A stretch of 64,000 bases of DNA from Scenedesmus sp. PABB004. Lineage: Eukaryota. Positions 1 to 64,000 of this stretch are shown here, one piece after another (position 1 is the stretch's first letter; every line of letters begins with the position of its first letter). Below the pieces are notes generated by a model. It made no database searches, had not been told where the DNA came from, and saw only the letters and a program-made list of their open reading frames with translations. The position numbers were made by a program, and so were the translations under genes. The stretch is taken from contig CM026548.1 of NCBI GenBank assembly GCA_014905635.1, positions 620,001 through 684,000 of the forward strand, read 5' to 3'.

Positions 1-135
1 GGCGCGGAGGCTCGGCGGCCGCCCCACGGCAGCCCCGCAGCAGCGCTGGGGGGGGTGGGGCTGAGCCTGCGCTGGGGGCTTGAGCCTGCGCTGGGGGCTG
101 AGCCCCTGGGGCTCTCTCTAAACCCTGCCGCGCGC

Positions 136-775
136 CTTGAGCATCTGTATGAAGGAGACTGAGAGGTGGACGTACGCGGCGTTGCCGAGCCACAGCACGC
201 ACGCAAAGAGCGCCCCGATCGGCACGACGCACCTGCGGCGGTGCCAGCGGCGGCGCCGGCGGCGGTGGGCCCGCGAACGCGCGGGCCCCCCGGCGCGGGC
301 CCCCGTGCTGCGTGCCCCCAGGTGGGCCGCACCGCAGGTAGGTCTCGCTGGGCATGTCCGGCGCGTCGACGACGCCGCCGCGCACGAGCGCCGCGCTCGC
401 CGCCCAGCAGAAGGCCATGTGCAGCCCCGTGAGCGTGAGCGGGAAGGGGAAGCCGCCGAGGCGGGGGTCCAGGATGTACTTGTTCAACCTGGGGGAGTGG
501 AGCCGCCCCGGGCGACGCGGGCAAAGGGCGCGCGTCGGTTGCGTGCGTGCGGGCGGCCGGCGCGGCGCGGCGACAGGGAGCCAGCGCGCGCGGCGCCCAC
601 ATGATCACGCCCGCGCTGAGCACGATCCAGAGCGCCATACAGCTGCGGCGGCGCGCGCGGCGCGCGGGTGGGCGGCGGCAGCGGCGAACAGCGGCGAGCG
701 CCGCGCGGCCCCGCGCGCCGCGCACCCGTAGGCGGCCCCCACCGCCCGCGGCGCGGCGCCGGGGTCGCCCGCCAT
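136..775 (-). CDS. Triose-phosphate/nucleotide-sugar transporter family protein (5' part; gene continues off the left edge)
   Basis: Spliced exons read [17 protein letters not shown] / [11 protein letters not shown] / [27 protein letters not shown] / [31 protein letters not shown]. These match TPT-family motifs NKY, FPFPxxLT and [12 protein letters not shown] at 775-773. Confidence 0.85.
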
Positions 776-994
776 CGCTGCCAGGCCTCAAGCAGCAGCA
801 GCGGCGCTCGGCGCTGGGCGTCAAGCAGCGGCGTCGCGCCGCCGCGGCAGCAGCACGGTGGCCGCCGCTGCTGCCCGGGTTGCCCCCGAGCTCTCTGGCT
901 AGTCTCTGCGGGCCCCTCGCGTTCGCGCACGCCTGCTTGGACCCCTGAACCGCGGCTCGAAGAAACTTTTGCTCGGCGCGCGATCGCGGCCCGC

Positions 995-1004
995 CCTTTT
1001 TCCC
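995..1004 (+). promoter_or_regulatory. Putative 5' terminal oligopyrimidine (TOP-like) tract / TSS of RPS10
   Basis: ccctttttcc tract in otherwise very GC-rich DNA, just upstream of a GTGAGC donor (1024) of a probable 5'UTR intron. Typical of ribosomal protein genes. Confidence 0.45.
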
Positions 1005-1341
1005 GGACGCCCCGTCCGTATCGGTGAGCGCGCGGCGCTGCCCGCCGCGGCCATGCGCCGCCCCGCGCGCGCGGGCGCGGGCCATCGCCCCTCGCGGCCG
1101 CCGTCCGCGGGCGGGCCCGGGCGCCCCCGGCACCGCCTCCACCGGGAGCGTCCCGGGACCGCGGCCCACGGGCGCGCGGCGGGGCGCGGCGGGCGGCCGC
1201 CGCGGCGCGGCCGCAGCGCCGGCCGGCCGGCGGCTGCAGCGCTCCACGGCCGCCGCCGCCGCCGGCCGCCGGCACGCCGCAGGCCCACACCGGGAGTCGA
1301 GTTGGCCTCGAGCCGACGCGAAAGACTCCTACCCAGTCAGG

Positions 1342-2406
1342 ATGCTCATCCCCAAGAAGAACCGGCGGGAGGTGTACAAGTACCTCTTCAAGGGTGCGCG
1401 CGGCGCTGCACAGGCCGCGCGACCGGCTGCGCAGGCCGCGCGGCAGGGGCCGTGCCAGCGGCGGCACGGCAGCGGCGAGGCAGCGGCAGGGCGGGGCAGA
1501 GCGGGCGGCGGCGGCGGGGCCCCCTCGCGCCGCGGCACGAGAGCGGCCCGCTCCAGCAGCGCCGGGCCGCGCCGCCGCCTCACGCGACCCGCCTGCGCCC
1601 CGGTCCCCGCGGTCCCCGCGCAGAGGGCGTGCTCCAGGCTGAGAAGGACTTCAACCTGGAGAAGCACCCCGAGGTCGAGGTGCCCAACCTGCATGTCATC
1701 AAGCTCATGCAGTCCTTCAAGAGCAGGGAGCTCGTCACCGAGCGCTTCGCCTGGAGGCACTACTACTGGTGCGGCCGCTGCCGCCGCGGCAGCAGCCGCC
1801 GCGCGGGCGCGCGGGCGGGGAGGGGCGGGGAGGGCGAGGGCGTGCCCGCGGCGGCGGCGAGGCCGGCCGCGCGGCCGCCCCGCCCCGCCGCCCTCGTCGC
1901 CGCCGCCGCGGCCTCGTCTGCGCCGCCGCCGCCGCGACGAGCTCACGCGCCCGCCGCGCCGCCCGCCCGCCCCGCCGCCGCACTCAACACTCCAGGTTCC
2001 TGACCGACAAGGGCATCGAGTACCTGCGCGAGTACCTCAACCTGCCCGCCGACGTGGTGCCCGCGACGCTCAAGAAGTCCGCGCGCCCCGCGGGCGAGCG
2101 CCGCCCGCCGCTCGGCGGCGACCGCCCGCCGCGCGGCCCGCCGCGCGAGGGCGGCTTCGGCGGCCGGTGCGTGCGCGGCGCGCGGCCTCGCTGCGCAAGG
2201 CGGCCGCCGGGGCGCCGCTCGCGCGCGCTGCAGCGCCCGCTGACCGCGGCCGCGACCGCGCGCGCTGCCCGCCGCGCAGGGACGGCTACCGCAGCGGCCC
2301 GCGCGAGGGCGGCGGCTTCGGCCGCGGCGGCGACAAGGCCACCGCGCCCGGCGCCTACCAGCCCCAGTTTGGCGGCGGCGGCGGCTTTGGCCGCGGCAGC
2401 GCCTGA
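1342..2406 (+). CDS. RPS10: 40S ribosomal protein S10 (eS10), 4 coding exons
   Basis: [20 protein letters not shown]...[69 protein letters not shown], followed by an RGG-rich tail; TGA 2404-2406. Confidence 0.98.
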
Positions 2407-2582
2407 GCGGCGCGCGCGCCGCCCGGCCTCCTCCCGGAGGCGGGCGGCGCCGCCGCGACGGCGGGGGGCGCGCGCCCGCCGGCCGGCCGGCCGCCGCAGT
2501 CGCGCCCGCGCGGGGGCGGCGGTGGCGGCGCGGTCGGCGCGCCGCCCCTGCAGGGAGAGGGCGTGCTCGGCGCTTGACGCAG

Positions 2583-2587
2583 TGTAA
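2583..2587 (+). terminator. Chlorophyte polyadenylation signal TGTAA (RPS10)
   Basis: TGTAA about 180 nt after the RPS10 stop. UGUAA is the established chlorophyte poly(A) signal. Confidence 0.75.
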
Positions 2588-2817
2588 CAGCTCCTCGCCC
2601 CCGTCCTTGCCGCGCGCGGGCGCGGGCGGCGGCGGCGGTGCAGCGCGGCGGTGCAGCGCAGCGGCGGCCACCGTCACGCCGGTGCAGCGCGGCACCCCGC
2701 GGTCCGCCCACAGCGCCGTAAGCCCCCCAGCGCGCCGCGCCACGCCGCGTCGGTTGGAGCAGACGCTGCGCCGATGGGCCGCGCCGCCTGAGCGGGCCTC
2801 GGGAGGCCGCCCGCGGG

Positions 2818-5457
2818 ATGGCGTCGCCGCAGGCGCCGTCATGGGTCACGGAGAGCGAGGCCACGAGCCTCCTCATACTGAACGGGTGCGCGCGGGAGCC
2901 GCGGCGCGTGCAGGGAGGCCGAGAGCGAGCCGGCATGCGGAGCCACGGGGGACCCCCCTGCCCGGCGCACGTACCGCGGGGGGCCAGGCCGCCAGCCAGG
3001 GATCCACAGTGCCGCTGCCGCTGCTGCCGCTGATGCTGGGATCCACCGCGGCACAACCAGCGGTTGCCCACGGGCGCCGCGCCGCTGCCGCCGCTGCCGC
3101 CGCCGCCGCGCGCCGTGCCGACCTGGCGCCGCCGCCGGCGCCGCCGCCGCTGCTCTCGCCGCAGCTTCCTGGTGTTCTTCATGCAGGCCGGCTTCATCGC
3201 GCTCGAGACGGGCAGCGGGCGCGCCAAGAACGTGCGCAACATCCTGCTGAAGAACCTGGTCGACGTCATGCTCGCCGCGCTCGCCTGGTGGGCCGTCGGC
3301 TACGCATTCGCCTACGGCACCAGCGCGGACGGCGTCATCGGGTGCGCGCGCGCGCTGCTGCGGGCCCGCGCCGCGCCGCGGCGCGGCGCCCCGAGCGCGG
3401 TGCACACGCGCCGCGCCGAGCCGCGCCCCACGCTCCCCCGACACACCCACCCACGCCACCCACCCACCCGCCCCCGCACACACACACACACACACACACA
3501 CCGGCGCAGCTACACCGGCTTCTTCTACGAGGGCGGCCCGCTCGGCGGCGGCGAGGCGCGGCCCTGGTTCCTGAGCTTCACGTTTGCCGCCGCGTGCGCG
3601 GTCATCCCGAGCGGCTGCCTCGCCGAGCGCACGCGTTTGCTCGTGTACCCCGCCTACACCGCCGCGCTGGCCGCGCTGGTGCACCCCGTGGTCGTGCACT
3701 GGGTCTGGGTCGACGGGAGCTGGCTCAACCGCCTCACCGCCTGCCGCGCGCTCGACTTTGCGGGCGGGCTCCCGGTGCACGCGCTCGGTGCGGCGCGCCG
3801 CGCCGCGCAACGGCATGTGCGCTCCGGCCGCCGCGCCGCGGCGCTCACGCTGCCGCCGCGCACGCGCCGCGCACCGCCGTATCAGGCGGGCTGTTTGGTC
3901 TCATCGGCGCGCTCGCGGTCGGGCCACGCCTCGGACGCTTTGACGACGGCGCCGCGAAGGACCTGCCGGGGCACGACATGGCGTTTGTGGCGCTGGGCAC
4001 GTTCATGCTCTGGTTCGGGTGGTACGGCTTCAACAGCGGCTCAGTGTGCGTGCGCCCGCCGCGCGCGCCGCCGCGCCGCCCCCGCGCACGCAAGCACCCC
4101 CCCCCCCCGCTCACGCCGCCGCCGCCGCCGTGTGCGCGTCGCAACGCGCGCGCAGCTATGTTTACGCGCCGACCGCGCCCGTGGCGGCGGTGCAGCTGGT
4201 CGCGATGAACACCACACTCGCCGCGAGCAGCGCCGGCCTCGCCGCGCTGCTCGTCACGTGCCGCTGGTCGGGTGCGCGCTGGCGCAGGGGCCGCGCGGCC
4301 CGCGGCCGCGCACTCGCCGCACGAGCGCGCCGGTCCACCACGCGCCGCCGCCCACCACGCGCCGCCGGCGCCGCCGCGCGGCGGGGCAGGCACGTACGAC
4401 CTGCGCGTGTGCTGCAACGGCGTGCTGAGCGGGCTGGTCATCGTGACCGGCATCTGCGGCTTCGTCGACCCCTGGGCCGCCACGGTGTGCGGCACGGTCG
4501 CTGGCATCATCTACCCACTCTGCAGCCGCTGCCTGGTGCGCGCGCCGCGCGTCGCCGCCGCGCCGCGCCGCGCCGCGCCGCGCCGCGCCGTGCTGCATGC
4601 TGCTGCTGCGCGCCAGCGGCCACGCCGGCCGCGTCGCGCCGCCCGCGACGCGCCGCGCTGCGGCGCCGCCGCCGTGCGTCCGCAGCTGCGGCTGGGCGTG
4701 GACGACCCTCTGGACTCGGCGGCGGTGCACCTCGTCAACGGCCTGCTCGGGCCGCTGCTGCTCGGCCTGCTGGCCAAGCCGTCGCACGTGGCGCTGCTCA
4801 CGGGCAGCGCCTGCGGCGGCGTCTTCTACACGCGCTCCGGCTGGCTCCAGCTCGGCGTGCAGGCCCTGGGTGCGCGCCGCGCCGCGCCGCGTCTCGCAGG
4901 CCGCCCGCTCCCCGTCGCCCCCGCCGCGCCGCGCCGCGCCGCGCCGCGCCGCGCCGCGGCCCCACCCGCCGCGCCGCGCCGCGCCGCCGCAGCCATCGCG
5001 CTGACGCTCGCGCTCGGCGGCGCCGCCGCGGCGTGCGTGTTTGGCGCGCTGCGCCGGCTCAACCTGCTACGTATCGACCAGGTCACCGAGGTACGCCGCG
5101 CGCCGCTCGCGGCGACGGCTGCGGCCGCGGGCCGGCGGGGGCCCACTTGGCCGCCTGGCCAGCGGATCACCGCCGCGCCCCCGCCCCCGCCCGCACCTGC
5201 GCCCTCCGCCGCCGCCTGCGCCTGCGCCCTCCGCCGCCGCCCGCGCCTGCGCCCTCCGCCGCCGCCCGGTGCCCGGCACCCGCGCGCACCCTCTCACCCG
5301 CCGCCCGCGTGCGCCTTCCGCTCACACGCCGCCGCGCGCCCTCCGCCGCGTGCGTGCGCCGCAGCTGGCCGGCATCGACAACATTGAGCACGGCGGCCCC
5401 GCCTACGACCGCGAGGGCGCGGGGCGGGGCGGCGGGGCCAACGGCTTTGCGCGGTGA
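2818..5457 (+). CDS. AMT: Ammonium transporter (AMT1-like), 9 exons
   Basis: [92 protein letters not shown]. Both pore His residues present; all introns GT-AG. Confidence 0.96.
3476..3501. repeat. (CA)n microsatellite in AMT intron
   Basis: cacacacaca... run. Confidence 0.9.
5196..5268. repeat. ~25-bp tandem repeat x3 in last AMT intron
   Basis: cctgcgccctccgccgccgc core repeated three times. Confidence 0.75.
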
Positions 5458-6133
5458 CGTCGCCGCGCGCGCGCGCGCGCGCGCACACACGCACCGGCGC
5501 GTCGCAGCCGCCCGGCAGCACCCACGAGCCCTGCCCGGGTGCTTTCTTTCGTCTGCGGGCGCCTAGCCTTTGTGCGTGTGCGCGCGTGTGCGGCAGCGTC
5601 CCAGCGGGCGCGGGCCTAGCGCCCCGTCCCCCCGACCTCGCGCCCGGCGCGGCGGTGTGAACCGTGCGTTGTTTGATCGGCGGCAGGGGCGTCGGGCTTT
5701 TTTGGTTGCGGGACCCCCCTGTGTGCACGTAGCGGCGGCGCGCGTTTGCCCCCCGGTGCCGCAGCGCGCTCAAACCGTGGGCGTTGCACCCGCTGGGTCG
5801 CGGCACGGAGGGGGAGGTGGGATCGGTGTTGGCAGGGGTGCCCGGCTGCCTTGGCTCCGCGCGCAGTCAGGCCGCGGGGCCTGCGCGAGGCGGCGGGGGC
5901 TTGCCGCGCCTGCGGCGAGCTCGGCATGACATTTCTTTTGTTGAGGAGGATCGCCCTGCTGACGACCGCCGCACTGCAGAGGCTCTGCTGCGGCACCTGA
6001 GCTGCCGCGCACTTGATGGTTCCGCCTCCCGGTGGGGGTTGACCAGTGAAACCCCAGTGCACCCCGACGGCGCGCCCTCGCAGAGCCGCGTGTCGCAGCG
6101 GCTCGACGCGACGAGGCTCACTCAGACTCAGAT

Positions 6134-8781
6134 TCACTCAGACTCGCTCGAGTCGCTGCCAGGCTCGTGCAGCAGCAGCGTCGTCCACCCGGCCGCCGCC
6201 AGCCCGTCGACCCAGAGCTGCGCCGCCGGGAGCAGCCGCGCCGGCGCGCTGCTGGTGTGCCAGGCGCCCAGGCCGAGCGGGCCCTGGCCTGCGGCCGCCA
6301 GGGCGACCGGCGCGCCACGCTCCCGGCAGACCGCCAGCTGGGCCGCCACACCAGAGGGCAGCGTCGCGCCACGCTGGCTGCCGCGCAGCTCGGCGCTCAG
6401 CGGCTGCCCTCCCTGCTGCGCAGCGACGCCCGGCGCCGCAGCCGTGCCACGGACAGCCGCGCCGCCGGCCTGCGGCGCTGGCAGCACTGCGGCCGGCAGC
6501 AATATGGCGCTGTCCGGCAGCGCGACACCAAAGGCCACCTCGGCGCCCGGCACCTGCCGCCGCACCGCCGCGGCGGCCGCCTGCAGCAGCGCGCGGCTGC
6601 CGTCGCCGCCGTCCTGCTGCGCCGCCAGGTCCCGCTGGCGCTGCGCAGCGAGGTGCGCAGCCACGAGCCCCTCGGGCAGGCCGAGCCGCCAGTCGGGCTG
6701 CGCCGGCTGGCCGCCGCCCCCACTCCCTGCCCTGTCGCGCTGCTCCGCCAGCCACAGCAGCTGCATGAGCCACGCCAGCTCGCGCCCGCCCAACGCCGCC
6801 AGCTGCTGCGCGTCGGCGGCGCCGGCCAGGCGAGCGCGCACCGCGCGCAGCACCTCCCGCTGCGGGTCGCCGGCCGCGCTGCCCGTCGCCAGGCCGTCCG
6901 GCCGCTCGGCCGCCAGCAGCGCCAGCGCCACCGCGAGCCGAACGAGGTTGCGGCACGCGCACCCCGCGCCGGCCTGCAGCGCCGCAGCGGCGACCGCGGC
7001 AACCGCCTCACTGCCAAGCGCGCGCTCGGCCGCCGTGCCGCCCGCCGGCGGCAGGCTGCACAGCTCGAGGGCGGCCTCCGCCAGGGCCGGCAGCTCCGCC
7101 CGCGCCTGCTCCCCGGGCGGCCGCGCCGCGAGCTCACGCAGCCGCGCCGCGGCCGCGAGCTGCAGCGCCGGCTGGGCGAAGCGCGCCGCCGCAAACCCGC
7201 GCAGCGCAGCTGCGAGCTCGCCCGCGCGCCAGCCAGGCGCGAGTGCCTCGGCCGCAACGGCGCCGAGGTGGCCGAGCAGCAGCGTGTTGTGGTACCGCAG
7301 CGCGCAGCACGCCTGCAGCACGTCCCCGAGCTGCGCGCCGGTCAGCGCGGCCGCCTTGCGCAGCTGCCGGCTCACGAGCACCTTTGCCGCGCGCTCAAGC
7401 AGCCAGGGGTTGCGATAACGCAGCAGGCCGCACGCCGCCAGCGCCGCGGCGACCTCGCCGGCGCTGAAGTTGGCCAGCTTGTTGTGCACCGCCCTGCGGC
7501 CAAGGCGGGGCACACACGCCTCGCGCACGGCGACGGCGCAGCGGCCGCGGCGGCCGCGGCGGCCGCGCCTGCCCCCTGCCCCCCCCCCCCCCCCGCCCCC
7601 TCGGCCAGAGCCCAGCCCACCTGGCCAGGTCATCCAGCAGCAGCATGTCTCGGCTGCCCAGCGCCGCGAGCGCCGCGAGCAGCGCCGTCAGCTGCACCGG
7701 CCGCATCGCCGGCAGGCGCTGCCGCGTCGCCTTGCGCAGCGCGGCCAGCAGTGGCGGCGCGTCCAGGCCAGCGCCCGCGCACTGCGCGTACGCGTGCGCC
7801 AGGCCCTGGCAGTCCAGCATGCCCACCTGCGTCGCCGCGCGCTGCGTGAGCAGCAGCTGCGCCGGCGGGTCCGCGTGCCCCACGCGACCAAACGCCCAGA
7901 GCAGCAGCATCGACTCCTCCGGCCCGAGCAGCGCCAGCACGCGGCGCTGGCGCTTCAGCAGCTCCGCGAGCGCGCGGAACAGCTGCGGCGGGTGCAGGCG
8001 CAGCGCCGCAAATCCGCCCGCCAGCAGCGCGAGCGCGCGCCCGTGCGCGCGGCGGCTGGGCGCCAGCAGACCGCCCTGCCGCAGCAGCGCGGCGCCTGCG
8101 GGCGGCGGCCGTGCGGCGCGGCGCGGGTTGGCGGCTGCGTCGGGGTGCGCCGCATGCACCGGGGTGGCTGCGCCGGGGCGCGCACGAGCAGATGGGGGCC
8201 GCCTCCCCCTCCTCACCCGACACCGCGAGCTGCGTCATAAGCCCCGCGTGCAGCACGCCCAGGCGCGCGAAGCTCGCGCCCAGCTGCGCGCAGCAGCGCA
8301 GCCGCGCGAGCGCCGCGACGCGGTCGCCCGGCGGCGGCGCGGCCGCGAGGTGCGCCGCCGCCGCGTCGCCGAGCTGCGCGAGGGCGGGCTCGCGCGCGTG
8401 CCCCGCCGCCGCGAGCGCCGCCGCGAGGCCGGTGAGGCCGGGCAGGTCCAGCGCCGCCAGCACCGGCGCGCCGGCCTCCAGCGCCGCGTCGAGCGCGGGC
8501 ACGCTGTACGGCCACACCCGCGCGAGGCTGGCGGGGCCGTCGGCGAGGCCCGTCGTCGGCGAGAAGCGCGCCAGCGCGAGCAGCGGCGCCACCACCGCGG
8601 CGGCGGAGGCGTCGGCCGCGTCAGCTGCCGCCGGGGCATCCACAGCCGCAGCAGCGCCGCGCCGCCGTGGCGGCCCCGGCGGCGCCGGCCGCGCCGCGCG
8701 CCGAGCAGCAGCAGCGACGGCAGCGGGCGGCCGCGCAGCAGCAGCTGCTGCGCGCCGCGCAGCTGGCCGCGCGCACGGCAT
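6134..8781 (-). CDS. Organelle-targeted alpha-helical repeat protein (OPR/FAST-like repeats, degenerate C-terminal RAP-like domain), 3 exons
   Basis: Arg/Ala-rich N-terminus; repeats such as LLLWAFGRVGH, CQGLAHAYAQCA, FSAGEVAAALAACGLLRY and GELAAALRGFAAARF; C-terminal HTSSAPARLL...LAAAGWTTLLLHE resembles RAP. Introns at about 8096-8216 and 7495-7620. Confidence 0.7.
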
Positions 8782-9264
8782 GCGGGCGTCAGGTTCGGGC
8801 GGCTGCGACGCGGCGGCGCCAGCGGGCAGGCATCGCGCCGGCCGCCCCGCACGAGCGCCGCCGCTGCTGCTGCTCCGCCGCCGCCGGTGCAGTCAGGCGG
8901 CGAAACCACGACAGCCGGTGCTCAGCGCTTGGCGCTTGTCGAACGCGGGAGGGTCTGCGCGGCGACTGGCAGCGCGGCGGCGAGGGGTGCAGCCGCGCGA
9001 CGCCGCTGCGCCCGCCCGGCTGCCTCCGCGCTGTGCCCCGCCGAGGCTCTCCGTCACGCACAACATCCTGTCACGGCCGACTGACGCGCTGCGGCGAGCC
9101 CTCGGCCGCTCCCGGCGAGCCCTCGACCGCTCCCGCCGAAAGTCAGCGCTGCCGCACGCCCGCCGCCGCGCCGCGAGGGCGCCCGGGCAGCGGCCAGCTT
9201 CTGGTCTGCTGGGCGAGCACACCGCGCCTGGCCGAGCGGCAGCCAGACTGCGCGCGCCGCGGCA

Positions 9265-9378
9265 CGATGGCGTGAGCAGCGGCGGCCGCGCGCCGCGGCG
9301 CGATGGGGGCGTGAGCAGCGGCGGCCGCGCGCCGCGGCGCGATGGGGGCGTGAGCAGCGGAGGCCGCGCGCCGCGATG
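9265..9378 (+). repeat. ~39-bp tandem repeat x3 upstream of FAP74 ATG
   Basis: cgatgggggcgtgagcagcggcggccgcgcgccgcggcg units with ATGs at 9267, 9303, 9342; ends at ATG 9376. Confidence 0.9.
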
Positions 9379-12300
9379 GCGGGGCCTGACTTCGGCTGCC
9401 AGCTGCCGGCGCTGCACGCGCACCGCGCGCTGAGCGCCGGCAGCCCGCAGCCCGGGCAGCGCGCGCACGGCGCTGGCAGCCCGACCTCCGGCGGCGCGCG
9501 CGCGCGCAGCGCGGGCGCGGCGGCCGGGCTGACCGTCGCGCAGTTTGCGGGCGCGAGCGCCGAGGAGCTCCGCGCGCGCGTGCAGCTCACGGACGGCGCG
9601 GTGGGCGCGTGCCGGGCCGCGCACGCCGCCACGGCGCGCGACGCCGGGCGCTGCGCGGAGCGCATCGCGCAGCTGGGTGCGCACGTGCGGTCGCTGGAGG
9701 CGGAGGAGGCGGCGCTGGCGGCGCGCGTGCCGCTGCCGGTGAATCGCCTCGTGCGCGTGCGTGGCTGGCTCGATGAGCGCCGGCGCGAGCTGGCAGAGGA
9801 GGCGGCCGCGCTGGAGGGCCGCCAGGCGGTGCGTGCGCAGCGCGCTGCCAGGGCTGGCCCGCGGGCCAGCGCGTGCGGCGCGCACACCGCGTGCACAGCA
9901 TGCACAGCACGCACCGTTCGCCCGCAGGCGCTGCTCAAGGCCGAGTCGGCGCTGCGTGGGCGCGAGACCGAGGCCGAGCTGCTGGCTGAGGCGGCGGGCG
10001 GCCTCGACTCGGCTGCCGCGCGGGAGGCCGCGGCGGCGGTCAGGGCCGCGGCGGCCGCGCACGCGCGCGAGGAGGCGGCGGCGCGCGACCAGCTGCGCGC
10101 GCTGCGCGTGGAGGCGCGCCGCGGGCGCGCGCACGACGCGGCGCAGCAGGCGGCCGCGGCGGAGCGCGCCGCCGCCGCGGCGGCGGGCCAGGCGGGCGCG
10201 CGGGCGCGCCTCGCGGCCAGCCAGGCGGCCATCCGCGCGGCCGGCGCGGCGCTCGCCGAGGCGGCCGGCGAGGAGCAGGCGCGGCGGCGCGGCGCGGTGC
10301 TGGCGCTCAAGGGGCGCATCGACGAGGTGCGGGAGAGCATCGCCCAGCGCGCGCAGCGCGCCAGGTGAGCCGCGGCGCTCACGCAACCAGCTGGGGCAGA
10401 CGGCGCGGCGCGCCCCGCCCGGCAGCGCGCCCGAGCCGCGGCCGGCGGCCGGCCGGCGTGGCGCGCAGGGCGCTCGCGAAGCAGAAGCGCGAGGCCGAGG
10501 CGGCCGAGTTTGACGCGCTGCTTGAGGCGGGGCGCAACCCGTACGAGGTGTTTGCGGCGCGGGACGCGGCGGCGGCCGACGCGCGTGCTGCGGCGGCGCT
10601 CGCGGCGCAGCAGGCGCAGGTGCGGGGGCGCCGGGCGCGGCGCTGGGCGCCAGGCGGCGCTGCGCTGCTGCGGTCGCCTGGCCGCTCACGGCGGGGGCGC
10701 CGCCTCCGCTGGCAGCGCCTGGAGGCCATCGCGGCGCGGCTGGCGGACGAGGAGCGCGAGCGGCGGCGGCGCCTCGCGCGCGCCGAGTATGATCGCCAGG
10801 CGCGCACGCGCAGCGCGCGCGCGCGCGGCCGTTGCCGCCCTTACGGCCGGTCGCTGCAAGCCCGCCGTGTGACGGCGATGCGCGTGCGCAGGTGGAGGCT
10901 GAGTACCAGGCCAATATGGGCATCGCCGCGCAGCAGGCGCGCACCGACGCCTACATGCGCTCCCACACGCTGAGCGGCCAGGCGCTGCTGGACCCCACGC
11001 GCCGCGGCGCGCCGCACCCGAGCGAGGCGGTCGCGGTCAAGCCGGTGGGCTTTGGCCTCGGCCGCCCGAGCGCCGCGGAGGTCGCGTTCGTTGCCTCGCG
11101 GCAACAGGGCGGCCGCGACCTGGCGGGCGAGCTCGCGAGCAGCGCGCTGCTGCCGACCGCGCTGCGGTGCGCCAGCCGGGCCGGCGCGCGCACAACGACG
11201 TTGCACGGCCGCGTGCGCGCGCAGCGCGGTGGCGCTGACCTCGTCGCACCCCTGGCGCCCGCCGCAGGGAGGAGCTGGCTGCGCGGCAGCAGCAGCAGCC
11301 GTCCAAACTGCTGGCAGCGTGCGGCGGTGGTGACGCTGGCGGCAGCAGCCCGGGCAGCCCCGGCGGCGGTGGTGGCAGCTGCAGCGGCAGCGCCAACGAC
11401 GAGGCGGGTGGCAGCGGCGGCGGCGGCGGCGGCCGCAGTGACATGGCTGGGAGCCGGGGGCCGCTGCCGGTGGCCAAGCTCAGCAAGTTTGAGGCGGACC
11501 GGCTGGCAGCGGCCAAGCAGCGGCACAAGGAACGGCTCACGGCGCCCAAGGTTTGCCACAGACCTTGGCGGCCCAGATATTCGCGCCTGTGGCGCGCGGC
11601 CGCTGCCCGCTTACGGGCGCGCCGGCCGCCCACGCGCCGCGGCCGCCCACGCGCGCCGCCGCCGGCCGGCGCCTGCCTCTGCGCGCGCGCACAGGGCGCC
11701 CACGGGCGCACGCACTGTGGTGACGCCTTCATTGCGGCGCCGCGCGAGCTCCTGTTTCGTGACTTTTGCCCCGGCACGCGCTACACCGCGGCCGTGCAGC
11801 TCATCAACCGCTGGCCGACCAGGTCCGCGGTGCGCCTCGCCGAGCCGCCGCCCGAGGTGAGAGCCGCGCGCCGCCGGCGGCGCCTGCGCGACGCCGATGG
11901 CCGGGGAGGAGCTAGCTCCTCCCCGGCCCAACGCGCCGCAGCGCTGCGGCGCGTTGGGCGCGGCTGAGGCCTGCGCACGGCCGTGTGCTTGCGGGCCGTT
12001 GCGCGCACGGGTTACCTCGCAGATCGCTGACGTGCTGGAGCTGGACATGCCGCCGAGCGGTGCGCTCGCGCCGGGCGCGGCCGCCACGCTGCGCGTCACC
12101 TTCACGCCCAAGGTCTGCGCTCGGCTCGCGCCCGCGGCCGGGGCGGTGCTGCACGCCGCGCCGTGCAGCCGTGCCGCCCCGGCAGCGCGGGGCCGATCCC
12201 GCCCCGCGCCGCCCCCCGGCACAGGCGGAGGTCGACCTGGCCGCGTCCATCCCACTGCTCTCAGAGAGTGGCCCGCTCGCGCTGCCGGTTCGCTGCCTCG

Positions 12301-15300
12301 CGCGGCGCGCGGCACCCGTGGTCGACCCGTGCCCGCGCGTGTGCCTCGACGGCCGCGCCGGCGGCGTGATGCTCGCCGGCAGCGCGGCGCGGGCCGTGAC
12401 GGTCAGCAACGCCGGCGCGCTGGCGGTCGCGTACGACGTCCGGGTGGGTTGCGGCTGCGGGCGCCCCGCCTCGCCGCGCGCGCGGGCCGGCTGCCGGCTC
12501 TGCCCTCCGACGCCGGCCGCTCACCCATTGCAACCACCATCATCATCAGGTCACCGGCCCGCTCGCCGCCACGGCCGAGAGCGAGGAGCCCGACCCAGCG
12601 CGCCCGCTGCCCAACGCCACGCCCGAGGCGCTCGCCGCGCTCGCGGCCGGCGCCGCCGCGCGGAGCTCCCTCGCGGTGGCAGGGTTTCGCGTGACTGGCG
12701 TGCGCGGCGTCGTGCCCGGCTATGGCAGCCTGAGCTTCACCGTGGAGTTCTCGCCCCGCGTCGCAGGCGCGCGCGCGCAGCGCCGCGCCGCGCCGCGACG
12801 CCCCGCGCCGCGCCGCGCCGCCCGCGCGCCGGTCGAGCGCTGCGCGCTGCGCGCCGCCGCGCGGCGCAGGCGTGGTGGAGGTGCCGCTCGAGGTCAGGTT
12901 CACGGCGTCCGAGCGCCGCGGGCTGGTGCTGCCGCCGGTCGCCCTGACCCTCGCCGCGACCGGGCGCGAGCTGCCCGTGTCGGCGCTCACGCCGGTGGTC
13001 GACTTCAAGTGCGGCGCGACAGCCCTGCCGCCGCCTGCGTCCGCGCGGCGCGCGCCGCCGGCGCCGACCCCGGTCGCCGCCCCCGCGCGCGCCGCAGGGC
13101 GGTCGCCTTTGGTCGCACCTTTGCCGCGCCGCTGCTGCTCGCCAACGGGGGCAAGACCGTGATGAAGGCAGCCATTGCTGCGCCGCCGGAGCTGTGCGAG
13201 TGGGCCTCCTTCACGCCAGAGTTTGGGTTCATCCAGGCGCGCAGGCCGCGGCGCCACGGCGCCGCGTCGCTCTCTCGGCAGCACGCAGCCAGCCGCGCAG
13301 CCAGAGGCGCCGCGCCGCGACCCAGCGCCTCGGGCCGCGCCGTCCGCCGCCCGCCCGCCGCCCGCCCGCAGGCCGGCGACACGCTGGCCGTGAGCGTCAC
13401 GCTCAAGCCGGCGCCGGAGATGCTGGCGCGGCTCGCGCGGTTCCGCGTCGCGCCGGCCGGCGCCGACGCCCAGGTGGGCGCGCGGCGCGCGGCGCGCTGC
13501 GCGCGGCGCGGCCCGTGCCCGCCCGCCGCGCCGCCTGACCGCCCGACCGCGCTCCGCGCGCGCCGCGGCGGGCGCAGGACGTCTTTGAGGTCCCGCTGCA
13601 CGTGGGGGTGCCGGGGCAGACGCTGCCCGTGCCCGTCCGCCTGCGGTTCCAGCCCACCACGAGCGAGCTCGTCCTGGCGCCGGCGGTGCTCGAGTTTGGC
13701 CGCGTGCCGCTGTCTGAGGCCGCCGGCGCGGCGCTCACGCTGACCAACCCGGGCCTGCTGCCGCAGCGCTTCAGCTTCGGCGCGCGCCTGCCGCCGGGGC
13801 TGAGCCTGCTCCCGAGCGCGTGGGGCCGCGTGCTGCCGGGCGAGACGCTCACGCTCCTCGCGACCCTCCAGCCGCCCATCGCCGGGCCGCAGCGCTTCAC
13901 GCTGACCTGCCGCACCCTGGCGGGCCGCGCGGCCAGCATCGAGGCGCGCTGCGAGGGGCTGGCGCTGGACGTGGCACTGTCGCACAACACGATCGAGGTG
14001 CGCGGCGCGCGGCGCGCGCGCCGCGGGCGGGCGGCCGGCTGCCCCTGGCCGGCGGCCGGCCGCAGCCGACGCGCGCGCGCTCCTCGCGCCCACCGCGCGC
14101 AGTTCCCCGCGACCGCGGTGGGCGACGCCGCGAGCGCGTCGGTCGTGCTGAGCAATGCCAGCGCCGACACGGCCTACCTGTTTGAGCTGGGCGTGCCACC
14201 GGACAGCTGGCTGCAGGCACGGCACGCGCGCGGCGCGGACAAAGAGCACCGCAGCGCGCCGTGCGCGCTGCGCAGTGACCGACGGCGCGCCGCCCGCCGC
14301 CGCGCGCCGCGCAGCTCACGCCGCGCGTGGGCTGCCTCAAGCCCGGCGCCAGGCTGCGGCTGCAGGTCGATTTTGCGCCGCCGGCGTCGCTGATGGCAGC
14401 GGAGCAGGGCGCCGGCAGCAGCTGGCGCTGGTACCGCGAGTGGCTGCTGCCCTGCCACATTCGGGCCGCAGCGCGGGCCGAGGTGGACGGCCAGCAAGGC
14501 GACGGCGCCGCCGGCGCCTGCGGCAGCGCCGGCAGCGCGCAGGCCGAGGTCCTGCACCTTGCCTTGACGACGTGTGCAGTGGCGCCGCAGCTGGAGCTCG
14601 CGTCGCCCCAGCTGGCGCGGCCGGCGGGCAAGGGCTACGCCGTGCTGGACTGGGGCGCGCTCCCGGTCGGCGAGCGCGCGACGCGGCAGCTGGTCGTGAC
14701 CAACCACGGTGTGGCCTGTGGCGGCAGCGCGCGGGGCAGCGCCCAGCGGCGGCCACGCGACGCCCCTGCCCCGCCCGCCGCGCCGCGCGCAGGCCCTGAC
14801 GCCGCGGCGCTGCGCGCCGCGCCGCTCGACCCGGCGGGCCCCTTCTCGGTCGCCGCCGCGCTGCGCCCCGCGCCCGGCGGCGGCGGCACCGCCAGGGTGC
14901 TGCTCGCATTCGCGCCGGGCGCCTGCAGCGAGTTCCAAGAGATGCTCACGCTCCAGTGCGCCCCGCCTGCGCCCGCCGGCCAGCCAGGGGCCCGCGTCAG
15001 CCGCGCCCCGCCGCGCATCGCGCTGACCGCCCCGCTGGCCCGCAGGTCGGCGGCGGGCCGGCTCCGCGTCGCGCTGCGGGGGCGCGGCATCGCGCCCAGC
15101 GTCGCGGTCAGCCCGCCCGCCGCGGCGGCCGCGGGCGGCGGCCTCGCCTTTGGCGACGTGCTCGCGGGCGACCCGGCGCCGCGGGAGCTGCGATTCACGC
15201 TGACCAACACCTGTGCGCGTCGCGGCGGGGCCCGGCTGCTCGCGCCGCGCGCGGGGTTGCGCCCTCCTCTGCGCGGCGCGCGCGCGCGCCGCGCCGACGC

Positions 15301-16525
15301 CCCGTCTGCCTCGCCCGGCCGCGGCGCAGGCGGCTTCCCGGTCAGCTACACCACGCGGTTCATCGGCCCGCCTGCCACGCCGCCGGCTGCGGAGCAGGGC
15401 GCGCGCGCCGCAGCGGCAGCGGCGGCTCCGCCGGCCGGAGGCGCGGCGCCGCCGGCCGCGGCCGCAGTCGCGGCGGCGGCGCAGCAGCCGGCTGCGCCGG
15501 CCACGGCCGAGGCGCAGGGGCCGCCGACGGGCTGCTTCACGGTCAGCCCCGCGGCCGGCACGCTGGCCGCGGGGGAGGGCCACGAGCTGACCGTGGCCCT
15601 GCTCCCGGGCGGCGCGCGGCGGGGCCTCGGCCCGCGCGGCCCGCACGTGCGCGACCGGCTGCAGGTGTGCGTGCCGCACCAGCAGGCGGACGTCGTCGTG
15701 CCGCTGAGCGCTGACGTGTGGCCCGGCGGCGTGTTTGTGGCGGGCGCGCGCTACGCCGGCGGGGCCGGGGGCGATGTCGCCGACCCGCACGCGCTGGCCC
15801 AGGCCGTCGCCGCAGCGGCGGCAGCGGCAGCGACCGCGCCGCCGCCCGGCGCTCCCGGTGGCGGCGTGGCCGGGGGTAAGGCGCGGGCGAGCGCGGCGCC
15901 GCCCGCGGCCGCGGCCGCGGCGGCGGCGGCGGCGGCCGCAGCGACGGCGGCAGCAGCCTGCGGCTCGCCTCAGCAGCCGTCGCTGACGGCTGGCGCGCGC
16001 CTGGCGGCCGCGCTCGCGTCGGCGGGCTTTGCCAGCCACGCGGAGGCCACCGTATCGCTGCCAGGGCCGGTGGCGCCGGGCGGCTCGGCCAGCGCGGTGC
16101 TCGAGTTTGGCGCGGTGCGGAGCAGCGCCGGCGGCGCGGCCGGCGAGCTGCTGGCGGAGCTCCCCGACGCGGCGGCCGAGGCCGGTTGGTCGATAGAGCC
16201 GGCCAAGCTGTCTGCGCTGGCCGGCGAGCGGCGGCCGTTTGCCGTGCGGTTCACCGCGCCCCCGCGGCTGACCGGCGACCAGGCGGCGCTCGCGGCGCTC
16301 GGGGTGCCGCTGCGGGCGAGCGCGCGGCTGGCGGTCAGCATGCGGGGCGGCGCGGCCGCGGTGGCGGGGCAGGCGGGCGCGGTCGCAGCGGCGCTGGGCG
16401 CGGCGCCCGGGCCGGACGGCGTGCGGCGGTTGAGCCTGGTGTGCAGCTGCACGATTGCTGTGCCGCCCGCCGGGGGCGAGGCCGGCATGGTGCCCGACGC
16501 GGCGGCGGCCAAGGGCGGCCGGTGA
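9376..16525 (+). CDS. CFAP74: Cilia- and flagella-associated protein 74 (central-pair FAP74-like; coiled coil plus multiple ASH/Ig-like domains), ~16 exons
   Basis: N-terminal coiled coil with LLEAGRNPYEVF; GDAFIAAPRELLFRDFCPGTRYTAAVQLIN; PPSGALAPGAAATLRVTFTPK; FTPEFGFIQ; LEFGRVPL...LTNPGLLPQRFSF. The order of these elements matches CFAP74. Confidence 0.8.
11899..11959. repeat. Two adjoining perfect palindromes (30 bp and 34 bp) in a FAP74 intron
   Basis: ggccggggaggagct|agctcctccccggcc (11899-11928) and gcccaacgcgccgcagc|gctgcggcgcgttgggc (11926-11959). Confidence 0.95.
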
Positions 16526-16627
16526 GCGCGCGGCGTGCAGCGCGGCCGGTCCGGTTACGCGTGGCCTCGTTTTGCTGCACAGCGCGCTGCACACCCGCCT
16601 GCCGCCGCGCGCCAGCCGACCGGGCGG

Positions 16628-18309
16628 TCAGCGCCGCCGCGCTGCGCTGCGCCGCCGGCGGTCAAAGTCGTCTTCAAGCGCCTCTGCGATCGCCTCCAGC
16701 TCTTCCTCCTCCGCCGCCTCGGCCGCCGCGTCCGCGTCTGCCGCCGCGTCGGCGGGCGCGGCCTTGGCTGCCGGCGCCGCGGGCGACGCGGCGGGGGCCT
16801 TGGCGCCGGCCGCCGCGGGCGCAGGGGCCGCCTTGGCGGCCGCCGCGGGCGGCGCCTTGGCCGCCGCCGCGGCCGCCTCTGCGGTGACCTCCGCCTCCAC
16901 CGCCTCCTCGCCGCCGCCCCCTTCCTCGCCCGCGGCAGCGTCCATGCCGGGCACGGCGCTGCCATCGCTGCCGGGCGCCGCGGGCGCGGCCGCGGGCGGC
17001 GGCGGCGCCGGCGCAGTCCCGTTGGCCGGTACGCCGGCGGCGGCGCCGCTCCTGCTGCTGCTGCTGCTGCTGACGTTCTTGCCCGCGTCGCTGCTGGCGG
17101 GCACCGGCGGGCTAGCGTTGGCGGCCGCCGGCGCGGCAGCAGCTGCAGGCGCCGCAGCGCCGGCCGCCGCGCTGGCCGCGGCGCCCGCCGCCGCCGGCTT
17201 GCTGTCCTTTGTGCTGGGCTCCGCCTCAGGCTCTGCCTCCGGCTCCGCCTGTGGCTCCGCGTCCGTGCCGGCTGCTGCTGCTGCTGGTGCTGCTCCCTTG
17301 CCTGCAGCCGCCTCTCCGCCCGCCACGGCGCGCGTGCCGTCGTCAGGCGCTTCCGACGGCGGCGCGGCGCCCGCGGCGGCGCCCCGCCGCCGCCGACCGC
17401 CGCCTGCCTGCCCGGGTCGCCCGCCGCCGCTGCGGCGGCCGCGTCGGCGCCCGCGCCGTCCTCCAGCTCGTAGCCCTCAAACACACGCAGCGCAGCGTCG
17501 TAAGCTGCGCGCGGCGCGCGGCAACGGCGGCGGCGGGGCGGCGGGGCGGCGGGGCGGAGTACGGGTCGGGCGCCAGCCGCCAGCCCAGCCCACGGCCGCG
17601 GCGGCTGCTGCTGCTTCTGCTGCTCCTGCTGCTGCCGTGCCGCGGCGCGGCGCGGCGCGCGCACCCGGGTCTGTGCGGTCCTTGCTGCTGGCGATGAGCA
17701 GCGCCCACGCGACGAGCACGAGCGCGACGCCGCCGCCGATGCACACGACACGCTTGATGCTGAGCAGCTTCTTCTGCGTCTCCTGCTCCTTCACGCGCGC
17801 CTGGCGGGGCGGTCGGGGGCGGGGCGGCAGCGGCAGTGGGCGGTCGAGCCAGCGCGCGCGGTCGGGGGCGGAGGCCTGACTGCGCGCGGCGCGCGGCGCC
17901 GCACCTCCACGCGCAGCGCGCCGATGAGCGTCTGGTGCGGGTTGTCCGCCTCCGCGTCATCGTCGTCGTACGCGTAGCCCTTGTTGCGCAGCTCCGACTG
18001 CGGCGCGCGGCGCGCCCGCGAGCAGCAGCGGCGGCGCCCGCGGTTGGCCGGCGCTGCGTGGCGCACTGCGGCGCCGCGCCCAGCGCCGCGGCGGCGCCCA
18101 GGCGCGGATCCCGCGCCACCGGAGCGGGGGATGCGCCCGGAGCTGGCAGGCGGCGCGTGTGCGCGGCGGCACGGGGGCAGCTGCGCGGCGCCCGCCGCCA
18201 ACTGTTCGGCGCGCCGCCCTCCGCGCCCCGCCGCGGGCCCGCGGCGCGTGGGCGTGGGCGTGGCACGACGCCGGCGCACCTCGATGAAGGTGCTCAGCTC
18301 CGACGCCAT
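16628..18309 (-). CDS. Hypothetical single-pass membrane protein with acidic Ala-rich C-terminus (apparent 1-nt frameshift near 17383)
   Basis: Exons MASELSTFIE / SELRNKGYAYDDDDAEADNPHQTLIGALRVE / ARVKEQETQKKLLSIKRVVCIGGGVALVLVAWALLIASSKDRTDP / AYDAALRVFEGYELED... joined by GT-AG introns in frame; tail ...EEEELEAIAEALEDDF. Confidence 0.65.
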
Positions 18310-19135
18310 GCCTCGCGCCGAATGCGAGGGCCCGCTCCCGCGGCGCGCGCTGCCCGCGGGCTGCGTCGCCCCCGACGCGCTGCCGACACGGCACGCGCAC
18401 GCCGAGCCTCTCACGCGCAGGGGTGCTGCCTCGCCTCGCGGCAGCTGCGGGCGCTTCGGGGCAGCTGCTCTCCCGCTGCTCGCTCCGCGTCCACGACCGG
18501 CCTGCGACTGCGGTCCGCTGGGAACGTGCCCGGGCGGGTGTGGCGAGGGGCCCCACGCGGCGGCGGCGGCGGCGGCGCCTTGTGCCCTGGCGCGGGCGGC
18601 TCGCGCGACTCCGGACAGCGGCTTGCCGTCACCTCTCCAGGGCCTTTTTCGCTGCAGCGGCGTGCGACAATGAAAAAGAGCAAACGGCAATCCCACACAC
18701 GCCGTTCAACGCGCGGCGACGTGTGGGCACGTGCGTGATGCCGGCGGCCGCGCCGCGCGCGACACCAGGCGGGCGGTGCTCGGCGCGCGGCAGCCCCCGC
18801 GCGCGCCGCCAGGCGGCGGCGCTCGGCCGGCCGCTCGCACCGCCCGGCCAGCCGCGCGCGTGCGGCGCCCGCGCGCCGCCGACCGGCCACGGGCGCACGC
18901 GGCGCGGGCGGTCGTCGACGTGGCCAGCAAAAGCAGCAGCCCCCAATCCCCCCGCGCCCAGTCAAGTCAAGGTCAGTGCGTGCGTCAGACAGTTGGGTTC
19001 TTGGATGCCCCTGTATCTTCAAGGCGAGGTCAGGTCGTCGTCAGTTGCGCGCCGCCAACGCGCGGGGCCTGCCAACGCCCCGCCGACGACGACGCCGCGT
19101 CAGCCAGTCGCCGCCCCGGGCGGCCGGTCGGTCGT

Positions 19136-20818
19136 TTAGTTGGCGGCCGCCTGGTCGGCGCGGAACGGCTGCGGCCCCGCGCCGCCGCCGCGGCGGCCGC
19201 CGGCGCTCGCGCCGCCGCCGCGGGGCTTGTAGAGCACCGTGGTGATGTACTTGCCACGGTAGCGGTGCGTCGCGCCCACGACCAGCGCGTTCATCGTCTG
19301 TGCGGCGCGGCGGCGCGCGGCGCGGCGGGCGCGGTCGCGTCGAGGGCGCGCGCGCGGCAGCAGCGGCGGCTGGCAGGAGCGGCGGCGGCAGCGGCGGGCA
19401 GCAGCGGCAGCGGCAGCAGCGGCGGCGGCGGCGGGCGGCGGCAGCGGCGCGCCTGGCCGCGCTGGATGTAGAGGTGGTTGAGAATGACGTGCTGCGGCCG
19501 CGGCAGGCTCGCCGCGCCCTCGGCGCTGCCGGGCACGTTGAGCAGCGTGAGCTGCAGGTGCGGCGGCATGACCGGCGGCTCCTTCGCGTAGTCCTCCGGC
19601 GTCGCGTGCGGGTTGGCGTAGCTGCGGGGTTTGGCGGCGCACGCGGCAGCGGCGGCGCCGCGCGGTCGGCAGGCGCGGCGGCGGCGGCGGGGGCCTGCCC
19701 GCCCGGCCGGGGCGCGCCCGGCGGCCCGGCGGCCCGCGCCGCGCGCCGCGCCGCGCCGCGCCGCACCTCGATGTCGGCGACGGCGGCGGGTCGAAGCCGC
19801 TCACGTTTTCGAGGTTTTCTGGCACGTACTCCTGGACCTCGATGACGTTGTTGATGTTGCCGATCTCGTCGTACATCGCCGCCTGGTTGGGGTCGTACCG
19901 CCAGTCGCCGTCGACGATGAACTTGTACTGCCGGGGGCAAGGAGGCGAGGCGAGGGAGGGGGGCGGCGGGGGCGTGCGGGGAGGGGTGGAGGGGTGAGGA
20001 CGAGGGCGCGGCGGGAGGTGGGAGGGGAGGCAAGCGCAGCGCGGGGCGCGGGGCGGGAGCGGCCGCGCGGCGGCGCGACGGCGCACGCCGCGCCCGGCGG
20101 GGCGCACGGCGCGCCCGGCGCCGCCGCGCCTGGTACACGCCCGGCGGCAGCAGCTTGATGACTGAAAAGTCGCGCCCCGTGCGCTGCAGCGGCTGCCGCG
20201 TCGTCCAGTTGTCAAACGAGCCCTCCACCTCGACGTGCTCGCCGCCGTGGCTCCCTGCGGCGCGGCGCGGCGCGGGGCGGCGCGGCAGGGCGTGGGGCGC
20301 CGCTGCCACGGTGCAAGTGCTGCTGTTGCCGCCGCTGCTGCGGCTCCTGCCGCCGCCGCTGCCGCGGCTGCTGCTGTCGCCGCCGCTGCCGCGGCTGCCG
20401 CCGCCGCCGCGGCGCACATGCGATGACGACGGGCACGAGCTTGGGCTGCGCGGGCCAGCCCGCGGCGCCGACAAACTCGGTCGCGGGGCGGCCCGGGCCG
20501 CCGTCGTCGGCCTTGGCGGCGATCGGCTCCATCGCGACCTGCGGGCTGTACGTCAGCGGCGACCCGGGGCTCATCGGGGGCGAGCCCACCACGAAGCCGT
20601 CGGCGTCGTCGCCGCCGACCGAGCGCTTGCCCTGCGCGTTGCCCTGTCGCGCGGCGGCAGCGCGCGGCGCGCGGCGGCAGCAGCAGCGTCAGCGGCAGCG
20701 TCAGCGGCGGCGCTCTCTGCGCTCGGCGCGGCGCGGCGGCGGGCGCGCGGGGGAGGGGCGGGGCGGGGAGGAGCGGGGAGGCGCGGGAGGGCGTCGCCGG
20801 CGGCGGCCCTCTCACCAT
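19136..20818 (-). CDS. KINB: SnRK1/AMPK regulatory beta subunit (CBM48 + ASC domain), 6 exons
   Basis: M|GNAQGK myristoylation start; [82 protein letters not shown]. Confidence 0.96.
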
Positions 20819-21257
20819 CGCGGCAGCGGCGGCGGCGCCGCCGCTGCGGGCGCCGCGCCGGCGCCGGGGCGGCGCGCGCTCGGCCGCGGGCGCGCTGGGG
20901 CGGCCGGGATCGCGGGGCCCGCGCCCCTGCCGAGCGGGCGGCCGCGGGCGGGCGCCGCTGGCGCGCTGGCGGGCGGCAAGGGCGGGGCGGGGGCGTGCTG
21001 CCGCCTGCTGCGCCCGGCGATGCTGGCGGCGCGGCGGACGACGCCGTGCGGGGTCTGGGGGCGCCCTGTCGCGCGGGCGGCCTTGGGGGCGCTCAGCAAG
21101 CGCGGGCTCTGCCGCGGTGTGCCCGCTGTCATGCCGCGTGCGGCCCACGGCGCGACGCCGCCGCTCAGGGCGGTCACACGCGGCGTGCTGACCGCGAGGC
21201 GAGGCTGCGCGGCGGTCTGCGGCCGGTGGGCGCGACGAGCGCGGCGCCGCGGGCGCG

Positions 21258-23130
21258 ATGGCGGACAAGCGGGAGGCGGTGATCTACACCAAGGGTGCGT
21301 CGGCGCCCGAACCGGCCGTCCATGGCGCGCCGTGCGGCCTGCGCGCGCGGCGGCCCGCCGTCGCCCACCCCGCGCCCCCGGCCCGCGCAGCGACCGTGCA
21401 AGACTTCCTGGAGCGCTACGAGGTCGGCGAGACCGTGGGCGTCGGCGGTGAGCCGGCGGGCGCGGCTGATCGGGCCCGCGCGCGCCGGGCGGGCGCCTGA
21501 TTGCCCGGCGCGCACGCCCACCGCCGCAGGCTTTGCCGTCGTCAAGCGCGGGCGCGACAAGGTCACCGGCGAGCCCGTGGCCATCAAGGTGGGGGCCCCC
21601 TCACCCCCGCCGGCGGCCCTCCCGGCCGCCGGCGACGCGGCGCTGCGGCAGCGCCCACGGCGGCGGCGGCGGCGGCGCGCCCGCCCGGCGACCGCGCGCG
21701 CGCGGCAAGCCACGTGGCTGCCGCCTGCAGCGCCCGGGGCAGGCGGGCGGGCGGGCCCGCGCGGCGCGGCGGCCGGCCGCCGCCGCCGCCGCTGCCGCCG
21801 CGCGCGCGCCGACCCCGCTCGCGGCCGCGTGCCGCCTTGCCGCGCGCAGGTGGTCGACAAGTCGCGCTACGCCGCGGGCGACAACAGCCTGGAGCGTGAG
21901 ATCCAGGTGCTGTGCAAGGTTGACCACCCCAACTGCATCAAGCTCTACGCCGTCTACATCACCGGCCGCAAGGTCTACATCGTGACAGAGCTCGTCACCG
22001 GCGGCGAGCTGCTCGACAGGCGCGGCGCGGCGGGCGGCGGGCGCTGCAGCGGCAGCAGGCGGCGGGTGCAGCGGCAGCGGGCGGCGCCAGCAGCGGCGGC
22101 GGCCGCATGAGCCAGGGCAGCAGTCGCAGCAGCGCCGGCCGCGCCGCCGCGCCCCGTGCCCGCGCCGCCGTGCTGTCCCTCCTCTCCCTCACCGCGCGCT
22201 CTGCCGCCGCCCCTAAACCCCGCCCCGCCCAGGGTGACGGAGAAGGGCAACTACACAGAGATGGACGCGGCGCACATCATCCGCCAGATCCTGCAGGGCG
22301 TGTCGTACCTGCACTCACACGGTGCGCCGCCGCCCCCGCGCGCCGCCGCCGTCGCCGCCCCGCGCGCGCCGCGCGCCCGCGCGCCCGCGCGCCCGCGCGC
22401 CCGCGCCCTGCCCTCGCCCACTCGCCTGCGCCCCGCCGCCCGCGCCCGCACCCCGCCGCCGCCCTCCCCGCCGCCCTCCCCGCCGCCGCCCGCTCCGCGG
22501 CGGTCAGGCATCGTGCACCGCGACCTGAAGCTGGAGAACATGGTCATGCTCAACCAGTGGGACGACTCGCCGGTCAAGATCGCCGACTTTGGGCTGAGCA
22601 AGTTCTTCAGCAACGACAACGTCCTCTCCACGATGTGCGGCTCGCCGCAGTACGTCGCGCCCGAGGTGCTCGGCGTCGGCGACGGGCTCAAGGAGTACTC
22701 GCCCGCAGTCGACATGTGGAGCGTCGGCGTCATCCTCTTCATCCTCCTCTCAGGCTACTCGCCGTTTGGTGCGGGGGACGACGACGCGGGGGACGGGGGC
22801 GCGGGGGACGACGACGCGGGGAGGGAGGGGGTGCGGGGAGGGAGGGGGCGGGGGGAGGGAGGGGGCGCGGGGAGGGGTGGCGGGCGGAGGGGCGGCGGGG
22901 CGCGGCGCAGCGGGGGCGCGGCGGCGGGCGCACGCGGCGGCGGCGCGGGCGGGGCGCGGAGGCCCACGGCGCGGCGCGCCGTGGCGCGCCGCGTCGCCGC
23001 GCAGACGACGACAACGACGCGGTGCTGTTTGAGAAGATCAAGTCGGGCAACTACGACGCCGACGACCCGATCTGGGAGAACATCTCGCCCGAGGCAAAGG
23101 ACGTCGTCGCAAAGCTGCTCACGGTGCGCG

Positions 23131-23168
<38 letters not shown>

Positions 23169-23796
23169 GCAGCGCGCGGCGGGCGCGCGCGGCGCGCGCC
23201 GAGCGCGCGCCGAGCGAGCGCCGGGCGGAGCGCCGGGCGAGCGCCGGGCGGAGCGCGAGCGCCGCCGCCGCCGCCGCCGCAGGTCGACGCCGACGCGCGG
23301 CTGACCGCCGACGAGGCGCTCGGGCACCCGTGGGTGCAGGGCCAGGCGTTCGACAAGCAGCAGAGCAAGGGTGCGCGCGCGCCGCGGGCCGCCGCGCCGC
23401 CGCCGGCGCAGCCGCTCACGCCCGCGCGCCCGCGCGCCCGCGCGCGCTGCTCCCCCGCCAGGCGGCAACAAGCAGCTGCAGAGCACCATGGACAAGATGA
23501 AGAGCATGGCTGTGAAGCGCGAGTCCATGCGCCAGCAGTCGTTCAAGGCGGCGGAGGGCATGGCCGCCGCGGCGGCCGCCGCCGGCGGCGGCGCCGCCGG
23601 CGCCGCCGGCGCCGCGGCGCCGAGCAGCCAGCCCCCGACCGTGGCGGAGGAGGCGGAGGACGACGGCCAGCTGCAGCAGCAGCTGGAGCGGGCGCTGGAG
23701 GCGCAGCTGGCGGCGCTGCAGCAGCAGCAGCAGCAGCTAGCAGCGGTTGCGGCCAAGCACCAGCAGCAGCAGCAGCAGCACCAGCAGCACCAGCAC

Positions 23797-23828
<32 letters not shown>

Positions 23829-23976
23829 GCAGCAGGCGGCCGCGGCCGCGGCAGCGTCGCCGCCGCCGGCGGCAGCGCCGCCCGCGGCGGCGGTCGCAGC
23901 CGCTGCGTCGCCAGCGCCCGCGGCGGCGGCGCTGCGGTCGCCGGAGCCCGCGCGCACGCCGGCGGAGCGGCAATAG
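21258..23976 (+). CDS. CAMK-group (CaMK1-like) Ser/Thr protein kinase with polyQ tail, 9 exons
   Basis: GVGGFAVV, VAIK, HPNCIKL, TELVTGGELLDR, HRDLKLEN, DFGLSK, STMCGSPQYVAPE, DMWSVGVI, ISPEAKD; no EF-hands seen; TAG 23974-23976. Confidence 0.95.
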
Positions 23977-24708
23977 GGGTTTTGGCAGCGGCACAGCAGG
24001 CCCTCCCTGTTCGCATCCTGCTGCAGCGTCTCACGCGACAGCAGCGGCACGCCGGAGCCGCAGCTCCCGCCAAAGGCCTAGCGGCCGGGCGGGCTGCTGC
24101 CGGCGTCGGCGCCGGCCGCCGCTGCCGGCGCGCGGCGCGGGCTGGGCGGTGGCGCGCCCCGGCCCGTGCGCGCGCGCCTGCACAACCCAGGGATGCGGGC
24201 ACGGGCGGGCTTAGGAGAGACGGGCAGTCAGCGACCGACACACTGCACAAACCCAAAGGAGTGGCAGCACACCACTCGACACTCGGGCTGCTCTCGCCTG
24301 TGCCGCTGCGAGACCTGAAAAGGGGCACGCGTTTGAGCAACGAGCCGGCGGGGGACATTGGCGGCGCGGACGCAGCGTGTCGACGCTGCCCGCGTCGGCG
24401 GCGCGCCCTGCGGCGCGGCGCGACGAAACGGTGATGGGCGGGGAAGCCAAACGGCCGACGGCGCGGCCATCCTGAGGGCTCCTGCACAGTCGATGCTACG
24501 CCATGCATGCGGGCGCGGGCGGGCGCCCCATGGGGCGCGCAGACCTAGGCATGCAATGCGGCGGGGCGGGGTCCCGGCCGGCGGGGCGGCGCGTGGCATC
24601 GCGCGCGGCAAACGGGGTGTGAGCGGGGGCACTGCCTTTTAACTTCATGCACACCGTCACACAGACCGCTCCGCTCCGCATCACGCGGCGCCGCCGCGCT
24701 CGGTCAGG

Positions 24709-26772
24709 TCAGGCCGCGCCGTCGACGCCGTGCGGCGCGAGCGCCGCGCCGCGCTGCTCGGCCTCCTGCGCCCGCCGCAGCGCGATGAGCTCCAGCACCG
24801 TCGCGGCGGCCGCCTCGCTCGGCGACTGCACGCCGCCGCCGGCGGCGGCCGCCGCGCCGGCCGGGCGGCGCTGCGGCGGCACGAGCGCGAGCAGGAGGTC
24901 CTGCAGCACGGCGCGCTGCTCCGCGCGCGCCGCGGCCGCCGCCGGCCCCGGAGCCAGCAGCGCGGCGAGCGCGGCCACGGCGCCCGCCTGCGCGCCGCGC
25001 GACCAGAGGCCAAACTCCGGCACCGCGCGCCGCCCGAGCGCGAGGTTTGGCACGCACCCTGCGGGGAGCACCGCCGCGTGGCGCCACGCGGCGAGCCCCT
25101 CGCGCAGCAGCGAGCCGTCGCGCGCGCACACGAGCGGCACGCCCGCCGCCGCGGCGCGCAGGCTCTCGGGCCCCGGGTGCGCGAGCGCCGCGCCGCCCGC
25201 GGCGCCCGCGGCGAGCGCGTTGGCCGCCATCGTGTGCCCCGCCGGCAGCACGAGCGGGCGCAGCGCAAAGTTGTTGGTCGCCTCGTACGCCGCCTCAACC
25301 AGCAGGTCGGGCACCAGCATCGCCGCCGCGACGCCGCCCGGCAGCGACGCCGCGAGGTCGCCGCTGATTGCGTCAAACGCCCGCATGCTCGCCCGCACCT
25401 CGCCCTCGTCGCCGCCGGGCAGCAGCAGCAGCAGGCGCCGCGCGCCGCCGGCGTCGCCGTCGCCGGCGCCGGCGGCGGGCGCGGGCTGCGCGCGGCGCTT
25501 GCGGGTGCCCGGCGCGGCGCCGGCGCCGGTGGCAGCGCCGGCGCCGGCGGCCTCGGCGCGGCCCTGCACGGCATCGTAGTGCCGCCAGAACGCCGCCGCG
25601 TTGCCCAGCCCAAAGAGCTGGCCCACCGGCGCTGCGCCGCCCGCGCCGCGCTGCGCGAGCAGCTCGGCCACCAGCCGGCCGCGCCCGCCAAAGCTGCCCG
25701 CCTGCAGCAGCGGCTGCAGCGCGGGGCTCCCCACGAACGAGGCGGGGCCGCCCGCGGCGTGCAGCAGCGCCGGCTCAAACGGCAGCCCGCACATCACGTG
25801 GTCGGCGAGCTTCGCCCACGTCGCCGCCGCGGCCGCCGTCTGCTGCGCGTCCCACAGCCCCGGCGGCTGCGGGCGCGGCGGCGCCGGGCGGCGGCGGCGG
25901 CGGCGGCTCTCGGCGGGGGCCGGCGCGCGACCGCGCGCGGCGCGCTCGCTGCTGCCCGCCCCCGCACCAGGTAGTGCACGCATGCGGGCAGGCGCGCCAC
26001 GCGCGCCTCCTGCGCCTTGCGCAGCCCGAACAGCAGCTGGTGCGAGGCCGTGGGGCTCGCCACCGTCAGCACTGCGTCGTACGCCAGCCCACGCGGCAGC
26101 GGCGGCGGCGCGCCGCCGGGCGGCGGCGGCTGCGCGGCGGCGGGCCGCGGCGGCGCCGCGCCGGGCTTGTCGCGGCTGCCGCAGCCCGCGAGCGCCGCGT
26201 CCCACACCGCGTCCCGGAACACTCGCAGGTACTCCTGCCGGCTGCCCAGCGCGACACCAGGGAGCGCGAGCTGCGTGCGCGCGGCGCGGGCGCGCGCGGG
26301 CGTGAGCGCGCCCTGCGCGGGCCGCGGCGGCGCGCGCCCGCGCTGGCGCTCACCCGGCCGAGGCTGCCGCCCGCCTGCAGCTGCACCACCTCGCCCGCCT
26401 CCAGCGCCGCCTGCTGCTCGTCGCTGACCACGCGGTGGAGGCCCTGCGCGCGCAGCGCCGGGCCGCCCTGCGCGGCGGGTGCGGGCGCGCCGGGTGTGCG
26501 AGGCGCGCGCCGCCTGCGCCGCCTGCGCCGCCCGCCTGCGCCGCCCGCCTGCGCCGCCTGCGCCGCCCGCCGCGCGGCCCGCGCACCACGCCGTAGATCT
26601 GCACCACCGCGCCGTGCAGCTCCTTCAACGACGCCACGAGCGCCGCGCCCGCGCGGTCCGCCTGCTCGTCGGCGGCGCACACGAAGAGGGAGAGCGGGCC
26701 CTTGAGCGCGGTGGACAGCGTCCGCGTCACCAGCGCGCCAGCCGGAGCGGCGCGGGCGCCGGCGGCCCGCAT
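24709..26772 (-). CDS. lpxB: Lipid-A-disaccharide synthase-like protein (LpxB/GT19 fold), degenerate, probably mitochondrial; 4 exons
   Basis: Colinear LpxB landmarks: LFVCAADEQADRAGAALVASLK, YGVGG, VHYLPPGLW, DHVMCGLPFE, FVGSP, LLLPGG..EV, GVPLVC, PNLALGRRAVPEF. Confidence 0.75.
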
Positions 26773-27154
26773 CGCGCGCTGCAGGTTCGGCGGCGCCACG
26801 GCGGCGCTGCTGCTGCTGCTGCTGCGGTTGGTGCGCGAAGCGTCGCGCCAGCGCGGGCGTGAGATGGCGCAGACCAGTGTGGTGGCGGGGCGGCGGCCGG
26901 AGCGCTCGATCGGCGCGCGCGCGCCGCCGGAGCAGGTCTTTGGCAGCTGCTGCTGCTCTGCCGTCAATCCGCGCACGCCCCCGCGGCGCGCAGGCCACGC
27001 GCCAGTGCACCTCCAGCACGCTCGCCCGGCGCCCCACGACGCGTCCGCGCGCACTCCCCGCCCGCCGTCGCTCGCGATCGCGGCCGCCCGGGCCTGAACG
27101 GCCGGCCGGGGGCCCGCTGTGCCTTCCCACACGCCTCTGAAAGCACGCCCGACC

Positions 27155-28268
27155 ATGCGCCGCGCGGCGGCGCGCCTGGCCGGCGCCGGCGCCGCAGCAG
27201 CAGCGGCGGGCCTGCTGGCAGCGCCCGCCGCGGCCGCGGCGGGCCCCGCCGCCGCGCGCCAGGCGGCGGTCGGCGTGACCCGCGGCGCGGCCTGCGCCTG
27301 GGTGAGCAGGCAGCGCCGCACAGTCGCTGCGCCGCTGCGCTGCTGCGGCCGCCGGCGCGGCGTCAAGGACGCCTGCCGCTCACGCTTGCCCCGCCCCGCA
27401 GGCCGCCGCTGCGCGCCTGCAGCAGCTCAGCAGCTGGTCGCTCGCGGCGGCCGCGCACCAGGGGCAGCGACGGCAGCATCAGCAGCCGTGGCCCGTCAGC
27501 CTCGCGCGGCAGGCCGCGCCGGTGCAGGTGCGCGGCCGGCCGGGGGCGCCCGCGCGCGCTCGCGCCGCCACGCCAGCCCGGCCCAGGGCGGGTGCGTTCA
27601 CGCCCGCGCGCACCGCCGCGCCGCGGCCGCCAGGCGCAGCTGCTGCCGCCCGCCGCCGCGGCGGCGGCGGCGGCCGCGGCCGCGCCGCTGCAGTGGCAGG
27701 CGGCGCGCGGCCTGCTGGGCGTCAAGGTGGTCAAGAACTATCAGGACCACAACACCGCAAGGCCTAAGAAATACAAGATCAAGACGCCCTCGTGCGCGCG
27801 GCGGCCGGGGCCGGGGCGGCGGGCGCGCGCGCGGCGGGGGACGGCAGCGGGCGCGCGCGCGCGGGGGGCGGCGGCGGGCGCGCGCCGCGCCGCGCCGCGC
27901 CGAGCGCTCGCCGCGGCGCCGCCGGCGCAGGGCGGTGAAGCGGCGCGTGCTCGTGGGCGAGGACGGCACGATGTGGCGCATGCAGGCGCGCCGCGGGGGA
28001 GGGGGGGGGGGACGAGCCGCGGCGGCAGCTGCTGCGCGGCAGGGGGCGGCGCGGCAGGCGGCCGCGCGTGCGACCGCCCGCCGCTGACGCTGACGCGCCA
28101 CGCACTGGCGCTGCGCCGCCGCAGGCGGGGCGGCGGCACAAGCGCTACAAGAAGTCGCGCGGCCGGCTGGCGGCGCTGCGGGGCATGGTGCCGCTGCACC
28201 GCGCGGCCTCGGCGAAGCTGCGCAAGCTGGGCTACAAGCGCAGCTGGTGGTTCCAGCTCAAGGCCTGA
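27155..28268 (+). CDS. MRPL35: Mitochondrial-type ribosomal protein bL35 with long presequence, 5 exons
   Basis: KYKIKTPSAVKRRVLVGEDGTMWRMQAGRRHKRYKKSRGRLAALR matches the bL35 pattern; Arg/Ala-rich N-terminal extension; TGTAA at 28376-28380. Confidence 0.85.
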
Positions 28269-28375
28269 CGCGGCTGCTGGCTGGGCGGCTGCTCATCGAT
28301 CGCGCGAGCGAGCGGTTGGCGGCAGCGCGGCTCCGGACGCGCGCTGAGCGGCGCGGCGGTTGGCGTCGCTGCGCG

Positions 28376-28380
28376 TGTAA
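28376..28380 (+). terminator. Polyadenylation signal TGTAA (bL35)
   Basis: TGTAA about 110 nt after the stop. Confidence 0.7.
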
Positions 28381-28617
28381 TGACCCCTGCAGAGCGCTCC
28401 CGGGACGATCGCTGCCGCGCCGCGCAGGAAGAGCTCGCATTCGTGCCGTGGGCGCGAGCGGTCCCTTTTTTTCGCGCGTCGCACTCGCCGCTGCCGGCGC
28501 TCCGCCGCTGCGCCGCCCGGCTGGCCACGCGAGCTGCCGAACGCAACGCTGTCTCAGTCGCGCCCGCGCCATCGCGTGCGCCGCAGCCCGCGCCACAGCC
28601 GGAGCGGCTCGCGCACG

Positions 28618-29248
28618 ATGGCGCCGACTTTTGACGAGCCGATCGTGGCCGTGCAGGAGCTCGTGGCGGCGATGGTGGGGCTCAAGTGCACCAGCAAGCA
28701 GAGCGGCGTCTATTTCAAGGAGCTGGCCGCGCACCTCAGCGAGCTGCTGCCGACCCTTCGCGCGGAGCTGGCCACGCTCGCCGAAGCGGCCGCGTTTGGA
28801 GAGCAGCCTCGGCCGTCGCAGGTCAAGGCGCTGCACGAGTTCGCGTCCGCGCTCGCCGCCATCACATCGGCGCTCGGGGGCACGAGCAGCCTGGGCCAGG
28901 CCGGCGGCGGCGGCGGCAGCCTCAGCGGCTCGGGCGGCGCGCGGCCGGTCGCGAGCAGCAAGCGGCCGGTGCTGCCGCCGGGCGTCTCTACGCTCAACCC
29001 AGACTCGTATTTCCACGCCAGGGAGGGCCTCGTGCTGGCGCTCGCGCAGGTGCGGGCTCGCGGAAGGTGCAGGAGCTCGTGGCGGCGACGGCGGGGTCGC
29101 CAAGCTCGCACCCGCGCGCGGTCGTGCTCACGCAGAGTCCGTCAACGCCGCGCAGGTGCTCGAGGCGTTCCGGGGCAGCCACCCGTCGCTGGCCAAGGCG
29201 GTCGCGGCGGCGCGGGCCGAGATCGAGGACACGGGCATGTTTGAGTGA
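28618..29248 (+). CDS. Hypothetical small alpha-helical protein (~174 aa), 2 exons
   Basis: MAPTFDEPIVAVQELVAAMVGLKCTSKQSGVYFKELAAHLSELLPTLRAEL...LALAQ|VLEAFRGSHPSLAKAVAAARAEIEDTGMFE*; in-frame GT-AG intron 29050-29155; coding-like codon usage. Confidence 0.7.
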
Positions 29249-29605
29249 AGGGCGCCGTGAGGGCTTCGCGCGCGGCGCGCACCGCTTCAACCGCCGCCGC
29301 GGTTCAGTGACCCCGGCGGGCCGACCGCCCCGCGCACGACGCGACGGGTCAGAGTCCTCATTGCAGCACCTCCGCACAACGCGGCGGCGCACGCGCAGCC
29401 GCCCGCACCGCGCACGGCAGCAGCAGCGGACCGCGCGGCGCCGAGCTCCTGGCGGCGGCGGCCAGCGGCGGCGTCTGGTGGCGTCGGCGGCGCCGGACGC
29501 TCGCGTCCCGGCCCTCTCTCAATGACCGCCGGCGCGGGCCCGACCCGGCCTGGGCAGCAGCAGCAGCAGTCGGCCTGAGGCCGGCCCTGGGGGCGCGCCT
29601 GAGCG

Positions 29606-31697
29606 ATGTACGCGGCGCCCACCGGCGCGCCGCCGGTCAAGAAGAAGGAGCGCCAGCTGACGGTGGTGTTCAAGCACACCAGCGCGAACCAGGTGGGGGG
29701 TGTGGGTGATGGCCGGGGTGTTGGCGCTGCCCTGCGCGCGCACGGGCCTCCCCGACCCGCGGCGGCTCCCTGATCACGCGCATCCGGTCCCACGCCGCAG
29801 CATGTCGCGGGCGTGGAGGCGCTGGCGGTGTCTGCGGACAGCAGGAGCCTCTACACGGCATCTCGCGACTCCATCGTCAAGCGGTGCGCCCGGGCGGCCC
29901 AGAGCGGCCCCGCTGCACCGGCTGCAGCGCCTGATCTGCAAGCAGCCGGCCGGCCAGCGCGGGCGGCGGCGGCGGCGGCGGTCGCCGCTGCCTGCGCGCG
30001 GGCGGCCGAGCCCGCCGCGCTGCCCGCGGCGCGTGCGGCCGCAGGTGGGACGTCGGCGGCGGGCGGCCGGTGTGCTCGGCGAGCTTCGAGGGCCACATCG
30101 ACTGGGTGAACGACGTGCTGCTCTTCGGGGAGCGCCTCGTGTCGTGCTCGTCCGACCGCACCGTCAAGGTCTGGGCGACGGGCGACGAAGGTGCGGCGGC
30201 GGCGGCCGCGCGGCGGCCGGCGTGCGCTGCCTGGGCACGGCAGGCCCGGCAGGCGCCGACCGCGCGGCCGCGGCCGCCGCCGCCGCCGCGCAGCGCGCTG
30301 CCTGCACACGGTGCAGCACCACTCGGACTATGTGACCTGCCTCGCGGGCAGCGAGGCGGCGGGCAAGGTCGTCAGCGGCGGGCTGCGCAGCGAGGTCATC
30401 ACGTATGACATGGAGGTGAGCTCCTGCTGCTGGCAGCAGGAGGCGGCGGGCTGGCTGCGGCGGGCCGGCAGCGGCGGTGCCGCGCGGCGGGGCTGCGGCC
30501 CGCCCGACGCGCGCCCCCGCCGCGGTGCCGCCGCAGACCATGACCGCGCACCTCATCATGCCCCACACCAGCGGCGGCGCGCCCGGCGCGCCCGGCGGCG
30601 AGCCGCCCGCGTCGGCGGCGGCGCCGGGCGACGCCGACGCGGCGGCCGCGGCCGCGGCGGGCGTGGGCGGGCAGGCGGCGGGGCCGCCGACGCGCAGCGT
30701 GTACGCGCTCGCGATGAACCGCAGCGGCGGGCTCGTCGCGGGGGGCACGACGGAGGGCGCGATCCGGCTGGTCGACCCGCGCAGCGGGGCCAAGGTCATG
30801 AAGCTCAAGGTGCTTAGGGGTTACGGGTTCAGGGCACAAGGTTCAGGGCACAGGGTTGAGGGCTCAGGGTCGGGGGCTCAGCAGGAGGGGCAGCAGGAGG
30901 CGGGCGTATGCGGGCGCGTGGGGCCGAGGCGAAGCGGCGCGCCGCCGCCGCGCCCGCCGCGCCCGCCGCCGCAGGGCCACACCGACAACGTGCGCGCGCT
31001 GCTGCTGAACGAGGACGGCACGCTGCTGCTGAGCGGCAGCAGCGACCACACCGTGCGGCTGTGGGACCTCGGGCAGCAGCGCTGCGTGCAGGTGCGCGGG
31101 CATGCGTGCCCCTGCTCGCCCCTGCGCGCCCCTGCGCGCCCCTCGCGCGCCGCCGCCGCTCGACCGCCGCGCCGCGCCGCGCCGCGCCGCGCCGCGCAGA
31201 CGCTGGCGGTGCACACCGACAGCGTGTGGGCGCTCGCGGCGTCGCCCGACCTCTCGCTCGTGTACAGCGGCGGCCGCGACCGCGCGGTGTACGCCACGCA
31301 CATGGGCCGCCGCCAGGCCTACCTGCTCGCGCGCGAGGCGCAGCCGGTCCGCAGCATGGTGCGTGTCGCGGCGGCGCGGCCTGGCCGCGTGCGTGCGCTC
31401 TCGTTGACCGGGGCGCAGGGGCTGCGCTCGCGTGGGCGGCAGGCGCGGCGCGCCGACTCCGCGTCCGCCCCCGCGCCGCCGCGACCGCGCGCAGGCGCTG
31501 TCGGAGGGCGGCACGCGGCTGTGGGTGTCCACCACGCTCAGCAGCGTCAACGCCTACGACCTGCCCCACGACTACTGCGGCCCCGCCGCGCAGCAGCACC
31601 TCACGGAGCGCGCGCGGCGCGCGGCGGCGGGCGCGCAGCAGCACGCGGCGCAGCAGGGGCTGGGCCCGCAGCAGGGCCCGGGGCAGCAGGAGCAGCA

Positions 31698-31734
<37 letters not shown>

Positions 31735-33754
31735 GAGGGCGGGCCGCCACAGGGGCAGCAGCAGCAGTCGCAGCAGTCGCAGCAGCCGGGCGGCCAGACG
31801 CAGCGCGGCGGCGCCGCGGGCAACGGCCTGCCGCAGGGGCAGGGCCCCGGCGGCGCGCTGCGCGGCGCCACGTCGCCCCCGGCGGCGGGGCGGTCGCTGA
31901 GCGGGGTGGGCGGGCGCGCGCTGATGTACGGCAGCAGCCCCTCGGTGCGCCTGCGGCAGAGCATGGACCCGGGCGCCGGCGAGGAGGCGCCGCTGCTGTC
32001 GCCGGCGGTGACCATCGCCGGCTCGCCAGGTGCGGTGCCGCCGGCGCCGCTGCCACTGCGGCGGTGCGGCAGCGTGGCGCGGCAACGCGGCACGCGCCGG
32101 CCGGCCGCCGCCGGCCGAGCCGCCGCGCGCCGCCGCCGTCGCAGGCCTGGTCGCGCTGCGCGTGCTGAGCGACAAGCGGCACGTGCTGACGCGCGACAGC
32201 GACGGCCTCGTGCAGCTGTGGGACGTGCTCGCGGGCGGCCGATCCAGGCGCTCGGGCAGGTGCGGCGCGCCGCCAGCACGCCGCTGCGCCAGCGCGGCGC
32301 CGGGGCGCGCGCGCACGCACACGCGCACACACAGGCGGCGCGCAACCCAACACCTCCGCCCTGCGCGCCTGCTCCCCAGGTGGACATCGCCGAGGTGGAG
32401 CGCCGGCTGTTCCGGCCGCTGTACGTCGAGTCGTGGTTCACGCCGGACGTCAAGCTCGGCGCGCTCGCGCTCACGCTCGAGCCGCCGCGCTGCTTCGCGG
32501 CCGAGGCGTACGCACGTGCGCGCACGCGCGCCGCCCGCCCGCAACTCCTGGCTGCGCCCGCCGCGCCGCGCCGCACCGCGCCCACGCGCGCGCCTCGCTC
32601 GCGCGCCACGGCGCGGCCCACGCGCCCACGCCCCAGCCGCGCCCACACGCACTGCGCCCGCGCCGCCGCAGTCGACCTCGGCCTGCGGGACGTGCCGGAC
32701 GACCAAAAGGTCAACCTGGGCGCCGCGCTGCTGCGCAACGCGCTCGCCGGCTGGGGCCGCGCGTTCAGCCGGCTCTACCTCTCCGGCGCGCCGCTGCCCG
32801 GGCTCGACGACCCCTGCGCCGAGGGCCTGCCGCGCTTCAGCGACGACGCGCCGCCCGCAGGCGCGGCGCGCGCGGGCAGGCGCACAGCCGCGCGCCCCGG
32901 CGGCGCGCACGCGCCGACGCCCGCGCGCCCCGGGCACCCCGCGCGCCCCCGCAGTCGTGTCCACGAGCGCGTCGGGCGTCGCGTGGCGCATCAGCGCCGG
33001 CGCGTTCACGGGCCGCGAGCGCGAGGGCGAGGACCTGCCAGGCTGGGTCGCCGAGGCGGTGCTGCGGGGGCTGCTGCCGTACGTCAAGGAGCTCAAGGCC
33101 GCCTTTGCGCTGCAGCCCGCGCCCGACAGCGGCCTGCCCAGCCTGCTGCAGGGCCGGCTCAACGCGCCGCGCATCCTGCAAGTCATGAAGGTGCGGCGTT
33201 GCTGCGCGTGCGGCGCTGCTGCGTGGCGGGCGGGGTGCTGCCCCGCGGTGCGCGCTGTGCTGCCCCGTGGCGGCGCGCGCGGCAGCGGCGTGGTGGCACC
33301 CCCCGCCCGCTGAGCGACCGCCCGCCGCCGGCGCGGCCACAGGTGGCCAACTACTGCGCGACGCGTCTCGCGGAGCAGGGCGTGAGCCTCGCGACGCACG
33401 CGGTCGGCGAGACGCCCGAGTCGCAGGCGCCGCCTGACGACGGGCAGCAGTACCTCGAGCTCACCTGCAACGGACTGGTGCGCGCGCACCGCCGCTGCTG
33501 CGTGTCGCGGCAGCCGCGGGCGGCCCCGCGCGACGCGCAAGCTTGTGCCCGCGCGGCCCGCGCCCGTCCTGCAGGCGGTGCCCTACACGATGAGCATCGC
33601 GACGGTGAAGAAGTTCATATGGAAGCGCAGCGACGACGTGCTGTTCGTGTTCCGCGTCGCCGACCGCGACCGGCTCGCGCCGTTCCCGGCGCTCGGCCCG
33701 CGCGGCGGCGGCGGCGCCGCCGCGCCGGGCGGCGGCGCCGGCGCGCGCGCGTGA
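29606..33754 (+). CDS. WDR48: WD repeat protein 48 / UAF1-like deubiquitinase cofactor, ~14 exons, polyQ insert
   Basis: LYTASRDS, FEGHIDWVND, HSDYVTCLA, SVYALAMN, KLKGHTDNVRALL, LWDLGQQRCVQ, VHTDSVWALA, RHVLTRD, KVNLG, RLNAPRIL, MSIATVKKFIWKRSDD. Confidence 0.95.
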
Positions 33755-34062
33755 GGGGCCGCCGCTCGCCGACCGCGAACGAACCAAGGACTAGAAAGGC
33801 GGCCCGGTCGTCGGTAACGGGCGGCACGCACCAGCGGCGCCGTCGAACCGCGCTGCTGACGGAGCGAATGACACGCGCCTTCCTGCCGCGTTTCCCGGTG
33901 GGCCGTTCATTCCGGGCACCCATATGTCGATCTCGGGCGGTGCCTGCGCGTCGTGCGGCCGCCCCTCCAGCGCGGACCTTGATGTCGCGGCCGCATCCTG
34001 CTCTCGTCCCGCGCCGTGCGGCCACGCGGCGCCTCGCTGAGCCCTGAGCGCGTGCACCCACG

Positions 34063-35120
34063 ATGGACGCCGCGGTGGAGCCCAGCCGGCCGGCCAGCCG
34101 CGCCGGCGTGGGCGCGCCGCCAGCGATGGCGGCGCCCGCCATGGCGCCGCTGTCCACGGCCTTTCTGTTCATAACCATACTGGTGCTAGTGATCCTCGTG
34201 GCGGTCGTCCTCCTCTGCCGGCAGCAGCGCGCCGCCGCGCGCGACGCGGCCGCGGCGCGCGCGGCGCGGCGGCGCGCGGGCACGAGGTCGCTGGCGACCG
34301 GGGCGCGCTCGCCGTCGTGCGCCCCCACCACGCCCACGCCGCCGCCGCCTGCCGCAAGTGGCCGACGCCCGTGCTGCTCGTGAGCAACCTGCCGACCTTC
34401 ACGTTCAACCACGGCAGCGGCGGCAGCGACGCGTGCGTAATCTGCTACGCCAAGTTTGAGCACGGCGAGCAGCTCAAGCTGCTCCCCTGCCTGCACATGG
34501 TGCGCCGGCGGCGCGGGTGGTGGCGGTTTGGGTGGGTGGGTGGGTGGGTGGGTGGGTGGGTGTGGGGGCGCCGCGGGCGGGGGCGCGCCCCGCCCCGGCC
34601 CGCGCGCGCGCCGTCGGCGCGCACCGACGGCACGCGCACGCCGCCCGCCGCTGCCCCCGCCCCCGCCGCCCCGCGCGCGCAGTACCACGTGGCCTGCATC
34701 GACGCGTGGCTGCAGCGCGACCGCTCGTGCCCGGTGTGCACGGCGGACGTGGTGCGCGCGGCTTGCCTCTGCCTGCGCGAGGACTGGTCCGCGCACACGG
34801 TCGACGCCGTCGCCGAGAGCTCCGGCAGCGCGCTGCGCCCGCCGCCGCTTGCGGCCGTGGCCGCGGCGGCGGCGGCGGAGCCGGGCAGCGTGCTCGCGCC
34901 GCCCACGCCCGGGGGCGCCGCGGCGCCGCCGCGGGGCGGCCCCTTTGCGCCTGCCCCGCCGGCGGCGCGCGGCGCCGTCGCCAGCGCCGCGGCGCCGCTC
35001 GCGCCGGCGCTCGCGGCGCCAGCGCACGTGGCGCTCGCGATGCCGCCGGTCGGCGCCCGCGGCGGTGCCGCAGCGGCGGCGCAGCAGCTGGCCCGGCACA
35101 GCTGCCCCACGGGCGTATGA
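34063..35120 (+). CDS. TM + RING-H2 E3 ligase (ATL-like); apparent 1-nt frameshift near 34265
   Basis: Hydrophobic helix AFLFITILVLVILVAVVLLC, then (shifted frame) TPVLLVSNLPTFTF...CVICYAKFEHGEQLKLLPCLHM|YHVACIDAWLQRDRSCPVC. Confidence 0.8.
34529..34562. repeat. (GGGT)n microsatellite, G-quadruplex-prone, in RING intron
   Basis: tgggtgggtgggtggg... run of about 8 units. Confidence 0.85.
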
Positions 35121-35920
35121 TGAGTGCGCGTCGCCGGTCCATCGGCGGCGGGCTGGGCGCCTGCCGGGGGGGATTGGTGGCTGCCCATGACGCGCGCCCT
35201 TGTGCGCTGAGCAGTGAGCCGATCGGTGGAGGGGGCAAGGGGCTTGCGTGAGCGCAGCGCGCGCGTGCGCGCTGGCACGACCCGGGGGAACTGCAGGGGC
35301 GGCGGTGCTCGAGCTGCGCCGGAGCGCGGCGGCGGTTGGCGCGGGACGTTTGCACGGCCTGGGCGCCGTCGACGGCGCGTCGCCAGAGGAATGAAGGCAC
35401 CCGGCCGCAGGTGCCTGCCTGAGCCTGAGCCTGAGCCTGCACTGCGGGGCATCGTCGGTTTGAGTTGCACTGTCGGGCGCAAGCAGAGCTGCACATAACA
35501 TGACGCCCACCACCCCACCCCCTGGACTTTGTGCCCCTGGACTGCGTCAGGCCCACGAGGGCCCGGCCGCACGTTCGCAGCCGCCGCGTGTCAGCCTCGC
35601 GCGCCGGGCGAGCAATGCCGCCGCACTGGGGGCAGAGAGAGTTGTGTGCCACACATGCAATGTACACAATGTGTTTTGGAGTCTGATGATGACGCCAGCG
35701 CTGGCTGGCACACGCAGTCGCGAGCAGCCGCCCGCCCACCGCGCCAAGGCGCGCGCCGCCACCCGCGCAGCAGCAGCCACGCAGCACTGCCAATGGGCCA
35801 AATGGTCAGACAGCACGCTGCGGAAAGCTAGTGTACTTCAGGGCGCCGCCAGCGCACCCCTCCCTCGCCCCCGCAATGCAAGCCAACGCCCGCCCGGCAG
35901 CGAGCGCTGCGCGCGCGCGC

Positions 35921-36764
35921 TCAATGCCGCGCCGCGGGGCCGCCCGCCTCCACGTCGCCGCCGCGTGCCGCCGGCTGCGGCGGCTGCGCGGCGGCGGCGC
36001 TGCTGCTCCGCGGGCGGGCGCCCGGGAAGCCCAGCATGGTCAGCACCGCCAGCTCGACAAGCTCCCGCGCGCCGCTGCTGCTGCGCCGCCGCCGACGGCC
36101 GTCCGCGCCCAGCTCGCCCGCCGGCAGCGCGCCGGCCGCCGCGCCCGGCTCGCCCGTGCCGAGCCCGGCCGCGCGCTCGGCCGCGCGGCGCTCGGCCCGC
36201 CGCGCGCGCTCGGCCCGCCGCGCGTCGCGCGCCGCCTGCGCCTCGCGCCGCGTGGCGGCGGTCGCGGTCCCCAGCGACGCCTCGAGCGCCGCGGCGATGC
36301 GCCGCTGCTGCTCCATCAGCTCCTGGTCCAGCACGGGCGACTTGCACAGCGGGCACGTGACGTCGCGCACGAGCCACTCGTCGATGCACGCGCCTGGCGC
36401 GCGGCGGGCAGCGGGCGGCGTGAGCGGCGGCCGGCGGGCGCGCGGCGGGCCGGCGCGCGCGCGGTGGGGGCGCGCGGCGCGCACAGTGGTAAAAGTGTCC
36501 GCAGGGGAGCTGCTTGACGTCGTCGCTCGCCGCAAAGTCGTCAAAGCAGATCGCGCACGGCTCGGCGCCGCTCGAGCTGCTCGCCCCCGCCGGCGCCGCG
36601 CAGCCCTTGGCGCCGCCGCCCGGCGCGCCGTCGGCGCCCGCCGCCGGCGCGATCTCGCCGCGCGGCGCCGGCGCCGCGCCGCCCGCGCCGAGGCCGGCGA
36701 TGCCGGCCGAGCGCGCGAGCTGGTCGCGCAGCTGCAGCGCCGCGGCCATGAGCGACAGCGGCGC

Positions 36765-36830
<66 letters not shown>

Positions 36831-37678
36831 CGGCGGCGCCGCCGGCGCCGCGGGCGCGCCCGCGTCGCCGGCCGGGGCCCCGCGACGCAGGCCGGCGGCG
36901 CCGCCGCCGGCGCGCCGCCGCCGTCGCCGCGGGCGCCGGGCGCGGCGGCCGCCGGCGCGCCCCACGCGGCGCGCGCCTTGGCGAGGCGCTGGCTGTGCAG
37001 CAGCGAGTACTTGGCGATGGGCAGCGCCTCAATGACGGTCTGCGGCGTGCGCTTGCCGAGCGTCGTGCCCGCCGCGCTGACCGTCACGCCCAGCTCGGCG
37101 GCCTGGCGCATGCGGCGCGCGATGCGGCACATGCGGTAGCAGTGGCACCCCAGCAGGCCGGCCATGATGGCCAGCAGGAGGACGAAGGAAATGAGGTACA
37201 CGTGCGGCGGCAGCTGCAGCGTGCGGCGCTGCTGCCACGGCGCGAGCGCCTCGCCCGGCGGCGCCGCCTCCGCCCCGGGCGCGGGCGCGGGCGGCGCCGG
37301 CGCCGCGGGGCCGGGCGGCGGCGGCGCGGGGCCACCGGGCGCGGCGCCGCCGCCCGGCGGCGGCGCCGCCGCCGCCAGCGGCGGCTCCGGCGGCGGCGGC
37401 GGCGACTGCTGCTGCTGGTTTCCGGCGCCCGTCTGCGCCCCACCCGCCGGCAGGGCCTCGCCCGCCGGCAGCGCCGGCTGCTGCGCGGCGAGCGCGCGGC
37501 CGGCGCGCGGCAGCGGCAGCACAGCGACCGTTTCGCCGCCCGCGCCGCCAGCCGCGCCGGGGTCGGACAGGTCCCGCGACGCGCCCACGAGCAGCGGCGC
37601 GGTCAGGGCCAGCGCCAGCAGGAGTACTGCGGCCGCCCGGCCCCGCGCCGCGACGCGGGGCTGCGGGCGAGGGCGCAT
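35921..37678 (-). CDS. Signal peptide + Pro-rich ectodomain + TM + polyQ + RING-H2 E3 ligase; apparent 1-nt frameshift near 36880
   Basis: VLLLALALTAPLLVGA signal; TM VYLISFVLLLAIMAGLLGC; TPQTVIEALPIAKY; CAICFDDFAASDDVKQLPCGHFYHC|ACIDEWLVRDVTCPLC. Confidence 0.85.
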
Positions 37679-38927
37679 GGTGAACTCCGCCAGCGCAGCG
37701 CGCTGCGGCCACCGCGCGCCCACAGAGGTCGGGGGCGCAGCTCTAGGGAGCCAGGCGCCACGCGCCGAGGGTACTCGGCCTGCGGCGGGGCGGGAGGTGC
37801 GGGGCGGGTTGCATCGAACCCCCCCACGCGCACCGCGCACCGCGGGCTTCTGTCGCCCCGCCGAGGCTGGGGCGGGGGCTCAAAGCAAGCCCCCGGCGCC
37901 GCTGGCTGCAGCCCCCCTGGCCCCAGCGCGCCGCTGCTGCCGCGCGTCGCTGCTGCCGCGCGCGCCCGCCGCGCCCGGCCGCGCCGCGCGGTGCAAAGAC
38001 GCTGCACGCACCGGTCCTGTCGCTCTGCTGCCAGCCGTCGCCCAGGCAAGGCCGCCACAGCGGCCTCGCGAGCGCCTGTGGTGCTGCTGGACTCGACTCA
38101 ACTACGCGCGCGCCGCCTGGCTCTGCCCTGGTGCTGGAAGGGCGCTGGTGTGCACGCCGGTCTGGTGGGAGGCGGCGCGAAGGGGCAATTCTTGCGGCGC
38201 GGCGGCGGCGCCGCGGCGGTTCCAGGACGCACCGGCCGCGTGCGCGCAACGGCGGCATCAACGCCCGCCCCCCGCGCCGTCGCTCAACGTTCCGTGGCAC
38301 ACTGTTGCGCCAGGGGCTGCGGCGCGCGCGACGGGCCCGGCGCGGGCGCCGCCAGGCTGCGGCGCTTCCCTCGCCCCCGCCGCAGCGGTCCCCGCGCAAC
38401 GCGGCTGGCGCGCGGTTCTGCGCCACAACACCGCATCCCAGCTTCCTGCGCGGCGGGCGGGCTCTGGGGCCTTGCGCGCTTGCGCCGCGCTGCGCCGCCG
38501 CGCGCGCCGCCGCCGCCCGGTGGGGTCGCCGCGGCTGCCCGCGCTTCGTCCACACCACCACCACGCCGCGCCACACACTCCCGCAGCCGCCGCGCTCCTC
38601 CCGCGCCCGGCGATCGCGCCCGCTGCTGCTCGAGCAGGTGCGGCCCCGTGCGCCCGCCGCCCGGCCGTCCCGCCCAGATCCACGTGGCAGGGGAGAGATC
38701 CTGGCCACCGCGCCGGGTGCTGCCCGCAGCGGGCGCCCGCCGGCTGGGCTCCGCCGCGCGCCGGCGCGGCAGAGCCCAGATGCAGCGCCGCCGGGCCCGG
38801 CGGAGCGCCCTCGTACCCCTGGACGGCGCCCGCCAGCCCGCACCGCCCGCACGGCGCCTGCTGAGCGCCGCGCGCGCCGCCGTCCGCGGCGCTGCACGCA
38901 GGCCCCGCCGCCCAGCACACGCCCGCC

Positions 38928-40346
38928 ATGGCCCTCAGCGCCCGCCTCGCGAGCAACGCGTCCGCCGCGGCCAGCGGCCGCGGCGCCGCCACGCCGCCGC
39001 CGGCGCTGCCGCGCGGCCCCGCGCCGCCGCGCAGCGCCGCGGCGCCGCGCGCCGGCCGCGCCGCGGCGCCGTGCGGCGCCGCGGGCCGCGGCGCGTGCCT
39101 CGCTGTGCGCGCGGCGGGCACCAAGGCGCAGGAGGCGCAGCTGCGCTGGACGCAGCAGGTCAAGGACGGCAGCGTGATGAACGTGTCCAACAAGAGCGCG
39201 GGTGCGGCACGCGGCAGTCAGGGCCCGCAGCGCGTTGATCTGCAGCGCCGCGCCGCGCCGCAGCCCGCCCCGCCGCGCTCGCGCCCGCGCGTACGGCCCA
39301 CGCCGCCGCCGCCGCCGCCGCCGCCGCCGCGCCGCCGCCGCGGCGCCAGGCGAGCTGATGAAGGAGGGCTGGGTCCTGCTCGACGTGCGCCCGCCCGGCG
39401 AGGTCGCCAAGGTGCGCCCCCCGCGCGCACGCGCGGCAGGCCTGCGGCCGCGCGCCCGCCTCTCCGCCCTTGCCCTCCCTCCTCCTCGCGCCCGCGCCCA
39501 CGCCCCACGCGCCCGCGCCCGCGCCTCACGCGCCCGACGCGCCCAACGCGCCCGCGCCCGGCGCGCCCGCCCGCGCGCGCAGGTGGGCATCACCGGCGCG
39601 GTCAACGTGCCGCTGTACGTCGAGGACCCCTCCAACTCGGTCGGCAGCCTGCTCAAGAAGAGCGCGACGATCGGCACCGGCGGCTGGTGGCTCGGCGGCA
39701 CGCACATGATCCCAAACAACGACTTCATGGCCCAGGCGCGCCCCGCGCGGCGCGGCGCGGCGCGGCGCGGCGCGGCGTGTTGGTGCACGCCCGCGGCAGC
39801 GGCCGGCGCGCGGCAGAGGCCTCGGCCGCCGACCGCCGCCCCGCCGCCGCTGCCGGAACATGCATGCGCGCAGGTCGCGGCGCAGGTGCCCAAGGACACC
39901 CCCGTCATTGTGGCGTGCCAGAAGGGCCTGCGCAGCCTCGCCGCCGCGGAGCAGCTCAGCCGCGCGGGGTACCAGAAGCTCGCCTGGATCAACGGCGGCC
40001 TCGACACCGCGCGGCCCGGCGACCTGCCGACCACCAACGGCCGCGACGTGCGGTGAGCGAGGGCCCGGCCACGCCGCCGTCGCGCCCCCGCGGCGACCGT
40101 GCGCCGCGCCGCGCCGCGCCGCGCGCGCCGACGCGCCCGCGCGCGACCCGCCGCCGCAGCTACGCCGGCATCGGCGGCCTGAGCGAGGCGCTCGGCTGGA
40201 CCGAGGTGCAGCAGGAGGAGGGCGCGGGCGGGTTCATGGGCGGCGTCCAGAACATCTTCAAGATTGTGGCCCTCGTGCTCGCCGCCGACCTGGCGCTCTT
40301 TGCGTACGAGCAAGTCACCTACATGACCAGCGCCGGCGGGCAGTGA
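38928..40346 (+). CDS. STR11: Chloroplast rhodanese-like domain protein (STR11-like), 5 exons
   Basis: Transit peptide ending AVRAA; LLDVRP, GGWWLG, VIVACQKGLRSLAAAEQL, WINGG, RYAGIGGLSEALGWT; C-terminal TM helix. Confidence 0.9.
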   Translation: MALSARLASNASAAASGRGAATPPPALPRGPAPPRSAAAPRAGRAAAPCGAAGRGACLAVRAAGTKAQEAQLRWTQQVKDGSVMNVSNKSAGAARGSQGPQRVDLQRRAAPQPAPPRSRPRVRPTPPPPPPPPPRRRRGARRADEGGLGPARRAPARRGRQGAPPARTRGRPAAARPPLRPCPPSSSRPRPRPTRPRPRLTRPTRPTRPRPARPPARAGGHHRRGQRAAVRRGPLQLGRQPAQEERDDRHRRLVARRHAHDPKQRLHGPGAPRAARRGAARRGVLVHARGSGRRAAEASAADRRPAAAAGTCMRAGRGAGAQGHPRHCGVPEGPAQPRRRGAAQPRGVPEARLDQRRPRHRAARRPADHQRPRRAVSEGPATPPSRPRGDRAPRRAAPRAPTRPRATRRRSYAGIGGLSEALGWTEVQQEEGAGGFMGGVQNIFKIVALVLAADLALFAYEQVTYMTSAGGQ

Positions 40347-40819
40347 GCGCGCTACTGGGGCGGCGGGGAGTGAGAGCGCGCGGCGGCGGCGTGCGCAGCG
40401 CGGCGGCGGCGCGCGGGGCGGGGGGCGGGGGGCGCGCGATCGATGGCCAACGCCGGCGGCAAACGAGCGGGCACGTGCTGGGATGACCTGGCCTGTTTCA
40501 GCCGCAGGGGGGCTCAAAGCACTGTTATTGCACAGTTTGGCGCGATCGGCGCGTCGAGTCACTCGGCCCGAGTGGCAGCTCTGAACCACGAGCGGCGGCG
40601 GCGACACTTGGCTCCGCGCCGACCGCCTCCTGGCCGTGCGCACCGCCTGCACCGCCACCCGCACCAGCCGGCCGCGGGCGAACACGCCGCCGCAGCAGCA
40701 GCAGCAACAGCGCACAGCGGCGCCGCTGGGCGCTCTCGCCGCTGCCAGCGCGCGCGCCGTTGCGCCATCGCGGCCTGCGAAAGCTGGACGGTCGATCCAT
40801 TGGCTGCGCCACTCACGCC

Positions 40820-42168
40820 ATGCTGCCGGGCGGCCTGCAGCGCGGCGGGCGCTGCCAGGTGTGCCTGTCCGCCGCGCCCGGCGCCCGCCCCTGCTGGTCC
40901 GGCCGCGCGCGGCGCTCACGCGTCATCCCCGACGCCACCTCCGTCACGCGCAGGCAGCGGCGGGCGCCGGTGCCCCGGCGCGGCCGCGGCTGGCGGCGGC
41001 GCAGCGGCGCGCCGGTGCGTGCGCGCGCGCTCGCGGCCGCCCCGCCCGCCCCTGCGTCGCCCTCCCCAACCCCAGCCTCCCGTCCCGCAGGGGTGTCGGC
41101 GGTGTCGGCACGCTCTGCCGCGTTCGGGCAGCAGCTGCGCGGCGGCGCCGCCAACGGCCGGCGCTGGGCGATGGGCCGCTGGCTGGACAACCGGTGCGCC
41201 GCGGCGCGCCCGCTGCGGCACGGCGCGGTGCGGCGCGCGGCCAGCGGCGCCCGCACACCCTGCCGCGCCCCGCGCCGCGCCGCGCCGCGCAGCGCCGAGG
41301 TCGAGGTGCCCGTCCCGCTGGAGGTGTGCTGGGCGCTGTGGGACGACCGCGCGCGCATCCCGCAGTGGATGCCCTGGATCAAGAGCGTCGCGGTGCAGGC
41401 GGACAACCCCGCGCTCAGCCGCTGGACGCTCGCGACGCACCAGTTTGGCCGGTGCGCGCGCCCGCCGCCGCCGGCTGCTGTGCTGCCGCGGCCGCTGCCG
41501 CCGCCGCCGCCGCCGCGGCAGACGCCGACGGCGCGGCGCCCTCGCCTGCGCCCGCGCCGCAGCGACTGGGAGTTCTCGTGGCTCGCGCGCAACCTCGCGC
41601 CCGTGCGCAACCAGAAGCTGCACTGGGTCAGCGAGCCGGGCAGCGCAAGCATGGGTCTCAACATCAACAACCGCGGCCAGATCAGGCGCGCCCTTGCAGG
41701 ATCAGCGGCGCGGCGCGCCGGGCCGCGCCGCCCGCAGCGGCGCGGCGCGCGGCGGCCGGCGTGTGCCCGGCGCGCCGCGAGGGCAGCCGCCGCGCCGCCG
41801 CGCAGGTTTGTGCGCCGGCCGTTGGGGTGCGTCGTCAGCCTCAGCATCAGCTACGAGGTGCCGGAGGTCCTCGCGCCCTTTGCCAACGTGAGCGCGGCCG
41901 GCCGCGCAGCGTGGTGGTGCCGGGGCGCGCGGGGCCTGGCGCCAGCCGCGGCGTGCTGCCCCCTGCGCATGCGGTGTGCGCAGCGCGGACGGACGGGACC
42001 CCTTGCCAGCGCGCGCGCCGCCGCCCCGCCCGCCGCGCCGCGCCGCGCGCGCAGGCGCTGACGCCGGTCGTGGAGGGCGTCATCGGCGGCGACATGCAGC
42101 GCTTCCGCCAGTACGCCATCTCATACGCCGCCGCGCAGGCGAGCTCGCAGCAGGCGCCCCGGGCGTGA
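40820..42168 (+). CDS. START/SRPBCC (polyketide cyclase/dehydrase-like) lipid-binding protein, probably plastid
   Basis: AEVEVPVPLEVCWALWDDRARIPQWMPWIKSV, SRWTL, EFSWLARNLAPVRNQKLHWVS, NRGQIRF, ISYEVPEVLAP, DMQRF. The exact start is less certain. Confidence 0.85.
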
Positions 42169-42816
42169 GCGGCGCGGCGCGCGGCCGCCGCGGCCGGCGC
42201 GCGGGAGCGGCTCGCGGCTTTTTGGTGGGTTTCGCGGCGCCGGCCGGAGCAGGGCTGCTGGGATGAGCGCACACAGGGACTGCCGCCGCCGCCGTGGTGA
42301 GGGGAGTGGTCCGCGGGCGCGGACGAGGGCAACGAAGCAGCGCGTACGTCGCTGTTGTTACTGCGCGGCAGCAGCGCGGCGGCGGCCGCCCAATCGCAGC
42401 GGCGCCGCCAGCCGACCGCGCGCTCCTGCCGCCGTCATCGCCAGTCCTCAACCGCGCCGGCGGGCGATGTGCCGCGCCCGCCGCTTCGTGACGCAAACCA
42501 AAAATGCTGCTGCTGCTGCGGCCGCCGAGCGGCGCAAGAAGAATGCTAGTCGCCGGCGCCCCGCCGCGCCCGCGCCGCCACTGTGGCCGGCGCGCGCGCG
42601 TGCGCCCGGCAGGATGAGGCCAGACCGTCGCCGCCCCACACGCCTGCGCGCCCCGCGCGGGCGCGGCGCCGCGCAATGCCGCGCGCCGCCGCCCGGCGGG
42701 GCGGTGCGATGCTGCGCACCGCGCCCATACCCACCACGGCCCCACGGTGAGAGCTCTCATCATCATCACACCCAAACGCGCGGCCGCCGCTGCGCCCGGC
42801 CTCACGCCCGGGGGCC

Positions 42817-45800
42817 TCACGCCCGGCGCAGCTGCGGCTGCTGCTGCGGCGGGCCCTGGCCGCCCCCCGCGGCGCCCCCCTCCTGGTCGGCCTCCTCCTC
42901 CTCGGCCTCGATTTTGGCGAGGACGCGCGTCGCGCGCGAGAGCATGCGCTGGCTGCGCAGGCAGAAGCTCGCGCTGTGCAGCTCCTGCAGCTCCTGCAGC
43001 CGCCGCCAGAGCGGCGGCGCGGGGAGCCACTGCAGGCTCGACATCGCCCACAGCGTCATCGCGAGGTGCGCGGGCGTGAACGACGCGAGGTGCGCGGCGA
43101 GCTGGTCGTCAAAGGCCACCATCCACGCCTCCGCCGGCGTGTAGTGCAGCGTCGCGAGCGCCCACAGCGTGTTGGCGAGCGCCTGCGGGCCGAAGCTTGG
43201 CATCTGCGCCGCGGCCGCGGCCGCAAAGACGTCGAGCCAGGGCTGCGGCGGGCGGAACTCGAGGCGCGCGAGGCTGACCGCGAGCATGGAGAGCTCCTGC
43301 GCCGAGAAGCCGGACATGCGGACCTGCGGGGGAGGCAGAGGGAGGAGGGCGGGAGGAGGGCGGGAGGGAGGAGGGCGGGCGGCGGCGGCGCGGTCGGTCG
43401 CCGGAGCGGCGGGGCGCGCGAGCGCAACGGCAGAGCGCGGCGGCGGCGCGGGCGGCCCGCAGCCACGGCGGCGGCTCGGCGCACGGCCCGCACCTGCGTA
43501 GCCACCAGCAGCTTCACGACCCAGGCCTTGGGCGGCGGCGTGGCGCTGTTGCCGACGGCCCACATGAGCATCGAGAGGCCCTTGGGGCTGAGCTGCCGCG
43601 CCTGGCTGAAGCAGTGCTGCAGCGCGGCGCCCATGAGCCGCAAGTCGGGCTGGCCGCGCAGCCGCGCGAGCGCCCAGAGGCTGACGGCGAGCTCGTTGGG
43701 CCCGTACTCGGGCAGCCGCGCCGCCATGAGGGCGCAGCACTCGCGCAGCAGCGCCTGCGCGGCGCGGTGCGGCGCGGCGCGGCGCGCTGTGAGCTGGCGC
43801 GGGGCGCGGCGCGGGGCGCAGCTGGCCTGCCTGGGCGGCGGCCCCGCGGCGCGGCGGGGCCTCGCGGCGGCGGCGGCGCACCCGCTCGGCCTTGCAGTTG
43901 AGCACCGCGAGCGCCCAGAGCACGTTGGTGAGCTCCTGCGGCTTCATCGCCGGCGCGGCGGCAAACACGTCCTCCTGGTACTTGGACAGCCAGTCCCTGC
44001 GGTGTGAGCGAGTGCCGTGACGCAGGCGTGCGTGAGCGCACAGGGGCGGCGGCGAGCGCTCGCGACGGCAGGACGCGGCGGCCAGCGCGCGGGCGGGCAC
44101 GCTGCGGGGCGCGGGGGCGCGGCGCGCGCGCGCGCACCGGTCCGGGCGGTGCCCGAGCTTGGCGAGCGCCCAGCCCAGGTTGGCGAGGTGCTGCGGCGAG
44201 GGCGCGCGCTGCGCCTGGCGGCGCCCGACCTCACGCAGGTGCTGCGCCAGCCACGCGGGCTCGGGCGCCGTGCCGAGCGACGCGAGCGCCCAGAGCATGT
44301 TGGTCAGGTCCTGGCTGTTGGCGCCGCCCATCTGCCGGAAGCTGGCGACCTGGAAGCTTGCCAGCCACTGCCCGCCCGGCCGCACGCCGCGCTTGGCGAG
44401 GCACCACAGCCACTGCGACAGGTCGCGGCTGGACGCCGAGCCGAAGCAGCCGCGCGTCGCGGCGAGCCAGCCCTCCATCCACGCGCGGGGGATGGCCAGC
44501 GCCGTGCCGCCGCCGGCGTCGGCCGCGGCAGCGGCGCTCGCCGGCCCCGCCATGCGGACCTGGCTCCACAGCAGGATGCTGAGCTCTGCCGGGCCCGCCA
44601 GCGGCAGCAGCGGCAGCGACGCCGCCTGCAGCAGCGCCGCGAGCTGCGACAGCGCGTCGGGCGCGCTCCCGCCCGCGCCGTCGGCCGCCGGCGCCGACGC
44701 GGAGCCAGACAGCTGCCGTGGCGGACGCACCGGCGACGGCGAGCGGCTGCCGCCGCGCACGCGCACCGGGGACGTCGCCCTGCTGCCGCCAGCGCCAGCT
44801 GCAGCGCCGCCACCCGCCGCTGCGGGGGCCGCGGCGAGGGCGGGCTCGGTCGCGCACAGCAGGGCGGTGGTGTGCATGAGGCCGGCCAGCTCGTAGATGT
44901 TGAACGCCGGCCCGCCGTCCGCCTGCTCGCCGCCCGGCGCCTGCTGCGCCTGCAGCAGCGCCGCCGCGCGGGCGAGCCCCAGCTCCAGCAGCTCCTGGCC
45001 CTGCCGGCCGCGGTTGTTGAGCCGCGCCAGCGCCCACAGCACGTTGGAGAGGCCCTGCGCGGTCAGCGCGCCCACGCCGCGCTCAAGCAGCGGCTGGCAC
45101 GCGTCGACCACCCACTGCTGCGGCGGCTGCACGCCCAGCCGCGCCGCCGCCCAGAGGCAGTTGACGAGCGCCTGCGGCGTCATCGCCGGCAGCAGCATGC
45201 GGCTGGCGGGCCAGAAGCTCGCCAGCCAGGCTTTGCTGGGCGTGTGCTCGAGCACCGCGAGCGCCCACAGCGTGTTGGCGGCGCCCTGCGGCGTCGCCGC
45301 CGCGGGGTGCGCCGCCGGCGCGGCGAGCAGCGACGCCATGCACGACGCGACCGGCGCCACGCCGAGCGCCGCGAGCGCCCACAGCGTGACCGACACGCCC
45401 TGCGCGCTCATGCCGCGCGCCGCGACGCGCTCGAGGTGCTGCAGCAGCTGGTTGAGCCAGCCCGCGCTCGGGCGCTGCCCAAGCGTCGCGAGCGCCCACA
45501 GCGCGTTGCTCACGCTCTGCCCGTCCCAGCCGCGCAGCGCGCTGCCCTCCGCCGCGCCCAGCAGCGCCGCGCCGGCGGCGGCGAGCGAGTTGGCCGCCGC
45601 GCTGCCCTCCGCCGCGGCCTTGCTGAAGCTCGCGGCTGCCCACAGCAGCGTCGCGAGGTCGCGGGGGCTGCCGGGCGCCATGATGCCGCGGCTGCTCACC
45701 GCCGACGCAAACGCCGACAGCCACGCCGTGCTGGGCTGCACGCCCAGCGCGGCGAGCGACCACGCCAGCGTCGACAGGTCGCGCGCGCCGACCGGCGGCT

Positions 45801-47395
45801 GCGCCGGCGGCGGCGGCGACTGCGCCGACTGCTGCGACTGCGCCGGCTGCTGCTGCGGCTGCGACGGGTGCTGAGACTGCGCCGGCGCGCCGCCGTCCTC
45901 GGCGCGCGCCGCCTTGGCCTGCTGCCGCGCCGCCTGCGCGTGCAGGCGCTCCTGCAGCAGCGCCTGCGTGCCGTCCTGCAGCCACGCGACCGCGTCGGCC
46001 GCCTGCTGCTCCGGCAGCAGCGGCCGCAGCGCGACCAGCGCGTACGCGAGCTGCGCCGCGTGCATGAGCGCGTGGCAGCGCCCGGCCGGCGCGACGGCGG
46101 CGTCGCGCGCCGCGTGCGCCTCGGCCGCGCCGGCCGCGAGCGCGCGGGCGTACAGCCCGCTCACCCACTCGGCGCTCGGCGGCGCGACGGCGACGAGCCG
46201 GGACGCCGCCCAGAGCACGTTGCAGGCCTGGCGGTACTCCAGGGCCGGCTGCGCGGCAATGCCGGCCTGCAGCTGCGCGACAAACGCGGCGACCGCGGGG
46301 TCGGCCGCCGCCTGCTGCTGCTGCTGCTGCTGCTGCGCCGGGGCGGGCGCGAACGTGTGCTGCAGCGCCACCAGGCGCGTGAGGCTGGCGCAGAGGTGGA
46401 TGGCGCTGAGGTGCGGCGCGTGCTCCTGCACGATGCTCTGCACCTGCCGCCAGTGCTCCGCGCGCGTGATGGCACGCGTGATGCCCGCGCCCGCCGCCGG
46501 GCTGGCCACCGCGTCCAGCAGCAGCGCGGCCGGCAGGCCGCCCACGCCCCGGGCGGCGGCGCGCGTGCGTCGCGCGGCAGCGGCCCCAGCAGGAACTGGC
46601 GCTCGAGCAGCTGCCGCGCCGCGACTGCGCCGCCGAGGCCGGCGCCGCCCGGCAGTTCGCCCGCGCCGGGCGCCCAGGCGAGGTCGGCGTCAAACAGCAG
46701 CGCCGGCGGCGCGCCCGGCAGCGCGCCGCGCGGCTGCTGCTGCGGCTGCGCCGCCGCCGCCGCCTGCTGCGGCGCGTCCCGCCGCAGCGGCCGCGGCGCC
46801 TGCGGGTCCAGCAGCGGCCGCTGCTGCGGCCGCGGGCGCAGGCCCGCGATGGTCAGGCCCTCCGCCGGAGCCTCGGGCTGCGGCTCGAGCTTGTGCCGCC
46901 GGAACTGCCGCGCCAGGCGGCGCCGCGCCTGCGGGCCGCGGCGGCGCGCGTGAGCGGCGGCTGCGGCGGCCGCGGCGGCCGCATGCATGTGGCGCTCCGA
47001 CCGGAGCCCCGGCCTCACCTCTGCCGTGTCGTCGGCGCGCACGTCGGAGGAGGCCACGCCCTGCGCGCGCACACACCTGCGGCAGCGGCGGAGCAGCGCC
47101 GCCGGCGGCGCGCGCGGCACCTCAGCGCCCGCCAGGCGCGCCCGCGGATGCCGTAGCTGCTGGCGGCGGCACTGGGGCCGCGGTGCCCCGCCAGGCGGGG
47201 CCCCGGCGCGCCAATGCGAGGCGCCCCGGCGCCGCGGCGCGGCCAGCCACTCGCTGCGCGCAGGGCCCGCCGCCCGCCTCACCGCGAGCGACCGCGGCGC
47301 GTGGTCAGCGCGGAGAGCGAGGATTCCACGTCGCGGCTGGCGGGCAGGCCGCGGCCCGCGCCGCGAGCCAGGCCGGCACCGGCGCTGGCGGCCAT
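42817..47395 (-). CDS. Large octotricopeptide repeat (OPR) protein, probably chloroplast RNA-binding; apparent 1-nt frameshift near 46548
   Basis: Spliced N-terminus MAASAGAGLARG...RSR|CVRAQG (transit-peptide-like), then many ~38-aa repeats of the type PQALVNCLWAAARLGVQPPQQW, SQDLTNMLWALASLGTAPEPAW, PQALANTLWALATLHYTPAEAW. Confidence 0.9.
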
Positions 47396-48023
47396 CCCGC
47401 GAGCGCTGCGCCTGGCGCCGCTGTGCACGCGCGTGATTGCGTGGGAGTCGGTGGGCGCCGGCCGCAGCGCGCCGGGCCGCTGCGTTCACTGCGCCGGCGC
47501 GCAGCTGTGGCTGCTGCTGCTGCTGCTGCTCTCCCCAGGCCGACAGAGCGCCGCGGGCGCGCGTGAGGAGGCAGGTGTGAGCGCGGCCAGGGCGGTGCGC
47601 GCGCCCGCCTGCGGCGGCGGGCTCGGCTGCGCGCGCGGCGGGGTTCAGGGTCGGTGGGCAACGCTCGTCTCTCGTTGCCAACGCGCCGCCCGCCCCAACC
47701 GCCCGCACGGCAACATGCACAGCCTCCCCCCGTGCGGCGCCGCGCCAGCGCACGGCAGCGGGTGCCTGCGCAGCCTGGGAGCTGCGCTGCCGCCGCACGC
47801 GCGGCGCGCGTGGGACGACGAAGAAAAGAGGCGAACGCGCACGCGCCGCCCCGTGCGCCCCGCTCGCCCGCGAGCCTCGCCTGGCCTAGGCCCCTGCCGC
47901 GCCGGCAGGAGGGAGCTGTCCGAAAGCGCCCGTACACACGTCTGCGCGCGCGCCCGCGCACGCGCGCCGCCTGCTGCCGCTGCAGCCGACGGCGCGCGTG
48001 CGCGCCCCGGGGCCGCGGCGCGC

Positions 48024-48313
48024 TCAGAAGTCGTCACTCCAGAGCTCGCTGTCGCCGCTCTCGCTCGGCTCCTCCAGCTCCGTGAGGTTGACCTGCGCGG
48101 CGGCGGCGGCCGGGCCGGGTGAGGCAGCGGCCCGGCCGCGCCGCGCCCGCACGGCGCCCCCGCCCCCGGCGAGACGAGCCCGGCGAGGCCGCCGCGCTCT
48201 CTCTGGCGGCGCGGCGCGGGCACCACCCCGCGCCGCACACCTGGTACCGCAGCACGCCGCCGATGCCGCCAAAGCCGCGGCAGAACTGGCTGCCCTCCTG
48301 GGACCTGCGCGCC

Positions 48314-48348
<35 letters not shown>

Positions 48349-51300
48349 ACGAGCAGCGCGCGCGTCGGCGCCTCCCCGCCGCCGCCGCCCGCCCGCGCTG
48401 CCGGGCCCCCGCGCACGCCGCCCCTGCCTGCCCCACGCTGCGCCTAAACCCTAAACCCGCGCACGGGCTCGCTCACTTGTTGGTCACAAACTCGAGCTGG
48501 CAGCCAAACTTCTTGTAGTTGTTTGCAAACCACTCGAGCAGCGGCTGCTTCTCCTGCACCTCGAGCTCGCCGCCCGACTCCTTGTCCTTGAAGTGGCTCG
48601 AGTTCTTGGCCTCCTCGCTCGAGAGGTGCTTCACCTCGGTCTTGCCCGTCGCGGTGTTCAGCAGCTCGTACCTGTGGCGCGGCGCGGCGGCGCGGCGCAG
48701 GGCGGTTGGGCGCGCGCGTACGCGAGCGCGGCGCGGCGTGCTGGGCGCGCGCGCCGCGCCGCCGGCCCGCCGCCGCCGCCGGCCCGCCGCCGGCGCGGGC
48801 GGCGCACCGGTCGCAGTCGAGCGCCTCCCACACGATGAGCACCTCGACCGCGCCCATCTCGAGGCAGGCGAGCGTGTCCTTCACGCTGAACACAAACTTG
48901 CCCGTGTCCTGCAAACGCGCGCGCACCCGGCGCCGGCGGCGGCGGCGACGCGGTGAGGCCGGCGCGCGCGGCAAGCCAGGGACGCCGCGCGCGCGCGCGC
49001 GCGCGCCGCCGCCGCCGCCACTGAAAACGCGGCAGCTGAGCAGCGGCAGAGCGGCGGCGGGTGCAGCGGCAGCGGGTGGTGCGGGTGGCGGCAGCGCGGG
49101 TGCGGCCTCGTGCGCGCCTGGCTGATTTCGTCGAAGAAGCGGGAGATGAGTCGCTTCTCCTGCACAAACTTGACGTTGCTCAGCATGTCGGCCGCGAGCT
49201 CGATGGCCTGGTTGAACCCGTTCTCGCCGCCTGGGTGGAGTGGAGGGAGGTGCGGTTTAGGGTTGAAGGGGAGGGGGGCAGGGCGCGGGGAGGGGTGCGG
49301 GAGCGGGCGGTTGTGGTGGCGGGGAGGGGGGCGGGGAGGGGCGCGGGGAGGGGCATAAGCGAGCAATGGTGGCGGGGGGAGTGGGAGGGGTGTGGGTGTG
49401 AGTGTGGGTGTGAGTGTGTGGCCGCCCTGTGAACCGTGGGCCAGCCCGGGGGCGCCCGGCGGCTGGCCCCGGTGCGAGGGCGGCGCGTCGCTGTGGGGCA
49501 GAGCCATTTCTTCAGCGTGCCATGGGCGGGGCAGCGGACTTGGTATTCTGCCCCGTGCCGCGCCGCGTGCGTGCGGCGCTGCGCGCTGCGGCACTGCGTG
49601 TGCATGCGTGCGCCTGCTGCCTGATCTCCCGCTGGCTGCTGCGCCGCCGGCCGGCCCGCCGCCGCCGCACAGGCGCCGCCGCCGCCGTGCTGCGGCGCGG
49701 CGCGGCGCACCGTAGCTGACGTCGACCACGCCCAGCACGACCGCCTGCAGGCGCGGGTCAAACATGTCTGACTGGCTCAGCTCGGTCTTGAAGTCGGCGC
49801 TGCCGCTGAGCACGAGGCCCGACACGTTGGGCCGGTCGGCCGTGATGTACATCTGCGTCGCCAGCTCGGCGACCTGCGGCGGCACCCGGCGCGACACGCG
49901 CGCGGAGGGTGCGCGCGGGCGGGCGGCGGCGCGTGGGCGCCGGCGAGTGCGCTGCCGGCGCGGCGCGCGCGGCGCGGGCCCCGCGGCGGCACCGCCCCCG
50001 CTGCCGCTCCCGCTCCTGCACACGCCATGCCGCTCCCGGCTGGCGCAGCAGCGGCGGCACCACCCCGGCTCCCCGCTCCCGCGTGCTGCCACGTGCCGGC
50101 CTGGCAGCCCGCGCCCGCTCCCCGCTCGTGCATGCACCTTGCGCACGTAGTTGTGCCGCTTCTCCATGCGCAGGCGCGCGAAGCGCAGCGCCGACTGCCC
50201 GCCGCGGCCGTGCTTCTTGGGCAGGTCGACGGTGAACTTGTGCAGGATCTCGCGCGTGTTGCCGGAGAGCGTGCCGAAGAGCGTGCCGTTGCCGTCCATG
50301 ACGATGAAGCCGTACCTGGGCGGTTCAGGGGTTAGGGGTGCAGGGCAGGGCAGGCGGGCGGGCAGGGTCTAAGGGTTTAGGGGTTAAGGGCTCGCCGGGC
50401 TCGCCTTGCGGCGGGGCGCGGCGGGATCGCCGGCGGCGGCGCGCGCGTGGAGCGGGCGGCCGCAGCGGCGCGCGTGCAAGCGGCAGCGCGTGCCGGCACG
50501 GCGCGGCGCGGCCGTGGCGCGGCGCGGCCGCAGCGGCGCACTTGTTGTCGCTCTCGAGCAGCTCGCTGAGCGCGGCGGTGTGGAACTTGTTGTCGCACAT
50601 GTAGAGGCTCGTGTTGATCGGCTTGAACGGCTCAAAGTCGATGTTGACCTTCTTCTCCTTGCCCTCCTCAGTCATGATCATGCCCGTGTACACGACCAGC
50701 CCGTTGGGCGGCAGCTGGCGCGGGCGGGCGGCGGGCGGCGGGGCAGGGTGTGGCGGGCGGGGCGGGGCGGCGGGAGGGGTGGGTGGCGCGCGGGCGCGGG
50801 GCCGCGCTGTGCGCCCGACCCGCGGCGCCGCCGCCGCGCGCCCAGCCCGCAGCGCGCCGCGCTGCGCGCCCAGCCCGCCCAGCCCGCAGCGCCGCGCCCG
50901 CGCCGCCGCTGCTGCTGCCGCGCCGGCGCCGGCGCGGGCACCTTGTTGTAGAGCTTGAGGCGCTGCTGCGCCGACGTGATGGCGCCGAGCACCGAGAGCC
51001 GGTTCACGCGGCTCTTGATGTTGGACGCGGTGCCGTACTCGTCGCCGAGCATCTTCTGCACGCGGCTGATCTGCGCGCGCGGACAGCGCGCGCGCGCCGG
51101 AGCGGCGGGCGCGCGGGTGGGCGAGCGCGCCGCGCCCGCGCCGTGCCACGCCCGCCGCCGCCCTGAGGAGCCGGCCGGCGGCTGCCGGCTGCGCCGCCGC
51201 CCGCGCGGGGGCAGCACGCGCCTGGTCCTTGGGCGGGAGGATGAGGGAGATCATGCTCGTGCCGTTGCCGCGCGCCGCCTCGAGCGCCTTGATGAGGCGC

Positions 51301-51811
51301 TTGACCTTCCACATCTCGACCTGCGGCGCGCGTGCGCAGCGCGTGCGCGTGCGCGTGCGGCGGCGGGCGGCGGCCGAGCCCCCTGCTGCCGCTTCTGCTG
51401 CTACTGCCGCTGCCGCTGCCGGCGGCGCGGCGGCGGCCGCGGCGAGCGCGGCGGCGGCCAGCGCTGCCGCCGCCGCTCCGCAACCGCTGCCGCCGCCGGC
51501 GCGCCGCGCCAGCGGCGGCGCCGCGGCGGCCGCGACGGCTGCCCAGCACGCGCCGGTTCCGCCCGGGCGCTGCCACTGGACCGGCGCGGGCCCCGCCGCG
51601 CCCGGCTGCTGCTGCCGCCCGCCGTGCCCGGCTGCTGCGGCCGCGAGGAGGCCGGCGCGGCCCCGCAGCTGCGCCACGCAGCGAGCGCTGTGCCACGGCG
51701 AGCCGCCACCGCTCTGGGCGCGCGGCCTGGGCGCCGGGGCGGGCACGGCGGGCGCGGCCATCACGCGCACACCTGGCGGTCGGTCTCATCCTGCGCCGCC
51801 TTGTCCGCCAT
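48024..51811 (-). CDS. ERF1: Eukaryotic peptide chain release factor 1, ~11 exons
   Basis: [85 protein letters not shown] 48026-48024. Confidence 0.98.
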
Positions 51812-52252
51812 GGCGCCAAGCACGCCTCCGGCGACGGACGCGCCGCAAATTCAGCGCCGGCGCTGCTGCTGCCCCGGGGCTGACGCCGGCCGGCGGCCTG
51901 GGCGGTGGCGGGCGCGGGCGGGCTGCGGCGGGCGCCCGGGAGAAAGAGGGCGGCCGCGGGCGCGCGCACGGGGCGTCGGCGCGGGAGAGGCGCCCGCGCG
52001 GCTGCCGCCGGCGTGACGGCGCGCGGGCCGACGCGCGAGCGCCGGCTTCGGGCGGCGTGCGCGGCGTGTGGTCGCAGGCTCCCTCTGCGTTGCACAGCGC
52101 GCCGCACGCGACCCCCTCGAGCTCGCGCGGCGGTCGCTGTGCGCGTCGCCTCCGCTCGGTGGCGGCGCTCAGCGACCACCGCGCCGAGCTCCTCGAGGGT
52201 CTCCCGTCACGCGCGCGGCGCGCTCGCCGGCCGCGGCCGGCCATCACGCGAG

Positions 52253-55200
52253 TCAGTCGTCCTCCACGCTGCTCGTCGCGCCCATGTGCTTGTCCTCCAC
52301 GCGCCGCACCTGCGGCGGCGGGCGGCGCGGCGCGGCGCGCTCGGCCAGCCTGCCGCCAGGCGGCGGGCTGGCAGGCTCGCGCTCGCCGCCGGCGCCGGAG
52401 CCCACGGCGGCCAGCGAGTCAGCTGGCTGGACCGGCCACCGACCAGCCGCGCGCAGCGCACCTGGATGGTGTGCGTCGACGCGGAGCGCCAGATGGGCCG
52501 CTTGCCGCTCTGCACCAGCGCCACGACCTGCCCGCGGTCCAGGTAGCGCCGCGCCACGAGCTCCCCGAGCGCCGCGTCAAACGTCGCCTCTGGAAAACGG
52601 CGGGCGGCGGCGCCGCGCGGCGGGCGCGGCGGTCGAGCCGAGCGCGCGGCGAACGCGCCCGCAGCCGAGCGCGCGGCGGCCGCGCCCGCAGCCGGGCAGC
52701 CACCGCGCGCCGCACCCGCGTCGTCGCTGAACTCCAGCAGCAGCGGCACGACGCCGTGGTAGAGCGTGAGGTGGCGCTGCACCTGCGGGTTGTCTGCAGG
52801 CCGCCCGCGGCGGCGGCGCGGCGGTCGGCGCGCGGGCGGCCGGGGGCTGCGGCGCGGCGCCTCAACCCCGAGGGTCGGGGTCCCAGACGCCAGCAGGCCC
52901 AGAGCCTCCTGTCTAAACCCTGAACAAAGCCCTGAACCGCGCCCACCCGTGAAGGCAAAGATGGTGTGGTCGGGGCGGTAGTGGCTGAGGAGCGCGGGCA
53001 TGCCGCCCTGGCGGCTGAACACGAGCAGCGGCGCGCGCACGGTGTTGGCCACTGCGGCCGAGGCGGCGGGCGCGCGGGCGGCGCGGCGCGTGGGCGGCGC
53101 GCGGGCGACGCGCGGCCCCCGTCCCCGGCCGCGCTGCAGCCGCGGCAGGCCGACCGCCTGCCTCGCTCACTCGTGGTGCTGTGGAATGCAAACATCTCGC
53201 TCAGCCACGCGTCGCTCGGCCCGCCGCCGCCGCCGGCGCCCGCCGCCGCGCCGCGCTTGCCGGGCGGCATGACCCAGTCGATCGGCGGCGCCTCGTCGGT
53301 GCCAAAGCGCCGCGCGCCCTGCGGGGCGCGTGTCGTGCGGCGGCGCGGGCGTCGTCGCGCGGCGGCGGGCCGGGGCCGGGGCCGGGCGCGCCGCGGCCCC
53401 GCGCGGCCTCCCTCCCCGCGCGCCGGCGGACCGCGTATCGCTGCATGGCGATCTCGGTGCGCAGCGCGACGGTGCTCTGCGTCGCCACGGCCTTGAGCGG
53501 AAACTTGCCTGCGAGCGCGGCGCGGGGCGGGTGGGCAGTGGCGGCGCGGGGCCGTGCGCGAGCACCGCAGCCGGCGCCGAGCGCAGCTGGGGCGGCGGGG
53601 CGGCGGGGCGGCGGGGCGCGCCGCCGGCGCACCGTACGCGGTCTCGCCGCTGAGCATCACCGCGTCGGCGCCCTCGCGCACCGCGATCGCGATGTCGCTG
53701 ACCTGGGGGCAGGGAGCGGCGGCGCCACGGTCGCGCGCGGCGCAAGCGGCCGGGGCTCGCGCGCGCCGGGCGGCCGCGGGGCGGCGCGCACCTCTGCGCG
53801 CGTGGGCGCGGGGTTGCTGATCATTGACTCCAGCATGTTGGTCGCGACGACCACGGGCTTGCCGCGCCGGCGGCAGCCCTGCACGATCTGGGCCTGCCAG
53901 AACGGGACCTCGGCGAGCGGGAGCTCAGCGCCGAGGTCGCCGCGCGCGACCATCGCGCCGTCGACGGCGTCAAGGATGCTGTCGAGCGCCTTGACCGAGT
54001 CGGCGCTCTCAATCTTGGCCAGGACCTGCAGGGCAGCGGGCGGGGCGGCAGGGCGGGGCGCCGGCGTGCTGTGACTGTGCCGTGTGGGCTGCTGGCGCGG
54101 CGCATGCGCCAGAGAGGAAGAGGGAGAGAGCCAGAGAGTGTGCGGGCGCGGCGCGGCGGCGCGCCTTGATCTTGCTGCCCTGCGCCGCGAGCCACTTCTT
54201 GACGTCCAGGATGACCTGGGCGTCCTGCGCGGCGGCGGCGGCGCCAGCGCCAGCGGCGGTGCCGGCGGCGTGAGCCTCGGCGCGCCCGCGAGCGGCGCGC
54301 ACTCAGCCTGGCCCGCCCCCTGGCGGCGCGGCGCGGTGTCCGGCGGTGCGGTGTCTGGCGCGGCGCAGCGCGGTGCGGTGCGGTGTGGCGCGGCGCGGCG
54401 CGGGCGCCCGCGGTGGTCGTGCCTTGACGAAGCTGAGCGCGTAGTAGTCGACGCCCGCCTCGACGCCAAACTTCAGGTCCAGCCAGTCCTGCGCGCGCGT
54501 GAGTGTGTGCAGGGCGCGCGCGTGTGCTTGGTGTGTGTGCTGGGCCGGGCCGGTGGGGCGGCCGCGCGCCGGGCGGCGCGTGTCGCCGCGCGGACCTTGT
54601 CGGTGATCGCCGGCAGCGTCGCGCTCTTGCCGCGCACGTTGAGGTGCCGCCGGCTCTCCAGCACGCCGCCGTCGACGCACTCGACCTGCGCCGGCGCACG
54701 GCGGCCGTGCGGCCGCGTCGGCCCGGTGCCCGCCCCGCCCCCCGCTAGCCCTGCCCTGCCCTCCCTCCCTCCCGGCTCCCCGCGCACGCCTCCCTCTATT
54801 TCAACAGCCGCGCCTGCACGTTGGGGCCGTCCTTGCCGACCACTTTGAAGCTCATGATGCCGCCGTCGACCAGCAGCTCGTCGCCGACGCTCACGTCATC
54901 GATGAAGCCGTCGTAGTTCACGCTCACACGCCCGCCCTTGCCGTTGGCGCCTGCACGGCGCGGCACGGCACGCGGGGGCATGGAGGTGAGGCGAGGCGCG
55001 GGAGCCAGGTGCGGAGGCGAGGCGGCGCGGCGGCGCGGCCGGCGGTGGCGCAGGGCGGTGCGGCGCGGCGCGCACCCTCGCGTATGGTGAACGTCACGCG
55101 GCCGCCCGCCTCGAGCAGCATCGGCTCCGCGAGGTCGCCGCTGCGCACCTCGGGGCCCTGCGGCCGGCGGCGGCGGCGCGGCGGGGGTCGCCCCGGCGCC

Positions 55201-55795
55201 CACCCTTGCGCTCACGGCTTCCGCGCGCGCGCCGGCCGGCGCGCCCCGTGCACACAGCCCCGCACGCCGCGCCGCCGCCGCGCCTTGGTGTCGAGCATCG
55301 TCGCGACGCAGCCGCGCCCGGTCGCGTTGTACTCGCGGACGAGGTCCACGACCGCCTGGTGGCTCTCGTGGCTGCCGTGGCTCATGTTGAGCCGCGCGAC
55401 CGCCATGCCCGCGTCGGCGAGGCGGAAGAGGTCGTCCCGGCTGGCAGTGGCGGGGCCGATCGTGCACACGAGCTTGGTCTTGCGCGTCCACGGCGCGGCG
55501 GCGCCGCCGCGGAAGCCGCTCGGCGCGACGTCGCCCGGGTAGCCCCCGAGCTCGGACCGCTCGCGCGGGCGGTCCCAGGCCTCGCGGTCGCGGAAGACGT
55601 CGCGCTCGGCGAGCAGGCCGCCGCCGCCGTCGGGGGCGCGGCGCCGCACGGGCGCGAGCGCCGCGCAGCAGCGCCGCCGCCGGCGGCGAGGCTCGCGCTT
55701 CCGGGCCGCCTGACGAGGGTCGCAACAGCCGTCCGGCGCGGCCCTGGAGCCGTCCCGGGCGCGCCGGCGGCGGCGCCGCGCCGCAGGGAGCGCAT
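52253..55795 (-). CDS. PYK: Plastid pyruvate kinase, ~14 exons; apparent 1-nt frameshift in transit-peptide region near 55634
   Basis: [117 protein letters not shown]. Confidence 0.97.
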
Positions 55796-56113
55796 CGCGC
55801 CCGCTGACGCTCTGCTGCTGCTGCTGCTGCCGGGTTCCTGGTTCAGCGACGAGCGGCGCGCCCCCTGCGTGAGGCGAGCGACGCGACGAGCAGTGCGCTG
55901 CGCGCTGGAGCCTCACGGGACCCACACACAGCGGCAGCAGAAGCGCCGCGTTTTCGGTCGCCGAAACCCTCCCAGGGCTCAGCTTCCTCAACCAAAAGTC
56001 GGATTGTCCGCGGGGCGCGACCACGCAGCCGACGCACCACCCCTCCCGCCCTGCGCCTCGCCGCTCCGCGCCGCGCCGTCCCTGCCGCCGCTCGCCGAAC
56101 GCGGCGCCGCTGC

Positions 56114-57680
56114 ATGTTGCTGGCCGCGCGCTGCCGCCAGGCTGCCGCCCCACTGCGCCAGCGCCTGACCCCGGCCGCGCTGCGCCTGCTCTGCCGCCCG
56201 GCGGGCGAGCGCGGCATGGCGGCGGCGGTCGACGGCTCGGGCGGCTGCGGCGACAGCGCCGGCGGTGCCCAGCTGCTCGCGGCCGCTGAGGACCGCTACG
56301 ACGGCGTCATCATCGACGAGTCCCGCCTGCCCGCCGACCCGGCGGCCTTCGGCGCGGCGCTCGCGGCGTCGCTGTCAGCCTGGGCGGCGGCGGGCAAGCG
56401 CGGCGTGTGGCTGAAGCTGCCGCGGCGCAGCCACGCGGCGCTCGTGCCCTTCGCGGTCGACGGGGGCTTTGAGTTTCACCACGCGGAGGCGGATTACGTG
56501 ATGATGACCAAGTGGCTGCCCCCAGACTCGCCAAACACGCTGCCGCCCAACGCGTCGCACCAGGCACGGCGGCGGCGCGGGGGCGGCGCGGCGCCGGCGC
56601 GGCGCGCGGCGTGGCGGCGCGGCGGCGCGGCGGGCCAGCGCGGCGGCGCAGGCGTGCGCGCGAGCGCGCGCGCCCCTGCGCCGCAGGTCGGGGTGGGCGC
56701 GTTTGTGGTGAACGCGCGGCGCGAGGTGCTCGTGGTGCAGGAGGCCAACGGCCCGCTGCGCGGCGAGGGCTTCTGGAAGATGCCGACCGGCCTCGTGCAC
56801 GCGGGTGCGCGCTCGCGCGGGGCGCGGGCGCCCGGTGCTCGCTCGCCGCCGCCGCCGCCGCTGCGGCCGCGGCCGCCAGACAATGCGCGCGTGCCGCACG
56901 GCGTGACGCGCGCGCGCTCGCTGCGCCTGCTGCCGCCGCCGCGCCGGCAGGCGAGGACCTGATCGACGCGGTCGAGCGCGAGGTGGCGGAGGAGACGGGC
57001 GTGGCCGCAGACTTTGCCGCGCTCATCGCCGTGCGCCAGGCGCGCCGCCGCGCCGCGCCGCGCACGCCGCGCCGCGCCGCCGGCCGCTGCGCCGGCCACG
57101 CGCCGCGCGCCTCGGCCGCGCCGCGCGACCCGCGCCGGCGCCCACACGCTGCTTTGTGCCCGCACGCACCGCGCCGCGCGTGGGCGGCCATGCCCGGCCG
57201 CGCACTCCACAACGCGCAGGCGCACGGCTTCCTGCATGGAAAGAGCGACCTCTTCTTCTGCTGCGGCCTCACGCTGCGCGACGGCGGCGGCGCCGGCGAG
57301 CCGCCGTCGGCGCTCAAGCCCTGCGTGAGCCGCGCGCGCGGCGCGCGGGCGGCAGGCCGGCGGCCGGCAACCGCACCGCGCACGAGCGCCCCCATCGCCA
57401 CCGCCGCCGCCGCCGCGCGCAGGAGCGGGAGATTGCGGCGGTGCGGTGGATGCCGCTGGAGGAGTACGCCCAGCAGCCGTACTTTTCCAAGCTGCCGGAG
57501 GCGTACCACACGCTGCTGGCGCGCTGCGTGGCGTGGGCCGACGGACGGTACCGCGGGCTGCGCGGCCGCGTGTTTGACGGCAGCCCGGGGCGCCCGCGCC
57601 GCGACCTGCTGATGTGGGGCGACGTCGACGACGCGGCGGTCGGCGGCGGCGAAAGCGGTGCGCCGGGGCTCAAAAGCTGA
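56114..57680 (+). CDS. Nudix hydrolase (plant NUDT2/NUDT8-like, ADP-ribose/NADH type), 5 exons
   Basis: DRYDGVII, GKRGVWLKLP, FEFHHAE, LPPNASHQVGVGAFVVN, WKMPTGLVHAGEDLIDAVEREVAEETGV (Nudix box), GKSDLFF, EIAAVRWMPLEEY. Confidence 0.93.
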
Positions 57681-58214
57681 GCCCTGTGCGCCACGGTGCT
57701 TGTTATGCCGCCTTGGGCCCGAGGCACACATAGCCCGCGCCCAGCCGTGCCCGGACGTCCGCCCTGCGGCAGCGGCAGCGGCAGCGGCAGCAGCAGCAGC
57801 AGCAGCGGCAGCGCCGGCCACCAGCTAGCGGGGTCTCGCCGCGCACCTCCCCGCAGCTCTGGCATCCGCCCGCGGCCAGCCGCGCGCACCGCGCCGGTCA
57901 GCGTGCGTCGGCGGCTGGCGCGGGCTCGCTCGCCGCCACGCAACGCGCCGTCGTCCGCTCCCACGCACGGCCAGGCGCGTCGGCTGAGCGCGCGCAGGTG
58001 CGACCAGGGAGCGCTGTTGCCGCGGGCGTGCGCCACATGAGCAGCAGGCGGGCGCAGGGCACGGCGCTGCCGCCGCTGCCGCCGCTGCTGCCGCCGCTGC
58101 TGCCGGCAGCGCAGGCGCCCGCACGCGCCTGGCCTCCGACGCCGCTCGGCCCCCGGCCACGCAGGGCGCGCCCCGGGGGGCCCGCGGCGCCGGCGGCCGC
58201 CGCCTCGGGGGCCG

Positions 58215-58595
58215 ATGTCGGCGGCGCGGCAGGGCGCGCTGAGCACGCTGCAGCTGTACCGCCACATTTTAAGGGCAGCCAAGCACTTCCCGAGCGTGAA
58301 GAAGCAGCGCATCATCGAGCAGATCCGGCAGGAGTTTCGCGAGAATTCGGTACGCCGCCGCCCGTGGAAAGGCGCCGCCCGCCGGATCTCCGCCGCCCGC
58401 GCGCCGCCGCTTGGCGCGACCCACGCGCGCCGCGCGACGCCTCGCCCCGCGCAGGGCGTGGCCGACCCGGACAAGCGCGCCAAGTGCATCGCGGTCGCGG
58501 AGCGGGGGCTGAGCGACCTTCAGGCGTACGCGGCGATGGCGGCCAACGCCGCGGGCGGGGACATGTCCATCACCCTCAAGGGCGCGACCAGCTGA
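58215..58595 (+). CDS. LYR-motif (Complex1_LYR) mitochondrial protein, 2 exons
   Basis: LQLYRHILRAAKHFPS...IRQEFREN|GVADPDK...AERGLSDL; intron 58350-58454. Confidence 0.9.
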   Translation: MSAARQGALSTLQLYRHILRAAKHFPSVKKQRIIEQIRQEFRENSVRRRPWKGAARRISAARAPPLGATHARRATPRPAQGVADPDKRAKCIAVAERGLSDLQAYAAMAANAAGGDMSITLKGATS

Positions 58596-58697
58596 CCAGC
58601 AGGGAGCGGCAGCAGCCTGCCCGCGCGAGCAGCCGCCGCGGCTGCAGCTGCAGCCAGGCGCAGCTGCAAGCTGGCCAGCGCCGGCAAGAGTGCTTCG

Positions 58698-58753
58698 TTA
58701 CAAGGCGGGGCCTGTCGCGTGCCGGGCGGCGGGGCCTCCCTGCTCGTTTTACA
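58698..58753 (-). terminator. Two TGTAA poly(A) signals on minus strand (probable 3' end of the kinase gene)
   Basis: TTACA on + strand at 58698-58702 and 58749-58753, downstream of the minus-strand stop at 59598. Confidence 0.55.
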
Positions 58754-59597
58754 AGAGTTTTGCAGTCGCTCTCTGACCCGCAGGCAGCAGCACGCGCCGG
58801 CGCTGGGCAGCCGTGCGCGCCCCGTGCTTCGTTAGTTGGCCGCCAGCATAACCATGCGCCGCCGCGGCGCCCGCACCGTTCGTCGGGCCGCGGCGCGCCG
58901 CGGCGCCTCACCAGCCGCGGCGCTGCTGTCGCCCGCGTGGCCCGCGCCGGGCCGGCCGGCGGCCTGTCAGGGGCACCCAGCCGCCCAGAAGTGCAGTGAC
59001 GCCCGGCGCCAGCGCGCAGACCCCCGCATTCCAGTCCGCGCGGCGTGGCGGCCGCGGGCTGCGCGGACATCGCCGCGTGGCGCAGTGCGGGCAGGCGCCC
59101 GCCCGCCGTGCGGCGGCGGGTGCAGGCATTGGAAAGCAAGCGCTGCAACATGCGGGCCGCGGGCGCGCGCATGCGCGCGCGCGAGGCGCGCCGCCTCGGG
59201 CCGCCGCCGGAGGCGCGCCCGCTGGGCTGGCCCCCGAGCGGCGCGCCCGGCTCGGCGCGCGAGCCGCACACGCACACACACCAAACACGGCACACGGTTG
59301 CTCGCTTGTGCATGCGCGCTTGGTTTGGCGCTGCGCCGCCGCGGCCCGCACCCATGTCGAATGCGGCGCACACACTTCCCGCATCCCCATCTTTCTTTGC
59401 TCAAAGCACGCGCCGTCAATTGCTGCCACAGCCCAGCCCTGCCCCGCGTGCAGATGTGAGCGCGCCGCCGTGGTAACGCGCAGGCCGGGCCGGAGCGCTC
59501 ACACGCCCCTGACGCGAGCCTCCCTCCGGCCGAGGCGCGGGCGCGGCGCGGCGGCCCCCGTGCCGCGCCGCGCCACGCGCGCCGCGCCGCGCCCGCC

Positions 59598-62500
59598 TCA
59601 CCTCGGCGCCGGCTGCGCGCCATTCGGCGCCGCGCCGGCGCCGGCCCTGCCCCCGAACGGGCAGCGCGGCGCCGCCGCCGCGGGCGGCGCCGCGCCGCGC
59701 GCGCCGGCGACGCCGTGCGGGCCAAACGCGCCGCCGGCCGCGGCGGTGCTGTCGCCCCACGCCGCCGAGCCGTCCTCGTCGCCGTCCTCCTCCTCGCCGA
59801 CCGCGCCGAGGCGCAGCGCGCCGCGCCAGTCGCCGCCCGTCGACTCGCTGTGCTCCAGGTAGATGCTCTTCTCCGTCGCATAGAGCGCGTCCCCGCTGCC
59901 CGCGCCGTCGGCGGCGGTGTAGCCCTCCGCGGCGAGCTCCTCCTCCCAGCTGCAGCTCACGGTGCCGGGCCGGCCGCTGGGCGCGGCGCTGCCGCTGCCG
60001 GCCGACCGCGCGCCGGGCGCCGCGAGCCCGCCCGGCGTGAGCGGGCCGCCGGTGCGGCTGCCGGTCGCGCCGCCGCCGCCGCCGCCGCGCAGCGCGCCGG
60101 CGCCGCCCGCCGCCGCGAGGCGCGCCTGCTGCTGTGCGGCGAGCGCGGCCTGCTGCTTCACGCTCATGCTGTGCTTGCGCGTGAGGTGGGACTCTATGTC
60201 ATAGTAGGCCAGCGGCGCCGTCGAGCAGCGCAGCGCCGCGCGCATCGCCTGCAGGCGCGTGAGTATGACGTCCAGCGTCGGCCTGGGGCAGACGGCGGGC
60301 GGGTTGGTTGGCGGGCGGGGAGGGCGGGCGGGCGGGAAGGAAAGAGGGGAGGGCGGGCGAGTCGGGGCGGAGCGGCGCGCGGCCGGGGCAGGGGCAGGGG
60401 GGCGAAGGAGCGGCAAAGGGGCTCGGCGGCGGCGGCGCGGCGCGCGCACCGGTTGGCGGGGTTGGGGTCCCAGCACTCGGCGGTCAGCGCGGCGTAGTCC
60501 TCCGGCGCGTCCGCCGGCCACTCGGGGCGGCGGTGCAGCAGCGTGATCTGGTGCCCCAGCAGCGCGCGCGGGATGCCGCGGAATACGTGCTTCGCCGTGT
60601 ACAGCTCCCACAGCACCTGCCGCACGTGCGGCGGCGGAGGCGCGGCGCGGCGGCGGCGCAGCTCGTCGGCACGTGTCGGCGCGCGCGGCTCCGGCCGGCC
60701 GGGCGTGCTGCGGGTCGGCGCGAGACCGCGGCGCGCGGCGCGACGCGGCGCGGCGGCGCGGGCGCACCATGCCGAGCGCGTAGACGTCGGCGGCCTTGCT
60801 GATGTGGCCCTTGATCATGATCTCGGGCGCCATGTGCGTCATCGTGCCCTGCGCGACGCGCACCGCGGGCGCTCGGCGGCGCGCGCGGCCGCGCGGGCCC
60901 GCCGCCGCCGCCGGCGCCGCCGCGCGGGCGCGCATCACACGCCCCCGCACGCGCCGGCCCTGCCCGCCCCGCCGCCGCTGCGCGCCTGGAAGGCGTTTGA
61001 GAGGTGGGTCTCCATGTGGTCCATCTTCACCGCCAGCCCAAAGTCGGCGACCTTGCTCGTCGCGCCGCGGCCCTCGCTGCCGCTCGACTTGAGCATGATG
61101 TTGCGCGCCTGGCGTCGGCGGCGGTTTGGTGCGACACGGCACAGCGCGGTTTAGGTTGAGGTGAGTGGGAATGAGCAGTGAGCGACAGTGGCGCGGCGCG
61201 CGGCGGGGGCGGGCGCGGGGAGCGCGGCGGCGGGCCCGAAGCGTCGGGGCCCGCGCAGCGGAGAGCGCGGCTGCCAGACCCGCCCCCGCGCCGCGCGCCG
61301 CCGCGCCGCCGCGCCGCGCCGCGCCGCCGCGCGCGCCTTGAGGTCGCTGTGCAGCACGTTGCACGTGTGCAGGTGCGCGACGGCGGTCGCGATCTCGACC
61401 GCCGTGTCGAGCACCGCCGGGTAGTTGAGCCCCCCGTCGGGGAGGTTGAACGCGCCCAGGTCGAGCGCCTCGCGCAGCGACCCGCGGTCGCAGTACTCGC
61501 ACAGCAGCCGCACCTGCGCGCGCGGGCGGGCGGGCGTGGCCGCGCGAGCGCGTGAGTGTGCGAGCGTGTGTGTTGTGTGTTTGGGGCGGGAGGAGGGAGG
61601 GAGGGAGGAGCGAGGGAGGGAGGAGGCGGCGCGGGGCGCCGCGCGGGCAGGCGGCGCACCTCGTACGAGTGCACGCCCGCGTTCTCGCCCGCCGTCATGC
61701 CACCCGCGCCCGCGGCGGCGGCGCCGCCCGACGACACGCCGCCGGTGCTGTCGGCGGTGCTGCCCATGAGCAGGAGCTGCTTCTCACTCGGTCCCCCGCG
61801 GCTGCTGTTGTCCTTGAGGGGCTTGATGTCGTACGTGTAGGTCTGCGGCGGGGACGCGCGGCGAAGGGCGGGCGGCGCAGGGTTGAGAGTTGAGGTCAGC
61901 CGGGCAGCCGCGTGGGCGCGTGGGCGTGTGGGCGCGCTGACAGAGACTTGCGAGCGCCTGCCCGCAGCCCCGTGCGCGCGCCGGCCGCCGCGGCGTCACG
62001 GGCCGCGGCGGCAGGCGGCGGCGGCGGCGCGCCTGCATGATGTTGGGGTGACTCAGCGCCGACGAGATGGCCGCCTCCATGATCGCCCTGCGGCGCGGCG
62101 CGGCGCGGCGCGTTGGGCGAGGCGGTGGGGCGCGCGGTGCTGCAGTCGCCCGCGCAAGTCTGCCCCTGAGCGCGGAGGGGGGGGGGCAATGCAACGCCTC
62201 GCTCACATCTTCTCGCGCTTCTCCTGCCCGCTCATGGCCTCCGGCAGCACGATCGTCTTGATCGCGACCACGCTGCCCTTCCACAGGCCCTTGTAGACCT
62301 GCAGAGGGGACGGACACATCGCGGCGGCGGCGGGCGGGGTCGGCGCGCGCGCCGCGGCCGCGGCGGCGGGCGCGCGCCGCGGCGCGAAGGCCGCGGCGCC
62401 GGCGGCGCGCGGGCGCACGGCCTGCGTGTGACCGCCCGCGCGGCGCACCTTGCCGTACGTGCCCTCGCCGAGCAGCTCGAGGCACTGGATGTGGTTCTCC

Positions 62501-63838
62501 TCCGCGGTGGAGATGTTGGCGCGCGCGAGCTCGCGCCGCACCGCCTCGATGCGGTCTGCGCGCGGCGGTTAGGGGGCGCGCGGGTCAGCCGGCCGGCCCG
62601 CCACGCAGGCGGCGGCGGCTGCGGTGCAGCGCGCGGCGCGCGGCGGCGCGGCGCGGCGCGCACCCAGCGCCATGCTGTGCCGGTTGCCCATGCCGCTGCT
62701 GCCGCTGTTGGTCGCGGTGCCGCCGCTCGCCGCGGGCTGCGTGCCGACGAGCGCGGCGGCCTGGCTCTGGCAGTCGGCGATCGCCGCGAGCGCCTGGGGG
62801 CTGTTCTCGCCGGGGCCGCAGGGGAAGCAGGCGATGAGGCCCGACATGCGGTAGAGCAGCGCCTCGGCGCGCGCCTTCTCCTCCTCCAGCCACGCCGTCG
62901 TGCTGGCGAGCTTGTCGTTCGCCGCCTGCGCACGCAATCGCGGGGCGGGGCGGCGCGGGGCGCCGCGTGGGCCGCCGCCGCCGCACACACGCGGGCTCGC
63001 GCGCCGTGCGCCGCGCCAGCCCCCGGGTGGCCTGACGAGCCGGGCCAGCTTCTCTCAACGCACGGGCACTCCCTCGCACGCGAGCGCTCCCGTCCGAAGG
63101 TTGCTCCCCCATATATACAAACCACTACACCGCGCCGCGCACCTGCAGCTCGAGCGTGAGGCGCTCGTACTTGTCCTTGAGGTCGGCCTCCGCGGCGCGC
63201 TGCTCCGCGAGCAGGATGTAGTCGGCGCTGATGTCGTGCAGCGGGATGTCGCTCAGGAACACGCCGCTCGCCTGCGCGGGCGGGCGGCGGGCGGCGGGGC
63301 GTGTTAGTTGTTAGTTTTCGCGTTGTGTTGCGTCACGGCGACTGATGCCACGTCTGTGTGGTATTGAGGCGGGCGGCAAAGGCAGCGCGGCGGCGCCGGG
63401 GCCCTCTGCTGCCCCCTGCCCCTCCCTGCAGCGCCCCGCCGTGCCCCGTGTGCTCGCCTGCATCTCGCCGAGCCCGCGCACGCGCGGGGAGCCGAGGAAG
63501 ACGAGCACGCGGCACGGCGACGACGCGCCTGCCGGGCGGGCGGGTGGGGGGCGGGCGCGCGGGCGGCGGCACGCGCGGCGGGCGTGAGCGGCGGAGGAGC
63601 GAGGGGCCGCAACGCACGCCCCCGCGCGCGCGCGCGCGCGCGCGGGACAGAGAGGCGAGACAGGCGGCCGCGAGCGCGGAGCGGGCCCGCCGCGCGCCGC
63701 ACCCGGCAGCGTGACCTCTGTCGGCAGCATCTGTCCCTTGAGCGTGACGAGGCTCGCGCGCGCCTGCAGCACAAAGTGGTTGTTCGTGTGCAGCGCGATC
63801 GCGGCAAAGTCGAGCTGCACGTGCGCGGGGTGCTTGAA
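59598..63838 (-). CDS. HNOBA (sGC-type PAS + signalling helix) fused to TKL/Raf-like Ser/Thr kinase; 5' end lies beyond the window
   Basis: In-frame spliced exons: LKGQM...VLVFLGSPRVRGLGEMQASGVFLSDIPLHDISADYILLAEQ...LEEEKARAEALLYRM, then LGEGTYGKVYKG, VAIK, HPNIMQ, EYCDRGSL, HSDLKARNIML, DFGL, GTMTHMAPE, DVYALG, CWDPNPANRP. Confidence 0.9.
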
Positions 63839-64000
63839 CTGCACGCGGGCGGGCGCGGCGCGGGGACCGGGGCGCGCGAGTGGGCGTGGGCGCGGCGCGA
63901 GGGGGCTCAGCGCGGCGCCCGCGCGCAGCGGCCGCCGCAGCGCAGACGCCACGGCGGCCGCCGCCGCCGAGCCCTCCCGGCAGCCGCCGCCGCGCGCCCA

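Follow-up and report, generated by a model that had tools for sequence, protein, structure and literature searches.

About a fifth of introns (between a sixth and a quarter) are predicted to begin with GC in the 64-kb window, the term used here for the whole stretch of DNA analyzed. Depending on the filter, a window-wide parse counts between 24/146 (16%) and 21/93 (23%) GC-AG introns, as compared with the 0.4–1.3% given as normal in published surveys (PMC1557818, PMC6310983, PMC3033335). The initial annotation had placed GC-AG introns far above their usual frequency of ~1%, which our counts bear out; it had also called them exceptionally frequent, a description that is apt against the ~1% norm, but not when the comparison is with other algae of very high G+C. 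Published accounts report this excess for Aureococcus, Micromonas pusilla, Emiliania and Chlorella. The phenomenon and its likely cause have been in print since 2011, and no new question is opened; this analysis establishes the positions, frequency and context rule of the GC donors in the window. These are probably ordinary GC-AG introns of the major spliceosome (U2-type), compensated by flanking positions and made frequent by GC pressure.

The window has a G+C content of ~80% (78–82%), and its best protein matches are to sphaeroplealean green algae, such as Monoraphidium, Raphidocelis and Tetradesmus. G+C reaches 95% at coding third positions, and GC makes up ~21% of all dinucleotides in the window. 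Introns were located with a custom spliced protein-to-DNA aligner, used without donor-context information, which aligned full-length homologues as queries to the eRF1, pyruvate kinase, CFAP74 and Nudix genes. A second line of support was the continuation of Pfam profile positions over a junction, exactly at the exon ends. The third was a window-wide ab initio parse, whose model of GC donors had been learned from 12 sites of the same window and which overcalls GC donors (49 calls, 25 of them weak, with decoy dinucleotides receiving 12–34 calls). We infer splicing at the GC sites listed below from protein conservation only.

Spliced alignment of the eRF1, pyruvate kinase, CFAP74 and Nudix genes yielded 41 well-supported introns, 29 GT-AG and 12 GC-AG. 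The corresponding GC-AG share of 29% (CI 18–44%) among homology-verified introns is biased upward, as these genes were picked for holding claimed sites. With a G+C content of 78–82% and a GC-AG share of 16–29%, the window belongs with the high-G+C genomes of the Aureococcus/Micromonas pusilla type, which are marked by ~65% G+C or more and a GC-AG share far above 1–2%. The verified introns themselves consist of 86% G+C and only 7% T, in line with the extreme GC pressure previously proposed for this DNA. The initial annotation had listed 23 GC donors, and AG|GC is found at all 23 on the strand given, as CAG|GC in 18 cases and AAG|GC in five. Removing the GC-AG intron restores the conserved reading frame at 10 of these sites by spliced alignment and at five more by Pfam continuity; one donor, at 54813, is ambiguous, six are predicted by the ab initio parse only, and the one at 135 belongs to an intron that runs off the window.

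The CFAP74 gene, on the forward strand, holds GC-AG introns at 10800..10891 (cag|GCGCGC), placed by spliced alignment to homologue P0241, at 13237..13371 (cag|GCGCGC) and at 14217..14632 (cag|GCACGG), both by spliced alignment; for the last of these, homology places the acceptor at 14632 and the ab initio parse at 14314. An additional phase 1 intron at 12767..12869 (cag|GCGCGC), absent from the earlier list, is verified by the P0241 alignment and also called by the ab initio parse. On the reverse strand, spliced alignment to four homologues supports an intron of the eRF1 gene at 48909..49117 (cag|GCGCGC), for which the P0005 alignment offers no G[TC]-AG alternative within 25 score units. A second eRF1 intron lies at 51071..51221 (reverse strand; cag|GCGCGT; spliced alignment). 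The plastid-type pyruvate kinase gene, also on the reverse strand, contributes three introns by spliced alignment, at 54026..54164 (aag|GCGCGC), 54225..54422 (aag|GCACGA) and 55158..55283 (aag|GCGCGG). An alternative GT donor at 54428 for the second of these would drop two residues that are present in the aligned homologues. The forward-strand Nudix hydrolase gene has two, at 56564..56686 (cag|GCACGG), supported by spliced alignment to seven homologues, and at 57040..57219 (cag|GCGCGC), supported by 7/7 homologues. At 56564, most of the 150 listed matches have a best-matched stretch that stops where the exon ends, at residue 252–253 of the open reading frame.

Profile continuity confirms five further GC-AG introns. 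In the AMPK/SnRK1 beta-subunit gene (reverse strand), AMPKBI positions 2–46 run to the upstream exon end and 49–71 from the downstream exon start around the intron at 19298..19452 (cag|GCGCGC), which the parse also calls. Around that at 19928..20129 (cag|GCGCGG), AMPK1_CBM positions 9–48 extend to the last upstream residue and 49–81 from the first downstream residue. A phase 2 intron in a forward-strand protein kinase gene, at 22020..22232 (cag|GCGCGG), separates Pkinase positions 36–86 upstream from 90–117 downstream, with one split codon. A protein kinase gene on the reverse strand is interrupted at 60849..60985 (cag|GCGCGC), between Pkinase 127–152 upstream and 159–185 from the first downstream residue, and at 61109..61336 (aag|GCGCGC), between Pkinase 75–125, reaching the last upstream residue, and 127–152 from the second downstream residue.

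The pyruvate kinase intron at 54686..54813 (reverse strand) is ambiguous, as it has tandem donors 6 nt apart, GC at 54813 and GT at 54819, which differ by two codons. Among six homologues, alignment selects GC 54813 in two, GT 54819 in three and GT 54840 in one (P0131). The remaining GC-AG introns are predicted by the ab initio parse. On the forward strand, they fall in a ribosomal protein L35-like gene (27986..28124), where the downstream exon matches L35p positions 26–60 from its first residue and the upstream exon is too short for a profile match; in a WD40/DUF3337 (WDR48-like) gene (32861..32954, phase 1); in a rhodanese-domain gene (39736..39873), where PDB and Pfam matches lie in the downstream exon only; and in a START/polyketide-cyclase-like gene (41686..41805, phase 2). 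On the reverse strand, the parse predicts an intron at 61843..62032 in the protein kinase gene that also holds the introns at 60849..60985 and 61109..61336, and one at 63272..63457 (cag|GCGAGC), upstream of an HNOBA-like exon that matches HNOBA 146–187 from its second residue. It also proposes a candidate extra intron, missing from the earlier list, at 36822..36976 (reverse strand) in a RING-finger gene (aag|GCGCGC; flanking exons of 69 and 51 bits). Finally, the GC donor listed for position 135 (aag|GCGCGC), with a coding-like upstream frame, would open a reverse-strand intron covering 1..135, whose acceptor lies outside the window.

All 12 verified GC donors conform to the motif MAG|GC[GA]CG. 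The exonic AG said to precede every GC donor is indeed present in 12/12, as compared with 12/29 GT donors (Fisher p=0.0004). The GC donors likewise all carry C at +4 (12/12, vs 18/29 for GT) and G at +5 (12/12, vs 27/29), a pattern that agrees with the exon-side pairing compensation suggested earlier. Because the rule emerged from a context-blind aligner, it is not an ascertainment bias of the earlier reader. In the window-wide parse, MAG|GYRCG donors comprise 24 GC and 13 GT, which puts C at +2 in 65% of them. This is below the 86% expected of a free site (the proportion of C among C+T across introns), so +2 is not fully neutral. Outside the MAG|GYRCG context, GC calls in the ab initio parse are no more numerous than those of decoy dinucleotides. 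The GT donors were described as mostly GTGCGC/GTGCGG over GTRAG, which holds roughly: GTGCG[CG] occurs in 13/29 verified and 65/122 predicted GT donors, GTRAG in 5/29 and 14/122, respectively. The C at +4 that is common here is left unpaired with the canonical U1 5′ end in the U1:5′ss helix; U1 pairing therefore does not fully account for donor recognition in this lineage.

We favor a model in which C would replace T at donor position +2 of U2-type introns. Under strong G/C pressure (T accounts for just 7% of intron bases), position +2 would often mutate from T to C, and such changes would survive only in the strongest donors (A-2, G-1, R+3, C+4, G+5). In this strongest context, C would become the majority form, all other contexts staying GT, and the outcome would be a strict MAG|GC(G/A)CG class that accounts for about one-sixth to one-quarter of introns. 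Such introns would owe their origin to GC pressure and would presumably use unmodified U1/U6 machinery. It is improbable in the extreme that the GC donors are instead an artefact, either of misplaced junctions with real GT donors nearby or of a systematic T-to-C assembly error at +2. Junctions were placed by protein comparison, in DNA where about 21% of dinucleotides are GC, so that a GC lies near almost any junction, and for the donor at 54813 a possible GT donor does lie at a distance of six bases. However, when GC was forbidden, each gene lost 55–138 score units, and the GT-only alignments lost conserved residues or gained junk, with insertions and deletions in conserved sequence. When all 16 donor dinucleotides were given an equal penalty, only GT and GC were picked in well-aligned parts; CG, CC and GG, about as frequent as GC, were never picked there, and the two CC sites chosen both fell in poorly aligned stretches. 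Random T-to-C errors would, moreover, ignore context, yet AG precedes 12/12 GC and 12/29 GT donors (p=0.0004).

Least likely of all is that introns with a GC donor form a class of their own, either U12-type or a mobile intron family (introner-like elements) that carries this donor. Introner elements are known from Micromonas pusilla, a species that also shows a GC-AG excess. In the window, however, an all-against-all BLAST of 133 predicted introns returned only out-of-register, low-complexity matches, with no in-register shared sequence that would mark an introner-like family, and the match rate was equal for GC-GC (100 hits per 325 pairs), GC-GT and GT-GT intron pairs. In the verified set, GC-donor and GT introns are also alike in length and composition. 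All 12 verified donors read GC[GA]CG, not the U12-type GCATCC (motif as given in PMC1557818), and neither GCATCC nor ATATCC was found among them. The third alternative is a changed splicing machinery, in which +2 C would be accepted, and the excess thereby caused, through a variant U1/U6 snRNA, a modified base or a change in a U1 snRNP protein. We consider this unlikely, more plausible as it is than the other two. In its favor, GC donors outnumber GT donors in the strongest context (24 vs 13), and the GT consensus GTGCG itself matches the canonical U1 5′ end poorly. Against it, the strict AG at -2/-1 (12/12) is to be expected of an unchanged U1 that mispairs at +2, and no snRNA gene was found within the 64-kb window to back it. 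Iwata and Gotoh do propose modifications or snRNP proteins for Aureococcus and Micromonas pusilla (PMC3033335), but the same account gives the U1 5′ end of both species, despite their GC-AG excess, as the canonical consensus AUACUUACCUG, an unchanged 11-mer. With the U1 5′ end unchanged in these published parallels, rewiring is not needed to explain the GC-AG pattern. There is a correspondingly small chance that the spliceosome has largely lost discrimination of U vs C at +2, through an altered U1/U6 snRNA, base modification or snRNP protein; if so, this lineage would offer a natural system for how position +2 is read.

Unless they allow for GC donors, gene predictions here, and probably in GC-rich relatives too, will misplace or skip exons at about every fifth intron, and the strict MAG|GC[GA]CG rule provides annotators with a simple and specific model. 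It is clearly seen in this window that +2 C is tolerated only alongside exonic AG and +4 C/+5 G. The warning that automated gene models would often be wrong finds hints in relatives: the eRF1 model of P0007 is missing residues just after the exon ending at GC donor 51221, the pyruvate kinase model of P0142 is without the exon ending at GC donor 54164, and the published annotation of Monoraphidium neglectum, with 67,727 canonical and 19 major non-canonical splice-site pairs in a supplement table, is nearly devoid of GC-AG introns. The window also contributes a green-algal lineage, at ~80% G+C, to the known association of GC-AG frequency with genomic G+C.

The closest parallels are the high-G+C protists of Iwata & Gotoh 2011 (PMC3033335), in which GC-AG introns likewise reach tens of percent: 39.6% in Aureococcus anophagefferens and 22.2% in Micromonas pusilla, with 7.7% in Chlorella sp. 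Very high nuclear G+C, canonical AG acceptors and an explanation by GC content are shared with all three. The lineage here differs in being sphaeroplealean, judging by best protein matches, in its local G+C of ~80% vs 66–70% in those species, and in the strict MAG|GC[GA]CG rule, which is not known to have been described for those protists. In Emiliania huxleyi, GC donors make up ~56–60% of curated junctions (Feldmesser et al. 2014, PMC4028052), a larger share than here, and pelagophytes are reported at 14–17% (bioRxiv 10.1101/2024.10.30.620910). Both have GC donors with normal AG acceptors, an excess ascribed to GC content and mispredicted ab initio models that expected GT, as in our window. 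Unlike this green alga, they are a haptophyte and stramenopiles, with proof from RNA or RT-PCR, whereas the junctions here are placed by protein homology. Classical U2-type GC-AG introns amount to 0.4–0.9% (Sheth et al. 2006, PMC1557818), or 1.2% in plants (PMC6310983), some 15–30 times less than here. In these, the other donor positions are described as fitting the consensus better than those of GT donors do, offsetting the +2 mismatch with U1 (PMC1557818). The same compensation as in these classical animal and plant introns is seen here, as AG at -2/-1 in 12/12 GC donors. The intronic consensus, in contrast, is GC[GA]CG rather than the classical GCAAGT, and follows the GTGCG donor type of this lineage.

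The window is uniformly rich in G+C, at 78–82% in every 4-kb bin from 1 to 64000 and with no N bases, well above the values quoted for sequenced Sphaeropleales (~56% typically, >70% at most; PMC12571836). A Pfam scan of six-frame open reading frames (ORFs) revealed a dense nuclear eukaryotic gene set on both strands: ribosomal protein S10, an ammonium transporter, CFAP74, an AMPK/SnRK1 beta subunit, protein kinases, L35, a WD40/DUF3337 protein, RING proteins, a rhodanese protein, a START-like protein, a FAST-kinase-like ORF, eRF1, pyruvate kinase, a Nudix hydrolase, an LYR protein and an HNOBA-like exon. The top full-length protein matches belong to green algae of the Sphaeropleales, namely Monoraphidium minutum, Raphidocelis subcapitata and Tetradesmus obliquus, from genera whose genomes have about 56–72% G+C. 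The window contains no Rfam match at gathering thresholds, and Rfam finds no snRNA there even at E<=1, where three weak matches (isrG, mir-6132) appear; two of the three fall on a stretch of a RING-finger gene with a CAG repeat of ~18 glutamine codons (36486–36821 (-) / 36733–36823 (+)), and these are surely spurious. One ORF (42820–46689 (-)) runs for 1290 codons without interruption, shows strong coding periodicity and matches FAST_1; it appears to be an intron-less gene between intron-rich neighbours.

The initial annotation had listed 23 GC donors of GC-AG introns. An AG|GC step is present on the correct strand at all 23 (18 CAG|GC and 5 AAG|GC), and upstream of each a single frame carries the coding signature of high third-position and low second-position G+C. 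Homology bears out 15 of the 23; one (54813) is ambiguous, six (27986, 32861, 39736, 41686, 62032 and 63457) are predicted by ab initio parsing, and the intron of the last, donor 135, extends beyond the window edge. Among the predicted sites, a PDB search with the rhodanese gene (39736) matched the downstream exon alone, and one with the START-like gene (41686) returned no useful match.

Stop codons are nearly absent from the window DNA, so tblastn matches extend through introns. With pairwise refinement tblastn was adequate for eRF1; in pyruvate kinase the matches crossed introns, and we used instead our own dynamic-programming protein-to-DNA spliced aligner, which handles intron phases and split codons, sets the donor penalty at 20 for GT and 25 for GC, and takes no other donor context into account. 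(A metagenome scan with a relative's eRF1 kept 80 loci, all intron-less matches of 58–80% identity, and was set aside.) Spliced alignment of eRF1, pyruvate kinase, CFAP74 and Nudix yielded 41 introns, 29 with GT and 12 with GC donors. When all 16 donor dinucleotides were offered at the GC penalty, the aligner chose GT and GC only, save two CC sites in poorly aligned stretches; dinucleotide frequencies are 21% for GC, 3% for GT and 10–20% each for CG, CC and GG. Forbidding GC donors lowered the score of every gene by 55–138 units, and the replacement GT sites remove conserved residues or run into intron sequence.

In eRF1, four homologues define ten introns, eight GT-AG and two GC-AG (51221 and 49117), and at neither of these two did an exhaustive local search turn up a GT-AG alternative within 25 score units. 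The conserved part of pyruvate kinase holds 13 introns, with GC donors at 55283, 54422 and 54164. At 54813, two of six homologues select the GC donor, three GT 54819 and one GT 54840, which leaves 54813 versus 54819 ambiguous. These two are tandem donors 6 nt apart (54813–54819 (-), aac|GTGCAG|GCGCGG) with the GT upstream; both keep the frame, differing by two residues, and they may constitute an alternative 5' splice site. CFAP74, aligned with one Tetradesmus homologue, gave 16 introns, of which two were excluded from all counts: a 50-nt GC-donor call at 13528, in an unaligned stretch, and a 605-nt call at 11090 with the poor donor GTTGCC. Its GC donors are 10800, 13237, 14217 and 12767, the last absent from the initial list. 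For the CFAP74 intron 14217–14632 (+), Tetradesmus homology places the acceptor at 14632 and the ab initio parse at 14314, which would bring in coding-like sequence missing from the homologue. Nudix has four well-supported introns (seven homologues), two with GC donors (56564 and 57040); in most of the 150 matches listed, the best-matched stretch stops at ORF residue 252/253, the claimed exon end. For genes without a fetched homologue, the exon translations flanking predicted junctions were given to Pfam as separate contiguous references. The domain match is continuous at the exact exon ends at 20129 (AMPK1_CBM positions 48|49), 61336 (Pkinase 125|127) and 22020 (one split codon between Pkinase 86 and 90), and to within one or two positions at 19452 (AMPKBI 46..49) and 60985 (Pkinase 152..159, where the activation loop is variable).

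The window-wide frequency was estimated with a Viterbi gene parser trained on the verified exons and introns, covering both strands and scoring codon usage against intron trinucleotides, with one donor matrix for GT, another for GC and a third matrix for acceptors. It exactly recovers 40 of the 41 verified introns, as well as 11 of 11 testable claimed sites outside its training set, and it overcalls: before being confined to strand territories, it placed 193 introns on one strand and 180 on the other. Within these territories it places 122 GT and 49 GC introns, 25 of the latter scoring poorly at the donor. With the same matrix and prior, decoy dinucleotides were called 12 (GG), 15 (GA), 16 (CC) and 34 (CG) times, and the 25 poor-score GC calls, being near this level, were treated as noise; weak GC ‘introns’ called at 45882 and 46568, inside the FAST_1 ORF, are probably false. 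The GC share is 16% (24/146) when full-motif GC calls alone are retained and up to 23% (21/93) with other filters; the 29% of the homology set is inflated, since its genes were picked for holding claimed sites. The initial estimate of 23 among 120–130 introns falls within the parser range, and at the level of sequence analysis the abundance of GC donors is confirmed.

GC donors obey a strict context rule. All 12 verified examples read [A/C]AG|GC[G/A]CG, while 12 of the 29 verified GT donors have AG before the intron, 18 have C at +4 and 27 have G at +5. The difference in exonic AG (12/12 versus 12/29; Fisher p = 0.0004) supports the earlier suggestion of compensation by exon-side pairing, and the way in which the sites had been sought does not account for the rule, because the aligner used no context. 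In the window-wide parse, the full MAG|GYRCG context (M, A or C) comprises 24 GC and 13 GT donors, and beyond it GC donors are at noise level. The C share at +2 of these donors is thus 65%, compared with 86% for C among C+T in introns. Besides predicted donors, the sense strand carries 20 copies of MAG|GCRCG and the antisense strand 21; no depletion of the motif outside predicted donors is seen in the window, and the motif by itself is therefore insufficient for splicing. Phase 0 accounts for 11/12 verified GC donors versus 15/29 verified GT donors. A similar comparison in the window-wide set gives 20/24 GC and 55/122 GT donors in phase 0; the phase-0-biased GC donors follow CAG (Gln) or AAG (Lys) codons, and none follows GAG.

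These introns are most likely U2-type GC-AG introns. They are not U12-type, and they lack the common in-register sequence family that an introner origin would call for. Neither median length (137 nt with GC, 124 nt with GT donors) nor G+C content (86% in both) sets them apart from GT introns. On the U2-type reading, C at +2 would create a mismatch where the donor pairs with the 5' end of U1. GC-AG donors of model organisms are reported to lie nearer the consensus at the remaining donor positions (PMC1557818); the same compensation is found here, in donors of the local GTGCG type rather than the GTAAG type. In verified coding sequence GC1/GC2/GC3 are 73/51/95%, and T makes up 7% of bases in the verified introns, whose G+C is 86%; such pressure would steadily yield T-to-C changes at +2, which selection would purge except where the other donor contacts are optimal. 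We infer that GC donors arose mutationally through GC pressure and that unmodified snRNAs use them. The initial annotation had also raised a rewiring of U1 or U6 snRNA. By analogy with published cases, this would be unnecessary: in Aureococcus and in the two Micromonas species examined, the U1 5' 11-mer is reported as unchanged (PMC3033335).

Gene models of relatives bear on annotation. A close relative's 408-residue eRF1 model (P0007; window 48030–51811 (-)) is without the residues just after the exon whose end is GC donor 51221 and without a second block, and the Raphidocelis pyruvate kinase model (P0142) is without the 20-residue exon ending at GC donor 54164 (window 54164–54225 (-)). Judged from sequence, both gaps look like errors of GT-only gene prediction. 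The Monoraphidium neglectum annotation lists 19 major non-canonical versus 67,727 canonical splice-site pairs (PMC6310983, supplement table) which, with these gaps, points to a probable under-annotation of GC donors in this algal group. Ab initio models of Emiliania huxleyi are likewise described as wrong because of GC donors (PMC4028052). The abundance of GC donors is of value for annotation; the finding is otherwise only moderately interesting, because the phenomenon itself has been in print since 2011. Our search, which lay outside subscription journals and preprint supplements, found no literature report on sphaeroplealean GC donors, with part of the hits judged by title. Reported GC-AG shares average 1.2% in plants (PMC6310983) and 1.3% overall, and reach 7.7% in a Chlorella, 22.2% in Micromonas pusilla and 39.6% in Aureococcus (PMC3033335); GC donors are given as 14–17% in pelagophytes (bioRxiv 10.1101/2024.10.30.620910) and as an RT-PCR-confirmed majority in Emiliania huxleyi (PMC4028052). 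Set beside these published cases, the window, from a lineage without a found report, is another instance of the same phenomenon.

Follow-up and report, generated by a model that had tools for sequence, protein, structure and literature searches.

The closest described counterpart to the sensor half of P0001, a deposited 1037-aa protein with the database name 'Gucy1b1 [Scenedesmus sp. PABB004]', is the beta1 subunit of soluble guanylate cyclase (sGC; human GUCY1B1, PDB 6jt0_B/8hbf_B; Manduca sexta, 6pas_B), in which the H-NOX domain, the HNOBA/PAS region and the coiled coil are collinear with those of P0001. The roles of the proximal His and of the propionate-binding YxSxR motif are established for sGC. 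Both features are kept in P0001, as is the Ile at the distal position, whereas the cyclase catalytic domain is missing and the 'LLYRM' motif is followed by a linker and a Ser/Thr kinase. The nearest sensor modules are found in the green-algal H-NOX guanylate cyclases (Chlamydomonas reinhardtii CHLRE_16g649050v5, here P0013; Edaphochlamys P0011; Volvox; Astrephomene), of which CYG11, CYG12 and CYG56 are the characterised relatives. These cyclases fall in the same algal radiation as P0001 in the tree, but carry a Guanylate_cyc domain (approximately 200 bits in P0011 and P0013 by Pfam) directly after 'LLYRM', where P0001 has a kinase instead. Among eukaryotic Ser/Thr kinases, the haem-regulated eIF2alpha kinase HRI has an activity that depends on bound haem and a reported response to NO and CO; its haem region is unrelated to that of P0001 (not H-NOX), it has no PAS/coiled-coil module and it belongs to another kinase group. 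Bacteria also combine a haem H-NOX with a phosphorylating enzyme, as in the Vibrio and Shewanella pairs of H-NOX and partner histidine kinase and in Nostoc with HNOBA-containing histidine kinases, and the H-NOX of P0001 matches that of Nostoc Alr2278 (PDB 2o09/4iae) at an E-value of 1e-32. Regulation of histidine kinases by H-NOX is stated in the abstract of PMC4436077. The bacterial systems consist of separate polypeptides with two-component histidine kinases, whereas P0001 is a single chain with a eukaryotic-type Ser/Thr (TKL-like) kinase. The kinase half is 45-54% identical to the kinase domains of a chlorophyte family composed of a signalling helix, a linker, a RIEAVRR helix and a non-RD TKL kinase. 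Members of this family (Raphidocelis subcapitata Rsub_01082, here P0025; P0053-P0067, including the CHASE-containing P0063) have N-termini that are receptor-like, contain CHASE or lack a Pfam match, and do not feature the H-NOX/HNOBA of P0001.

The original prediction knew of no characterised eukaryotic protein with this architecture, and literature searches likewise returned no paper on a fusion of H-NOX or HNOBA to a Ser/Thr kinase. NO-signalling components of the green lineage were reportedly surveyed by Astier et al. in 2019, and such proteins may be mentioned there. Word searches of PMC12757656, on Chlorophyta receptor-like kinases, gave no 'HNOB', 'heme' or 'CHASE', and those of the signalling-helix paper PMC1592074 gave no 'protein kinase' and no 'Chlamydomonas'. 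Both 'HNOB' and 'Pkinase' occur in text of PMC2754085, the title of which concerns kinase-like non-kinases of animals. Database entries do exist, as the prediction had allowed for: P0001 is already public under a wrong name, and its relatives are labelled hypothetical.

The window, a 64,000 nt stretch of contig CM026548.1 from Scenedesmus sp. PABB004, contains 13 minus-strand exons (63838..59598) that join in frame in our own splice model to give a reading frame open over 755 codons. The spliced product is identical to residues 253-1006 of P0001 at 754 of 755 positions. The 12 introns are 108-228 nt in length and all have AG acceptors, with eight GT and four GC donors. GC content at the three codon positions is 0.69/0.54/0.975 across the spliced exons, with each exon between 0.91 and 1.00 at the third position; a third-position value of 97.5% against a background of 79% GC is a strong coding signal. 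The predicted in-frame splicing through to the kinase is borne out, and the spliced translation contains the quoted motifs (LKGQM, VFLGSPRV, FLSDIPLHD, LLAEQR, LEEEKARAEALLY, GEGTYGK, VAIK, HSDLK, DFG and APE). The first three exons have the coordinates originally proposed, while the fourth, given as approximately 62924-62665, was one base too short on either side.

The first exon in the window (63703..63838, minus strand, as are all that follow) encodes residues 253-298 in the middle of the HNOBA/PAS-like domain (FKHPAHVQLDF...LKGQM...), and is defined by its AG acceptor, GT donor and phase, by identity to P0001 and by alignment to sGC beta1. The second exon (63458..63528; residues 298-321) encodes the HNOBA strand with VLVFLGSPRV, ends in a GC donor and is likewise placed by P0001 identity and the sGC beta1 alignment. 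The third exon (63143..63271; residues 322-364) encodes the end of HNOBA with FLSDIPLHD and LLAEQR as well as the start of the coiled-coil helix, which AlphaFold2 (AF2) predicts over residues 335-397; these 43 aa alone score 28.0 bits for Pfam HNOBA against a cut-off of 23.4. The fourth or junction exon (62664..62925; residues 365-451) carries the remaining signalling helix (ANDKLASTTAWLEEEKARAEALLYRM), a conserved SGLIACFP motif and a low-complexity linker, with GC1/2/3 of 0.65/0.61/1.0 and low pLDDT at residues 400-404 and 423-450. The pre-kinase helix DRIEAVRREL and the glycine loop GEGTYGK are encoded by exon 5 (62449..62555; residues 452-487), beta3 with VAIK (Lys501) by exon 6 (62207..62298; residues 488-517) and helix C (MEAAISS, Glu522) by exon 7 (62033..62087; residues 518-536), which has a GC donor. 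Exon 8 (61660..61842; residues 537-597) encodes beta4 and a low-complexity N-lobe insert with pLDDT below 50 at residues 552-590, and Pfam matches the kinase here in two stretches. The next two exons, both with GC donors, run from the hinge to the non-RD catalytic loop HSDLK (exon 9, 61337..61513; residues 598-656, Asp654, with a Pfam kinase match on the exon) and from the catalytic-loop ARN through DFG (Asp678) into the activation segment (exon 10, 60986..61108; residues 657-697). The APE motif (GTMTHMAPE) lies in exon 11 (60768..60848; residues 698-724) and the kinase C-lobe up to CWDPNPAN in exon 12 (60450..60616; residues 725-779). The last exon of our model, exon 13 (59598..60282; residues 780-1007), encodes the end of the kinase (RPTLDVIL) and the tail, with a TGA stop at 59600-59598. 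The tail is approximately 200 residues long, disordered and Ala/Gly-rich, with pLDDT below 50 at residues 839-1037 and a conserved S-I-Y-L-E-H patch. The deposited model, an ab initio prediction, has an additional terminal exon at 58832..58925 (minus strand) for the last 31 residues of P0001. This doubtful exon was rejected as probably non-coding, its GC1/2/3 of 0.81/0.74/0.81 lacking the third-position signal found elsewhere in the coding sequence (0.975).

The H-NOX exons lie beyond base 64000, outside the window, and are known from the deposited ab initio model and from orthologues. An upstream H-NOX domain had been predicted there, and Pfam HNOB indeed matches residues 3-158 of P0001 at 145.3 bits (cut-off 25.5), with the haem motifs intact. 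His103, Tyr132, Ser134 and Arg136 align with H105, Y135, S137 and R139 of beta1. HNOBA scores 106.1 bits in the full protein, so that all three of the profiles proposed for checking (HNOBA, HNOB and kinase) are matched, and residues 1-391 are collinear from end to end with residues 1-397 of human sGC beta1 (E 2.8e-55); together these confirm an HNOBA domain and coiled coil running into a complete kinase. Foldseek with the AF2 model gave sGC beta1 chains as top matches (8hbf_B, E 9.5e-26), and kinase domains ranked next. The Chlamydomonadales H-NOX cyclases are 46-55% identical to P0001 over its N-terminal 38%, including the 'DALLYRM' end of the helix. Of 11 relatives with a sensor region, 10 retain the proximal His and 10 the YxSxR motif; the exceptions are P0130 with Tyr in place of His and P0091 with YIAPR. 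The H-NOX module of P0001 is apparently haem-competent. No Guanylate_cyc (PF00211) match was obtained for P0001 by Pfam at E<=0.01; without a cyclase domain the protein is not a guanylate cyclase, and the deposited name 'Gucy1b1' is therefore wrong.

The kinase of P0001 scores 137.8 bits for Pfam PK_Tyr_Ser-Thr, with a second Pfam kinase score of 136.9 bits, and no HisKA or HATPase_c output was matched by Pfam. Its catalytic residues are all present (GEGTYGKV, VAIK with K501, MEAAISS, HSDLKARN with D654, DFG with D678, and APE), and the six members with a complete kinase domain all retain the glycine loop, the VAIK Lys, the helix-C Glu, HxD, DFG and APE. Judged by these residues the kinase is catalytically intact. 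The best solved relatives are MLK4 (4uya, 100.9 bits) and MAP3K9, which fits the TKL label given in the original prediction, with EGFR and Src close behind. The kinase is of the non-RD type, with HSD in P0001, HSD or HGD in the eight relatives with a readable motif (8/8) and HAD in P0025. In non-RD kinases phosphorylation of the activation loop is often not the means of control, and a trans-autophosphorylation version of the model proposed below is weakened accordingly.

Similarity to sGC ends at 'LLYRM', the exact point at which the catalytic domain starts in algal and animal cyclases. The proposed replacement of the cyclase by a kinase at the usual junction holds for the position; the attachment is not direct: a low-confidence linker of approximately 55 residues and the short helix RIEAVRREL separate the kinase from the coiled coil. 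Residues 400-450 are predicted by AF2 at low confidence, and among orthologues the linker is variable in length and of low complexity. Owing to this flexible join, the sGC style of transmission from helix to catalytic domain cannot simply be transferred to P0001. A 49-residue segment of the helix (P0001 352-400) is shared with 22 related algal kinases without H-NOX (E<=1e-3), while the same search with five shuffles and the reversed sequence gave no matches. As the helix is common to a wider algal kinase family, the join between sensor and kinase was probably made within or beside this shared signalling helix. When residues 195-400 were modelled as a homodimer, the score was 0.46, and the best of three controls had 0.00. 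Among proteins of solved structure, 21 of 30 known as pairs but none of 23 known as single chains reach this mark. At least 93% of contacts agree between runs, and the pLDDT is 77. The modelling suggests that the protein probably forms homodimers, unlike the alpha/beta heterodimer of sGC. Solved sGC complexes resemble the model, and the dimer pass may reflect only that likeness.

The whole architecture is conserved across Sphaeropleales and Chlamydomonadales. Nine proteins have HNOB, HNOBA and kinase by our Pfam scans (P0001, P0007-P0010, P0051, P0052, P0196 and P0197), with Scenedesmus sp. PABB004, Chlamydomonas sp. UWO 241 and Haematococcus lacustris among the source names. In the sensor tree the kinase-linked modules fall into two groups (97/95 and 100/98) and a single long branch, which share a polytomy with the algal cyclases. 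They lie among the modules of these cyclases, and a 100/100 branch sets them well apart from the animal modules. A quick kinase-domain tree recovers the same two groups at 99 and 93, their relation being unresolved there too. The fusion may or may not have a single origin, as the trees are compatible with either.

We consider it rather probable that the product of this gene is a haem-based gas-sensor kinase, soluble and dimeric, that converts a gas signal to phosphorylation without cGMP. The proposed order of parts is the H-NOX domain with the haem pocket, the HNOBA/PAS-like dimerisation domain, a 60-residue signalling-helix coiled coil, the flexible linker and short helix, the non-RD TKL-type Ser/Thr kinase and the disordered tail. 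Ferrous haem would bind a diatomic gas, most likely NO and possibly CO, NO being favoured because P0001 has Ile (Ile142) and not Tyr at the distal position, where beta1 has Ile145. The coiled coil would pick up the rearrangement of H-NOX and PAS, in the manner of soluble guanylate cyclase, and would shift the mutual arrangement or the accessibility of the two kinase domains. This shift may alter autophosphorylation or the phosphorylation of substrates, and the outcome would be a cGMP-independent pathway from gas to phosphorylation.

That a truncated sensor and a neighbouring kinase gene were merged by gene prediction is hardly credible. The deposited model is ab initio and its last exon looks spurious, but the helix end and the linker share a single exon (62925-62664), and the next intron is a 108-nt GT-AG intron that is too short to hold a promoter and whose retention would introduce an in-frame stop. 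The complete architecture also occurs in one frame in two transcriptome-derived ORFs from relatives (P0007, 766 aa, 71% identical; P0196, 958 aa), and it recurs in the nine proteins from independent sources. The two-gene reading was rejected on these grounds as nearly refuted. A sensor module that serves only for dimerisation, or that senses haem, redox state or thiols, with the kinase pair held constitutively and without gas regulation, is unlikely but deserves more weight. The linker between coiled coil and kinase is flexible and poorly conserved, and the presence of the same helix segment in 22 kinases without H-NOX indicates that it works with other N-termini; in addition, excerpts of PMC8728061 report no NO sensitivity in vitro for CYG12 and CYG56. 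Against this, the retention of the His and of YxSxR, each in 10 of 11 relatives and across lineages less than 50% identical, is unexpected for a scaffold, and the H-NOX Pfam score is cyclase-like (145 bits compared with 133-141 bits in true cyclases).

The haem-based gas-sensor kinase could also have CO or O2 and not NO as its physiological ligand, which we regard as slightly less likely again than a scaffold. O2-binding H-NOX domains need a distal Tyr at the position matching beta1 Ile145, and Ile142 argues against O2 only, leaving CO and NO undiscriminated. The placement of the kinase-linked modules among algal cyclase modules favours this reading, as does the homodimeric algal H-NOX cyclase CYG11 of Chlamydomonas, which is activated more by CO than by NO (excerpts of PMC8728061). 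With CYG11 preferring CO and CYG12 and CYG56 insensitive to NO in those excerpts, NO cannot safely be taken as the ligand of algal H-NOX modules. Very unlikely is a main role in which PAS and coiled coil pair the protein with H-NOX guanylate cyclase subunits, so that the kinase would phosphorylate or regulate the cyclase and have no signalling of its own. The 46-55% identity to Chlamydomonadales cyclases extends to PAS and coiled coil, and in animals sGC works only as a heterodimer of two paralogous subunits; however, the homodimer model passes its controls, and in two word-based searches P0001 is the only named PABB004 H-NOX protein, with no H-NOX cyclase found, a weak point as approximately 8000 best-sharing candidates were scored.

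According to excerpts of PMC8728061, a full NO/cGMP cascade is absent from all of the more than 1000 green-lineage species surveyed, and NO sensitivity is not clear for the characterised Chlamydomonas cyclases. NO perception in photosynthetic eukaryotes has no settled explanation, and the H-NOX kinase is a concrete candidate for cGMP-independent gas signalling. It also offers a test of whether the transduction mechanism of sGC, in which a coiled coil reads out the movement of H-NOX and PAS, works with an unrelated catalytic domain, a question with a bearing on the design of gas-switchable kinases. More tentatively, and with slightly less than even confidence, P0001 may be the founding example of a Chlorophyceae-wide family of eukaryotic H-NOX Ser/Thr kinases, in which NO or CO at the haem would lead directly to phosphorylation with no cGMP step, and the shared helix may mark modular algal sensor kinases with exchangeable H-NOX, CHASE and other inputs.

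The kinase gene runs on the minus strand from 63838 to 59598, where 13 exons are joined in the spliced model into one open frame of 755 codons; its 5′ part lies beyond base 64000. The exon coordinates of the original prediction were correct to within one base, and every motif that it quoted is found in the spliced product. The window has a G+C content of 79% and the gene structure is eukaryotic. All 12 introns (108–228 nt) end in AG, with eight beginning with GT and four with GC. The GC-AG introns (63457–63272, 62032–61843, 61336–61109 and 60985–60849 on the minus strand) make up 4/12, a high share for a single gene. In the spliced frame, the G+C content is 97.5% at third codon positions compared to 54% at second positions, and since GC3 is 0.91–1.00 in each individual exon, including exon 4, which encodes a low-complexity linker, the frame is coding throughout. 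When the exons were scanned singly with Pfam, exon 3 scored 28.0 bits for the PAS-like HNOBA domain (cut-off 23.4) and exons 9–12 each matched a kinase profile.

When longer proteins were searched with the exon 3 product, six were recovered, the best of which is a deposited protein of 1037 aa named Gucy1b1 (P0001, 100% identical to the query), from the same chlorophycean organism of the order Sphaeropleales. The spliced product corresponds to residues 253–1006 of P0001 at 754/755 positions, the sole mismatch being located at the C-terminal end. There the deposited model bypasses the TGA at 59600–59598 through a GT donor overlapping the stop (GTGAGG, 59598–59605, minus strand) and continues into an extra exon at 58925–58832 on the minus strand. 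This terminal exon is probably an annotation artefact because it has a flat codon-position G+C (0.81/0.74/0.81) and no GC3 excess, and the stop at 59600–59598 is therefore preferred as the true end of the gene. Downstream, on the opposite strand, an open frame at 58041–58595 (+) matches Complex1_LYR (38.5 bits) and probably encodes a small LYR-motif mitochondrial protein. Elsewhere in the window, an open frame with strong GC3 at 13539–14390 (+) matches two domains known from cilia- and flagella-associated proteins, namely the fourth Ig-like domain of CFAP74 (58.8 bits) and ASH (30.6 bits). A 1290-codon open frame at 42820–46689 (−), with a GC3 of 0.92, matches FAST_1 (FAST kinase-like, 55.6 bits) near the C-terminus of its product, which is probably a FASTK/OPR-type RNA-binding protein of organelles.

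The H-NOX domain that was predicted beyond base 64000 is present, and is known solely from the deposited model and its orthologues. Pfam places HNOB, the haem gas-sensor domain, at residues 3–158 of P0001 (145.3 bits), followed by HNOBA in two stretches (best 282–391, 106.1 bits) and by PK_Tyr_Ser-Thr (137.8 bits) and Pkinase (136.9 bits), each in two stretches with the best at 595–790. Because the defining nucleotide cyclase domain was looked for with Pfam and is absent, P0001 is not a guanylate cyclase and its deposited name is misleading; the name was evidently transferred because of the similarity seen in its N-terminal 390 residues. Among solved structures, residues 1–391 align without large gaps to residues 1–397 of the human soluble guanylate cyclase (sGC) beta1 subunit (6jt0_B, E 2.8e-55) and also to the Manduca beta1 subunit, while Nostoc Alr2278 is matched by just the H-NOX part (E 1e-32). 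His103 aligns with beta1 His105, and Tyr132, Ser134 and Arg136 align with Tyr135, Ser137 and Arg139; in sGC the His is established as the proximal ligand of the haem and the other three residues as the triad that binds its propionates. The residue matching beta1 Ile145 is Ile142. To bind O2, H-NOX domains need a distal Tyr here, so the lack of one favours NO or CO as the ligand.

An AlphaFold2 model of P0001, built from a 107-sequence alignment (mean pLDDT 69.9, pTM 0.51), contains confident H-NOX, PAS-like and kinase folds and a single long helix at residues 335–397. Confidence is low at 400–404 and 423–450, a further helix is found at 447–467, and disorder is predicted for an insert in the kinase N-lobe (552–590) and for the tail from 839 on. 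A Foldseek search with this model ranked sGC beta1 chains at the top (8hbf_B, E 9.5e-26, 404 columns, 33% identity), followed by kinase domains with target TM-scores of about 0.8.

The original prediction of a complete kinase with intact K, HSDLK, DFG and APE motifs is borne out by inspection of P0001, which contains GEGTYGKV, VAIK (Lys501), MEAAISS, HSDLKARN (Asp654), DFG (Asp678) and APE. A Ser precedes the catalytic Asp, making this a non-RD kinase. The best solved relatives are MLK4 (4uya, 100.9 bits) and MAP3K9, with EGFR, Src and TAK1 not far behind, and "TKL-like" is reasonable as a provisional label.

The kinase was also proposed to replace the cyclase at the usual junction. Alignment of the kinase proteins with algal cyclases and one animal cyclase agrees with this in that similarity extends through "EEK.R.DALLYRM" and ends where the cyclases at once open their catalytic domain ("LPADIA"). 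The replacement is not direct, however, as in the kinase proteins a conserved "SGLIACFP", a low-complexity linker of variable length and a conserved "RIEAVRREL" helix intervene before the glycine loop. A reading in which sensor and kinase belong to two separate genes is untenable, since the end of the coiled-coil helix and the linker are encoded within one exon (62925–62664) and the intron that follows is just 108 nt; its retention would create an in-frame stop at 62569–62571. In at least two relatives, sensor and kinase lie on one mRNA, as P0007 (EukProt, "ORF type:complete") and P0196 (an MMETSP transcript ORF) are derived from transcriptomes.

Relatives were collected with P0001 by a word-indexed search (45 proteins at E ≤ 1e-5) and a scan of all 1.84 billion representatives (best 150 of 829 matches at E ≤ 1e-30), and by a second word-indexed search with P0051 from Chlamydomonas sp. 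UWO 241 (27 proteins). Pfam confirmed HNOB, HNOBA and kinase in nine proteins (P0001, P0007, P0008, P0009, P0010, P0051, P0052, P0196 and P0197, the last from Haematococcus lacustris of the Chlamydomonadales). P0012 has HNOBA and kinase with its N-terminus cut off, while P0016, P0062, P0091 and P0130 have HNOB and HNOBA followed by just kinase N-lobe fragments and look like incomplete gene models. The haem His is retained in 10/11 relatives having that region (P0130 has Tyr), as is YxSxR (P0091 has YIAPR), and kinase motifs are intact in all six proteins with a complete kinase domain. The closest cyclases in the word-indexed search are HNOB-HNOBA-Guanylate_cyc proteins of Chlamydomonadales, with 46–55% identity across the N-terminal 38%. 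An H-NOX cyclase of Scenedesmus sp. PABB004 itself was not seen in either word-based search, which is weak evidence, since scoring was limited to the approximately 8000 candidates with most words in common.

A sensor-module tree of 32 modules (10 kinase-linked, 21 cyclase-linked and one PDE-linked; 386 columns, careful search) was rooted on three animal-type rows, with P0009, P0012, P0196 and P0197 left out. A 100/100 branch divides algal from animal modules. The kinase-linked modules form one group of P0001, P0007 and P0008 (support 97/95) and another of P0010, P0051, P0052, P0062, P0016 and P0130 (100/98); the long-branch P0091 falls outside both, and all of them share a polytomy with groups of algal cyclases. 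The identical two groups (SH-aLRT 99 and 93) were recovered in a quick tree built from 49 kinase domains, where they lie beside non-H-NOX kinases, again in a polytomy. This agreement between the sensor and kinase halves fits old fusions passed on vertically, and the trees would be compatible with one or several origins.

All three parts of an sGC-type sensor are present in P0001 with the haem residues intact. We propose that the protein is a haem sensor working as a dimer, whose coiled coil would change when gas binds and would in turn affect how two kinase domains are arranged or how accessible they are. The flexible linker is the weak point of this mechanism; transmission may require that SGLIACFP and RIEAVRREL, both conserved, pack against each other or against the kinase. 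Residues 195–400, modelled as a homodimer, scored 0.46 compared to 0.00 for the best of three controls (contacts agreeing in at least 93% between runs, pLDDT 77), passing a mark reached by 21/30 proteins solved as pairs and 0/23 solved as single chains. Since sGC complexes have already been solved, this pass may reflect mere likeness to sGC. In PMC8728061, Chlamydomonas CYG11 is described as a homodimer that CO activates more than NO does, CYG12 and CYG56 as having no NO sensitivity in vitro, and a complete NO/cGMP cascade as occurring in none of the green-lineage species surveyed.

Many of the top kinase matches, among the best 150 of 829, align to P0001 from approximately residue 356 or 430, covering the coiled-coil end, the linker and the RIEAVRR helix. 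The 49-residue segment 352–400 (62810–63181 on the minus strand, split by the intron at 62926–63142) was compared with 212 collected proteins. At E ≤ 1e-3 it matched 24 of the 156 that have no sensor-module match, whereas neither its reversed form nor any of five shuffles matched at this threshold. Two of the 24 are short H-NOX kinase fragments, leaving 22 non-H-NOX chlorophyte kinases (P0053–P0111 and others) with 40–58% identity. All have a non-RD kinase domain that is preceded by the segment (approximately 100–150 residues ahead of it), by an "L-I-x-C-F" motif and by the RIEAVRR helix. Their N-termini vary, with CHASE in P0063, a lipase-like region in P0104, a terminus that is receptor-like by eye in P0025 (Raphidocelis) and no Pfam match in most. 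Algal sGC-type sensors therefore share a signalling-helix-like element with this kinase family, and the domain exchange probably occurred within or beside it. A word search of the main text of PMC1592074, the 2006 paper defining the signalling helix, did not find "protein kinase".

Compared with sGC, P0001 resembles a cyclase whose output appears to have been exchanged for a kinase. Bacterial H-NOX/histidine-kinase pairs are alike in logic and unlike in architecture, and the same can be said of HRI, a haem-regulated kinase. Other outputs occur with this sensor. In P0190 (1507 aa, from the representative library), HNOB and HNOBA are followed by a 3′5′-cyclic nucleotide phosphodiesterase domain (PDEase_I, 219.9 bits), and P0211 and P0212 from the diatoms Bacillariaceae sp. 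and Cylindrotheca closterium (1646 and 1656 aa) carry HNOB, HNOBA, Guanylate_cyc and PDEase_I in precomputed Pfam matches. Full-text literature searches turned up no account of a Ser/Thr kinase with an H-NOX domain. On the sequence comparisons made here, the H-NOX kinase architecture is real, conserved in two orders of Chlorophyceae and present in the databases yet unrecognised, and the chlorophyte kinases that share its helix look like an undescribed family of modular sensor kinases.
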